From Moniliella sp. 'wahieum' (taxonomy: Eukaryota): a DNA stretch of 64,000 nt. The notes under the pieces were generated by a model. That model ran no database searches, was not told the DNA's origin, and worked only from the letters and a program-made list of their open reading frames with translations. This document shows positions 1 through 64,000 of the stretch, one piece after another. The DNA lies in assembly GCA_003971905.1 (NCBI GenBank), contig RSEE01000015.1:248001-312000 (forward strand). The letters are read 5' to 3'. Position numbers and translations under genes: made by a program. Numbering within the stretch: position 1 is the stretch's first letter; every line of letters begins with the position of its first letter.

Positions 1-146
1 TCGTGACCCCACACCAGGAACGATACTGTTAATGCAATGCGCCAGTAATGCACCAGTCTAGATGCTTACGGATCGAGTGTTACGTTTAGGCTGAGTACCG
101 AACCCCAAAGCCGGCAAAGGAAGTGGATCAAGGGGCGCCGCATGGC

Positions 147-1178
147 TTACGCAGGCTGATGAGGGCGTAGAGAATTGTAGTGCTCTCCTAGGCCGTAGGC
201 GGAGCGGTAGTAGGCAATGTAAGCGGGTGGAGAGCTAAACTCTTCCCCAATCTTGAGAGGGGTTGTCTCAGCCTGTACAACGACCATGGGCGTTTGATAG
301 GCCCGGGACAATGCGAGGATTTCCAACTGACCACCCCACACAGCCGAGTTTTCCACCGCATCGCAGTAGGCTTGGAAAAACTTGGCCGGATCAGTACTAA
401 TACTAGCGTCGGTAAGACCCGCCAACTTCTCATTTGGATCGATAAAGGGCAAGTACGAATCAGGATCGGCCCGCATGGTGGCAGCAGCGGCCTTGCGGTG
501 TCCTTGTAGGTCAAGTCAGGGTTCCGGCCAGCCTTGGCAGAGTCCGCTTTGGCTAGCGCGTTGAGCTGGTCGGCGACCGCGGCGTAAAGACAATGCCCAT
601 CGGCTGGATCTCAATCATGTCCACATTGAGATTCTTGCACTTCCATTCCATCTCCTTCCATTCCCGTTCGGCAGGGTCCATGCCGTTCTTGGCGCGCAGG
701 TCGGCCACCTCCTTCTCGGCAGCAGCACGGGTCGCCGCCTCCTGCGCCGCACGCTTTTCCAGTCGTTGCTTGGCCTTGGACTTTTTCTTTCCGCTTGGAG
801 CGCCATGGGAATCTTGCTCACCTTCTACAGCCCCAGTTGGATTGGCCTCTTCGGTGGGAGCAGAGTAATAGGAGGAGAGAAGTAGGTTGGGTAGGCTCCT
901 GGATGGATCGAACACACGTGAAAGCAAACAAGGTAAGCGGACTGGCAGGGCTGAAGCGGGAGCTGGAAAAGAGGGTGGACGTGATAACGTACCTGGGGAG
1001 GGACGGATGCTGCCCCCTCTGGCTTGTCCTCCTGCGGTTGGGGCTGCGTCTTGCCAGCGTCTAGGGCCGCCAGGAGCTCGTCGGCCAGGTCGAAGCCGGC
1101 GTCCCCGTCCATGTCGGGCAGAGGCGGCAGCTCCTCCTTCTTGGCCTGGCTGGCTTTTTTCTTCCCTTTCTTGGCCAT
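147..1178 (-). CDS. OTU2: OTU-domain deubiquitinase (OTU2/OTUD6B-like); spliced, apparent frameshifts
   Basis: The ATG at 1178 begins MAKKGKKK. A GTACGT donor lies at 992. A KKKSKAKQRLEKRAAQ coiled segment is present. The C-terminal OTU motifs are 'YCDAVENSAVWGGQLEILALS' and 'AYYRSAYGLGEHYNSLRP', and the stop is at 147. Confidence 0.85.
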
Positions 1179-1799
1179 GCTGCACAAAACAAGGAGGCGG
1201 GGCGGGGGGGGGAGGCAATGCGTGCACAGCAGGCCGAATGGCGGGAGGAGAGCTTCTCAATCTGGTGGCCAGTGCTGTTCACCCAGAGGAGCGCGTCTTG
1301 GGAGCACGCACGCTGCTTTGTGCGGCCGCAGAGGCAGGGCCATTTAGAATGCGGGAGTTCGGACGGCAGTTGCAATTTCAATGCGGCCAAGCCAGGTGTC
1401 CTTGTTCCGCGCCTCAGCCATGGGATGTGGATCGATGATCGCAGCGCGGGTGTCCGTTCCGCTCGGGCAGACGCAAACTGCGTGGCTGAGCTCAGCTGCA
1501 GTTCGGCGTTCGGCGTTAAAGCTTCGGACGTAGGGTTGTGCTCGGGCGTGCGCTGGCAGGCCGGGCGGGTTTGGGCCACAAGCGCACAGGCGCGCGTCAC
1601 GCGTCGTACACGTCATGATGCGCGTGTCAGCACGGAGCCCGTCGGCCGCCCGGGGATGGTGATGCAGATGCAGGCCGTCATCGTCATCCGCCATGACGAC
1701 ACCACGCCAGCGTGTCGCCTGCACGTGACGCCTCTTCTCGCCTCGCCTCCTCGCGCCACAGGCACCGGCGAGCGTTCGGCGACGCTGCTGCCTCCATCC

Positions 1800-4536
1800 A
1801 TGTCTGCCTCCGCTGCTCCTGCGGGCAAGCGCGACGGCCTTGCTGCCGCCAGCAAGGACCAGGCCCAGGCAAAGGCAAGGCCACCGCCACCGCCACCGCC
1901 AAGGCCTCCGCCAAGACAGAGATCGCCCCCAAGTTTGCCGACTATGGCTCGGGGGACATGAGCAAGCGCATCGGCCGCGCCAAGGCTGCTGCTGACCTGG
2001 CCGATGCCCGTCGTGCTGCCGAGGCCCGCCGGCAGGGCACCGTCTACCTGCCTTTGGTCATTGACGAAGAGTATACCGTGTCGAATGGCGCCAAAATCTG
2101 GGCTCCCGATCTGCATTGGGCGATCCAAGTGCTTCTCATTGTTCGCATCGCCAGTGCATCGCTCCGCGTCTTGGCTGACAGCGACGAGGTGCTCAACTAT
2201 TGGGACCCTCTCTTTGCCCTCATGCGTGGAGAGGTGTACACGAAAGACAACACCCCTCCTTTCAAGGCGTGGGAGTACGATTCCAGCTTTGCCCTCCGCT
2301 CCTGGGCGTACTTGGTCCAGTTTTTGCCCCTCCGTCCTTATGCGGCCGGGTTTGACATGCCCGACCAGAATGTGTTCATTACGCTCCGCGCTTTCCTCGC
2401 CTTCCTCTCCGCCTTGGGGGAGGGATTCCTCTACCAGTCGACTCGTGCTCTTCTGGGCAATCGGGTGGCCCAGTACCTTCTGGTCATTCTCTTTGCCAAC
2501 GCTGCTCTATTTGACGCTGCTCCTGGTATGTCTGCTCTTCTTTCTCACGTTGTGGTTGTGATGTTGACATGCTTTTGTCTTAGCTTTGCTTCCGTCATCG
2601 TATGCAATGTACTTTGTCACATTTGCCTGGGCTGCCTTCCTCCGCCCTGCAGATGGGCCGCCGTTTGCCAACGGCAGTGTTGGGCGGGTACTCAAAGTTG
2701 TCTTTGCCTTTGCAATGGGCGGTGTCCTGGGATGGCCCTTTGCTTCCGTGTTGATCCTCCCATTTGTGGCAGAAGAGTTGGTTCTACGTCCCATGTTGCT
2801 TGTCTACGCCCGCAACAACGTGGGCGAGTTCATTCCGGCATCGCTGGTGCGAGCTGTCGTGTTGGCTCTCGTTGGCCTGCTTGCCGCTGGTCGTGGTTAT
2901 TGTTCCCACCACATTTGTAGATACGCTCGCTTATGGTCGTACCACCCTTGGCTCGGCCAACATTGTGCTCTACAACGTATTCCACCGCACCTTGGACGAC
3001 CTGGGCACGCTTCCTCTTCCTGATGCCGATTCGCCCTTGCGCTGGCTGGGTGTGTACGGTTGTCTAATTGAGCGCCTTGTGAACCATGCTGCCGGCCTAG
3101 CATCTGTGCCTTCGAGCGCAGCAGGCCCCGACCTGTACGGCACCGAGCCCGCCTCGTTCTATGTCCGTACTCTCTTACTCGGCTTCAACATTCTTCTCCC
3201 TCTGGCACTGGGCTCTGTTCCTCTCGTTTTGGTCGCCGCCGCTTTGATCCTCGGGTCCTGGTTAACACCACGCCTGTGGAGCAAGAGCACCGTGGCTGTG
3301 CTTTTCCTGCACTCTCTGGTCCCTACCTTTGGCTACTTGCGTGGTACTGCAGGCACACAAGGAGGAACGGTTCCTCTACCCCATCTATACTCTCTTGCGT
3401 TTAACGCCGCGGTCGGGCTCTGGTTCGCCTCACGCCTCTTTGCGGCCGCTTGGCCCAAAGTTTTGTCCCTACTGCAATCACTTTCCCCAGCACCGCCCGA
3501 GCAGCCACGCACTATTCTCCGCCAGTCCAAGGAGCAAGAGCAGGAGCAGGAGGCCGCTAAGCCCTGGTACAGGAAGCTGACTCCTACGCTCAAGTTTGCC
3601 TATGGCGTATTGGCCGTGTATGCTTGTTGAGCGGTTCAAGAGTGATGGGCGTGCGGAAGGGGTACAGTACTCCCCAATCCATCATTGCCCCCTCTGGGAG
3701 AGTGAAGGGCAGGCTGTGTTGGCCGAAGCGGGGTGGAGGTGCCAAACTGGTTGCCCCGTCAGGCCGAGGTGGCCAAGATGCATGGTTACCGATCTTGAGG
3801 CGATCAACGAGGGCCTACTGGAATACACGGGGGAGATGCGTCGTGTGTGGTGGCGCTGCTGGAACGTGTCAACGAGACGTCAGTGTCTAATGGGGCGCGC
3901 GGTCCGCGCCGGACTGTGTGCTGGGGCGATGCATGGCACCGCTATCCCGGGCGCTGGTTGCTTCCGCCGCACTTTGCTCCGGAATGGACGTGGAACTCGT
4001 ACGAGCACCAGCTCCCTGGCCACTTTGCGCCGCAGGTGGAAGGTGGGGCAACCTGGCCGTCGTTCCAAGAAGATCCGCTGGCGGCGGGTCTCTTGGCTCG
4101 GGCTGACCAGTACTGGCCTAACCCTGCGACGCGAGCCCAAGACGGGTTGGCCAACGCGCTGAACGAACCTGTCGAGGGCCGTACCATCCCCCCCTGGGAG
4201 TGCGACTATATTGTCGACACGGACTTTACCCCGTCCCGCGGCGTGTCGAAGGAGTCGTCGCCTGGTTCGGGGGCCTCGACCGCGTACGCATCGGACCATC
4301 GCGACCTGTTCGCCACGGTCAAGTGCGACTTTATGCTGGACCGAGATGCAACTGTGGCTCCCGAGGGAAGTGGCGTGTTTGCTCGTGCGGCCGCCGCGTT
4401 TGGGCGTGCTTTCTTCATCCCCTTACCAGAGGAGATCTTGGGTCCCTTTGGCCGCAAGTGGGCGGACATTTGCCTGCTCAAACGAGTGGCGGATAAGCAA
4501 ACGGTGCACGCTCGCTTCTCTCCTGAAACGGCATAA
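1800..4536 (+). CDS. ALG9: Dol-P-Man alpha-1,2-mannosyltransferase (ALG9, GT22); spliced, several frameshifts
   Basis: Motifs are 'DSDEVLNYWDP', 'WEYDSSFALRSWAY', 'LGWPF', 'GPDLYGTEP', 'QAHKEERFLYPIY', 'WHRYP' and 'CDYIVD'. Removing intron 2526-2583 (GTATGT..TAG) gives 'APALLPSSYAM'. Confidence 0.93.
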
Positions 4537-5269
4537 CGCCAGGCCAATCAGCACTTTCTGGAAACATACTTCGTCCACCTCGGACTTACTGTTCCAGGGC
4601 TAGATGAACAAAAGGATGTGGTGCCGCCTGTATTGACGATCGTCCTCGGTCCGCACCAACATAACCTACAACCACGCTCTTTCCTTTGCTCAATTCCTCT
4701 GTGTGTAGTGTGGGGATATCTCATTGCTGTCTAAGCACGATAGATCGGTCGGTACATGTACAGGCTATAGGACCCGGGGAAGCAGTGGGTTTCATACATC
4801 ACGCTTCCTCGGCCGTTTGTTCTTCGTCCAGCGAAGCAATGGCAACTCGACACGGTCAGCTGCGAAGTCCCTTTGCCCTTTGTTGAGTTGCCTTTGCCCG
4901 GAGAATGGGGGGGTGAAGCTATATAGAGGCTCCTGAACTGTTGGCAGCCACGCCCTTGGCTTCCTGATTGGGTTGGGACGAGCTCGCAGCACACGCTGGA
5001 TGAGCGCGCCAGTATGCGCAGCAGAGCATCAATCACACAGGCCCACGGTGGTTGGTGTTGGTTGTGTAGGCTGCGGTGCCGCCAGACGCTGCAGTGCGCT
5101 CCAGTCCCCCAGGCGGAATTGTTGCCCCACGGCGGATTTGTTTCAGCTGGCAGGCGGACCGTAGCACAGGCTCAGCCTTACGCGCTTAGTACGCACGCTT
5201 AAGCCAACGCTCCAACGCGGCCTTGGGTGCCGCTGCCTCGCCCAGCTCATCTTCCTCCATCGCCCCACC

Positions 5270-6526
5270 ATGGCCACGACTCCCAACCACGAGCCAATCA
5301 CCGTACGCTCTCCCCCCTCTTCTCTTCTCTGCTGTCTGACCCCTCCCCCCGCCCGCCAGTCCCTGGCAACCCAGACGAGCAGATTGCGGTGCTAGAAGCC
5401 GCGCTGGCCGACCAGGACGCTCTGCTCCACGCCCTCGAGGTGGCTGTGAAGGGGAGGAATCCTCCGCTTCCCGAGCTTATTTCCCCCTCCCATTCCTCCT
5501 CAAGTGTCGGGCAGACCTCCCCTGCGTCGCCCCCTAGGGAGCGCAGTGCTTCCGCTCGTCTCGGTCCCAATGGGGAAAGGCGCGGTCCCGCTGGTCTCGC
5601 TGCGTTTGCCGGCCGAGTCGGCTCAGGTGCCAGTCTCTCTCACTTTCTTCTGCACCACCTGCCAGCCTCAATTCTCTTCCGGGCTCGCAGAAGGTGATTG
5701 TTGGTCTAGCGGGGGAACTGGCTGACTTGCGCACGCAGCGTACCACTGCCCGTGGCGCCTTGGCTCGTGCGCAGCGCGATCGTACCGCCTCCGAGGCAGA
5801 GTTGGGCGCGGCACGGAAGGCTGTTCCAGAGATGCGGGCGCGATCGGAACAGATCCGCGCCGAAGTGCAGGACCGGACATCGGCGCTGGCCGATGCGACG
5901 GCCAAGGCAGAGCGTGCGGAAGCCCAGACGGCGGAGCTTGAGAAGGCTGGGTCAGAGTGGGATGCGCGCGTAGAGGCGCTGGAGAAGGAATGCGCGGATG
6001 TGGCACGTGGGTGTGAGCGGTTAAATGTCCAGATGGATGCGCTGCAAGCTGCGTGGGATACCACGCGTCCGGCTTGGGCCACCCAACTGGACGCCATTCG
6101 GTCCGCAGCACAGGCACGCACGCAAGAGCGCCAAGCTGAGTTGGCTACCGTGAGGGAAAAGACAGCCAAGATGGAGGGGTTGGCAGATCAACGCGAGGCC
6201 GAGCGGGGGACCTGTTGGCCGTCTTGGATCAGTGGCAGACACAACGGGATCGACTGCTGGGCCTGTTGAAGAACAAGGTCCCGGTCCTCAGTGCCGACTT
6301 GTCCAAGGCGACCGCCGCTTCCGTCCCTGCTTCGCCTCACCCAGGCGCGTCCAAATTTGTCTCCTCACCTCGTTCGACAGGAGCGGTACCAACACCACGC
6401 AAACTGCCGCTCGCATCGCACTACCTCCTCTCCCCCGGCACCCCCTCCGCTCTCGACCAGCAAATCGACCGGGCTGTACGGGACGTCCAGGAAATTGTTC
6501 GCCGCGCTCGGTCGGGACAAGTATGA
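5270..6526 (+). CDS. Hypothetical coiled-coil protein; spliced, frameshifted
   Basis: The ATG is at 5270, followed by a candidate intron at about 5303-5359 (GTACGC..CTGAC..CAG). Consecutive ORF pieces (5227, 5694, 6215) are rich in A/E/R/L heptads. No family was recognised. Confidence 0.55.
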
Positions 6527-6705
6527 GCGGTGCATGCGGTGGCAGCGATGGTTCTCGATGCTGTTGACTTGCAGCTCTGAAGGATTTGGCTCGATTTTTA
6601 TCCCATGCCCTTGCCTATCCCCGAATTCCCTCGCTGCGTTCGCTGTGGTCCGACGAACTAGAGTGGAGGGCTTGCGTGCCTTCATGCCAGCCCGCTGCTG
6701 TCCGA

Positions 6706-6723
6706 CCCCCCCCCCCCCCCCCC
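6706..6723. repeat. Poly-C tract (18 nt)
   Basis: Homopolymer run read directly from the sequence. Confidence 0.9.
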
Positions 6724-9106
6724 GACACCTTTCCATTTCCTCGCCTCTCGCCCCGCTGCGTCTGCTCAGGGCATGCGATTGCCCTGGGAGGATGATAGCC
6801 GCGCAGACGGACTTCCTAGCTCTGCCGCTTACCTTTGATGGCCTCAGACCTCAGATCTCATGCATATGCTCACACTCTCATGGCTTCCTATGCCCTTGTC
6901 TGGCGTCGTTCGGCCGCAGTGCCGTCTTCGCTCCCCTCTGCATGGCCATGATGTTCTTCTGTCTGGCGTACCAGCCAGACAGGCCAATACTTCTCCGCTC
7001 TCCGTTTTTGCCGTCGTGACTTTTATCGATACCATGTCTTCCTTCGCACGGACCGAGTGCACATACGGCGCTTGCGGGAGAAGTCACGGCATGGTGTGCT
7101 GTGTCTGGGTAGCGGGAACTTACTGGTTATTTTGGTTATATAGGCTCTTTAAGGTGTAAAAGGACGAATGGGTAATGGCTAATGCCCCACGGAGCCTCAT
7201 GGCAACAAACGTCTCTGCATCCAGCGTCACAGCCCGGGTGAGTGGCTCTCTCCTTTTGCTGGACAGACTGGGTGGTGCTGTAGCCAGGCTGCGTAGACGA
7301 GCTTTCTTTGAAGGCCGCAGGGGGTGGGGGGGGGTCATTCGTTGATCATGAACCCTCCACTGATTTTCCACCAACGCCACAACTCGTTTCCTTGGTTTTC
7401 CTCTGCACACTGCGGCCCTTGAAAACGTTCATTTGACGTTAAACGTTGACACGGTTGACCGTTCAAGTCGAACTCAACGAGTGTTGACGTTGCGTTGATA
7501 ATTGACGACGTGGACGCACCGCTCACGCTTATACAGACTGCACTGCTGTTGCGCCGTTGTGTGTGCCGCGTTTTCTCTCGCGAAAAAGTGACATTGTTTC
7601 CTTCCTCGTCCACCGATCGTTCAGCTAGCGGACGCTCATCGAGGTCGTCGAGGTGCTGATCACCATTTGATTCTGTCGGACTTTTTTTGCCATCTGCTGT
7701 AGGTATAATGTTCGACTTTTGGGAGAGAAGTTTTCGAGAAGTGAGCTGCCCCTGCGGCCCGCCCCTCCTTTTTGTACTGTTGACACCCTTTTCTTCTGCG
7801 TGTTGCTTACGCTATAGGCGGAGACATCTGCAGGCGACTGAGCGTGAACAATGAGTTACTCAAGAGTGCTGAGCGAGCTGAGCGGCTGAGCGCTGGGTGC
7901 GTGAACCAGCAGGGTTGCCTCAATGGGAGGGAGAGGACCCGTCGGCCAAGAGGGTGCCAACAGAGTATGCGTGTGCGTTCCCTTGTGCAAAACCCGCACT
8001 GCCGTTGCAAATCCTGAGGGTCTGGAGGGGCGTGTATGTAGATCCCGCCGCATCGCTCCGGACAGCCAGCGTGGAAAGGGCTGGAGTGGCAAGGGGCGCA
8101 GAACCACAGCAGCTGCTGCTGTGCGTGGGGGCACAGTGACTGTGACTGTGGCTGGCGCAGGGTGTGGACGGGGCATTGAAATTTGAAACGCCCCGTGGCG
8201 CCTTGGCCCGGCCGCTCAGCAGCTCAGCCGCTCTGGCGCTGAGGCGCTGAGGCTGCTGCGGGCATCTGATGTGGCCGGGGCAGGGGGCGGACGCTGGCAG
8301 TGTGCCCGTCTGTGGGTCTTGTGGCTTGCCCCAGTCCGCGCATCCCCAGCGGCTAGGGTTGGCTCCCCACGGCGTAACCGCGCACTGGTGGAATCACGCA
8401 TCGATCATCCTTACCCAGGCACACCGCCAGCCTGCAAAGCCCAGCGCACCTCTCTCGCCGTGCGCACCCAACCTGCACCACCCAGCACCCATCCTTCCCA
8501 CAGCTGTTTCGCCGGGGAGCCGCCTCGTTGTGCAGCCCCTTGGTCATATTCATCGCTCCCAACTCAACGTACCCAGCCCTCAATGGAAGTCTTAGGACGC
8601 TCTCTAGCTGGCGTCTCCAGGCTGCACCCTGCTGGCCCACGCAGATCGATTACTTTCAGATGATCGATGAGATCGGAGATCTGAGACCCGTCCCTACCCT
8701 GCCCTTCCAGCCTCCGAGACACGTGGTCCATGAAAAACGCTCGCGCACAGGAACCGCTTTTGCCCTAGCAAAGCAACCCGAATGGTTGCTCCGTTGATAG
8801 GAATGGGCCAGCTGCTTCTACGTACTCGTAACCTGTCCCTTTGTGATGCCGTGGCCCCTTCAAGCTTCAAGCTTCATAGCTTCACGCGCACTGGACGCCC
8901 CGCCTCGCCGCCTTTCCTCTCTCCCACCATCACACCGCTCGCGTGCTATGCTCGCCGCCCCGCACAGTCTATCGCATCCGCCGCCCCAACAGTGGTCGGC
9001 GAGCATGCACCAGTGGACCGTGGGTGGGGTGCCCTACGCCTCGCTCCCCACGGCCTTCGAGGTATCCGCTTCGGTTGAGGCGCAAGCCGAGGCCGAGGCC
9101 GACGAA

Positions 9107-12100
9107 ATGGAGCAGGAAGACTCGGACGGCCGGTCTTCCTCAGCCCGCTCGTCGGTCCTGTGGAATGACTCAGCACTGGACTTGATGGCTCCTCCACCGG
9201 CGATCCGGACGGCAGCACCCCCCCGAGCCAGAGTAGTCGGGCCTCCGTTCCCGATCCATCACCCCTTGTCTTGGACCGCCTTGCATCCCACTCCTCCCCC
9301 ACCCGCAGCCAGCCAGGAGTGCGTGAGTCGGACTCTCTTTTGCGGCACAAGACGCCGCAAGACTCTATTTCTGCTTCATCCGCCTCCCACTTTTCCGGCC
9401 TGACGACTACTGCTACAACCGAGACCTCGTCCAAGATGCCACTGTCGCAATCGCTACCCTTGGACCTGCCTCTCCACCAGCCGCAAGAGCGATCGCCGCA
9501 GCGCCATTCCTCCCATGTCGAGAGCGCAAGAGACGGTGTGGCCTGTCTCTCATCAGCCAGGAGCATCTCATGCGCTTCGAGCGGGGACACGTTTGAAACT
9601 GCCCAGCCCCTTTCTGGCCCCACCTCCCTTCGCGTCGAGGAACTTGGTACTGGAAACAACTCTGCTTCGAGAGAGGAGGGGAGCCCACTGTGTGCCGACT
9701 GCTCGCAGTGTGCCGAGCGGGAGACGGATCTGATGGGAGTGCATGTGATGGGGCAGCATGCTTGGGCCCGCGCGTCAGACCAAGACTTTCGCGACGCTTT
9801 GCAGGTCGAGGCGGAGATTGAGGCGCGGCATTTGAGTTCGTCGGGGGAGACTGCCTCTTCTTCGCGGACTCCCAAGGTGAAAATGCTTGCCGGAGGCAAA
9901 GTTGCGGTGCATCGTGTCGCGCCCACGTACGCCTTGACGTCGGAGAGACTCTCCCAGCATTGTCGAGCGGTACGTAACGTTATGGATGTCCCACGCATAT
10001 TAATACTGACCGTTTCCTTTCAGCTTGACGCCCAAGATACGAATCGGTGGGATGTGCTGGTCTTGCCACGTGGAAACGGTGCCCTCACCCCACCTCTCGC
10101 CTCTCTCTCGGGACTGGGGTCATCGACTTCAATAGAGGAAACGGAAACCCAGTCCAGCGCCACACAGATGCGAGAGCGGAATACGTTGCCACGGACGCCT
10201 GGAGATAGCACCACCTCCCACCCAATTCTTCGTTCCCCGGGATCGTCCTATTTGGCCGTTCAAGTCACGCCCGAGATGGTCCCTGCCTCACCATCTATGC
10301 CTATCCAGCCCAGCTTCTCCGATCGGTCGCTGTTGTCGGAAGAGGTGCCTCCTCCGTCCAATGGGACGTCTACTGCCGAGTCATCTTCGCATATATCGCC
10401 CATCACACCGGCGTTGGCCTGGAGTGGCTCGCAATCCACTGTTACGGACAAAGAGAGTCCCCAGCGCGGGGGCAAAGTACACGCCCGTCTTCGCTCGGAC
10501 AAAGCTATCCTGTACGAGGAAGAGAAGCCAGTGGGCAAGGTCGAATCTTCGCATGACTCTGCTTCCTCTCCCGCCCAACGTCGGAGCCCTACTGCAGCCC
10601 CAGACCACGTTCGGATCCTTGCCTCTCCGTTTGACCAATCCTCCCTTGATCGACACGGCAATGTCAATCGTCCCCCCTCCTCTCCCCTGGAGCGCAGTAA
10701 TGGGCCCACTAAATCCGATTCTCCGTTGGTACCTTTGGATCATGAAGAACTGCACCAAACTAAGGAATCAAGTATCCAATCGCATCCCCGCGACGCACCC
10801 GTACCCCCACCATTCCAGCCTGATTCCCTGCCTGATGAGGCCCAACCTTCCTCCACCTTCCCTTTGCCCCGTTGGGATCTTCCATGGATGAGGAGGTCAG
10901 GGAGGAGGATGACAATATCCTCCCTCGTCTGCCCGGCATGCCGCCGAGGGGCAGAGTGCTGCGTCCCAGTCAGTCATATTCTCGGCTGAGTACAGTGTCG
11001 GAGGTGGACTCGCGCGCCAGCACAGCAACCGAGACGCCACTCATGAAGCACCCTCGCTTGCGCCTCGTCCCTTCCTCCTCCTCCTCCCTCGCACCCTCCC
11101 GCAGCTCTACCCCACGGGAGACCTATGGGACCCAGGGGTACCCAGCGCCACCCTTGCGGTCTTTCCCTGCCTCACAGACTGCACTCCAATCCCTGCCAGC
11201 CGGACCTGTCCGCCCCTTGCGTCCCGTTCGGTCGCACGGAGAACTATACCAGAGCGCTCATAATGGACGTGGGTTGGCTTCCGCCTATGCTCCTTTGGAG
11301 CAACGACCTTACCGTTCTCCTTCGTTCACCTCTTATTCCGAGGCAGCAGGCCGCGCGAGCGTGTCTAACATTCATCCTGCTCGTGATGCTGCCGATCTCC
11401 CCGCCGGGAGAGTTGGCATGGGTCGGCCCCGAGTCTATTCGCTCTCTGACCTTTCATCGCGGGCGCCGTTCGCTTCGGCCGGGATCATGGCTCTTCCTGT
11501 GCAAGAGGAGGGGAGGAACACTCCCACTATGTCCCCTCTTCCTTTGAACCTCAGCGAAATCCGTCTCAGATCCACCCCGCAACTCTCCAGCCCCAAGCCA
11601 ACCCGGCCGGGCGTCCGTTGCGCAACGTTCCCTCTACCCCGAATTTGCCTATGGCCGCTTCGACAGGCCCCGTGGAGTGGGGTAGAAACCAAAATTGGGG
11701 TGACGAACAGGCCATGCACAACCAAAATAACCCTCTGCATCGCTCCGCTTCTACGACCGTTCATCACCCTGCCCCGTCGGTCATGCCCTCCCAGTCTAGA
11801 CCGTTGTCCATGTTCTCGTCGGTCCAGCCATTTCTCTAGCGACGTCGGCAAACCCCATGACTGGCGAAGGGGCAAGAACGGCGCAACTCCCCCATCCTAA
11901 GTGGGAAGAGACAGCCGTTTCCCCCTCTTGGGATGACCAGCGGCCTGTGTGGACAGGACGGAGACGGGCGAATACGTTGGAGCAGGGAGAGACTCCTTCC
12001 TCGTTGCAGCGATGGGATCAGATGGGCGGTGAGACTCGGCGTCCCAATGGAACTTCGCACCCTGGTCTGCGTGGGAGACAAAGCATGCTCGAGCTCCGCT

Positions 12101-13276
12101 ACGGCGACAGCGGCGAACCGGCCCCGCACGATGTGCGACAACGCTTTGGTGCCCCCGAACGGCCTGGCCCCTCACAAGACCTTTATCTGGCGCAGCGCTG
12201 CAAGCCTTGTCGGAGCACCACAAGAAGCAACCTCTCACGCCCTTGGAGCTCTCCGTCTGGGCGAGCAACTTCCTGGCTGAATACTCGTATGCCGCCGACC
12301 CTTCTGGCACCCCTCTTCCACCACCCACTTCCACTTACGCACCGCAAATCCTTGAACCTTACGAAAGAGGGCCGTATCAACCTCCTTACCACCATGGGCA
12401 GATGTATGCCCCGCCACCTCACCCCCCGCCTAAGATGGCCCTGCCAGCTGGGCCTGAGGAGAATGCTAGCCGGCACCCGGCTGCGGGTGGTTACGCTGAG
12501 TATGGCTACCCTCCTCACCTAATCTCAGACAAACACGATGCCTACGCTCCCCTCTCTTCTCGATCTCAGCCCGATACATATGCCTTTTCGGGGATGCACA
12601 TGGCCACGAATCCGATGGATCCAAGCCCGTATGGCCCTCACCATTCTGGCGTCTCCACCAGGATCCCAGCGTACCCTATTGGCTCGAGCCATGCCGAACA
12701 GGCTCCTCTCTCTCGCCTTTCCTGCTCAACGGGAGGAGGTCAGTCATTCCCGACAGTTAACCCTTCTTCGACAGTGTCAACTCCTTCCTCGGGGAAGGGG
12801 ATGGTGCCAGGTCACTCGCCTTCCGCTGTGCACTTCCAAGCCCCTCCCTAGACAAAGGGAACGGGAAATCATCAAGGTCCTTCCAAGCGCCAACCTAAGC
12901 GGAGTCTCCGCTCTTTTGCTTCGGCTGACAGACTACGCTCCCTCGCTCGTTCGGCCACCCACAGCAAGTCGCCCCCTGCCGCCGCACCACTCCCGTCTCC
13001 CCCGACTGTGACTGTGGCCGCCCCCCTCCCCGGTCCCAGGGGGTGGAGTCCCACGCCCCTCTCAGACAAGGCTATACAGGTCACCCTCACCTCTACCCGG
13101 CCCCAGGTACGACTGCCACCGCCCTCTTCCCAATCTCTCTCCGGACTTGCACCCAGTACCCTTCCCCCGGGGGTGGCACCTTCTACCCGTCAGAAAGGAT
13201 GGGTGCTACCCCAACGCTCAAACCCAAGAAAAGTTTCTTTGGCTCCTTCTTCCGCAAACGGGGCACAAAGACATGA
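9107..13276 (+). CDS. Large Ser/Pro-rich, low-complexity hypothetical protein; start uncertain, frameshifted
   Basis: Long consecutive + strand ORFs (8843, 9271, 10872, 11857, 12207, 13043) share similar composition. A canonical intron lies at 9970-10023 (GTACGT..CTGAC..CAG). The last piece ends 'LKPKKSFFGSFFRKRGTKT*'. Confidence 0.6.
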
Positions 13277-14179
13277 TCGACATGATCCATGTGCATGATC
13301 CATGATCGATTTCAGATCGAGACTCTCGGATCACTTCTCATACCCAATTTGTGCCATTCTTCCCTCTCCATCCACTCTTGACATTGCTCTTGTGCCCCCT
13401 ATCGCCCGTTCCTCCCGCTTCCTATTCTCTGCTGCCCTTTTGAGATCTGACGTGATATCCTGGTACCTCCTACCTATTCCCTTTGGTTCCCTTTTTGGTT
13501 GCCTACGCCTGCTCTCGATGCTTTGGTGTACCACTTCCGTTTTGGACGGATCTTTTGCCCACAGCACAATGCGGCCACTCTCGTTTCCCCTCTCTCCTTC
13601 CCTCGTTTCTGCTGTTGTTCCACCCCCATGTCACCCAGCCTTATACGATCGAACCTGACCCGCTTGAGGGATGCTACCTATAGTCATACACTGCATAATT
13701 CTTTTGGTTTCTTGGGGTTGTCTCCGTCTCTCTCGCCGTGAACATCCCCTGCATGAAATCCCAAAACATCTCGAAATGGTATAGGGAAGAACCGATGTGG
13801 ATGCAGCCATGAAGCTCATGAAGGGGCGTGGAAAAACAAAGGTTGTTTGAGTGAAGCGAAAAACGGAGCAGTGAGTGAAAGACAGGACACCAACCGCGCA
13901 GGAGGAAGCAAGAAGGGACAAAAGCGCGCACGTAACGCAAGCTACGACACGGATTGGCCCAGTGCCTTTGAGTCGCGGCAGCAGCCTAGTCAAGCGATTG
14001 TCGTGCATCAATGTCACCCAGGTGTCACAGCTACGGGGTAATTTACGTATGCGGGTGACATGGTAACACCGCTCATCGAGCTCATCATTACATTGGCCGA
14101 TCACCCAGTGGTATTTTCGGCGTGTGCGTCCAAGGAATCGTCGTTTTAACCACCACTGCACTGTTGCTGCTTGTCCCAA

Positions 14180-15182
14180 ATGAGCCAACCAAGGATTCGC
14201 TTGCTTCTGTTCGATGCGTTCGACACACTCCTTCATCCCCGCCTCCCCCCTGACGAGCAATATGTGCGTGCTTTGCCCCCGCTTTTCGGGCGATCGTAAC
14301 TCATCTTCTCTCCCGGCTATTCCAGGCGGAAGAAGCACGTCGCATCCTCCTCCCTATCTGGCCACCAGTGGGGCCCAACAAAAGACCACCGAAGCACAAC
14401 TAAGCACCGATGCTGTCCGAACCTCGTTCCGAAACGCATTCAAGAGCGTCTCGTCCGCCCATCCTCTCTATGGAGCGGGGACGAACATCGAGGCGGAGCC
14501 GGAAGTAGGCGCGCGCACCGGCCCCGATGCATGGTGGGCCCTGGTTATTGCACGAACCTTTGCGCCCGTTGTACGGCACGCAGAGGAAGCAGGTGTGAGG
14601 GCGCTGGACGAACTCCAAACTGTCCTTTTGGATCGGTTTGCCAGCGACCGAGCTTACACCCTCTTCCCCGATGTAGCTCCGGCCTTGACTGCGCTCCGGG
14701 CTCAATGCCCTTCGGTCGCGTTGGGTATCGCGAGCAACTCGGACACGCGCATATTACGTGCCATGCGCGATTTGGGCTTGTCCACCTGGCTTAACCTCGA
14801 CCCCTACTACCCCGGGGTTCAGCCTTCTCCCCCGCCTTTCTGGCCGCGTGCCGTATTGAGTTATGCGATTCGCGCGGAAAAACCATCAGAAGCCTTTTTC
14901 GCTACTTGCATCCAAGCCGCATCGCAGTCGGAACAGGTTCCCATTCAACCCAACGAAGTACTCTACGTTGGCGACCATCTTTTGGAGGATGTGCGGGCGG
15001 CCCGGTCCGCGAAACTGAATGCGCTTTGGTTGCGACGACCAGAGGAATGGTTGTCCCACGGCCCGCATAACGACGCGATTGAACGGGAGCTTGCAGCACA
15101 TGGACTACGTGAGGACGAGCATGCCGGCGTGGTACGCTCGTTGGAGGAGATTCCAGCTTGGCTACGAACACACTCACTCTAG
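14180..15182 (+). CDS. HAD-superfamily hydrolase (HDHD3/REG-2-like)
   Basis: Exon 1 reads MSQPRIRLLLFDAFDTLLHPR (motif I). Intron 14264-14325 (GTGCGT..CAG) follows. Motif II is 'GIASNSDTR', motif III is 'EKP' and motif IV is 'YVGDHLLEDV'. Confidence 0.9.
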
Positions 15183-15498
15183 ACCACCTAGACTCGATGA
15201 GATGCGTATACATTATTCCCCATCCTCTCTGGACAAGGGGATGGGGGGGTCCCCGCGTCGCGGGCAGCACGCCCCGTAGGCATGGCCAAGGGACGTCCAA
15301 AGCAGGAAAGCATAAACATGAGGTCCCATCCCTTATCATCCAGCAAACGAGTAAACCAGCTGGGTATGGTGTCGAGAACTGGTTTGGTTCGGCTTGCCGG
15401 TATGGGGGAGGACCAAAGAGAGAGGTACCAGGACAAAGTAAGCCAGGGAACAGTCGGTAAAGAGGAGTGAGGAGGAATACAGCGCGCACAACTTGCTC

Positions 15499-16222
15499 TC
15501 ACATAGAGAGCTCGGCCTGGAGAGCACGTAGTTCCGCTTCTTCGTCTTCCTCCTGAGACCGCTGAGGGGCGGCCGAGACAGGTGCATGCACAGGTTGGGC
15601 GGTCTGGGGAACGTGAACGGGAACGGTGTCGGCCCCAATCAGACGAGCATTGAGATCTTCTGCTCCAGCTCCTCCAACTCGTTGAGAAGTTCGTCCTGGG
15701 AACAGCATACTCAGCAACTCGGAACAGGGTGGCCCGGCCAGATCGATACGAACCTCATCAACATCCTGCCCCATCCCAACGGGGTTCGAGATGGCCTCTG
15801 AGATCTCATTCGTCAGATCCATCTGCTCCCGAATGGAGTCCATGGTGGCATCCACCTTGTCAATGTTGAGCGAGCCATGGATCTGCTTGAGAGCCTCCGA
15901 ACCGCGCTTCATCGCCTGCATCGTCTCCAGGTTCATGTTGGCCGACTCGATCGCGGCCACCTGGGTCTCCAAGGTCATGCGAGTCCCATACAGCCGCTCC
16001 AGCTCCGTCTCAAACACTTTCTTCTGGCGAAGAGCCTGGGCAGCGGCCTTGCGGTTGGAGGTGACGAGGGTGCGTGCCTTGTCCTGCTGCTCCTCAATCT
16101 TGCGGGTAAGATGCTGTTCTTTCTTGTCGAGCATCAACAAGTTCTCGCGCAACCCGACAATGGCGTCGCGCGGGGCGGTGCGGCTGGCGCCGCCCAAAGA
16201 GAGAGGTCCACCAGCTGGACAT
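15499..16222 (-). CDS. SNF7: ESCRT-III subunit Snf7/Vps32
   Basis: The start reads MSSWWTSLFG. Typical segments are 'RDAIVGLRENLLMLDKKE', 'LETQVAAIESANMNLETMQAMKRG' and 'IDKVDATMDSIREQMDLTNEISEAISNP'. An intron lies at 15696-15753, and the C-terminus is 'EEDEEAELRALQAELSM'. Confidence 0.96.
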
Positions 16223-17567
16223 GGCCGAGGGGAGCTCCGGGGCAGGCTCAGACTCCAGCCGAGAGCAGGAGCAGGTGGCCGAACGAGGCAGCGGTGGCGC
16301 CCAGCGCAGCCAGTGCCCAGCCGACCCGCCCGACGCAGCCCAGCAACGCAAAGCGCCTGCGGACCGACGCACCATCATGCATCATGCATGCAAATCCCAC
16401 CATGCATTCACGCACCGCAGTCGTACGTAAATACAAGTAAGGCTTGCAGCTTTGGCCAATAGCAAGGATGGTCCAGCCCGGCCCAGCACACCGCACCACA
16501 CGGCGTTCGTTCAGGCCTGAGTTCAGGCAGGTGCCGCGCCTTCTCCGCCGCTTACACCTCCTCAGCTGCCACCCCCTCCGACGCTTTACAGATGGAGGCT
16601 ACCTGAAGCCCCCCTTCCTACTGCCGCACATGACCCGAGCCGCGCACACGTACATCCGTGGTGCCTCTCCCTGCCATCCTAGTTCCGACGCCTCTTCGTC
16701 TCAATCTCACCGTTGACCAGCTTATGGTTGCGCCACATCCGTCCTAAGCGCCGCCGGTTCTGCGCCATGGTCGGGGACAAGAAAAAAGTGGCGTCGCATA
16801 GCCAATGGATACCAAGGGGCTACGCCATGTGCATTCTAACCCTGCTGTGTGCCCAGGCCCCAGTGACGTCGCTTGGCGGCAAGTGGATGCCGGAATGCCT
16901 CTCGGCTGGGACCCTGTTGGGTCTAGGCATGGCATATTGCGATCGAAGGCCCAACCATTCTCCACGCTCCCTCGCGTCGCGCCCTTTTTTATGTCTGTCC
17001 GCACCTGTTCCCGGGTGTTCGGGTTGTTAACCTAGGATATGATGCGGCCGCGGGGCAGATGCTGTATCTGGTGGTCAAGGCGGGTGGTGTGGACTTGACA
17101 CTGACATTCATCCATGGAAAAGGAATAGAAAAGCATCGGTATAGAGGGGATGCCCCCGTCGATCAGTGATATGCTTAGGCCCGGGGTTGCTGCTCTTGGC
17201 ATAGGGTGTACCTGCCATCAAAAGAAGAGCCGGTGCCAAGGTCACGGTAGGCCCTATTCGCCTGGAATCCATCCTCTGCTGCATTTCCTCCACGCTTGCT
17301 CTCCAAGACGTTGTGAAGTGAGGTGGTGAAGTCATAACATTCACTGGGGATGGGGAAACTCGAGTCATCGATCATCCTATACTCACTACTCAACGAGTCA
17401 TAAATGTGTGTTAATAGACCTTAGGCCCCTTCAAGCTTCAAGCCTTAGGCCATAACGCTTGGGAGTCGATGAGTCAGACCTGTGTGTGCGTGCCCTCATG
17501 TGGCGGAGACAATACTACCCCGCATCGGTGTCCGTATAAGTGTACCCGTATATGTGTCTCGGCGACA

Positions 17568-17574
17568 TATAAAA
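17568..17574 (+). promoter_or_regulatory. Candidate TATA box (TATAAAA) upstream of the 17686 ORF
   Basis: TATAAAA lies about 115 nt upstream of the ATG and is followed by a pyrimidine-rich leader. Confidence 0.4.
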
Positions 17575-17685
17575 AATGGCACCCGAGCTCTGCACTGAGA
17601 ATCTCCGTCCCACCACCATCTTCACTCCCGCTCCTATCCCCCGCCTTCACGCCCGCACCTACTATCCCGCGCCTTCCGCCCGCGA

Positions 17686-18225
17686 ATGTCCCCACCACTG
17701 AATATGAATATGGAGATGAAACTGCCGTGCGAGGGGTACAGCCTGCGCGACATGGCCGCCGACTTTCCCGTTCCGAACCGAAACATGCTCATCCACGTTC
17801 TTAATGGCCTAGGTGAAGTGGCGGACCAATGGGAGTTTTTACTTGAGGAGAACAAGTGCAATCCCATGATCCGTCCCACTTCTTCCCAAGCGGGAGACGA
17901 GCACGACGCGATGGCCCTCCAGTTCGAGGCCAGAAAGCTCATGGGTATGCCGGATTGCCCAGGGCGAAATGGCGTGTTTCTGGACTGCTACAGCGCAGAC
18001 CACACGTGGGAGAGCGAGTTGAAGTACCTCAAGGAGCAAGACGAGGAGTTTGTCATGGGACCACTACCGGAGTTGATGCAGCACGTACACCGCACATGCG
18101 ATTGTTGGATCTACATACCAAAATCAACCCCCCCCTCGATCAAATCAGCCGAGGACGATGCAGGCAACGCAGGCGATGCTGGCGATGCTGGCGATGCTGG
18201 CGATGATGTAGTATCCAAACTCTGA
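17686..18225 (+). CDS. Orphan acidic hypothetical protein (179 aa) with a C-terminal (AGD)n repeat
   Basis: An uninterrupted ATG-to-TGA ORF with protein-like composition and an upstream TATA element. No family was recognised. Confidence 0.55.
   Translation: MSPPLNMNMEMKLPCEGYSLRDMAADFPVPNRNMLIHVLNGLGEVADQWEFLLEENKCNPMIRPTSSQAGDEHDAMALQFEARKLMGMPDCPGRNGVFLDCYSADHTWESELKYLKEQDEEFVMGPLPELMQHVHRTCDCWIYIPKSTPPSIKSAEDDAGNAGDAGDAGDAGDDVVSKL
18160..18204 (+). repeat. 9-bp coding tandem repeat, 5 copies (GCWGGCRAY)
   Basis: GCAGGCAAC GCAGGCGAT GCTGGCGAT GCTGGCGAT GCTGGCGAT. Confidence 0.9.
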
Positions 18226-19715
18226 GACGCTCTGGGATTATCACCTCAATCTTGTTGGAGGAGATATTGTGCTAGGGATCCCCTGTGGCACGGTCCTCTG
18301 TTGATCGGTGACGCTCGCCTTAGTAGCCGAGCGGAAGAGTTGCGCTCGCAGGCTGCGCACCCCCAGCTCGCTCCACCTCCCTCCTCTCCCCATTCCAGTC
18401 ACCTTCCCTGCAGACGTTGCTGGATGGCTTGTGCCTAACCACTTTGCCTTCACACCTTATCTGAAGGTGCGCCTCTTCTTCCTTTCTCGACCTGTTTCAC
18501 AATGAGACGTTGCTCGAAGACGTGTGTGAAGATCCGATAGCGAGTGATTGCAGTCGGCGGATGTATCGCACAGACTGACTGTGCTTCCTCCGAGTGCTGG
18601 GGGTTATAGCTTTTTAGATAGAAGATGCAAAAGGGCGCCGCACCAATGGGGGGTTGTGTACTAAGAAAGGGGCAGAGTGGAGCAGCGCCATATCTTCGTT
18701 CAAAGCCTCAGGCTGGCCTCAGGCCTGACCTCAGGCCTCAGGGGCCTTAAGGCGGCCTGAGCGCTTGAGCGAGAGACGGAAATGAGTACTGGGTTACTGA
18801 ATACGGAGTGTTCCGTTCAGGTGACCGGTGACATGTGCTGCATGATATTGATCGATGATCTGATGATCCTCCGCCTATTGCTCTCAGCGGAACTAATGCG
18901 GCGGAAACCGCCCATGAGTGGAGGCAGGGGTGTTGGAGCATACCGGCACATGGCCAGTCTTGCGAAATCTAATCAATAACACTCGCACACTGCCTTGTTC
19001 CAATGTGCAGCGGGCAGGGTTGCAAGCGCCAGGAGGCTATATAAGGACCCGGTTGGGGGGCATCTCTGGTGTTTTCCCCCAACTCTTCTGGCCTTCTGGC
19101 TTAGATCAAGTGTAGTATCTGTTCTTAACAGTTTGACAACTGTTACGCTGGGCACTGCCCAGCTGTACTTGTCATTCCACTCTTTGCGTCTTCGGCTTCC
19201 ATCGCTTGTGCTTGCACACGAGGTCGCCACGAGTGCCGCCTCCCTTACACACTGGTCGCTGGCGCTCATCTCCCCAATCTTTTCCTTCACACCATGCTCG
19301 TCTGGGCTGGTCGATGCGATGCAACGAAAATTGGATCAAATGCCTCTCATGCTTTTGAGTATTTTGGACGTCAGTGAGGATATCGGACTTAGCTTGGAGG
19401 TCGACGTGGGGGTTGCGCACGTACACATACCGAGGCGCTGTCGTTGGGAACCTCGTATGTCGTTCTCGTAGCCTTGGGCTTTCGTCCTCAAGGCCTGAAC
19501 TCGTTCCATCCCCAACCTCAACGCCCAGTTCAACGTTCAACACGCTCAACGCACAAATCCCCCAGTGCATCTACATCTTTCGCTCGTACAGTTCAAGGTT
19601 CGACGTTCAGCTGTGGTGTTTCCTCCGCCAGACTAGGCCAATCTTCATCGCATGGATTACATCTTGAGATGGGGATGATAGATGTGCATGTGGGGTGGCG
19701 ATGATTTGCGACGGG

Positions 19716-22700
19716 CTAATCCTCGTCAACCTCAACCTGCACGAGCGAGTCGAACTGAGTACCGAGGATGGGCACAGTGTAGGCACAAATTAGGCCCGCG
19801 GCGGCAAGCCCGAGCAGGAGAGAGAGGTGCGTTGCTGCCAGTTGCAAACCGGAGATCATAAAGCGGGGCGCCCAGACCTTGAAGAGCATCAAATGCCGAC
19901 GCATCACGCTAGCAAACACGCTCGCTGCCACACAGGCCACAGAGCTAGCCGCCACGTACCCTAGCGCGGCCCGGGCAAGGAAAGGAATGGTGGCCATGGG
20001 CTCGTCTTGGGATAGCGCCGGGGTCCCATCAGACCGCATCTCACCCATCCCACGTGGGCGTGGGGCGTGCCGCCACAGGACGACGAGTGTGATGAAAAGC
20101 ACGACAAGAATGCTGGGACCAAGCGTGTTGACCACGACAAACAAGGGAGCAAATGGGTAGGTCAGCTGGTCGAAGCCAACAAAAGCAGCTCGCCATTGAA
20201 TGCTCGGCATGGCAGCTTGGTGCCCTGTACTAAAGAAGGCCAGGTAAGAAAGGAAATGGAGGGTGACGAGGACGAGAGGGGATGCTGTCTCCCTCTTACC
20301 CCACTCGCGCAGCATCCTCGGACCTCCACTGGCTAGCTCGGCGAGGCAAAGCAGGACACAAACCAAAAGCCCAAGAGCCACTTGCCCCATCGGCTGGGCC
20401 AAGAGAAAACGAAGGAGAAAATGAACAAGACCAGGAGCAAGAAGTGAATCCCGAGCAAGTTCCGCACGCCTGTCAACACTGCCCGCTGGCCCGGGGCCTG
20501 TCCTGACGAAGCGGACACTGGTTGCACTCGCAGCTCGAGGGGAGTGGCGATCCGGGCCAAACGACCAAGACGGATGCAAGAGTGGCGCAGATGTCCAGGA
20601 TAGCGAGGGGACGTTTAAGCGAATTGGCCCAAACTGCCCAAGCTGAGGGACGCAAGCCCGCGCGCCCGGCAGAGAGGGTATCGAGGACCCAATAGAGCGC
20701 ACCAGCGACCAAGGTGGAGCGGAGAAGCCACTTGACATAGAGCTGGACCAAGCGCGTGTCCGACTCGGTCAGGCCCGCCATCAAACGGGCCATGCTGGGC
20801 ACCATCCACCACGCCACAGCAAGCGCCAAGGCTGAGGCCCAGAGACTGTTGGTCGAACTCCCCACTGCCGCAGCAGCAATGGCTGCCGGCCCCGTAGCAC
20901 CATTCGAGTCACCTGAGGGGCCTGAGACGAGGCGTGAATAGAAAGTGGTTTGGCAGTACGGAGCCTGATCCTCCCGACACACGTGTATCGCGAGCAAAAT
21001 CCGCGTGAGGACAATGCTCAGAACCCCCAGGGCCCCTGTCCGCAGCAAGTCTTTCTGTGCCACAGCCTTTTCCCCATCTGTACCAGAGAAAAGACCAGGT
21101 AGGCGCAAGAGCGCACCTTTGACCAGGGAAAGGACAAGTAGAACTTGGAGAAGCGTCGAGCTCACATGATCTTCCCAAGCAATGAAGCTGTTGCTACCCA
21201 GCGAAACAGCATGCAGATGACAATCCCAACAGGGTAGAATAGTACTTGCGCTAGGGCACAGAGCACGGAACGTTTTGGGTAGATGGGCGAGAAGAACAAC
21301 ATTGCTCAAGAAAATAAAGACCGCCGAGACAAAGGTAAGGATTGCATCCCATCCTACCACGGCAATCAATTCCCAGACGGTCGTTGTATCACTGTGGCGC
21401 ACGCCCGTCGCGCCCAAGGCCATGGCAAACACTGGTCCAGAAATCGCGGCGCCGAGGCCGAGGGCATGCGCAAGGTACCCGCCGCAGCGCGCAGACCATC
21501 TACCGGCCGGGCCTTCGTTCCAATCGACCAGCGCAGGCGTAAGGCAGATAAGGTTCCGAGTATCAAGAGCGTTACGCCGGCTGCCATTGAGGTGAGATCA
21601 AATTGGGCCCAGACCTGCTTGGCGCGAGCGAGTGCGAGACGGGCATAGGCAAAACGCACGCTCGGCAGTCCGAGTCAAGGACGCATACAGCGGGCTCGAG
21701 GGAGTGACTGACGCCCGTACCCAGTCGGCCCGGGCTGCACGAAGCCAGGCTTCCTCCAACTCGGAGGTAAATCTGTTAAATTCACCCGCTTGATCCACAT
21801 AGCGCTCGAGATAAGTGTGGATCTGCTGAGCGTTGATCCGTAGGGCGCGCAACAAGACGTCCACAAACAGCTCGGGCACTACAGTGCCTAGCGAATTGAA
21901 GGGAATGGGCAGGCCATGGAGTAAAGCGAACGAGGGAACAAAGTCAATCTGTTGGATGCTGCGGTGGGCCACTTCATTCCCCAACGGACTGAAGGCGATA
22001 TACTCATCAGGAGCACCCAATGCTGTACGGACGGGACCACCTTGCTTGAGACCGGAGGGGAAGAAAAGCTCGTCCAAGGAAATGTCCTCCCGCGGAGTGG
22101 AGAAAACGTACGAGCCTTGGGAAGCTCCGGAGAAAGAAGCGCCTCCTTTGTTCACCTGGATCTGGCATGCGGCTCCCGTGGCGCAAGCCAGAAAGACGAC
22201 GTAGTCATCCCCATAGGCAGTCAGGGAGGTATCCGTTGCGACATATGTGCCTGGGCCGAAGTGATAACCACCTGATGAAGCGCCAAACGAAACATCCAAG
22301 GGTGTGTCGGGCAAAGCAGAGTAGCCCAAACCTTCTTCTTGAGGCAGTTGTGCAGTGAGGGGACGTTTGGCGTAAGCAAAGAAGGCGGCACCTGTTTCGA
22401 GTTCCCCATCGCCACCATGATCACCCTTGGCGTCCATACCATGGTCCCCCATGAAGAAAAGTAAAGCATCATCGGGGAGGTGATCGGTAATGAAACGGAT
22501 TTGCGCATCGAGCTCCTTGAGCTTGCGACTGAATTCGGCGTGACCGGGACCGTAACGGTGGCCAGCATGGTCGAGCCCCAGCTGGTGTGCAACGATGAGA
22601 GACCAGTTACCTGCCTCTGTGGTGCGAGGGATGCGGGATCTAAGAAGGCACGCAGATGTAACTGCACGCCTTGGTCGACCGTGTCAAGGTCCTCAACGTG

Positions 22701-23506
22701 GAAGGAGTCATAGGACCATGCCCACGTCTTGTCGAAGGAGTCGGGGAAAAGGCTGAGCCAAGTATCATCTCCCATGAAGCAATACCTGCCGCGTCTGGGT
22801 TTTTGGCCAAATTTCGAGCCCGCAATTGGGCCAACAAGTTGTCCTCGCCAATGTTGGTCGCCCCAAAGTTGGAGCCAGCATCAATAAATGTGGGCAGGAC
22901 TCCGGTAGTTAGTGCCTTGAGCCGCTGGAGGGTGGTAGTGGGTGGGTCGGCAGCAAAATGAGCAAGGAGGGTATGGTCAGGGTGGGCAGCCTGAAGGGCC
23001 TGAATTGTGGGCACACCGCCAGCAAGCTGTGTAATGACAGCTTCCAATTCGGCATCGCTCGCGTTGCCTGATGCGAAGAGCGGGGGCGAAACGAAATCAT
23101 AACGCAACGCATCAACAATGAAGATCAACGAGCGATCAAAGCGAGCGGGGAGGGTGCATTCCCCATGTTCGGCCAGGACGGAGGACCAGTTGGAAGGGAG
23201 AGCTTGTCCAGAAGAAACGAGAGTGGAGAGGGCCAAGTCGATATTGGTGGTGGGTGAACGATCCGAGGAAGGGCAGCGAGCCGTGCCTTCAAGCTCGGTT
23301 CGGGTCAAGAGGAAGCCCTTGGTAAAGAGAACGAGGCCGACAAGCTGGGTGGTAGCGACAAACGATATGAGGGCGAGGGCGCGAAGAAGGAGGGGGACGA
23401 CCGACGGGGGAGCATCGCCACGTGCCTCTCCAGCATCCGCACCGGAGACAGCAGATGCGGGAGAAACGCCACGGACATGGCTGCGACTGGGGCTGACCCT
23501 GGCCAT
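19716..23506 (-). CDS. GPI13: GPI ethanolamine phosphate transferase 3 (GPI13/PIG-O); frameshifted
   Basis: Motifs are 'LFTKGFLLTR', 'IFIVDALRYDF', 'ADPPTTTLQRLKALTTG..PTFIDAGSNF', 'MGDDTW', 'MGDHGMDAKGDHGGD', 'QIDFVPS..LHGLPIPFNSLG', 'SNSFIAWED', 'FFSTGHQA' and 'RRHLMLFKVWAPRF'. Confidence 0.96.
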
Positions 23507-24009
23507 ACCCGAACAGATGAGGGTGAGGGGCGGAGGAGGAAAAGGAGGGAGGAAAGGGGAGGATGGGGAGGAGGTGGTGGAGGAGGTGGCCCTGCCTCCA
23601 GGATCCACACCTGCGCTCTTGCGCCTGCCGCCCCCGCACCCTGCGCTCTTCCAGCGGAGCATTCCGCCCGCCATCCCGCGCGGGCATCCTGGGATATCAC
23701 ATGCACACATCACATGTGGTGCAATTAAAGCTAATATTGAACGAACCCAAGCCTGTTCCGACCCAGCTTTGCAAGAGAGGGACCGAGGAAGGCACGTGCC
23801 AGCGGTGACTAGGTGACTTGCGACCGGTGAGTGCTGGTGATTAATGATTTCCGCTTGATTTGCAAATGTTCAATGTTCATGCATCACGTGCATCACGCAT
23901 CATGAATCATTCCACCGCACCACTTACGCGTTGGGATGGCTGGTGCAAACTCTCGCCATCTCTCCATACCACTGCCCTCCACCTGCTTGCCCATCCACCA
24001 ACGTGGGCC

Positions 24010-25162
24010 ATGCTCGTCAGCGACTCGTCCGCGCCCCTCCCTCCACCCAACGTCGGCCCAACCGACTGGCCCCCCACCGTGCTTCCAACTCTGACCCTCA
24101 CCCCCGCTTTGTCACATGGCATCGATGATCCTGTGGACGAGAGTATGGGCAAGGACAAGGACCATCACAAGGGCAACGTCCAGCCCGGCTCGCTGGCTGA
24201 TGGAGATGACGTAGCTTTCCCAAACGATGCTATGCTTCTAGGGAAAATCGACTTCAACACAAGTCTCACCAACATTATTGGTGGCGAAACCTTCTCTCTC
24301 CAACGCTACACCCCGGACGCGCCAGAACACGATGAGCCCACGGAGGAAGAAGAGGCAGCCGTCGCAGCCAATCTTGCTAATTGGTCCAAGAGAGACTGCC
24401 AACGCCGCAAGTCTGCACGCCAGCGACGCCCTGCAAATCCTTCAACTTCAACCGCAGGTGCTGAGACGTCTGACTCAGACAGCCCAGGCCTCCTCCGCCG
24501 TCTGTCTACTCTTCGTCGCCCCCGGGCTGGAGCAAAGGCCAACGGTGCATCGGCTGCAACTCCAGCAGCCTTAGTTTCATCTTCGGAAACCCGAGTTCAT
24601 TCCACCTCAGCGCTTGCGCCTACCCCCACCAGTCCTCAGCCGGGTACCCAGTCGCCTAGCTCGCCTTCTTCCAACCTGCCGTTGACCTCTCCTCCTGGCA
24701 CGCCTATTTCTGATTCGATTGCGGGTCTGGGCCTGGCCATGTGGGATCACCAAGAGGTGGATATGACTACCCAAACCAACAAAGGGAAAAGTCCCAACCC
24801 AAGCACAGTCAATCCACGCCCTACCGGCCAAAAGCCATTGGTCACGGCAGGCCCAGCTCCTGTGCGAAGCATGTCCCTCCACCCCCCGCCTCGGGATTAT
24901 GGTTCGCGTGGCCGCGGTCGTGGCCGAGGGCATGGGCGAGATCAATCAAATCCTTTCTCTTTTCATCTCGTCGCCATCGCATTCCCCACTCTCATCTTCG
25001 TCGGACAGTCTTTCTCGGTCACGTTCACCTACGCCTATGCATCGTAAACCTGAAGACCCGCCTCCGGAGCGAGGTGTCTGGCTCACCGACTTGCTCTGCT
25101 GCCTATCCAGTTCATCTACTGAAGATGAAACCCAGGCTGGGCGGACTAACCCCCTTGAGTAA
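24010..25162 (+). CDS. Hypothetical Ser/Pro/Thr-rich protein; end uncertain
   Basis: A 395-aa ORF frame has an ATG at 24010. It contains a short globular-looking block 'LLGKIDFNTSLTNIIGGETFSLQRY' followed by low-complexity sequence. Confidence 0.55.
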
Positions 25163-25723
25163 GGACGGACGGAAGAGTTTCGTCCTCCACTGGCCCCCTT
25201 TCCAAAGGCCTAGTTGCTCCAGCCATCATGTCATTGTCGTGGACTCTTGTCTTATTCCATTTTTGTGTTCCATTCCATTGTTGTGTTTCCTTTCTCGTGC
25301 TCTCTTATTTGTCCTCTGGATACTGTGTGCCTGCTCATGTTTTCATGCTTTTTTCACCTCGAGCTTGTTTCTGTGCGCATTCATATTTATACCCTTCAAG
25401 TCACGATGGTTGCCGAGATGGTTATATGGTTGGTTTCCTTCACGCCTTGATTGCCCCCATCACGTGCATAACGCGTATAATGCAGCAGAGATTGGCCTGA
25501 AGCTTGAAGCCTGAAGGGCAGATGGAGGATCATGCACTAAAATGACTGTTGTGTGTAACGGGGGATTAAGTCCATTAATGATTAAAGACTTTTTTCTTGC
25601 CCATCGAAGTCATGACTCGTACTCACGGAGGACACTTGCGTGACGTGAGGCAGTCGCGAGTGTGGGCCTTACCGGATTAGCTTGGTTACAAAATTGATCG
25701 GATGGATGAAAGACAAAAAGTAG

Positions 25724-25810
25724 TTCCCCAACCGGGAGTCGAACCCGGGTCTTCACGGATCAGCCTAGGAGCTTGAAAGCGTGACATCATAGCCGTTGGA
25801 CCATTGAGGA
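25724..25810 (-). tRNA. tRNA-Glu (anticodon TTC) with a 15-nt intron (25759-25773)
   Basis: The minus strand reads TCCTCAA-TGGTCCAACGGCTATGATG-TCACG-CT-TTC-A-[AGCTCCTAGGCTGAT]-C-CGTGA-AGAC-CCGGGTTCGACTCCCGG-TTGGGGA-A. The acceptor, anticodon and T stems pair. A T5 Pol III terminator follows. Confidence 0.95.
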
Positions 25811-26052
25811 CTTACATCAGCCAATGATATGTGCAAATTAAAGACGTCTCATTAAGCATTACTTGTTCAAATCAACTAAAATTCCGCTTCCGCCGCTGCC
25901 AGATTTCAAAACTGGGATTACTAAGAGGCGCTCCTGAGACTGCCCTTGTGCTGCAGTTGTTCTGCCCCGATCCTCCCCGATGACCACTCCTCAGGCCTCC
26001 GGCATCGTCCTGAGCACCTTCTTCTTTCCGGTCTCCACCTCCCACATCCGCC

Positions 26053-26466
26053 ATGGCTCTGTCCCGTAGCATCTACAATGTGCTCTTCAAGCGCAACCCC
26101 GTCTTGTGCGTCCTCGATTCTGTCTGGCTTGCTGACTGGATGTACTGGAGGCGTCGCTAACTCGTTCTGCCCAGTGTGAGCGCCTGCTTCTTTGGTGGCT
26201 TTGCCTTCATGGTAGGCTTCGACCAGGTCACTACGGCCTGGTGGGACAAGCACAACTACCCCGTACGTGGAACTTCCTCCATGAGTACCGACTTGGGGTT
26301 CCGGGCAGTGCTGCCGCCCAACTCCGGCATGGGTGTGGCCCCCTGTCTCTCTCCTATGCTTGTGGCTGCGATGACTGACATGATCTTTGTTCCCATCGGA
26401 CAGAAGCAGTGGAAGGACCTGCGGCAGAAGTACATTACTTCGGACAAGGCTGAAGACGACGAGTAA
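26053..26466 (+). CDS. QCR9: Cytochrome b-c1 complex subunit 9 (3 exons)
   Basis: Removing introns 26106-26174 and 26263-26403 gives the intact protein MALSRSIYNVLFKRNPVFVSACFFGGFAFMVGFDQVTTAWWDKHNYPKQWKDLRQKYITSDKAEDDE*. Confidence 0.93.
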
Positions 26467-27084
26467 TTTCAGGCCAAGCCTTCAAGGCCGTTATCCCATG
26501 CCAGATGCGTGTGTGCGATCAAATGCTCTGCCGAACCACTGCCGAACCGCGTGCATCTTGGAGACGCCATTCCATCGTGCGGAACATAGTGACATCTACG
26601 CGTAGAAAAGCGGTAGTTGTTTGATAGTGGTGCGCAGGGGCAGCGCTCAAGAGAGCTGGATGCGTGGGGGACCTGTTTTGGAAAGATGTTTCTCAAAGTC
26701 GTGACGGCCGTTTTGAATGGCCTCTGCACTAGGGGTTGGATGGAGTAAGAGGCGACTGAGGCACTTTGCTGATGCTCTTGGACGGAGAGCCGCCAGCCGG
26801 GACCTGGGAGGACCGCAGCCAATGTGGAGAAGTCCGCGGCAGCCTGCGGCAGCCCCTGGACCGTCACCCAAAAAGGCTGGCAACCGCGTCAGCATGTCAG
26901 CTCAGAGATCGTTCTGAACTCAGCGAGACAAGATGATGGGGATTACCTAATGTGTCCTCAAATAGTGCCACTAGCCCCCCCCAACGGCCAACCGCCGTGC
27001 GGTTTGGGCCGTCTTAACACCGAACGACGCCACCACTGCCTCCTTCTCTTGGCCATCTGTCGCCGCCTCCATCCGTTACCGCCA

Positions 27085-30000
27085 ATGTTTGCCAGCGACG
27101 GTTCCAGCACCACCTCGCCTCCTGGCAGGCCCTCTCATGGAGTCAAGCGGGCTGCCATATCCGAGGACGACAAAGATGCTGATCCGACTCGCCACCCACT
27201 GCCGGCGCCAAGGCTCATGCGCCTGTAAAGGCCGCGTGTCTCTTCTGCCGGTCTCGGTACGTTCCTCTTTTGGCGATCTCGTTTGCTTCCCGCATCTCCA
27301 TTGACAATTTTATCCCTACTCAGAAAGTCCAAGTGTGACGGACAGAGGCCTTGCAAGACGTGTATTACCAGGAAACGCGAAAACGAGTGCGTATACACCG
27401 CCTCGAAGCGGGGAGCCAAGCGACGCATGATCGACCCAGCCGAACTGCGCCAGCATCTTCAAGAGCTCTTGGGCCTTAGTTCTTTGCCCAACGACATTCG
27501 TGTCCCCGGCCGAGTTCCGCAACTGCTTCCGTTTCAGCAGCCCGACTTGAGCTCGATGAGTTCTTTTGAGCTCAACATGCTCCAAGAAGCAATTGAAACT
27601 GAGCGTGCACGCCAGCAGGCGGGAGGCGCCAAAAAGGAACATGGAAGTACCAACAATGAGCCGATGTCTTCTGCTTCATCTGTCCTTACTCGTCTGGTCC
27701 AACAGCGCCCGCGGACGCATCCCAGCTGCCCACACTGCCAGCAAATTCCCGATCCTCCGCTCCTCGTTCATCTACCGTCGATTCCTCCGAGTTGCGTTCT
27801 CTTGTAGCTGGCGCACTTAAGCAGTTGAGCGTGGACGATGCCAACGCCATGTCTTCTGCTCCGAATATGTGGTCTCCACAACAATTGGCGCGCAACAACG
27901 GGGCCCCCGTTTCCGCCGGAACGGGTGCTGTCCCAGTCTCTGCTATCCCGCTGTTGCTGCTGGAAATGACTCGTTTAGCTTTTCGCTGTCTCCCACTTCG
28001 CTCAACTTCACGCCTTCAGCTGTACCACCCATGAACACGCTAGAGCCGGATTTTTCTGATCCTTTAGCTCCTTTGGCGGCGAAAGTGCACCAGCAACAGA
28101 GCCAAAGGCGAGCGGGATTGGGCTCCTTGCATAACCATTGTGAGACTCACTTGTCAAGCCCCGCCCGCACCCGCCAATTGCTCACCTCGTTTTACTTTCA
28201 TCTTTACTCGTTTCTACCCGTTTTGCTCCCTCCTCAACACATGGAGGCATATGTTGAGTGGTATAGCTCCCATCGATCTCCTTTCCTTTTGGCTTTGGAG
28301 GCCATACTGCCCTTCCTGGAAGACAATGTGGAACAGGAACCATATGAGGGACCTGCAGCGTTCAATTCGCCCGCTCGTCAAGAGCGCCGCCGGTCTGCTG
28401 TCCATTTGTTCGCCAAACAAGGGATGTCATTGACGAGGCCCTCGAGGCCATGGAGGAGCAAGCCGATTGGGGAACTTTGCTTGAAATTCTCCAAGCTCTT
28501 GTTGTCCTGTCTATCTTGGAGTACGGATCGAGCCGGGCAGTCAAGGCGAGGATCAAGGCGGACCAGGCTCTGAGCTTGGCCATGTCCCATGGAATGCACC
28601 GCATGTCGTCCTTGGCTGCCTTTGAAACGCTAATGGCCCCCTCGATCAAGGCTGCATCAACCCGCAGACTGCTTGACACCCTTTCAAGCCCATTTTTTTG
28701 ATATGAGCAAGCGAGTTTGGTGGACGACCTGGACCGTTCTCTTTTACGCATCCTTCAATACCGGCAAGTTGTTGACGATCAGCGCTGATGACCCCAGGGT
28801 TACATCCGCCCTGCCTTCCGGGACGGGGTTGTCACGGGAAAATGAGTGGGAGAAACACGTGTCCACGCTCCGGTTTATGTTGATAGTGCAAGACCGGGTC
28901 TCAGCCATGGTCCAGTCACTCTCATCTGAACTGACGACCCCGTTGTATCACCAGACCCCACCTTCAGTGGCTCCATGGCCACCGACTCCGTTTTCTCCCC
29001 CTCATCGTCGACGAGTTCGAACCGAGACCGCCTGGCGGATAGTATGCGGTCGATTGACAAAGCGTTGGAGGCCCAAATTCAGGAGTTGGAGAGGCAGCCC
29101 TTACCTTGGAACTCGCCCACCTTCCAAGGCCGGCCCAACAGTTTGGCCCAAGTTGAGGCAAGTCTATCAAGCTACATGCGCTTGATGAACTGGGGTCAAC
29201 TTACACCGGTTGGCTGTGCCTTCACTTGTACTCGGCCCTAGAAGGTGCTTCAATTTTTGAACGGAAGCTCTGCTTTCTCAAGTGCATTCCCGATGAAAAA
29301 CCCAAGCTTACACCACACCCTACCCCGTCCATGTCTAGCCCCCTAACTTCTTTTACCGCTCCCATGGGTCCTCCCGCATTTCCAACGGCACAGGTAGCGC
29401 CTGTGCCCATCCCTGGGATGGATGTGTACAGCAACATCTTTGCACCGGGTACATTGGCTTCCGACTTGGAGCCAACCGTTGGTCCAATTGGGCCAGGATG
29501 GGCTTGGAACGATCTTGACCAGCTCACGGCACAGCTGAGCGCCGACAATCCCCGGTCTGGTCCAGCGGAATCGACTGGTGATTGGCTGTTGCGCATGGCC
29601 GGCCTCAGTCCCTCAGCTGGGGTGGACGGGATTGGTGCTGGGGTTGTGGAGCCCATGTCCGCAGGGCGTGGACAAATCCACCTCCTTTCCCAGTAAAGAC
29701 AGAGACGTCGCTGTCATGGCTGCCGGACATGTCTGGCAAGCCAAGGAGTGAACACCCGTTTGAAGCGCGCTATTCGTTGGGGCGGTGTGTATATGCGTCC
29801 AAACGTCTGCTTGAAATCCTGGGCCATGATCAGCTCATGGTCAATCCGTACTTGGCTTGTGAACACGTCTTGACTGCGTTTATTCTCTTGGTTCAAGCGC
29901 TCAGTGTCAGTAATGACCTGGACGCTTCTGACTTGGCCGAGGGCCAAAGTTTGGCCCTGGTTCAGTCGGCCCAGCAGTCGGCAGCTTTGAATCGACGACG

Positions 30001-30187
30001 ACGCTCCAGTAACCTCACTGAGGACCGCCAAGCCGTTTTGAGCGAGATTTGGCTTCATGTCAGTCGCATCCACGCTGCCCTGACCCGGCAAGCTCAGCAC
30101 TGGGACATGGTGGTCCCTATGGCTCAGGAGGTACAAGTCTGTCTGCAGACAAGCGAGGCTCTGTTTGACCAGACCCAGGAAGCATGA
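27085..30187 (+). CDS. Zn(II)2Cys6 fungal transcription factor; spliced, frameshifted
   Basis: Removing intron 27257-27323 (GTACGT..CAG) gives 'AACLFCRSRKSKCDGQRPCKTCITRKRENECVY' (C-x2-C-x6-C-x5-C-x2-C-x8-C). Downstream middle-homology-like segments are 'FYFHLYSFLPVL', 'LEILQALVVLSILEYG' and 'KRVWW'. Confidence 0.9.
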
Positions 30188-30239
30188 ACAATCTGAATTT
30201 CTGTTTTGATCCCATCGCGTATCGATGAACGCAAAGAAC

Positions 30240-31922
30240 CACTCCCTCGTCATATGGCGGGTTAGAATAGAGCCTGGGATCATAACGACGTCGTAGTAGT
30301 CGTAGGCGCAGCGGTGGCCATTGTGTCCAAGGAGACCCCGTCGGGAGTGGGGTTACCTGCTCGTCATCCCGGTAAGGGCTTGCCCCGCTGCCAGCTCCGC
30401 GCTCGCGCGTCGTCCCATGACCCTCTTGTCGGATGCGCAGTTCCTCCCGCATCGACTCGAGCATAGTCCGGTAAATGCCTGAGATGCCATGCGAAAAAAG
30501 AGTCAGTCTGGTTTGCACTTCCGTTTTGGAAAGAACTCACGTTTTTCCCACTCGCCCCAGATGAGGCCAGTGTACAAGAGGGTAGTCCCGGCAAACCCCG
30601 TGGCAACCGCCAAGAAGGTGACAATGAAGCCCATACCTTTTGGCGGATTCCACGAGGCGAGGCACAATATCAAAGCCAAGCCGGGCAGCAACAAATCCCA
30701 GAGCCAGAACCGCTGGTTCTTCTCTGTCTGCTGTAGACCGCGTACCAAAGCAGCAACCGACAAGTTCAGGCACTCGATAGCCCCCGCGGTACGATCGTGC
30801 GTCCCGCCGATCCGACCTCCGCTGGTCCCCTCATCAGGAGCTGAAATGGCAAAGAGGGCCTCGACACCAAAGTGGTCCGAGACGTTTTGGTTGAGAAGGG
30901 GGATGGGCTCCGTAAATGCCACATTACACGCCAGCGGAGTCAGCAAGCTAGGCGACGAGGGCCGAGACCAAACATCACCCCCTAAACGAGGTGGAGTAAA
31001 GTAGATGTAATCTAGCCGTTTCCCAGCCCCGGCCAAGGCTCGAGGGTCCAGGGTCTTACCGGCCGTCCATGAGTTGAGGGGGGAATCACAGGTGACGCCT
31101 AGCTCGGCCACCCCACGAGCAGGATCGGGTAGAGCTCGAGATGTTTGGCCATCGGGAGAGAGAGAGCGTGACAGCCAGCTCGGGCAGATCGGGATGGAGG
31201 TCGAGGTACATGTCGGTCAGGCCACCGACGTGGCGCAAGAGGCGAGCCGAAAGCGAGGGTGGAGTGCAGTTAAATCGCCCATCTGTAGGGTGGAAAACAG
31301 AGTAAGAGACCTGGGACACAATCTGAGACGAGAGCAAAGAGGGTGAACGTACGACGAGAACATGGCGGCCTTGTTCGGCGCTGTCCCGGGCCCATTGGGC
31401 CAGTTGCCACGTTTGGGTGATCCGCGCCGATCTGGTCCACTCTGGCCCATCCTCCCCACCCGCCAGCAACCGTGTGAGTGATCCAAACGTCAAGGCCCAA
31501 TGGCAAACCAGGGACTGCGACTGTAGCGCAGCCGGCGCCCTTTCCGACAATCCAGTCCCCCTTGGCGACAGCAGCGGGGAGGCCATTGTAATCGTAGGTA
31601 ATGGAGCGAGTGCGTACGATGGGGAAGCGACTAAAAGAGCGAGCCCCATGCCCCATGCACCGCCATAGAAGAACTTGCTGTAGGGGAAGCGGGCGGCGAG
31701 TACAGACTGCAGCCCCACATAGTCCACCTGCGACACCCACAACTCCTGCAGGCCAACCAGGTCGTACTCGCTCTCGGCCAGGGCCTCTGCGATGGCACGC
31801 AGGCGGGTGCGCTTCTGCTTGGACAAGGGCTCAGGAAGACCCCAGACGTTGAGCGTCAGCACCCGTAGCTGCTTTGGCGTAGGCGTGGCCATGGTTTCCG
31901 TCCCAACAGCGGCAGTGGCCAT
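30240..31922 (-). CDS. ISC1: Inositol phosphosphingolipid phospholipase C / neutral sphingomyelinase (ISC1/Css1); 3' end uncertain
   Basis: EEP-fold motifs are 'LRVLTLNVWGL', 'YDLVGLQELWV', 'GDWIVGKG', 'GVTCDSPLNSW', 'GKRLDYIYF' and 'VSDHFGVEA'. Two C-terminal hydrophobic segments end 'GLIWGEWEKR'. An intron lies at about 30479-30540. Confidence 0.92.
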
Positions 31923-33219
31923 GGTGGACAGCAACGGGCATGGAAGCCACGGTTCTCCCAAGCCACCGCAGGGCCAGCACCGATGGAGTCGATGCCGATG
32001 CATCTGATCCTCCCTGTCTCTGTCTGTCTGACATTTGAAATCTACGACGCCAGAAGCAGGAATGAAATGTGAAATCGTGCATTCAACGAGGACCATGTTT
32101 TGGCAGCTGGTCTATAGAAGTCACTATTTCACCAGCGTCAGCCTGCCTGAGCTCAGGCTGAGCCCTATGGGCACGTGCAAGCAGCCGTTTAACGTTTAAC
32201 GTTTAACGTAGATCAATCCAAGATAAACTGGTCATTTGCATCCCACCATGTCGAACGCCAAACGACCAGGGGGAGTCGAGCAATGACCACATTAATGACC
32301 ATATCCCCACATTGCCACACATTGCGACAATCATAGGCAAATCCCTCTCAACGTAACTGACAGTCTCAACAGAGATGGCTACGGGCAGAGTGCACCACGG
32401 TGCTGTAACAGTCGCTCAACTCGGGCTCCGAGCTTGAGGCTAGCCATGCCGTAGCCGGAGATGGGAGGTCTGCTGCTGATATGTAGCCAAGTGGCGACCA
32501 GAAGCCCTGGGGCGATCTGCTGTGAAGCTTGCAGAGACCAACAGGGGGTGTGCGCTTTTGATATTGACGTTTGTCCCTGAGGCTCAGGCCCGAGGGTTCC
32601 TGTAGCATGCTGCAGATTACTCTGCTAATATACACCGGCGCCATGCTGGTACCGGCCCAACCCAGCGGGGGGAATGGTGCTGCAGGCACCGTGCACGCAG
32701 CCCAACTGTGGTTTGGGCGACAGAGGTGATCTAGTGAGCAATAAGTGTGTGGGATCGAGTCGGCACATATCCCGCTGGCAGGCTATACGGCTGCTGCTGC
32801 GGCCTGCAGCGACGGGTCCCGGTAAATTTTGGTACACTTGCACTGAAGTTCTGCTCGCCGAACGACAAGAGCCATAGTGTGCATAAGGGCTGTGATACGA
32901 GCAAGTGTCCGTGCCGTGCCTTTCCGAGTCGGGGCATGGCCGGCATTAACCTCCTCCATCTCTCCCCGCGACCCCCCGGGTTCGCATGTGAGAGTTTGTG
33001 CCCCGTCCTGCCCCTCTGCCGAGACAACGGCTCTGACGACGCCAGCAACCACCAAAACGCCTCCGTCGCTCTCTTCATCTCTCCACATATTCAGTCCTCG
33101 AACCAGCTCCTTTCCTCCTTACCCTCTCCTCATCCACATTGGCCATCTCCCTGTCCCCGCTAACTCTCCCTACGCCCTTCAACTTGTGCATATTCCAGTC
33201 TTCGCTTCATCACTAAATT

Positions 33220-34751
33220 ATGCACACGTCCCTCCTGTCCTCTTCGCCTGCGCGTTCCTTTTCGGGGCCATCAGTGCGCTTGCTGCCCCCCGGTCCTTGA
33301 ACGAGGTGCATTACTCCGTCGCGTCAACAGCTCCGCTATCCCACCTCCCCGAACAGACCCTTTCTACCTGCGTCCTGCCAACATCAGTCTCTACAGACCG
33401 GGGATGTCATTCGCCATCGCGTCATCGATGCCCAGTACAAGATCTCTGGCGCTGGCCGCACCACCCAGATTCTGTACCGAACCACCAACACTCGGCCACC
33501 CTTCAGCCACCGTGACGACGGTAATTGAACCTGCGTCGGGCACCCAGCCTCGCATGCTTTCGTACCATATTTGGGAGGCTTCAACCAATCGCAACTGTGC
33601 ACCGTCCTACACCATCCTCAAGGGCAACAGCGCCCCAACATCATGGTCCTTGGTATGTTATTGGCCCTCACACCGTGTATCTCATCTCGTCTCTTGTTAC
33701 ACTTCTAACACGAGATTGCTTGCGAAGTGTCACTTTTATAGGTGACGATGTACCTGTTTGGTGGGCCTTTCTCTTGGCAAATGGGATCAGTGTAGTGGTA
33801 CCTGACTACAAGGGACCCAAATCTGCCCTCTTTGCTGGGTTCTAAGCAGGCCATGCAATCCTCGATTCGGCGCGTGCCGTGAAGAACTACATGCAATGGC
33901 CGGCAGATGCCCGAGTTGCCATGACGGGGTACTCAGAAGGCGCACATGTGACCTGCTGGGCGGCCAATCTGGCGCCTTCGTATGCCCCCGAGCTCAACAT
34001 TGTGGGTGCCACCCACGGCGGTACGCCGATCGACATGGAGTTGACCCTACGTCATTTTGACAACACCTCCTTCTCAGGCTTTACCCTGGGTGGCATGCAT
34101 GGCATGATGGCTGCCTACCCCAAATTCAACCGTACCATCACTCAGCACGCCCAGCGGGTGCTCACCGACCTGGCTACCATTTATGCCCCACCCGTCTGCC
34201 ACGCCATTCTACGCGGGCCCGCCTTTGCCAACGTCCCCTACATGGAGATGCTTAACCTTCCTAGCGGTGACCCGTACAACGACCCGGTAGTGCGCGCCGT
34301 GCTCAACCGAGAGACAATGTGGAGCAACAAGTCATCTGTTGGCGTAGGATACCCCAAATTCCCGCGGATGATCTACCAAGGCCGCCACGACGATGTGATT
34401 AGCTACGATGCGGTACAAGCCTATGTCGACCAACAATGCTCCCGTCCGGGTGTCCAAATCCAGTTCAATGTGTATGAGGCCAACGCCCACACCGCGCCGC
34501 AACTGGTCATTGGCGGCGACTTGAACGCGATGCAGTTTATGCTAGTAGAGTTATGGAGACCAACGGTCGCTTCCGCACACCTGTTCTCTGTGGCATGCCC
34601 ACCCCGTCTCTCCTCAACCTGGCAACTTGGGGATGACATTTTGGTGGCAACATCGCAGCCGGATTGCAAACCCTCGCAGCCCAGGCGGCTAGTGTTGGCT
34701 TCGGTAACTTGGGCTTTGGTGATTTTGGCCATTTTATCGAAAAGACACTAG
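33220..34751 (+). pseudogene. Secretory lipase (LIP family); in-frame TAA at 33843-33845 plus frameshifts
   Basis: A signal-peptide-like 'VLFACAFLFGAISALAAP' is followed by 'CAPSY', 'VVVPDYKGPKSALFAGF*AGHAILDSARA', the nucleophile elbow 'GYSEG', 'YAPELNIVGATHGGTP' and 'IYQGRHDDVI'. Confidence 0.75.
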
Positions 34752-36436
34752 AGATGTTGTTGTCCTGAACCAATTTTTCCGGGCAAGTGCCTCCCGGCGA
34801 TATTTTCGTTACCTCCTAACGCGCTCACCTCATCCTATAGTAGTATTCCTCATCGGGGTGCGATGATTGGATATCTCTTCCTTTCTTTATGGGAGACGTT
34901 TGTTCTTGTTTTCGTTCCGTCTGTGGTCGCACACACTGGACCTTTTTCGTTTTCACATGCTTTTTCTGTCTTTGTTTCTGTGTTACCCACTTTGGTCACC
35001 CTTTTTCCTTCGACCATAGTTTCTCCCTGGTGCCCTTTGCACATCTCCTTTACCAGCTTCACCATTGTGCAATGTCCCAAGACTGTACGTGCTGACTGTT
35101 GATGGGCTTTTATCATATCTAAATCGTATCCTATTGTACATGGCGCGTAATCGTAATGGTCCGCAGTCTCTGTCTGTCCAACGTCTGTTGATCAATTTAG
35201 TGCATGCTGGACTGTGTATGGGGGAGCTTTTTATGCGAATTTTATCGTTACACGGGCCCTCCGTACGCACTGCGCTTGCGTGGCATTGCGGTGGGTTACC
35301 CGGTACAACGAGAGGAGCCATCTCTGGTCGCGCTGAATCGTGGCGATGTGGCTGTTGTCATCACCACATAATGCTCTTCGGGCTACCTATAGTGTGGTCA
35401 TGCATCATGTGGGCCATCGTGCTTGGTCGGGGTCTTTAGTATATAGGAAAGGTCACTGTGATATATGCCGCTATAGTATAGTATAACCGGTAACCAGTAA
35501 TACAGTGTCATGCTCTCGTGGAAGATGCACTTACAGGGGACCGCCCCCTCCGGATAATTGATGACACTGCTGTTTCCCTTCCTTCACTCGTTGTCTTGTG
35601 AATCGCCTCTCTTCGATTAGATGTTTTCACCCTGCCTTCTACCGTGCTCATTACTACTATTTTTTACAGTTTTTCTGTTGCTCCTTGTGTTTTGCATCGC
35701 CAAGCGTGTGCGGTGGCATAATATAATAGGCCATCGGCCTGTGTTCTCATTCGTTCTGATAACAACGTTGATAGAGATCGTAGGGAGACGCAAGAGTATT
35801 ATCCACGTTATCACGTTTAAATATACAGTCGGACTGGCCGTACTGGACCCGTACCGGCGTGGTGGCTATGCGCGGAGTAGGATCCTAGAGGCTTGTTGTG
35901 CCACGCCCCACACGTACTAGCCGCGGACTAACCGGACTAAGTAAGTACTAACCCGCTATAGTAATTACGGCACTGCCACCGAGGGCTTAGCCTAAGCGCT
36001 GAGCGGGGGCTTAGCGGCTCGGCGTTCCCGGAGGAATCTGTGGGGTCTGTCAGCGACTGCTTCCCAGCCCCAGGGCTCAGCCAGGGGCCCCGCTTGAATC
36101 CCACACAAGCCCCACCAAGATGTCGGAAGAGGTTGTCGGAAGCGGCGGCACCATATGTAGTTTGAAATTTGACGACGCCCTATATAGTGAGAGTAGTACT
36201 GAGATCGATGAGACCAGTACTGAGTTACTGAGTAATACACGCTAAGCATACTGAGACTCATTTCTGAGCGAGTGGATCTAGTCGATCTAAGGGTGCATTT
36301 GGGCCATCTGCCGTACTCAGCGGCAGGTTCTGAAGGATGTAAGCCACCGGATAATCCGACGATCTCCGACGGGAAGTTGCAACCATGAGTGTACGATCAT
36401 ACAGATTAATTGAGTGTACTGATTGGTGTGGTGATC

Positions 36437-36571
36437 GGTGACCGGTAACCGGTAACCGGTAACCGATAACCGGTGAGGCTGAGGGCTGAGGCGCTGAGGG
36501 TGAGTCACTAGTCACTAGTCACTAGTCAGTACTCAGTGAGGCCTGAGATCGATGATCGATGATCGATGATC
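36437..36571. repeat. Compound array of 7-bp interrupted-palindrome tandem repeats
   Basis: GGTGACC, (GGTAACC)x3, GATAACC, (GCTGAGG)x3, (AGTCACT)x3, AGTCAGT, ACTCAGT and (GATGATC)x3, read directly from the sequence. Confidence 0.9.
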
Positions 36572-37674
36572 CAGGGACACGGACTAGCTCCGGCCCACCC
36601 GGTGACGGTGCCCCCCCCTGACCGAACGCTCTGCCTGGCTCTGCCCGCCATTACCTTTGTGTGTGAAGAAGGATTGTGGCGGGGAAGGCCGGGGACCCTG
36701 GGCATGGGGACAGGGGATGGTCGAAGAGTACGTACTGAGTTCTGCCGAGCACTCCAGCCAAAAAAGCACAGCACGCCAGGGTCGGAGGCCAACCAGTATA
36801 TTATGCGGTCGTGAATAATGTACTTTTGTGTGGGCATATGAGAGCAAGTAGGGGCCCTCCCGCCGTACCTAGGCTGACTGGTTGTTCGTATTTCGACTGT
36901 TCCGGCCTTGGTCTTAGGCCTTTTAGGCCGCAGTAACTCCCAGACACTATGGCCCCTTGCTCGTTACTCAGCGCCAGGGTTCTTCCCCAAGAGGCTGAGC
37001 GCTCAGTGAGCGCGCGTGCTCAGATATCGATCATGGATCACAGAGGAGCCCATCATGCACATGCATCATACATCAAGCTTCAAGCAACGCCTCATCAAGA
37101 TCAAGTCGTTCTCAAAAGAGATATATCTTTGTGCAGCTGTCCTCTTTCCACCATTTCTTCCGTACGTCTCTCACTCTGGGGAGAACAGCATTGCTGGGTG
37201 TTACCTGCGTTGACTCTACTGCTACCTACCTCCGGTACACCCGACATTGCTACTGTGTTCGCGGGCGTTTTCACACACCGGACACGAAAAAAAGAGAGCA
37301 AAAAGAAAAGGAAAAAAAGCACACAGCTGTTGCATCTCGTCGTTCGCCCATCACTCGACCCTCAGGCCTCACCCCCACTGCATCTGTTTCTTCCTACTTC
37401 CGATCTCTAAATTGCACGGCCATTGGACGTGTGGCTGACACCATCCTTGCCCATTACTACAACTGTCTGCTGTTTTCCCGAGAAAGCCAGCCCGCACTGC
37501 CACCACGCTCTCATTTGTTTTTTCCCGAGCTCTTCTCTCTCTGCCTTCCATCGCCTCTCAAAAAGACTGGAGCTTTCTCCGACACTCCTTTATCATCACC
37601 TCCATCCTTCTCAGTTTACACCCCCTCCCACCAATTTCTGTTATCTCCCTCATTCTTTTTTCTTGCTTACGCCG

Positions 37675-40600
37675 ATGCCCACACGTTTGACTGCTCATGA
37701 GATGCACCATCTGGGCTCCCCCCATGGTGCTGTGCGCTCCCAACGGGGCGTCACTCTCATGCCACCGTCACGTCCGCTTCGGTCAGCGCGGTCGCGCCTA
37801 GCCGCACGAACGCTTCATACATCGATATTTCCCAGGCTTCTGGGACGTCGGAGCGCAGATCCACTGCTCAGCCTTTGCACCCATGTCAGCCTGCCGCAGG
37901 TGTCATGCTCCCAACGACCGTCAACGACAACGCTGCATCATTATCATCGACCTTTTCTTCTTCGTCCTATGACAAAACGCCGTCCCGACGCCCATATGTG
38001 CAGTTTGGCTCCTATGTTCTTCTTCACACCCTTGGTGAAGGCCAGTTTGGTAAGGTCAAGCTTGGTGTTCGTATCCCTCATGGAGGTGAGGTCGCTGTCA
38101 AGCTCATACATCGCACGGATTCCTCCAACGAGGCCAAGTGGAGTAGGGTGACGAAAGAGACGGACTTGCTTAAAAACTCCAACATCCCAACATTGTTGGG
38201 CTTTTGAGGTGATCCAAAGTGAACGGTACATGGGCATCGTGCTCGAATACGCCTCTGGGGGCGAGTTGTTCGATTACATTCTTTCCCAACACTACCTCCG
38301 TGAGCCGGAAGCGCGCCGCATTTTTGCTCAGCTCGTGTCGGCGGTGTGGTACATGCATACCAAGGGCGTTGTCCACCGTGATCTCAAGTTGGAGAACGTG
38401 CTCCTTGATCGACACCGCAACATTCTTGTTACCGACTTTGGCTTTGCCGGCTTGCTGGCCAAGGGCAGATTTATGAACACCTCCTGTGGCTCACCTTGCT
38501 ATGCTGCGCCGGAGCTGGTCGTTCATGATCAGGCGTATGACGCACCCACTGGTAGATGTATGGTCCTGCGGCGTTATCTTGTGCGTATTTGCATATGTCT
38601 TCTGCCGTTTTCCCAAAGCCCGACTGACAAAATGTCTTTTCAGTATGCGATGCTCTCGGGTTATTTGCCTTTTGATGACGACCCCACGAATCCTGATGGA
38701 TCTAACATCCACCAGCTGTACAAGTACATTATGCGCACACCTCTCTCATTCCCGGATCATTGCCCGCAGAACCTCGTGTCTTCTGGTATCAATGCTCACG
38801 CCAGATCCGCCGAAGCGATTGACCGTAAACCAGATCATGAGCCACTCTTGGCTTCACCGTTACGAGGATTTATTCAAATTCACCGTCGACCAGCTCGAAC
38901 AAGCAGCCCTGGCCCCAGCAAACTCGTCGTCAGACTTTCTCCCGTGCTCACAGCCCCACGGTTTCGCACTTGCTATCGCCTATCAAGACACTTCGGCGAC
39001 CAAAAACTCTCAACCAGACGCCCCACCTCTACTCTCTACGATATTGTCGTTTACCGCACCATCGCCCAACACGCTGGAGAGACCGTTTCCGCATCGGGTG
39101 TTGGACACGGTTCATCTGAGCTGGACGATCGAGAAGTGACAATCCCCGACTTCTCTTCGGTACCTCGCTCCGATCAAAATCGGCACACGCTGCCAAACCT
39201 GGACTCTCCCGTAGCTCCACACCACGTTACTCTCTGCTACTCCTTCTGTCACCGAAGGAAACGTATCTTCTGTGATCCCTGATGGGGCCGCACGAGTAGT
39301 GTTGTCCCCGTCTGGGCTACTGCGCTCATCACCGCACCTGATACCACCTCAGCCAGGTCCCCCACCGCTTTTGCCTCCACCGCAGCAACCTATTTCTCCG
39401 CTTCCCAGTCGATGGCGACGAAGCATCCGCGGCATCACCGTCTTTCTTCCGCTCCGTCCAGTACAGGCAGATAGTAACTGCATTACCCCGCCGTCTAACT
39501 CGGTCGATCATGCTACTCATCAAAACCGAGCCTCACCCCACCGTCGCAGCATCGCACCAGGTGCCGAAGGTCGAAGATGCGTTGGAACACAATTCAGCCC
39601 TGTTGTTCCTGTCCACAGTTGGCTTCGGGATACCGTCTGCTCCTCCCACCGCTGGTCTCTGCCCTTCTTGACCGAAGTACTTGTCCCACTGGAAGCAAGC
39701 CCCTACCCCAGTCCCCTCCTCCCGATCCGAGTTCCGTTACATCTCCACCCCCCGCCTCCAATTCTGAACGAGAGACGACGTCGCGAACTCCAATTCCAGC
39801 TCGGACTGGATCATGGAGTCCATCAAAGGGGCACAAGGGGCGGGAAGGGATGATTAACTATGCCCATGTTTCTCCGGAGTTCGCCCGTACAGGAGGCGTC
39901 CCCCCCGCTCAACAGTCCAACATCGCTCCATCATCATGAACAGAGTCCAGACCGCATCCTTGTTTCTCGTATTTCGAACAACCCCACAACTCACGATACT
40001 TTGGTTGCACCGGAGCGAAAGGACAGGGGGAAATCGGTAACGATTGTGGCTGCTTCGGACAATCCTTGGTCCGATTCCCAACGGTTCGACGCCGTATCAC
40101 GGCCCAACCTATCTTTCACTCTGCCGTCGGTCTTGACCGAGAGAGCAAAGACACAGTCCCTCCCGGTTTCGGCCACGGTAGCGCCACTCTTCCCGCCATG
40201 GGGGGTCGTCCGCGCAGCAGATCGAACCTCGATCGCATCAAGGCACTCTTTTCCCCCCTCTTGCATCATGAGCATCATCGCCCTTCCAAATCGGGCCACC
40301 CCAGGAGCCAGTCCATCCTATTCTCCCATCGTTACCACTGGTTCTGACTTGCTCTCACGTTCAACTCGGGTCTTGCTGCTTCACCGGCGCACAATCTGAC
40401 CTCAAGGCTCGCACCTGGACCTCACTGGTCAAGGGCAAAGTAACCGGAAGCAAACAAAACAGTACGAAAACCAGCATCTTGCATTCGACGGCCGCTTTCT
40501 CTACTCGGACCGACCTTCCTCAGTCACCCACTCAGGGCCCTTCCAAGTCTACTCGCACCTCCACCCGTGGCTGGCTCAAGCATCTGGTTCATCACCATGA

Positions 40601-41037
40601 AGACGAAGGAACAATCGCGATTCTCTCGCCCCCCATGGGCCTAGCATTGTCACCCGGCCTCGTGCTAGTACGTGGCGGCTACCTTCGCTCGGTCGGGGCA
40701 TCATCACTTCCCTCCCGCACACGCATCTTTGTTCGCCGTATCACCCTTCTCGTGGCTCCTCCCCGGCTCCGTCGAGCTCGATCACGACACGCAATCAGAC
40801 AGTGTCGACCGAAGAGACACGACCCAGTTCCATGGAGAGCAAGCTACGTGCGCACGAAGGGAAGCTCAAAGAGGAGCATTGTGTTCGTTGCCACTACCGG
40901 AGCTGGTAGAGCGCGTGGCACGTGCTTTGGATGAGATGGGGCCGAGGTGCACTGTCCTGAACCGTATGTGTGGGCGTGTCGATGGCGCGACCCATACGAT
41001 CGCATCCAGTTTCGGCATTAGTCGTGTTTGCCCTTGA
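37675..41037 (+). CDS. Kin4/Ppk1-like (AMPK-related CAMKL) Ser/Thr kinase with a long low-complexity tail; ends uncertain, frameshifted
   Basis: Kinase motifs are 'TLGEGQFGKVKLG', 'VAVK', 'IVLEYASGGELFDYIL', 'HRDLKLENVLLD', 'DFG' and 'TSCGSPCYAAPELVV'. The Kin4-family signature is 'GYLPFDDDPTNPDGSNIHQLYKYI'. Confidence 0.88.
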
Positions 41038-41660
41038 AGTGTTCCGCGTTACCAAATTCCTGGCTGATGAGTGTGGATATGAAGCACTTGGCTGGCGACA
41101 AGGACGCGTTTGCCTCTGCACAACAAATTTTCTACGTTCGGTGCGATTTGGCCTCTCCTCCGCCATGATTGTTGTTGCGATCTTTTGCTTGCTTGGCAGC
41201 TTGTTAATAGCTTGCTTTTGCCTTGATGATTCGATGCTTGCGGCTATATTTCCCTTGATTTCCCACTACGACCGGTTCACCTCTTTCGGTCATTTTGTAC
41301 CATCCTCTTTTCCTGTACCCAGACGGGCTTCTGCGGCGCTTCTGCTATGTGGCCCATCCACTCGGACGCCTCATTCCCGGTTTCCACCGACCTCTAGTAC
41401 CCCATTCTCATCCGCACCTCTCCCAAGCCCCCCTCATCTCTCTGTACTTCCCCTGCGCATACATTTAGGCCGAACTTGCTTCATCTTCCGCTTAGTATAT
41501 ACCTCCTGTTCCTCCCTTCCTTCCTACTGGTGTCTGTCGTTCCACTTATTTTTCAACTGCCATATGCAATAGTGCATGATGTTTCTCTTTGACCTGTTCG
41601 ACTGGTGCAGTAGAGCGTGTATAATAGCATCGAAAAGCGAATCCCATCAGTTTGGACAGC

Positions 41661-41675
41661 TGTGTGTGTGTGTGT
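41661..41675. repeat. (TG)7 microsatellite
   Basis: Read directly from the sequence. Confidence 0.8.
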
Positions 41676-41956
41676 CTCACCACTCTCGCTTCGCAAGCGT
41701 TCTCGATGACCATCTTGAGTCGAACCACCTCTTCAGCTTGGAATTGATCTAGAATGGGCTCTTCCCACCCTTTTCGAATCGAAAAACACGCCCCACATGC
41801 CGTATATCATCCCAACTACATATCCATCCTCATCGATGCATCACACAATAATGGCGCTCCCCCACATCCATCGAATCACCTTATTCGCAACAATATTAAT
41901 GCGTTCGGTTATAGGCGAGGCAGAGCAGCATTTGACTTGCGTCTTGTGATGTATCG

Positions 41957-42978
41957 TCAAGCCGCCTTCTGGTGCTGCTCATTGCCCGCTATGCGACCCA
42001 GCTGCATTTTACGCGAAATAATCGCATCACGCCAAGACCAAGGCAAAATGTGAGCAACCAAACCAAAGAGCTCATGGGACCGACGAAAAGTAGGCCCCAT
42101 TGTTGAACAAGCGCATGATGCTCCAGGGGCTCAGGCGACCGCCCAACGCTCCGACTTCTCCATATGGATACGCAACGCCTTGGCGAATGCCGCCGAGGGC
42201 ATCGGTGGGTGTGGGTGACTGGCTGAACATGGCGCGGGCTTGCACCAGATTCCAAACGTGGGCAAAGCGGCTGCCTTGGCTTGAGCTCACGGACGCCGAG
42301 CCATTGACTCCGAACTGCGACTGGATCTTTCCCGGCGCAACAACTTGAACACGGATGCCAAATGGCGCCAGTTCCATCCGCAGCGTGTCAGAGTATGAGT
42401 GGATGGCAGCTGCAATCGAGGGGAGGGAGAGATGGGTGAGCATAAGATGGTTCTGTGGAGAAGTGAGCCATTGGGGAGAGATAGGACACCTTTGGAAGAG
42501 TTGTAGGCGGAACTCCATGGCATTGGCTGAGCCCCGACGGTAGATCCAATGTTGACAATCAACCCCGCCTTCGAACGGTTTGCCCTAGCGTAATCGATCA
42601 TGGGCCCAGCCACAGCTTGGGTGACCCGAATCACGCCAAAGACGTTCACATCGTAGGTGGCCTGGAAGTTTTCAAGACTCACTTCGGCCGCTGGCCCCCA
42701 GCACATTCACACCTGCATTGTTGATCAGATGTCAATGCGGCCGGCCTGTTGCAATACTTGTTTGACCGCCGTTTGCACGCTTTCGTCCGACGTCACGTCC
42801 AGTGCCAACTTGGTGATGCCATCCGGCAGCCCGTCCATCTTGGACACTGAGCGCGTGGAGGCGAAGACCCAGTAATTTGCCAGTACTATGCAGCCTGGGC
42901 CACGGCGTAGCCCATGCCGCCAGCGGAGCACCCGGTAATGAGGACAACACGCTTGTCTGCTGTGGGGGTGGTAGACAT
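41957..42978 (-). CDS. Short-chain dehydrogenase/reductase, AYR1-like; spliced, frameshifted
   Basis: The start reads 'MSTTPTADKRVVLITG'. Further motifs are 'LALDVTSDESV', 'GRIDI..NNAG', 'YDVNVFG', 'IVNIGS', the catalytic 'YNSSK' and 'YSDTLRMELAPFGIRVQVVAPG'. Confidence 0.88.
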
Positions 42979-43332
42979 GGTGCGTTGGTGGGGCGCAAGA
43001 GACCGGTTGAATGCGGAGACAACACAGACGTGCGGGGCTTAGATATTATGTCAGCGAGTAGTATCGATCTGCCCGCCTCAATCTCAGGCCTCGATGATCG
43101 ATGATCTGCCCTGGCTCGAGAAGGCAATTAGCAGGCAACAGCTCCCGTCCATCCGCCTGGTCGACCTGATAAGCCTTGTCCACTTGACCAGTCCAATGGG
43201 GGCCTGGAAGCTTAATGGCAACGTCTGGCGGCCATCTCGGTCGCTCGCCTATTGCTGCCCGCTCACATGCCCACAATCTGCCCTACTCAGGTGCCTACCC
43301 CTCGTGTGCGAGGACATGGGCCACGAGAAGCT

Positions 43333-46300
43333 TTACACACCAACAAGTATTTCTAAGCCAACCGAGGCTGCCTGGGCTTTATTATACGCTAACCTCCTCC
43401 TCACGTCTCTCCTCCCCTCTTCCTTCCTCTCTCCCTCCTCCTCCTGCACCTCCTCTTCGTCCCCGGACCCTGGGGGAAGTCGGTCCCAAGTAGAGCTCCG
43501 TCCGTAGTATAGCCGCAGACGAGTAGGTGGAGGTACGTTAGGACGTGCTGCTGGACGTGCTCGTATGCTGGGCCTCGGAGCACTGTCGTCGTTATTCGAC
43601 CCTCAGCCTCGTTCTCGCACCCGGCCGACTTGACCACTAACCACGGTCGGCCTTCGTACTCAACGGCCGGAAGGAGACAACATCCAAGCGCGACCTCTCG
43701 ACCCGTGGCATAGCATGCATGGGCGGGAAGGACGCAATCACTGCGCGGTCGTTGGTACAGACCAGCTTGAGCACGTGCTTGCTCGTTGGGCCAATATAGC
43801 GCACACAGATCCCATCGGCCAAGTCCCACAATTTGGTCGTTTCCGTCGTTGCCCGCCGAAACGAGCCAACGGCATCGTCCGACTCTGGTTGTAACACCAA
43901 TACTCCTCATCGACGGTCCCCTCTGCGGGCGGGTTCAACCCGACCCCCGCTGTGCCTCTCTCGCCGCGCGGCGGTCGCTGACTCGCCCGCCGGCGAGCCA
44001 TGTAGTGTTGAGGAATGAACCCACGAGCGAGGCCAGGCACAAATTGGAGCGACGTGACGCTGTTGTCGTGTGCACAGAGACGGTGGATGCAGGAACTTGT
44101 CCAGATCATACACCAGAACTCGCCCGTCGCTTGCGCCTGTGACAACCATGTTACCGCGAATGGTAACTACGCTCACCAACGAAGTGTGGCCCCTCAGTAC
44201 ACACAAAGGTCGACTGGCACAAAGTTAGTAAACCTGGATGGTACAACCTCTGAACAGAACCACGTACCCATTCACTGCATCCCATACGCGCACTGAAGTG
44301 TCAAGAGAGCCGGTTACGATCGTACCGCGACGGAAGGCGATGCAGTACACCTGCTGAGTGTGCCCTTGAAGCGTGTGAAGGCACGCTCCCGTCTCCGCAT
44401 TCCAAATGCGGACGTTGCTGTCGTACGAACCCGTGGCAAACAAGGGTTCCTTCGGTCCTTCGTCCGGGTTAAAAGGGATCGTTGGCCCACTGGATGTTAC
44501 CTCGCAGTCCTCCGACACGGCAATGCAACGGATGGACTCTTGGTGCCCGCGGAAGGTGTGGATGAGCAAACCGCTACGCAAATCCCACAATCGTGCTTCC
44601 CGGTCTCGACTCCCCGAGACGGCCATCACACGGCCACGGACATGAAGTAGGGAGACGCAACGACAGTAGCAGTATGACCACGGAGAACATGAACCGGCTG
44701 TCCCGTGTTAGATCCCATACGATAACCGTCCGATCACATCCGCCTGAAACAAGCAACGGCTTGTTGGCCAATGACTTTTCGAGTTCCATCGCCTTCTCAG
44801 CCCTGCGCGCGCCAAGGACGCGATCGACGATTCTTGTATGATGGGCGGGGCATTGGGCAAGCCCTGCGTGTTGCGAGCGGCCAAGCACGCTGCTCTCTCC
44901 GTCTCTACGGCGGCATCAAACACTGACGGGGCCAGTCCAATCGCGTCGCAGCAAGCGTGGCACCCTCTTTCCTGCGAGGATTGTCATAGTCAATGTAGTG
45001 GCGGTCCAGCTTCCAGATGGGTTTCCCTCCAGTGCGTCCTGAGCCGCGGCTGCTGGGGCCGGCGGATGAACGAGGCCGCTTCGCGGCTGGGTGGGCCAAG
45101 TAGGTTCGAGCAGTTTTTGTTCAATGCTACGGTACACTTGCAAAAGGGCGCGCTGTGCGCCAGTCAATCCTTTGAGCCATGGCACTGCCTCCCACTCGTT
45201 TGGATCCAGTAGCCAAGGGTTGGTACGGCTCGAGGTATGCCTCGGGACGGGAATCGCATGCTGTCAAGACCATGTTGGTAGTTGGGATCCTTTCGCGTGG
45301 GGGTTGTTCAGTGAATCCTGACGACAGTAAACAGGCCAGGAGGGGACCAGAGCCAAACACCATACTCCACTTGTGTTCATGCAGCGTCTTGCAGCAGTCC
45401 CGTCCGAGTATCGATGATGTGGATCGCGCTGTTGCCCATGCCTAGGACGATTCGATCGTCGTCCGCCACCATGTCGGTAATCAAGACCTCAGGATAAAGA
45501 TAATGTTGAGAAAGAAGGCGTCCGCCCTGATCGAGCCACGCCCGTGTCACCTCATATGGAGTACAAGAGCCTCGCGAGGGTGCGATGCTGGGACTCTCGT
45601 TGCATCTCGCCCCTCAAGAGGTAGTGACAACTACATTGTCCAACGGGTTGTGAGAGTACGAGCAGTCCTCCTGGAGATCGAGACAAGATACCGTGACTTG
45701 ATTTCCGTCGTATGCAGTCTTCTCCATTACTACACAACCTTGGCCACCAGTGTGCCTCCTCCCACTACACATATGGGTAGGAGCCGCATCCCCTGGCAAG
45801 TTAGTTGCACCAGACCATTTTGCACCTGCGGCATGAGGTCCGCCGACAACTTGGGCACCGGGATTCCAGCCTCATCGCGGGGTGCATCCACATGGGTCGA
45901 CAGGAATGACTGGGTGTCAAGCATGTTTCCTGATGCAGGGCCTAAATCGGCGTAAGAACAAAGAGACTCGATCAGCTTGGCGCGCGTCGCAGGTTCGGCC
46001 ACAACACCTTCCCCAAGGGACGACTTGAAGACGCGATGCGTGGCAAAGGGAGGAATGCCTCGCCGCTGGGCTGATTCAGCGCGGACGATACCTTCGAGCG
46101 AATCGAGAAGAGACATGCCAATTTGGGATTCAGTAGGGACGAAGGCGAGTACGGAGTGCACGATCAAGGTACCCAAGCTCCTTGGTCAGGAGGTGCAACG
46201 CTCGATCATCACTGCCGATCGAAACGCCCGTGGCCAGATAACGGCATTGCAGACTTCCGAGAACATTGAGCACTTCCCTATATGCAACGTTCGGGTCAAT

Positions 46301-47198
46301 GTTTTGATCTTGAACTGAAGTGGAAGGATTAGGTGCAGACTGACGCGGGCGCTTACGCGGTCTGGGGCCGACGTCGTCAGCATGGGTCCGGCGGCGACGG
46401 CCAAGCGTGGGCACCGATCTGGATCCCAGGTCGTCGATGACGATGACATCCAAGTCATCTCATCGCGGAGACGCGGTGCAGTGAGTGCGGGCCGAGGAGG
46501 GGGAGGGGTAACATGGCGACGCGAGCTGTCTACGCCAATACCCACCATTCGAGCGAGGCTACGGCCCGAGGTGAGCATAGGGGCGATGACGGAGGTACGG
46601 TAAAGCCCAGGCGTGGGCAAGGGTACGTGAGACGGCAGGAGTGCTGGCAAAACGGTGCCAGGTGCGACTGACACGGGCAGCGCGGGCGAGGGTGCGTGGG
46701 TGATCGATAACTCGAAGATTCGGATGCCGACTTCGGGAGGTAAGACAGCAAGCGGATCGCAGCGGACAGCGTGGATACGGGCGCGAGCGGCATCAGCAAC
46801 ACCAGGAAGCTGAATAATATCCCCAGGAGGGAGCTGGGCACGGGAGGGTGCGCAGTCGCGTGCATTAGCGTCGGAAGATGGCGAAGGGCGAGAGCGGCGA
46901 GTGACTCAGCTGGTCGGAGGGGAGAGAGGCGACGATGAGGGGCATGTAGGTGGTGAGGGTACATCGTGTTCGGGAAGGGGGGAGAGGGAGGCGGGCTGAA
47001 GATGTGTTGGATGCGCCCGAGACTGCGGTGGGCTCTGCGGAGGCAGGGCCCGGGGGGCGAGGCAGCTGGGACAGGTGGCACGGGCGGTGGCAGGCGGGAG
47101 AAGGGCAGAGGACGGGCGCAGCGTGGATGCGCATGGGGAGCATGCTCGTCGGCGTCCTTGGCGCGCGGCTCATTGACAGGCGTGCCGAGGCGGCTCAT
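43333..47198 (-). CDS. WD40-repeat protein (repeats resemble Cdc4/Fbxw7); boundaries approximate, frameshifted
   Basis: WD repeats include 'LLVSGGCDRTVIVWD', 'AVSGSRDREARLWD', 'GHQESIRC', 'TGSYDSNVRIWN', 'GHTQQVYC..VTGSLDTSVRVWD', 'GHTSLV..VTGASDGRVLVYD' and 'LVSAGNDG'. The N-terminal region is unassigned. Confidence 0.8.
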
Positions 47199-47985
47199 CT
47201 CGACGGGCACGCGGGGGCCAGCCGAGGAGGAGGCGTGGTGGTGTAGGGGGAGGTGCGGCTAAGCGAACGAGTGGCTCCCCACATCACTATCTGCGCCGGC
47301 CCACCGCATCACCCGTCGATGACGTCACCGGCCGACTCTGCGCGGCGCACGGGTGGGGCCTTAGCGCCCTTGGCTAACACCCAACCTTCAGCCGATTCGC
47401 ACTCGGCTGCTCAGCAGACCCCTTCGCCATCTCTACTGCGGTGTCCCCGAGCTGTCCATCGTCTGGAGGGTTTGGGTAAGCAGCGTGCCCACCCTTCTCT
47501 TTCGCTGCCCGCCCGTTCTACAACGCCGCGCGGACGCCCCGGACGGGCAGACTTCCCCGGAACCCCCCCCCTGCCGTTGTGGAATGCATGTCGGTGAGCT
47601 GTTAACTGTACGCGTTAACCCCCAGGCTGTCTCCTCCAATCTGTTGTTGAGCACTTCGAGCACGTCGCCACATAACCAGCATAACCCTTCCTCGATCCTC
47701 TTAGACGCCGTGAACTTTTGGCCCCCCGGGCTGTCACCCCGAACCAGATACCCCGAACCGGACACCCGTACTGGAAACACCCCAGCTCCCGACACACGTC
47801 CCTCGCCTTACCACACCCCACACCCCACAGCCATCAACATCTCCCTACTTCTGTCCGGTCTCTAGGGAAGTTGAATGCAGAAAGCTGCGCAGCTACCACA
47901 ACTGGTCCATCGTAAGACTATTACAGATTGAGGCACCGCAACGGCTGCGACCCCTTCGATTCAAACACGAGTCCTGCTTTTCAGA

Positions 47986-48599
47986 TTACAGGTCCGACTT
48001 GGCGTGCGCAAACTTGAGGGCATCTGCACGCGCACCCTTAATGTCCACAGCTCCACTAGTCCAGCCAAGAAAACAAAATAAGCGTCAGCGGCGCCAAGGC
48101 TTTCGTACCTCGCAGTACCATGCCGGCAAGCAGGGTGTAGTCCAACGAACGTACCATCAAACACCAGGGTGGCCCCAGGAGGGATTTTGGCCCCCGCGCC
48201 CATTTTGCCATAGCCCAAAGCGGGCGGGATGGTGAGCTTGCGCTTTTCGCCAATGCACATGTCTGTCAGGCCTTGATCCCATCCTTTGATCTGCCAAAAA
48301 GGGTTAGCAAAGACAAAGCCCGGCCCGGGTAGGTACCGCAAATTGGAAATAGCACACACCACTTGGCCTTGGCCCAGCACAAATTCAAAGGGCCACGTCC
48401 GACAGAAGAATCAAACTGCTCGCCTTCCCACAAACGGCCCGTGTACTCCATCTCGACCCGGTCGCCGTGACAGTCTTGACGAGGCACTCCTCCGCTGGCA
48501 CGCGCTTTTTTGATGCCGATTCGGAGCGATGAGGCGGCCTGCTGCCATAGCCAGCCCAGCAGCAACGAGGAGGACAGAGGAAAGAGAAAGCAGCTTCAT
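47986..48599 (-). CDS. FPR2: ER-type FKBP peptidyl-prolyl isomerase (FKBP2/Fpr2)
   Basis: The signal peptide reads [11 protein letters not shown]. Motifs are '[21 protein letters not shown]', '[33 protein letters not shown]' (intron 48291-48359) and '[10 protein letters not shown]'. The C-terminus appears to be '...AKSDL*'. Confidence 0.92.
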
Positions 48600-50180
48600 G
48601 GTGGCAGAGGGTGTGGCGAAGGCGGATTACGCGGTTACGATGATGGTATGCAGACAGTAAGGCCCTCTCGTGTCCTTTTCTTCTCCATGACAGCAACTTG
48701 ACATGAGTGCCACGTGGAAGAAGCAATGTGCTTGTACAGCCCGCGTTTCCCGAGATTCCACGTTTCATCACTATGTAACACGAGCGGCAAATAAAAAAAT
48801 GCCTCCTAGCCGAATCGAACGACTAATCTTCGCATACGAGTGCGACGCCTTACCATTGAGCCAAAGAGGCGTTAGTCTCCAAGTTCTCAAGCAGAACTAA
48901 TGTGTCTTGCCATATATCACTGAGCGGGCCAATGACAATATTCGCCGAGCAGCGGATCCAGCAACTACATTGTATATATATGTTGGTGGGTCGGGCCAGC
49001 AACACTTTCGCCTTGCCATTACCTGCACCGGTGCCCACCAACCAAGCGCAAGGAGTGGTGCCGACGTATCACAGCGCAAAGGACCAGCCACCACCAACCA
49101 CGATGGGTACAAAGTGCTGGCTGACATGGTGTATTCTATGCTATATGATCTTGTTGACTGGTGTCCCTGCCGATAATGCGACCGACCTCGAACCCAAAAA
49201 CTAAGAAGATGTAACGCAAGACTCCTATCAATGACCATTTCCACAAGGGCTGTGACGAGACGTCCAAGGGTTTCGCCGAGGCATACCGCGTCCCTCGTAA
49301 CAATATCATCCGGGCTGATTACGACAAGGATACCCGGCAAGAAGACTCAAGTCTACCGATGAGGTCGGACCAACTGAGGCTAAACCGAGATCTGGCAAGT
49401 GTCCTTCTCTCTCGTTTCCTTCGATACCGCTGCGGGGAACCTGACTCTGTTTTTCTCCTATTTGGTGGAGATAGTAAATTCAACGAGCCAAAGATTAGGC
49501 GGCATAGTGCGCAAGGAGAAAATGAAGGACGCTGTAGGCGAGCCTAAGGGCGATAATACTATAAGCTTACTTCATCTGTGCAAGATGGAGAAGGTAGCAA
49601 CCAGGCAGATCAGACCACGATTGAGATGGGAAGGAACAACGAAAGACGCTCACCTCTGTGAACAAAAACCGGGAAAAATTGACCGCGCTGCGAAAGGAGC
49701 GAGCAAGAAGCTGAATAAGAACAAATAATTGTGGCCCTAACCGAAAAACGAAAGAGCAGCATCTGTGCTTTGTCGGAGCTGAGCTTTCCTGCGAAAGTGG
49801 GGATTCCTAGACCCAAAAGTTCGAGAAGAAAAGGCGGGGGAGAAGCTGGGGATCTATCTCTCAAGCTCGAGTCGTTTGCGGTCGAATTGCTACATGCGAT
49901 TGGAGGAATTTACCCACAAGAGCAACGGGTGGATTAGGACTCATAAGAACAGCTTTTTACACAAGCGAGATGGGTACATGAAATGTATTCTTACCCCTGC
50001 CCCTGCAAATGGTCTGGATTCGGGACGCCACTTTCTTCCCTTTAAATTGACCTGACTGTTTCTGGCTTGCAAGTTCGTATGTTGGGACGGCATCACATTT
50101 TGAGCATGTGGGCCTGACGGCCACATTTCTGCCCATTATTAAGATTGATGGAAATGAGCGCAAGAAAGGAACACTTGGTT

Positions 50181-50698
50181 TTACCCGAGCTTGCCCTGGC
50201 TGGCAAGTTCGACAAGTGGCAGAGTGGTCTGCCACCAACCGGTAATCAAGAGCCCCAAAAGGCCATGCACAATGCAGGACAATCGCTCTGGGGAAAAGCT
50301 GAAGCTCTCGGCAGTTCACCAAACGAGACGGGATGAAAAACGCGGGGCAGTGTAAAGAACAGCAGACATGCCGGTGTGGTAGAGCAGGAGAGCGATGGCC
50401 AGAGCGCGTTTCCGGAAGGTAGTCGGGCACAGTGGAGCACAGAGCCGAAGCGAGGCAGAGAGCAATGATGGCCAGCGACCAAAGCTGTATTGGGCATGTC
50501 AGTGGGGATGGTCCGGGGGAGGGGAAGGGGGGGGGGGTACAAACCTTGATAAAAACGATGGCGGTTGGTGACTTCGATCAAAGGCAGGAGGTGGGTGGCA
50601 AAGAGGCCGATAAGAGCGAGGGGCGCATCAAGGGCAACACCAACCAGGAAGACGGCGTTGAAGGGGGAGATGAGGGGGACGGAGCGCTGCTCGGACAT
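50181..50698 (-). CDS. Small multi-pass membrane protein of unknown function
   Basis: The start reads MSEQRSVPLISPFNAVFLVGVALDAPLALIGLF. An intron lies at 50485-50544 (GTTTGT..CTGAC..CAG). It continues, allowing indels, 'LWSLAIIALCLASALCSTVPDYLP..KRALAIALLLYH..HGLLGLLITGWWQTTL..KLG*'. It resembles a conserved basidiomycete hypothetical from memory; this was not searched. Confidence 0.7.
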
Positions 50699-50966
50699 GG
50701 TGGTGGTGAGGGGGATGGTGGTGGGTGGCCGAGGTCCGAGGCCAGAGGTCAGATCTTCAGAAGAAAGACTGGCCACGTGGTTTTTTGAAGCAAGCACAGA
50801 TAACGCGCAACGCATGCACCACCCCTTGCACAAAATTTGAAATTGTAACCCGAGGCGGAACCCCCAGGACCATTCCGCCTGGCTGTACCCCATCGATGCC
50901 AAACCCGGCCAGGTCACCGCAAAGCCAGAAGACACCACCAACGCTCACAGCAACGACCCATCAACC

Positions 50967-52622
50967 ATGGACGATGACGACGCATTTCTCTACGGCGATG
51001 ACGCTGCGCCGATGCCAACGGATCTACCCCTGGCGTAGCGGCAGCGGGAGCGCCCAACCTGCAACGGCCACGGACCCAACGTCCGGAACAGCACCTTCTC
51101 CCGCTGGGGATGGCGGCAGTAGCGCGATGAGGAGAGCAGCGATGAGTCGAGCGATGAGGATCTTGAGATTGTGATGGACGCGCCTGATGTGGCCGCTTCC
51201 GAGAAGCCCTCCGGACACTCGTTCCTTCCAACAATGAGCCAATTCAGCCCATTTGCTCCGAGCTCACATCCTGGTGCGGCGTCTCCCGCTGGCGCCGCCA
51301 CACACGCGACCAAACAGCCCAGTAAGTCATGCGTTTCCTCTTGCCGCGCATCGCTCGTTTTCCTTTTTTTGCTCTGCCCTCTGTGCATGAGGAGGTGAGG
51401 TGACCTCTCCTGCTGCTGGCCTGTATGGCCATGGCTGCTGACCAATGCATTCTGCCTTGCTCGCTTGGCTCCATGCCTTTCTCACAGCTGAATCGGCCAG
51501 TCTACGTCGGATTACACGCCTCTCCCCCGCTCGTCGGCGGGGGTGTACATCCCCCAAGCTGCACCGGACGATGGGCTGGTGCACACCTGCCCGAAGGAGC
51601 CGAGGGTCCACCGCTCATGCACCAGCGACAGCCCGACGCTGCGCATGTCCCACCATGGCGGATCTGCAAGTGTCCGACATGGATTTGCCCGGTGGTGGTC
51701 CTGGGCCAAGGGGGGCAAGTTTGGCCGGACCAAACTTGTACCACTTGGATCCCGCCTCAATGGCGTCTAAACCCTGGCGTCGCCCGGGGCTGACTTGACC
51801 GATTGGTTCAACTATGGGTTTGACGAGGACAGCTGGGCTCGCTGGGCTACTCATCAACGCCAAGTCATGGCCGAGAAGGAGGACATGGAGAGCCAAGCGG
51901 CCAACGAGGGACTGTATGCCAACTTTGATCCGGCCATGGGCATGCTGCCAGGCATGAACCCAGACCAAATCATTGCCACCATGCCGGCCCCTTGCAGCGC
52001 AGATCAATCAACAATTGGCTGCCATGCAACAACAGATGCTCCATGCCCAGATGGGCATGGGGGCAGCCTATCGAATGCGGCAGCGCCAGGGGTTCCTCCA
52101 CCTCGTCCACCGGCACCTTACCTCTCGGGCCCGGCCGGCATCCCAACAGTCCTCATGGTACGCCCGGGCCTGATGCGGGCGCGATGCCTGCCATTCACAT
52201 TGGTCGCGGCCCTCCCGGATCGGCTCCGCCTGTTGTTCGTCCTACGATGAGGAAGGTGAGGGAATGGAGCCCCCGCCGGCAAGGAAGATGGCAAGGAAGG
52301 CAATCAACCTCGGCCGCGAGACCCACGCGCGCGTTCGACCGCCGCGGGCGGTGGAGCGCACCCTTCCCATCGTCCGTCTCGTACCTCCGTCGCAAAAACC
52401 GTCACGAGCTGGACCACTTTGATGGCGAGTCGGGCTCAGGATGGATTACTCTTACTCGCATGACGACCAGTCTGCCGCGGCGTCTCATCAGGACCGATCC
52501 TTGGGCCGTGACCGACGCCGATCCGCAAGCCCCGACCAGCCCTCTGTTACGATTCAGCGCGATTACGATCGTCATGATCGCCAGGAGCGCGATCGCCCCC
52601 GACCGCGGCGGCAGTAACTAGT
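50967..52622 (+). CDS. FIP1: Pre-mRNA polyadenylation factor Fip1; spliced, frameshifted, end approximate
   Basis: The acidic start is MDDDDAFLYGDD. An intron lies at 51322-51487. The Fip1 motif 'KPWRRPG(A)DLTDWFNYGFDEDSWARW' is followed by a Pro- and Arg/Asp-rich tail. Confidence 0.92.
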
Positions 52623-52799
52623 AACGCTTCTCCCTCAAGTCTCCTTCGCGGATCTAGGTAGTGAGCGCCACAAATCATGTATGGTTCTGGTTCCGAGTTC
52701 TGCTTCCGACCCGTCTTCTAGCACTATATCAGGATCTTGCCCCCCTACAGAGTATGCAGCAGGACGGGAATCATTGCAGGAAAAGGAGACTGACATGGG

Positions 52800-55506
52800 T
52801 CAGATCTCAGAGTTGAAAGAGGCAAGTGAGAGCGACGAGTAAAGGGGTAAGGTCAAGTTGTCGTTTGCTCCGACACTCCTTCGAGCAAGCCCAAAGCAGA
52901 AGCTGTCGCCACCCAAGAGAGCCAGGACCAATGGGTCGAGGGAGCAAGGGAGTGGATCAGGCCGCCAGAAAGTGCAAGGGTCAATAAAGGCTATCGTCCC
53001 TTCGACAGTTTTGCGCGACTGCGGCCAACGGGTCCGGCCCCACCGCTTCCCCACCCCGCTAGCCGCAGCATCAGCCACGCCAAGGGCAAGCGCGGCAGAC
53101 GAGCGAGCCAAGGCGGAGGGCCGTGCTTCGAGCCAAAGCGGCGGGCGCATCCGAACAAGAGATAAAAGGGCGAAAGCAGGACGGGCCCTGTATCCTTATT
53201 ATCGGTGAACCGGGTGAGAAAGACGTGGAGCGGCGCACCCAAGGATAAAGAGCAAAGAAGCGCGTATACTGCACAAGATAAAAAGCGAAAAAGCCAGTCC
53301 GAGTGCCAGGTGGACAAAGACAGGCTGCAAAGTGTCAGAACGGAGACGACGCAACCAAGCTGAATGAATGATGGAATACGTACATCGACAACAAAGCCGG
53401 GCACAAGAGAAGGATGGCGAGAAAGTGGAAGAACTTGCGCTTCGCATTGAGGGAAAGCACAGGCGGGTATCGTTTGGTCGTTAGAGAACCAGAAGGAAGT
53501 GTGGAACTGGGCGGGGGGACGGAAGGGGTACGCCCCGCAGGCGCCAGCCTCGTCCGGAAGGAGGGCTAGGCAAGGCAGAGATGCCTAGGAGCACCAGACA
53601 TATCAGCAGGTGTGTGAGGGGAGACAACATCAACGATCAAGTCATCATTAGGTGTGATGGCCGGATCTGGAAACGTCTGGTTGACTCACATGATCGGATG
53701 CAATTGGTGCACCGCTGGGCGTGGTGTTTCCGGCGCTGACGAGTCGGGTTCTGTATCAGAACTGTTACCATGAGATAATGGTACAGGCCCTGATCCTGCC
53801 GACAAATTTGCGTCGACCCCTTTGGCCAATTAACGCCCCCGCTCCTTCCGCTAGCGGAGCCAGCCAGTCGAGGCCGCGTGTTGAACGAGCGACGCGGTTT
53901 GGGCTTAGGCGCAAGACGTGACATTGCACGCTTTTGCAGTGCTCGCAATGGGCCAAAACACCTAGCGGCCGAAAAGGATGGGGGGTGTCAGGAAAGAAGA
54001 GAGGAGGATGCACTGGATGAAAGAATTGCCTTCAGAAGAGAATCCTCCATTCCCACCACACAAAAGGCGATTGCTGCGGACAGACACACTGCCCACCAAG
54101 CGTCAAACGGATATGGGGGTTGAGGACCAATCGCCTCAAGGGATCGAGTTGGGGGTGTTGAAAGCGTTTCCAGGTTGAGCCCAAAACGGATAGCCCAAAC
54201 CCAAGGATTGGCATGCAAAAACCATTGGACCCAGGCCCAAGAATACCACGATAAAGATGAATGAGAGTGTGCAAAGCGAGATGGAAAGCAGCTGCGTTGT
54301 GGGACGCAGTCTGGCCACCTCAGTCGGTGAATTGACGTCGGGCCAGGGAGCGAGAGAGCCAAGGAGAGGTGAGGTAAGAAGAAGCGAGGGAGAATGTACC
54401 GACAATAGCGCAAGTTGGTAGATGAGCAGGCATTGGGAGGACGCATGGTAGAGGGATGGGGTTGTGGATCAGTTTGGCAACCATCAGGTTGAATGCCTCG
54501 ACCACGAGCATAGTTCCACCAGTGACGGAGATGATGAGCTCGGCGTATGTAAAGTTGCGTCTGCCAAGGAGAAAGCGTCACAAGCAGCGACACTTGGTAC
54601 ACGACCGTTGTGTCACGAACACCTCCCACACAGCCAAGACACTGTGGATGCGCTTGCCGTGCCCGGCAACAGAAACCCCAGGTGCTTAGCAAGCCCGCGG
54701 GAGCAGCAAGAGACGAGCATCAGAGTGACTGCGAGGTAAAAGAGGGCCACATTGCGGGCACGTACGAGGCCATTGCGGGAAAAGACCCAGGAGTGGGGGA
54801 CGATGCGTACAGCAAAGAGATGTGTGACGTTGATGATGAAGATGAGCTGTTGACCGCCGACATGGCCAGCGGGCCGAACTGAGAGGACCGAGTCCGGGGG
54901 AAAAAGCTGTGGTGGCTCAGACGGAAGTGGAGCCTGACCCAGAGGCCAGGGAGGGAGTTGCCAATGCCCCACCGCAGAGGGGCCTCTCCCCTGGCCTCTG
55001 CTTGCTCGGCCCGATAGGCATCGAGCAGACAAGCTGCTGAGACGAGCGGACAAAAGAGCAAGCCAGGCGTCAGGCCCTGGTCCTGGACGAGGCGCAGATA
55101 ACGCTCCGAGCGCACGCCCCACAAGAGGCAAGCATCTGCCTGTTTTGGCGCAGACGCGGGCGGGGACGAGGCCGAAGCGGAGGCGGCGGCAGGCTGATCT
55201 GGATGTGAGCCAGAGGTGAGACGGGAGGGAGTGATGGGCGCGAGCGGAAGGGCAGGTGCTGGTCTGGCTCCTCGTGGGGTAGGGCAAATGGCGACTGATC
55301 CAGACTAGAATGGGGGGTGCGGCGACGGCGACGAGGGTCTGCTTAAACGAGAGCGGAGGCGGGGCGCTGCAGTGCGGGAACGGCAGTGGCGCAGAGGGCG
55401 AGGGCAAGAGCGAAGGCGGCAGCAACAAGGAGTGCGATCTCAACAGTGCGGTTGGGGTTGGGCGAACGAGAAGACGGTTGAATGCAGACAGCAAAGGTCG
55501 GCGCAT
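52800..55506 (-). CDS. SEC59: Dolichol kinase; frameshifted, ends approximate
   Basis: Motifs are 'NARRKFFH' (about 53430-53450, with an indel), 'FLTRFTDNKDTGPVLLSPFYLLFGCA', 'LGVADAAASGVGKRWGRTRW..RKTVEGTIAF' and 'NDNLTLP'. There are many hydrophobic segments. Confidence 0.9.
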
Positions 55507-56262
55507 CGCGGCTGTCCAAGCTCCGACGAGCAGCACGGCAAACAAGGCGGACGAGCGACAAGAGAGGGCAGGGAAAGAGAAGAGAGATGGTGGGGACGAG
55601 GGGGTGTGCATGTACGCTGGGACTGGGCCGCCAGGAGGCCCTCTGACGCGGGCGGTGCCAGGGGAGTAGTAGGTAAGCGGCGCTAGACCCGGCCGCCGCG
55701 ACACAGCACACAAACGAAAGCGTGGGTAGTTGTCTGCTGCTGCTAACGCCAACTAGGCATTCGTCACACAGCCTCCGCTTCTGGGCCAGCGCGAGCCCAG
55801 CGCACAGCACAAGTGCCGCCACGTGCCATGGCCCCGTGCCCCACCGCAGCTCGCCGCACGAGGGGAAGGCAGCGCAAGTAACCCTACTGGCTGCTACTGT
55901 GCCCCCCTGGCTGCGCACAGGCGCTGATTGATAGTCGGTGAGCAATATTCAATCGTGGCCTGCCGAGGGTGCAAGCGAACTAACTCTATGGTCTGCAGGC
56001 TGCCCCTGGCTACCATGGCCACGAGCTTGATTCAGCCTCGCCAGAGGCCCACCCACAAGTACAGAGAGTGTCGACGTGAGATGATCGTCGTGGATGGTCG
56101 AGTACGCGGTGGGACTGCGATTAGGTCGGCCAACGGACGGTGGCATGACAGGACATATAGACAAACAGCAGGCCCGAGAAGGAGAAGCGGGAGTGGTGGT
56201 GCAGCGGTGCAGGGTGCAGCGCTGGGGCGGTGGGGCGGTGGAATGCAGTGGCGCGCAGGCTG

Positions 56263-58623
56263 TTACGCAGAGGAGGCCGGCGCCGGACGGACCACCTTGG
56301 CGTCCGAAGGCAGCCCGATACGATACTTGGCCGCGAGTGGGATGTGGTCCGAGGGGAAGTGTGCATCGGGGAAGCCGACGCACCTTGTTGCATACTCCTC
56401 GTCCACAGGTCCTAGCAACGCAGTGGGCTCCACCGTGTCGGTGCTGTAAAACAGGTATTCAAGCACCCCCACAAAGCCTGGGGTGAAGTTGGTAAACGGC
56501 AGCTCCCCAACCGCGCCGTAGCTGCTCTTGAGCGGAAGCCCATGTTGCAGCCCTTTACCCGTCACATCACCATAGGTTTTGTCCAAAAAGTCCTCATGCT
56601 GGCCGGACAACAGACCACTGGAGAGGAACTCAAACACACCACTGCTCGGCTCCGAGTTGAAATCGCCACAGAGGATGGTGGGTACGGCATTGCCATCGGC
56701 ATACGTCGGCGCAACCGCACCAGCTGGGAGAGTGACATCCGTCTTGCGCTTACAGAACACCTTGCCCGCTCTCTGCAGCTCGTCCATCAGCATCGCAGCC
56801 TGAACCAGCTTAACGTCGGAATAGGCCGGGTCCCAGTGCAAGTGAGTGTTGGCCACAATGAGCTTGGCCCCCGTGTCGCGGTACTCAAAAGCAGATGACG
56901 CCAACTTGGTCGCGGGGCATGACACGGTTGTAGACGTCCTCACTCGCACGGAAGTCGGCCCGTTGGAGGCACGCTTGGCCATACTCAATCACGAACTTGT
57001 CCACCATATGGAACTTGGCCCGTTTGTAAAAGACAGCGCACCCATCCACCCGACGCTTCTCTTCGTCACGCATCGTCTTGATTCGGGACTTGGCATAGTA
57101 CACCCCAGCATAGCCATACGTGTGCAACAACGGTGCGAAAAACTCGTCGTATTGCTGCATCCCGACCTCTTGGAGACACACCATGTCCGCCCCCAGCTGT
57201 TGGATCTCCTTGGCAATGATCTCCTTGCGGTAGTCCCATTGCAGAGCCCACGAGGGTGTGTAGCCAAAGATGGCTTCCGTCGCCAACTTGTCCGCCAAAA
57301 CATTGTAGCCCATCACACTCAACGTCTCGCTTCGGTCGTCGGGCTCATCCAACGAGAAATGGCCTCCTCATCTTGGTCCTCGTTCCCCTCAGCCTCCGAC
57401 GTCAAGTTGATCCACTTTCGCTTGGCCGGCTCAGGCAAGGTGGGACTCTTGTCCCGAAGGGCATGGATGAGAGCAACCGTTCCATTCTGCTGGATCTCTG
57501 CGAGCTGCTCCAAGTCGAGCGGGTTGCCCTCGATCCCCAACATCTCAAGCTGGTACAGCATTCCCAACTGAGGGGCAGAACTGATTGCGTTGTCAAACAA
57601 GTACAGCTCCCTCAGCCCCGGCAGGAGACCCAGCTCGGGAGGAAGGAGTGTCAATCGGTTTTGCGATGCGTCAAGCACCTCGAGGTGCTGAGCTTGGCAA
57701 TCTCGGGAGTCAGCGCAGTCAAGTCGTTGTGATTAATGAAGAGGGACGTCAAAAAATCGTAGCGGAAGCTCCGGGGCCAAGGCACGAAGATGCATGCCCC
57801 AAATCGAGTTGGGTCCAAGACTGGTCTTCGTCCACCTCTCGAGGAGGAATCTTGCCAGGAATCGTGGCTCGTTTAGCTGGCGAACTGGCGGGTTCATCCG
57901 AACTCGGCATCGGCGTGGTCCCGGATGGCTTGATTGCCTCAAGACGAAGCCCATTGGCAGGAAGAAGTGCCTTGGACGCATCCACCACATTCGATGCGGT
58001 TCTTGCTGCCGTGGCAGCCGCACGAGCATGGTGATGCGGGGATCCGGATTGGCGAGAGATCTGAAACGGCCAAGGTGAGTGAGTATTAAGTTGACCTTAC
58101 AAATGCAGATGAGGAAACACATACGTCGGCACCCTTCTTCTGAGCCTTCCAGTGGGGCGAGTTGATCACCGCGGGGGACAAGGCGCTGTTGCCATTAGGT
58201 ACGTGGGAATGAGCGGGTGATTGGGTGGTGAGGAGACGGGAGAATTGAGCGGGGGAAGTTGCGGGCGCTGGAGTTGGCCGCAGAGGTGTGGACTGCAGCA
58301 TAGTTGACAGGAGATCCTGGGATGCCGTTGGTAGAAGAACCAACCAGGGAGGAGACGGAGGGATGCTGTTGGTGGCCGCTTTGACCGGCTAGCGTGCGCT
58401 GGGCAGGCCAGGCAGCAGCGTTACCCGAGTTGTTGGCACCAACATAGCGCGAATAGAGTCCGTTGGCACCCATGGTGCTCGAGGCATTTCCAGGTGCAGG
58501 ACCATGAGAATGAGGAAGGAATTGGCTGGCAACAGCAGCGGCCGCGGCCGAACCGTGCTGCTGGTTGAGGTAGGAGAGGAACGCAGCCTGGGGCGCGGGG
58601 CTTGCGGATGGGGAGGAGTACAT
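56263..58623 (-). CDS. CCR4: CCR4-NOT deadenylase subunit Ccr4 (LRR plus EEP nuclease); spliced, frameshifted
   Basis: A Q/H/S-rich N-terminus is followed by 'HWKAQ' and an intron at 58061-58124. LRRs include 'LDASQNRLTLLPPELG'. Nuclease motifs are 'YNVLAD', 'YTPSWALQWDYRKE', 'CLQEV', 'VDGCA', 'NTHLHWDP..DVKLVQ', 'CGDFNS' and 'FPSDH'. Confidence 0.96.
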
Positions 58624-59697
58624 CAGATGGGAGAGATTGGGGGCTCAGCACAAGAAGGGGTGCGATGAGAAAGCAGGCGACGAAGGCGGAGGAGCAAAAG
58701 ACACGAAAGATAAAACAAGCTTGGGTCGGCGGGCCGAGTCAGGCATCGCTCCAGCCAAGGGGGAGGGCGGGGGCGGGGGGAGGGCGGCAGCGGCGGGGGC
58801 TGTAGCAGGTGGGGCCGGAGGGCGGGGGGGCAGAAGCAGTGTGGTGGTGGTGGTGTATGGGCAGAGGGAAAGGCAGCCAGACAGTGGGTGGGACGCGGGG
58901 ATGGTGGGGATGAGGGTGGAGGCGGCGGCGGTGGCGATGGCGCCCGCACCGACACGGGGGCTGGCGATGGGCGATGAATCGATGACGGCTGCTGGAGCAT
59001 CGCAAGCCATGGCTGGCCGCCACGAACACTCGCCTCCTGCCTGGCATCCAGCCTGGGTGGCGTTCCGCCAGCCGGTGCATCTGCCACATTCCGCCCAGAC
59101 AGGCCCAGCCCCGGTCGCGCCACGACGGCCTTCAGGCGTGGGACCGTTCTCAGGCGTTCCATTGCCCTCCCATCACGTGATGATCCATCGAGGCTCGCTC
59201 AGAGCAGGTCACCTGCCACGAGAGCATCCATCGCCCATCACTGATTCCCGGCTTCCCTATGATACTCGCTGCACCAATGCAATCGGTCTTCTAACCTCAG
59301 GCTCTTCCATCCGTCCCGTTGCAGGCTGCCCCATCCCATCAGCAGCCATGCCGCCAAGCAGCCAACATCTGTAGCCGTCGCCACACATGCGCCGCGGATG
59401 GCCTCAGTCAGGCCACCCAATGGCGTCAGCTGGGCAGTCCAACTCACAGGGCATGTGCCCTGCTGGGAGCGCCGAGTCAGCAGCACACACGCATCGGCCA
59501 CTGGCGCGCGCAATCGCCAGCGCCACTCGCATCTGGTCGATGGGAAAGGGTTAGCTGGCCAATGCCGAGAGATTGGTATATGGTAAGGCGCGTCAAAGAC
59601 CAACCCAGCCCTCCCTCTGCTCTGGCAACAGAGCACCGCCTGAGGGTCCAGCCTGCTCTTCCTCGCGTCCCGCAGCGACCATTATGGGGTCCGCGTT

Positions 59698-62445
59698 CAA
59701 ACGTGGTGAAGGAGGCCTGGGACGTACTCACCGAGTACGTCGACCGCCCATCCGTCCAAGTCCAGCCCCTGCCCTCGACTCCGCTCGGTCCCACCCCATC
59801 GTACTCGGCGTCCAAGCGATCAATCGGGTTTAGGGTTAGGGGCGCTGCATACGCTTGGCTGTACACCGAACCTGTGTCGTCCTCCGTGTCGGCCAGGCTG
59901 GCGGCAGCGCATATTTGCGTCGATAAGTGGCGCTATAGGCAGGCCCATGTATCTGGTGATGCGTTGGCTCGACGTAAGAGCCTGCAAGCGAAGATATGCC
60001 CAACCCTGCTGTCGATGCGTAGGGGGGGAAATGCGCCGACGGATAGCCCTGCGTGTTGAGCGAGGCGATCGACTGCGTGTCAAACTCACTCCCCCCGTGC
60101 TGGGCGGGCCCATAGCAAAGCTCGGCGGGTAGCTGGGCACGGCAAATGACGAAGGAGCTCCATTGGGCATCCCATAGGAAGAGGGAACTCCCACGCTGCT
60201 GCCAGTCTGCATACCAGGATGGGCCGAGCGATCGCACTCCACTTCATGACGGTACCGCGCCATCAAGTCGCCGGGTTGTTGGAGCCGCCGACGCGGGCAA
60301 GTAAATTGAATCATACTTGGCTGCAGGTTGGACACACTCCCTCGACCAGGAGTCCCTGTGCCTTAAAGTGTTGAAGGAGATGATACCACAGCGGATGCTT
60401 AGAGAGCACCTTGGGATTCCCCAGGATCACCAACCCATACTTCGCTCGTGTCAGCGCTACGTTCAGACGCCGCGGATCCGATAAGAAGCCAATGCCCTGG
60501 TGATCGTTACTCCTCACGCACGACAGAATAATATAATCCTTCTCGCGCTCCTGAAACGCGTCGAAGGACGCCACCTCGACTTCCTTGTAGAGTTCCTTCT
60601 TGAGCTTACCATGCAGTTGCATATGGTTGACCACGTACGACCGCTGGCCCTCATACGGCGTCACGACCGCAATTTGGTCTGGAGTTACGCCGGATCGGAA
60701 AAACTGGGTGATAATCTTTTCGACGTTGCTCGCCTCGGTTCGGTTCAGGAACGAAGTACCTGATGAAGAGATTTCCTCCTGTCCCAGATTGGAGAAGAAG
60801 AACATAGGCAATGAAGGATTGGGCCAGGGAAAGTTGACGTTCTTGCGCACCCGCTCTGGAGCAGTCACCCCGTTTTGTAACGTGCCCTCGTAAAACATGT
60901 TGGACGGAAAGTCAGACAAGCAAGGGTGCATTCGGGACTGGACCTGCAGCCGAATCGGCTTGTTGCCCAGTATAAGCAGACGCTCAAACAGCGACTGGGT
61001 CAACCCTGCCCGGGCAGCCTTTTTGTTCATAATCACCGGCCCCAACTGGAGATGGTCCCCAACAACAACCTGCTTGCAACCAAACACGAGTGGGATCATG
61101 CACTCGGGTTCGGCTGCTTGGGTCGCCTCGTCTACCAATACGGTGCGGAACTTGAGCTTGCTCAACCGAGGATCTCCCGTCCCAACACAGTACAGATGAC
61201 ATCAGCGGCATGAAGCAGTTGCCGTTCACAGGCACGTGTCAGCGATTTGTACTTGTGCTCGTCGGAGCTCGACAGCTCGCCTTGTTCGTTTTTGAGCTGG
61301 ATCAGCTTTTGCAGCTCGGCATGACCCTCATTGTGCGCAACCTGTTCGTGGAGGGTCAAAAAGGATATTGGACTATCCAGTCCTTCACGACTCTTGGCCG
61401 CCAAGCGCACCACTTTGAGACCGGTCTTGTGAATCTTCTCCGTTAGTTGGTCCACGGCCACGTTCGAAGGCGCCACAACCAGCACTGGTCCAGGGTTCAT
61501 CCGGCTCAAATGATACACGATGGTCGCACTCGTCACTGTCTTCCCCGTACCAGGAGGTCCTTGGATTAAGGACACAGGCCGTTGGAGAACCGACTTGACG
61601 GCAAACACCTGTCCGTGGTTAAGCTCGGGCAGACCAGGTACAGAGAAACGTTTAGGAAGAGCAGTTTGAAGAAAGACATTCTTCACTTCGTGGCCAAGGA
61701 GCTTGTGATAAATGAAGGCAGAGACGGACTGTTCATCCACGGCGAACGTTCTCATAGCGGTCTGCATGCGGTCGAATGAAGTGGATTTCCAGACAAACAT
61801 GACAGAGAAGCTCAATTGGCAGTGATCGGGTACCCCATCGAAGCGGCGCAGCTCGACCGCAACTTCGTCCGAGATGTCTAGCAGCCGGTTCATATGTCAG
61901 TCACCAGTCGCCCCCCACTGTTGCAAAGATGGAGAGAATACGCACTATCCGGGATCTTGATCACGTGGCCAAAAGGCCCTCCCAATTGGGTGCATTGCCT
62001 CCACGGTAAATGAGCTTCAGTTCATCACCCACGGCCAGGCGCACCTCGCCCGACTCAAGTTTGGGAAGCGACATCCATGCCACCTTTCGCATGTTGAGTC
62101 CTTGGTCCCAACGAATCTTCACATTTTCTTGGGTCTGCGACTCCTTCAATTTCTTGTCGTAATCAGCTTCGATTTTGACGAACGGGCCCAAGATGTTTTG
62201 ATACTGGAACGCATCCTCGTACCGCAGCAGAATCCCCGGCGGATCTTCATCCAACCCAGGCTTATCAATGTCCTCGAGCGTCGCCTTGGCATTTTCCTTC
62301 CATAGCTCTTCAAGGCGGTTGTTTTGGTGAAACGTGATTCCCTGCTTGGGAGCCTGCGCCATCTCAGCATCGGTAGGGGCCTTGACGAGCCACGTAAGGA
62401 AGGCCTTGTCCTCAATGAGCGGCGCCCAGCGAGATGTGTCCGAGC
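59698..62445 (-). CDS. UPF1: UPF1/NAM7 SF1 RNA helicase (nonsense-mediated decay); N-terminal CH domain not found
   Basis: Motifs are '[16 protein letters not shown]', '[29 protein letters not shown]', '[12 protein letters not shown]', Walker A '[10 protein letters not shown]', 'VDEATQA', 'GDHLQLGP', 'TPYEGQ' and '[13 protein letters not shown]'. An intron lies at 61878-61945. Confidence 0.95.
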
Positions 62446-62830
62446 GGCAAAGCCTCCATTCCCACGGTGGCCAAACCGGCCCAGATCGACGGATCGTGCG
62501 CCGTCGCGGCTCCACTTGTGGAGGTACGTTTCTCCTCCGTTCTGCTTGGCCATTGTTGATGAACGCCAGAGGTCCAACCGCAGTGTAGGCCGTGCCGTTA
62601 AAGACCAAAGAATACACACCCCCAATAGCACTGGCCAAGCGACGGTCATACTTGGCAATCAAGAAGAGAAGGCCACTGTTCAATGGAAGGGTTAGATCAG
62701 TCGACAGGAGGAGAGGAGAGTTGAAACATACCCTGAACGCAACATAAGGAGACGCGTGGGTTGGCCTTTGAAGAGCGCCCATGTCCTGCGACGAACATGT
62801 ATGCGCCCCAGTACCGACACAATGTCCATT
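62446..62830 (-). CDS. Fragment of an unrelated spliced gene, probably encoding a membrane protein, abutting UPF1
   Basis: A canonical 56-nt intron at 62676-62731 (GTATGT..CTAAC..CAG) joins '[15 protein letters not shown]' in frame to '[42 protein letters not shown]'. It has no resemblance to UPF1, and its start is uncertain. Confidence 0.45.
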
Positions 62831-64000
62831 CCCCCGCCGTCAACCGAGACTGAATGGGCCGACTCGCATCGACTGGTTCCGGTCACCCTTCTTCTGGTGG
62901 TCGCCAGCATTGATGCGGCTCGCAGTGGCACCTTGCCTCGTCCCCAACCGATCGTCCGCACCGAAGTGGTTCGTGCCACCTCACCCCCTCTGTAATGCGA
63001 TCGACACTGGGTCGGTCGGGTCCTGTCGTGCCGTGCTCGTCCCACACGGGTTCCCATCCCAAGAAACCCCGGGGGCGGGCCTCCCGCCGGGCGCCCAACG
63101 CTGATGGCCAAAGCCCGGGCGCTCCCTTTTCAGTCTCTGCTACGGGGACAATGCCTCCCCTTGATGATTGACGGCTTTTTTGCATGTGTGGGGCTCGCCA
63201 CCATCACAAGTACCCTGATCCTCTCTCCCCCGTTTCTGGGACACGGGAGGGACAAGCTCCATTCTCCTCCGTTTCCGGCTGCGATCGATCTTCTTCCGGT
63301 CTGCGCTTACAGAATCAAACACGTTTTCTCGATCAGACACACATAGCCTTGATCTAGCACGTTACAATCGCCAACCAGAAAGGTTTGGCCTGTGCGGTTC
63401 GACGTACCTTTTGGAAATCTGGGTTGGACAAGTGAGCATGTGGCCTGGTGGTCTTGTGGACGTTGGGGCCTTGTGGTATCACGAACGGGGGCTGGGTCCC
63501 TCGCCGGCAACTGGCCTGGGGCTTTCATCCGCCGTTGCCCCTGACCCAGGAGAATCGGCGAGGCAGATGGAGGCGGTCAGGCAGGGGCCGCCAAAAAGCC
63601 TCGCCTGGCTTCCCATCCGCACCGGTCGCACATTCCATCCCCAAGTTGTTCTGCGTGGCGGCGATGGTGGTGGGCAATGGCGCGAGTGTTGGGCATGACG
63701 GCACAAGCGAGCCAGTCTCCAGCCGCGCTCTTTTGTCGGCGTACCGACGACCGCGCTGCGGGCTGGCATTGCACATTTCAAGTCCGCGTTCCCCATGGGG
63801 ATGCGCCACATGTCGCATCTTGTGCGATCGCATGCGACACGTCGCACTACTATTACGTGGCTACGACCCACGAGAGGGAGAGATAGCTGGCCGATCCATC
63901 CCAGTAGACTAATCTTGGGGACCCCGCGGTCGTGACATGCAAACGTGGCTCGCATCGGTCGGTTGGACCATCGAGGAACAGAGGAAAGGAATCATCTGTG

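Follow-up and report, generated by a model that had tools for sequence, protein, structure and literature searches.

The short 7-base palindromic repeats that lie between genes in the window (the whole 64,000-nt stretch of DNA analysed, from a smut-like fungus) are real and occur well above chance. Their duplicated unit is 7 bp and their target T-S-A, i.e. T-(C/G)-A, and on balance they are probably the donor-site excision footprints of a hypothetical hairpin-forming cut-and-paste element that makes a 7-bp staggered cut at nnT(C/G)Ann. There are 21 exact period-7 tandem duplications in the window, compared with about 4 expected from Markov simulations of order 1, 3 and 5 (200 each; means 3.7-4.4, maximum 10). 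A palindromic rotation is present in 10 of the 21 (0.38-0.40 expected), and all 10 are TNA-centred (0.03-0.12 expected, maximum 2), as a sequence-only reading of this DNA had proposed; 7 other period-7 arrays, without a TNA phase, are at the chance level. Single-copy TNA-centred palindromic 7-mers are hardly enriched (204 compared with 161-171), and ANNNNT hexamers show no enrichment (189 compared with 177.5). In a control set of 80 contigs carrying a UPF1 gene, mostly fungal and totalling 1,068,093 bp, 106 period-7 arrays were found; 11 are palindromic and a single one is TNA-centred. The earlier claim that the arrays lie outside recognised genes held, in that none of 31 independent runs falls inside Pfam-matched ORF segments (20 segments, 21.9% of the window; P = 5e-4).

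Analysis of the window reveals that the core is a TNA, a 4-bp palindrome and a second TNA with an identical middle base (37/49 cores, in 31 independent runs), a form that had been offered earlier as an alternative way of reading the arrays. The middle base of the two TNAs is the same in 37/49 cores, complementary in 5 and otherwise different in 7 (P = 6e-13 for identity), i.e. it is directly duplicated; for same-N TNA pairs the sole enriched spacer is 4 nt (84 compared with 27.4 +/- 4.2). The filler between the TNAs is a copy of the local flank, the 4-bp palindrome fully matching at least one flank in 25/31 runs. By flank match, 8 runs, all full tandem repeats, are matched on both sides, 17 on one side (10 right, 7 left) and 6 on neither. 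The one-sided runs are 12-mers of the form TNAcd-d'c'-TNAcd, that is, a 5-bp direct repeat with a 2-nt inverted filler that is copied from one flank. On their unmatched sides the extension is 0 nt in 14/17, where random flank predicts 0.8 and decayed arrays 0.5 (P = 0.006), which fits random flank rather than decayed arrays. The palindromic 7-mer, previously taken as the basic unit, is not the primary one: the majority of runs are one-sided 12-mers at non-palindromic targets, and the perfect palindromic arrays represent the particular situation of a target that was symmetric beforehand. An unbiased scan for a 5-mer followed by 2 nt reverse-complementing its end and the same 5-mer gave 73 matches, of which 45 start with T-N-A (0.22 simulated, maximum 2 in 100), with every other class at 9 or fewer; the T-N-A form occurs 3 times in the 1.07-Mb control, equivalent to 0.18 per 64 kb.

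That the duplicated unit is 7 bp is apparent from several features. Two arrays, each exactly 14 nt long, have the phase of the palindromic 7-mer (joint phase probability across the 10 arrays 3e-4), and 4/8 structures of the form TNAcd-d'c'xx-TNAcd have an xx identical to the left flank (chance 1/16; P = 9e-4). Intact nnTNAnn 7-mers recur 6 times with a 2-nt spacer, P-nucleotide-consistent in 4/6 (P = 0.013), and 7 times with a 1-nt spacer, consistent in 5/7; 9/13 of these fillers are therefore palindromic extensions of the adjoining flank, with 4/13, plus a single 4-nt case, not P-like. C or G occupies the middle position in 26/31 runs, with little preference at the +/-2 and +/-3 positions. 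All 11 loci named in the sequence-only reading are present (Table 1), although strict period 7 fails at 7868, 8214 and 18706, and the array at 25496 is imperfect.

Table 1. Repeat structures in the window, by window position; P1 and P2 denote P-nucleotide fillers of 1 and 2 nt.
Position	Cluster	Structure	Exact run
6842..6860		CCTCAGA x2 exact, outer arms non-palindromic; then core TCA-GATC-TCA	
7868..7892		GCTGAGC GA GCTGAGC G GCTGAGC; spacers 2 nt (GA, not P-like) and 1 nt (G, P1-consistent)	
8176..8188		run TGA-AATT-TGA-AA, one-sided	
8214-8228	8214..8253	GCTCAGC A GCTCAGC, 1-nt spacer, filler not P-like	
8238-8252	8214..8253	GCTGAGG C GCTGAGG, P1-consistent	
8659..8670		12-mer GA-TGA-TCGA-TGA, one-sided	
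8858..8876		CTTCAAG x2.7, one-sided (left matched), three TCA, then degenerate copies	
13272-13287	13272..13307	CATGATC GA CATGATC, 7-mer + P2 + 7-mer	
13294-13307	13272..13307	CATGATC x2 exact	
13808..13823		CATGAAG CT CATGAAG, 7-mer + P2 + 7-mer	
14071..14086		GCTCATC GA GCTCATC, 7-mer + P2 + 7-mer	
16373..16389		CATCATG x2.4, exact tandem, two-sided	
17365..17376		12-mer TCA-TCGA-TCA-TC, one-sided	
17419..17449		nested cluster CCTTAGG / CTTCAAG x2.1 / CCTTAGG	exact run 17429-17443
18706..18742		CCTCAGG, four copies, spacers 4, 5 and 0 nt	
18713-18716	18706..18742	spacer CTGG, not accounted for	
18717-18735	18706..18742	CCTCAGG 7-mer + 5-nt inverted filler CCTGA + 7-mer	
18729-18742	18706..18742	CCTCAGG x2 exact, palindromic-unit phase	
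18820-18832	18820..18868	GG-TGA-CCGG-TGA	
18849-18860	18820..18868	TGA-TCGA-TGA-TC	
18854-18868	18820..18868	GATGATC T GATGATC, filler not P-like	
19528..19541		GTTCAAC x2.0 exact; only palindromic 7-mer phase possible	
within 23804..23897	23804..23897, divergent gap	GGTGACT A GGTGACT (P1)	
within 23804..23897	23804..23897, divergent gap	TGA-TTAA-TGA-TT, one-sided	
23865-23879	23804..23897, divergent gap	GTTCAAT x2 exact	
within 23804..23897	23804..23897, divergent gap	core TCA-TGCA-TCA	
23882-23897	23804..23897, divergent gap	CATCACG TG CATCACG (P2)	
25496..25516		CCTGAAG CTTGAAG CCTGAAG, imperfect CYTGAAG x3	exact one-sided run 25498-25510
32186..32209		GTTTAAC x3.4, two-sided, divergent-promoter-like gap	
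35398..35409		12-mer TCA-TGCA-TCA-TG, one-sided	
35484..35495		12-mer TAA-CCGG-TAA-CC, one-sided	
36161-36172	36161..36233	TT-TGA-AATT-TGA, one-sided	
36219-36233	36161..36233	ACTGAGT T ACTGAGT (P1)	
36437..36476		GGTGACC, GGTAACC x3, GATAACC; variant end units	exact run 36441-36465
36477-36491	36477..36502	GCTGAGG-type exact 7-mer duplication, outer arms non-palindromic	
36485-36499	36477..36502	GCTGAGG C GCTGAGG, 1-nt filler, P-nucleotide-consistent	
36503..36528		AGTCACT x3.7, one-sided (left flank matched, right unmatched), four TCA	
36526..36547		TCA-GTAC-TCA-GT (one-sided) + TGA-GGCC-TGA (core only)	
36547..36571		GATGATC x3.6, two-sided	
37073..37085		run TCA-AGCT-TCA-AGC, one-sided	
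37360..37371		12-mer CC-TCA-GGCC-TCA, one-sided	
43091..43106		GATGATC x2.3, two-sided	
52613..52625		run AG-TAA-CTAG-TAA-C, one-sided	
52800..52811		12-mer TCA-GATC-TCA-GA, one-sided	

Insertion/excision footprints, a 7-nt staggered cut and repair through hairpins, all raised in the sequence-only reading, are consistent with the data when taken jointly. In the proposed scheme, insertion would duplicate a 7-mer abTNAcd, and excision would close each flank end as a hairpin exactly at the border of flank and element. A host nuclease would then nick the hairpin 2 nt from its tip, giving 4-nt self-complementary 3' overhangs (left cdd'c', right b'a'ab); the cut that Artemis makes in a hairpin lies 2 nt 3' of the tip and produces a 4-nt 3' overhang. 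Top-strand joining would yield TNAcd-d'c'-TNAcd and bottom-strand joining abTNA-b'a'-abTNA, either being a gain of exactly 7 bp, with one of the two fixed by replication. With palindromic target arms the overhangs could anneal, the 7-mer then being copied perfectly in tandem, and a nick at the tip, or 1-2 nt off it, on one side only could give two 7-mers separated by 0-2 inverted nt. Since each event would create a new palindromic 7-mer, repeated hits or later slippage may have built up the arrays that hold 3 to 6 copies. PMC5873905 describes Ac/Ds scars in yeasts as short deletions with palindromic P nucleotides, and Pso2 as a relative of Artemis; elements with 7-bp duplications in basidiomycetes (hAT7, Kyakuja) are described in PMC12730594.

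Some observations sit less easily with excision footprints. A search of the 64 kb for an element flanked by a 7-bp duplication gave none, its 2 matches being pairings of two GATGATC arrays with one another, and a separate 5-bp duplication search gave 1 match, unrelated; no transposase families were identified among 49 + 72 window ORFs of at least 150 aa and 126/226 ORFs of 90-149 aa. Of the predicted by-products, that with both overhangs kept (TNA + 8 nt + TNA) occurs as 1 imperfect case, with no excess, and that with both lost (TNATNA) 43 times, compared with 42.7 expected. The very high scar density also counts against this reading, the 64 kb holding some 31 perfect runs, some 10 spaced repeats of the 7-mer and some 39 decayed copies. 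The surplus of palindromic targets (8/31 compared with 1/16 expected) can be accommodated only by assuming in addition that self-complementary overhangs are joined more easily or that such targets are preferred.

A considerably less probable explanation is that an endogenous nuclease, for example a domesticated hairpin-forming transposase like Kat1 of Kluyveromyces, cuts open intergenic DNA at nnTSAnn with a 7-bp stagger and hairpin-capped ends, leaving the same scars with no mobile element. In yeast, breaks with hairpin caps are made by domesticated hAT transposases (PMC4763223). The scar grammar would be identical to that predicted for excision footprints, the density is very high with no element within the window, and the scars cluster in promoter-like gaps, e.g. 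about 9 structures in 36161-36571. However, duplication of the 7-mer requires a copy of the target at both ends, which a staggered cut with insertion supplies. Cutting alone would need 7-nt overhangs to be both filled in and hairpinned, for which we know of no precedent.

A somewhat weaker candidate is replication slippage aided by hairpin-forming palindromic 7-mers, with microsatellite birth and growth biased to self-complementary units. Palindromic-unit arrays are self-complementary, some have 3 to 6 copies with variant end units, and some growth past two copies is likely whichever origin applies. Yet for the 204 palindromic 7-mers centred on TNA, the number of same-arm pairs is 15 at distance 7 (4 at 8, 5 at 14), with 0 at distance 7 for the ANT, CNG and GNC palindromic classes (192, 303 and 328 sites). 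There is no enrichment of even-length palindromic units (1/47 at period 6, 0/5 at period 8). Nor can slippage make the inverted 2-nt filler present in 17/31 runs, each under two units long, and the signature is nearly missing from the control. Only T-N-A centres are enriched. The data support the earlier suggestion of a dedicated process distinct from ordinary slippage, and one that is sequence-specific.

It is unlikely that the arrays are selected cis-regulatory elements, i.e. promoter tandem sites for dimeric transcription factors. Consistent with such a role are their intergenic location, the sharing of words between loci (CTTCAAG 3, GATGATC 4-5, GCTGAG-type 4) and variable-spacing motif clusters (TCAAC at about 19510-19560, TTGACG at 7430-7510). 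Against it, there are at least 12 distinct 4-bp fillers and 10 unit types under a common rule that is geometric, not one sequence; one arm tracks the local flank in the one-sided forms, and at a spacing of 7 bp, neighbouring sites would not share a face of the helix.

Comparison with known systems reveals likenesses to hAT/MULE/Transib/V(D)J-type hairpin footprints as described in PMC5499845 and PMC5873905: a target duplication retained to either side of the empty site, short flank-templated palindromic (P-nucleotide) additions, and small losses on the other side with host end-joining. The outcome here (+7 bp, 2-nt inverted filler) is unusually stereotyped in comparison, and the centre of the palindrome falls between two adjacent bases, which is what a nick exactly at the border would give, whereas in Ac-type scars it is the complement of the base adjoining the element. 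Classical hAT-type scars do not fit. The Ac-type-centred form was found in only 2/25 bTNAc repeats at spacing 7. hAT7 of rust fungi and Kyakuja/KDZ of Agaricomycotina share the 7-bp duplication and a basidiomycete host, and hAT7 belongs to a hairpin-forming superfamily, as set out in PMC12730594; no occurrence of either in Ustilaginomycotina is mentioned in the text covered, and the supplement searched lists no duplication sequences for them. An animal system with a 7-bp duplication has a palindromic consensus, GTANTAC, with an unpaired middle base, but its centre is A-N-T and its hosts are animals, whereas T-S-A with nearly free arms is observed here. P elements leave long 3' overhangs, with no flank hairpins. 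The Tc1/mariner canonical footprint, TA-CWG-TA, is similarly 7 bases long and quasi-palindromic around a free middle base, and arises from symmetric ends, but consists of element-end bases in one fixed sequence, whereas the scars here track the local target.

PIF/Harbinger and IS5-type targets share the T-N-A centre. The earlier proposal of PIF/Harbinger-type footprints (a 3-bp TNA duplication plus two terminal bases from each element end) would account for TNA + 4-bp palindrome + TNA through inverted element ends, but is very improbable. The PIF/Harbinger target duplication is 3 bp (PMC12730594), compared with 7 bp here; the flank, and not the ends of an element, is the source of the filler, the roughly 12 fillers would call for about 12 families of element, intact 7-mers are found directly repeated, and adjacent TNATNA is unenriched.

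An assembly or sequencing artefact is the least probable source, as avoidance of Pfam-supported coding segments and a strict grammar accompanied by decayed copies are unexpected for read or polishing errors. One-mismatch variants apart from perfect copies number 46, compared with 7.0 +/- 2.9 expected, their abundance indicating that the process is long-running.

All 11 loci that the sequence-only reading had listed as palindromic 7-bp arrays are found in the window, most of them in strict period 7; the exceptions are the GCTGAGC copies at 7868 (spacers of 2 and 1 nt), the locus at 8214, where 1 nt separates the copies, and that at 18706 (spacers of 4, 5 and 0 nt). We observed 21 exact period-7 tandem duplications, compared with means of 3.7-4.4 in Markov simulations (order 1, 3 and 5, 200 each), and 10 of the 21 have a palindromic rotation, where 0.4 are expected. 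All 10 palindromic arrays are centred on T-N-A (expected 0.03-0.12, maximum 2), which bears out the excess that had been proposed. Four further duplications are in T-N-A phase with mismatch confined to the outermost arm pair, and the remaining 7 are at chance level. TNA-centred palindromic 7-mers form same-arm pairs 15 times at distance 7, four times at 8 and five times at 14; at distance 7 the three other centre classes give none in the window. Single-copy TNA-centred palindromic 7-mers and ANNNNT hexamers show no notable general enrichment in the window, so it is the duplication of these words, rather than the words themselves, that is in excess. The outside control, 80 contigs encoding UPF1 relatives at 68-87% identity (1,068,093 bp in total), contains 106 duplications of period 7; 11 have a palindromic unit, the share expected by chance, and a single one is TNA-centred. 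The closest related DNA, a control locus of only 3.7 kb (L001) with 87% amino acid identity in UPF1, has no such structure. The arrays are a real and strong feature, peculiar to the genome or lineage of Moniliella sp. 'wahieum'.

A search for the core of these arrays, i.e. TNA, a 4-bp palindrome and TNA, gave 49 matches, with middle bases that are identical in 37, complementary in five and otherwise different in seven (P = 6e-13); hence the middle base is a direct copy, and the structures are not simply perfect palindromes. The 37 same-base cores collapse to 31 independent period-7 runs, in which the periodicity continues beyond the 10-nt core by 0 or 2 nt per side, seldom by 1. The flanks match on both sides in eight runs, on one side in 17 (10 right, 7 left) and on neither in six, roughly two of which would come from chance on a rough estimate from base frequencies. 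Of 17 unmatched sides, 14 show no extension at all, a proportion for which a random flank predicts 0.8 and decay of a longer array 0.5 (P = 0.006); this fits a random flank rather than decay, so the majority of the structures are not tandem repeats. Their majority form is the 12-mer TNAcd-d'c'-TNAcd (primes denoting complements), a 5-bp direct repeat split by two bases that reverse-complement the adjacent two. An unbiased scan of both strands for any 5-mer, 2 nt reverse-complementing its end and the identical 5-mer gave 73 matches, 45 of which begin with T-N-A, where 100 simulations predict 0.22, with a maximum of 2; the second-largest class, with nine, is the second phase of the GATGATC arrays, and the same scan of the 1.07-Mb control gave three. 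Among same-base TNA pairs the sole outstanding spacer is 4 nt (84 vs 27.4 +/- 4.2). The 45 T-N-A 12-mers contain palindromic filler templated by the adjacent flank, and most of the 1-nt and 2-nt spacers described below are consistent with it.

The duplicated unit is seven bases long: the phase of the palindromic 7-mer is shared by the 14-nt arrays at 18729 and 19528 and is admissible in all 10 arrays (joint chance 3e-4). In the form TNAcd-d'c'xx-TNAcd, xx equals the two bases to the left of the first TNA in four of eight cases (chance 1/16; P = 9e-4). Direct repeats of nnTNAnn, that is, of a target of fixed length repeated across the junction, occur without spacer at 19 positions (0.11 in Markov simulations, 0.3 per 64 kb in controls), with a 1-nt spacer seven times and with a 2-nt spacer six times, the filler fitting palindromic P nucleotides in five of the seven and four of the six (P = 0.013 for the latter); there is one repeat with a 4-nt spacer. 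The stretch 18717-18735 consists of a 7-mer, the reverse complement of the final five bases of that 7-mer, and the 7-mer once more. The reconstructed targets have C or G as middle base in 26 of 31 and near-zero preference at +/-2 and +/-3. Palindromes of 6 bp in the scar arrangement start with A in 53 cases, vs 1-2 for each other base, and T precedes 45 of the 53, implying that the T at -1 counts as well as the A at +1.

Not one of the 31 runs falls within ORF segments matching Pfam, which make up 21.9% of the window (P = 5e-4). As stop-to-stop ORFs of 150 aa or more take up 78% of this GC-rich window, a position 'inside an ORF' says little, and a codon-usage gene map gave too weak a signal for use. 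One-mismatch variants apart from the perfect copies number 46 (vs 7.0 +/- 2.9), which indicates old and young copies side by side. Besides about 31 perfect runs, the 64 kb contain about 10 spaced repeats and about 39 decayed copies; a rough calculation suggests that a low-copy element at about 1e-5 transpositions per copy per generation could reach this density within a few percent neutral divergence.

The arms co-vary yet take any base, so that they cannot stem from two protein subunits that each read a half-site; this points to strand copied from strand. Runs of the one-sided form have the inverted dinucleotide directly next to the flank that it complements. Inverted bases in that position are by definition P nucleotides, which mark a covalently closed hairpin end that was opened away from its centre. 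On balance, and with moderate confidence, we read the scars as excision footprints of a predicted hairpin-forming cut-and-paste element that targets nnTSAnn (S being C or G) with 7-bp duplications. This reading retains a dedicated break-and-repair process, a 7-nt stagger and hairpins from the earlier proposal, but not its 3-bp Harbinger scar. A target abTNAcd would be cut with a 7-bp stagger and duplicated on insertion; excision would close each flank as a hairpin at the exact border, and a nick 2 nt from each hairpin tip would leave 4-nt self-complementary 3' overhangs. Ligation of the top strand would give TNAcd-d'c'-TNAcd and that of the bottom strand abTNA-b'a'-abTNA, both 7 bp longer than the target, and replication would resolve the heteroduplex either way, which fits the 10 right- and 7 left-matched runs. 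With a palindromic target the overhangs would be identical and anneal to a perfect tandem 7-mer, whereas tip nicks or one-sided nicks would yield two 7-mers separated by 0-2 nt. Every event would make a new palindromic 7-mer and, together with later hits or slippage, could build arrays of three to six copies. Artemis preferentially nicks 2 nt 3' of the hairpin tip. We infer that this one scheme, built on published chemistry, could yield all scar classes. Ac/Ds scars in Candida, budding yeast and plants consist of short deletions together with inserted P nucleotides that are palindromic, and Pso2 is a relative of Artemis in fungi (both from part of PMC5873905); DNA transposons are reported, in part of PMC2577343, to recognise palindromic target motifs with staggered cuts.

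Several known systems share features with these scars. Duplications of the hAT superfamily measure 8 bp, or 7 bp in hAT7 as defined in part of PMC12730594, the latter matching the unit in the window. The centre of a classical hAT scar, however, is the complement of the element-adjacent base, a form that only two of the 25 bTNAc repeats with a spacing of 7 take, and such odd-centred scars were set aside. Palindromic filler centred between two bases is present in 17 of the 25, which accords with the even-centred one-sided (17) and two-sided (8) runs; a hAT relative, if responsible, would nick at the border, as RAG and Transib do. The elements of basidiomycetes with 7-bp duplications described in 2025 are hAT7 in rusts and Kyakuja in Agaricomycotina; the latter (KDZ) has a 7-bp duplication and CA..TG ends and is given as lacking terminal inverted repeats (in part of PMC12730594); the comparison with the window scars covers the duplication length. 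The duplications made by Galileo are 7 bp long and have the consensus GTANTAC (part of PMC4168063).

The same chemistry could be that of an endogenous nuclease without cargo, for which sequence alone would give the same picture as excision of an element; we regard this as unlikely, though to be taken seriously. Similarly slight is the chance that a host-kept hairpin-forming nuclease, a domesticated transposase, repeatedly breaks nnTSAnn in promoter DNA of this lineage and that the scars do not stem from a passing parasite. Slippage, i.e. whole-unit copy-number change of any short unit as in a microsatellite, accounts for the growth of arrays, but it leaves the restriction to T-N-A centres unexplained and predicts no inverted filler, which is carried by the 17 of 31 runs that are less than two units long; as the general explanation it is improbable. 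Arrays of regulatory sites for transcription factors are very improbable, giving no account of a geometry common to at least 12 fillers that track the local flank. The 3-bp PIF/Harbinger scar raised by the sequence-only reading shares the T-N-A target centre, but here the filler derives from the flank, the repeated segment is 5-7 bp rather than a 3-bp TNA duplication, and TNATNA, the spacer-0 pair, is without excess in the window (43 vs 42.7), leaving that explanation with hardly any probability. Fill-in of a 7-nt overhang alone was considered and set aside. An artefact is the least likely of all, being at odds with the avoidance of coding segments and the existence of decayed copies.

Some observations weigh against excision of an element. 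The 64-kb window holds no resident element with 7-bp or 5-bp duplication and inverted ends, the search returning array-to-array artefacts and one unrelated match only, and no transposase Pfam family was found in the 247 window ORFs scanned (including 126 of the 226 ORFs of 90-149 aa). The predicted by-products with both overhangs kept or both lost show no excess in the window. Of the 13 7-mer repeats spaced by 1-2 nt, four have a filler that is not P-like, and so does the one repeat spaced by 4 nt. Palindromic targets are over-represented (8 of 31 vs 1/16), which we can only attribute to easier joining or to target preference.

If excision footprints are indeed what is seen, the intergenic DNA of a basidiomycete owes about one scar in every kilobase to a single cut-and-paste system, which would be a major source both of small insertions and of new promoter sequence that is palindromic and tandem. 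The nnTSAnn target, the 7-bp stagger and the mode of hairpin opening of an unseen element would then be defined by its footprints alone, which would also provide a precise search image for finding the element and for recognising the same signature in further genomes. Short palindromic-unit 'microsatellites' could arise without slippage, and the scars would serve as a natural read-out of where a fungus opens hairpins, apparently 2 nt from the tip. Were a domesticated nuclease responsible, it would be a built-in mutator writing 7-bp palindromic arrays into regulatory DNA and so creating regulatory variation. This kind of footprint is already known; in literature text that was largely open access, we found no description of the target, the stereotyped scar or its density, and no account of TNA-centred 7-bp scars or arrays in fungi.

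Positions of genes, scar variants and other sequence features in the window
Feature	Position	Strand	Basis or remark
CCR4-like gene (LRR and endonuclease/exonuclease/phosphatase (EEP) domain)	56266-57732	-	Pfam scan
FKBP-type isomerase	47964-48410	-	Pfam scan
QCR9 subunit	26161-26463	+	Pfam scan
Intact 7-mers split by 2-nt inverted filler	13272, 13808, 14071		plus one on the minus strand
Classical hAT-type scar form	25574-25587, 53629-53642		both junction-adjacent bases complemented; two are too few to interpret
Perfect 12-bp palindrome GCTGAGCTCAGC	1485-1496		two overlapping TNA-centred 7-mers
8-mer AGGGTTAG	4118, 16836, 48300, 59547, 59832, 62688
Homotypic clusters of TTGACG/CGTTGA-type words	7430-7510, 19510-19560		variable spacing
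ATCGATGA/TCATCGAT (examples)	8659-8680, 17462-17475, 36190-36205		window-wide
18-C homopolymer	6706-6723
9-bp tandem repeat CGATGCTGG x5.6	18156-18205		in frame, at the end of an unannotated 208-aa ORF (17599-18222)
Imperfect 20-bp repeat	35923-35970		rich in intron-signal-like words (GTAAGT, TACTAAC, CTAAC)

The window is eukaryotic DNA with a G+C content of 52-63%, dense in genes and with short introns; its genes further include those for an Alg9-like mannosyltransferase, Snf7, a secretory lipase, a protein kinase, a Zn2Cys6 factor and UPF1. The UPF1 fragment (296 aa) is 86-88% identical to proteins of Thecaphora, Tilletia and Exobasidium, with 97%, 92% and 89% in further records; the lipase has at most 37% identity to any named protein. 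On these matches the source was taken to be a basidiomycete in or close to the Ustilaginomycotina, with no near relative among the named matches listed.

Other short words recur in the window. The 8-mer with the telomere-type TTAGGG word is present in six copies vs 0.95 expected, a number reached in none of 100 shuffles, and may be a dispersed regulatory motif. The clusters of TTGACG/CGTTGA-type words adjoin the 7-bp scars but differ from them, and look like binding-site clusters. The paired words ATCGATGA and TCATCGAT are strongly over-represented (15 vs 2.5), and several copies contain CGATGAG, which we take to be the core of the yeast ribosome-biogenesis PAC promoter motif. The 9-bp array may be a coding repeat, and the imperfect 20-bp repeat, which lies upstream of the kinase gene, in the long gap there, may be an intron of an untranslated leader.
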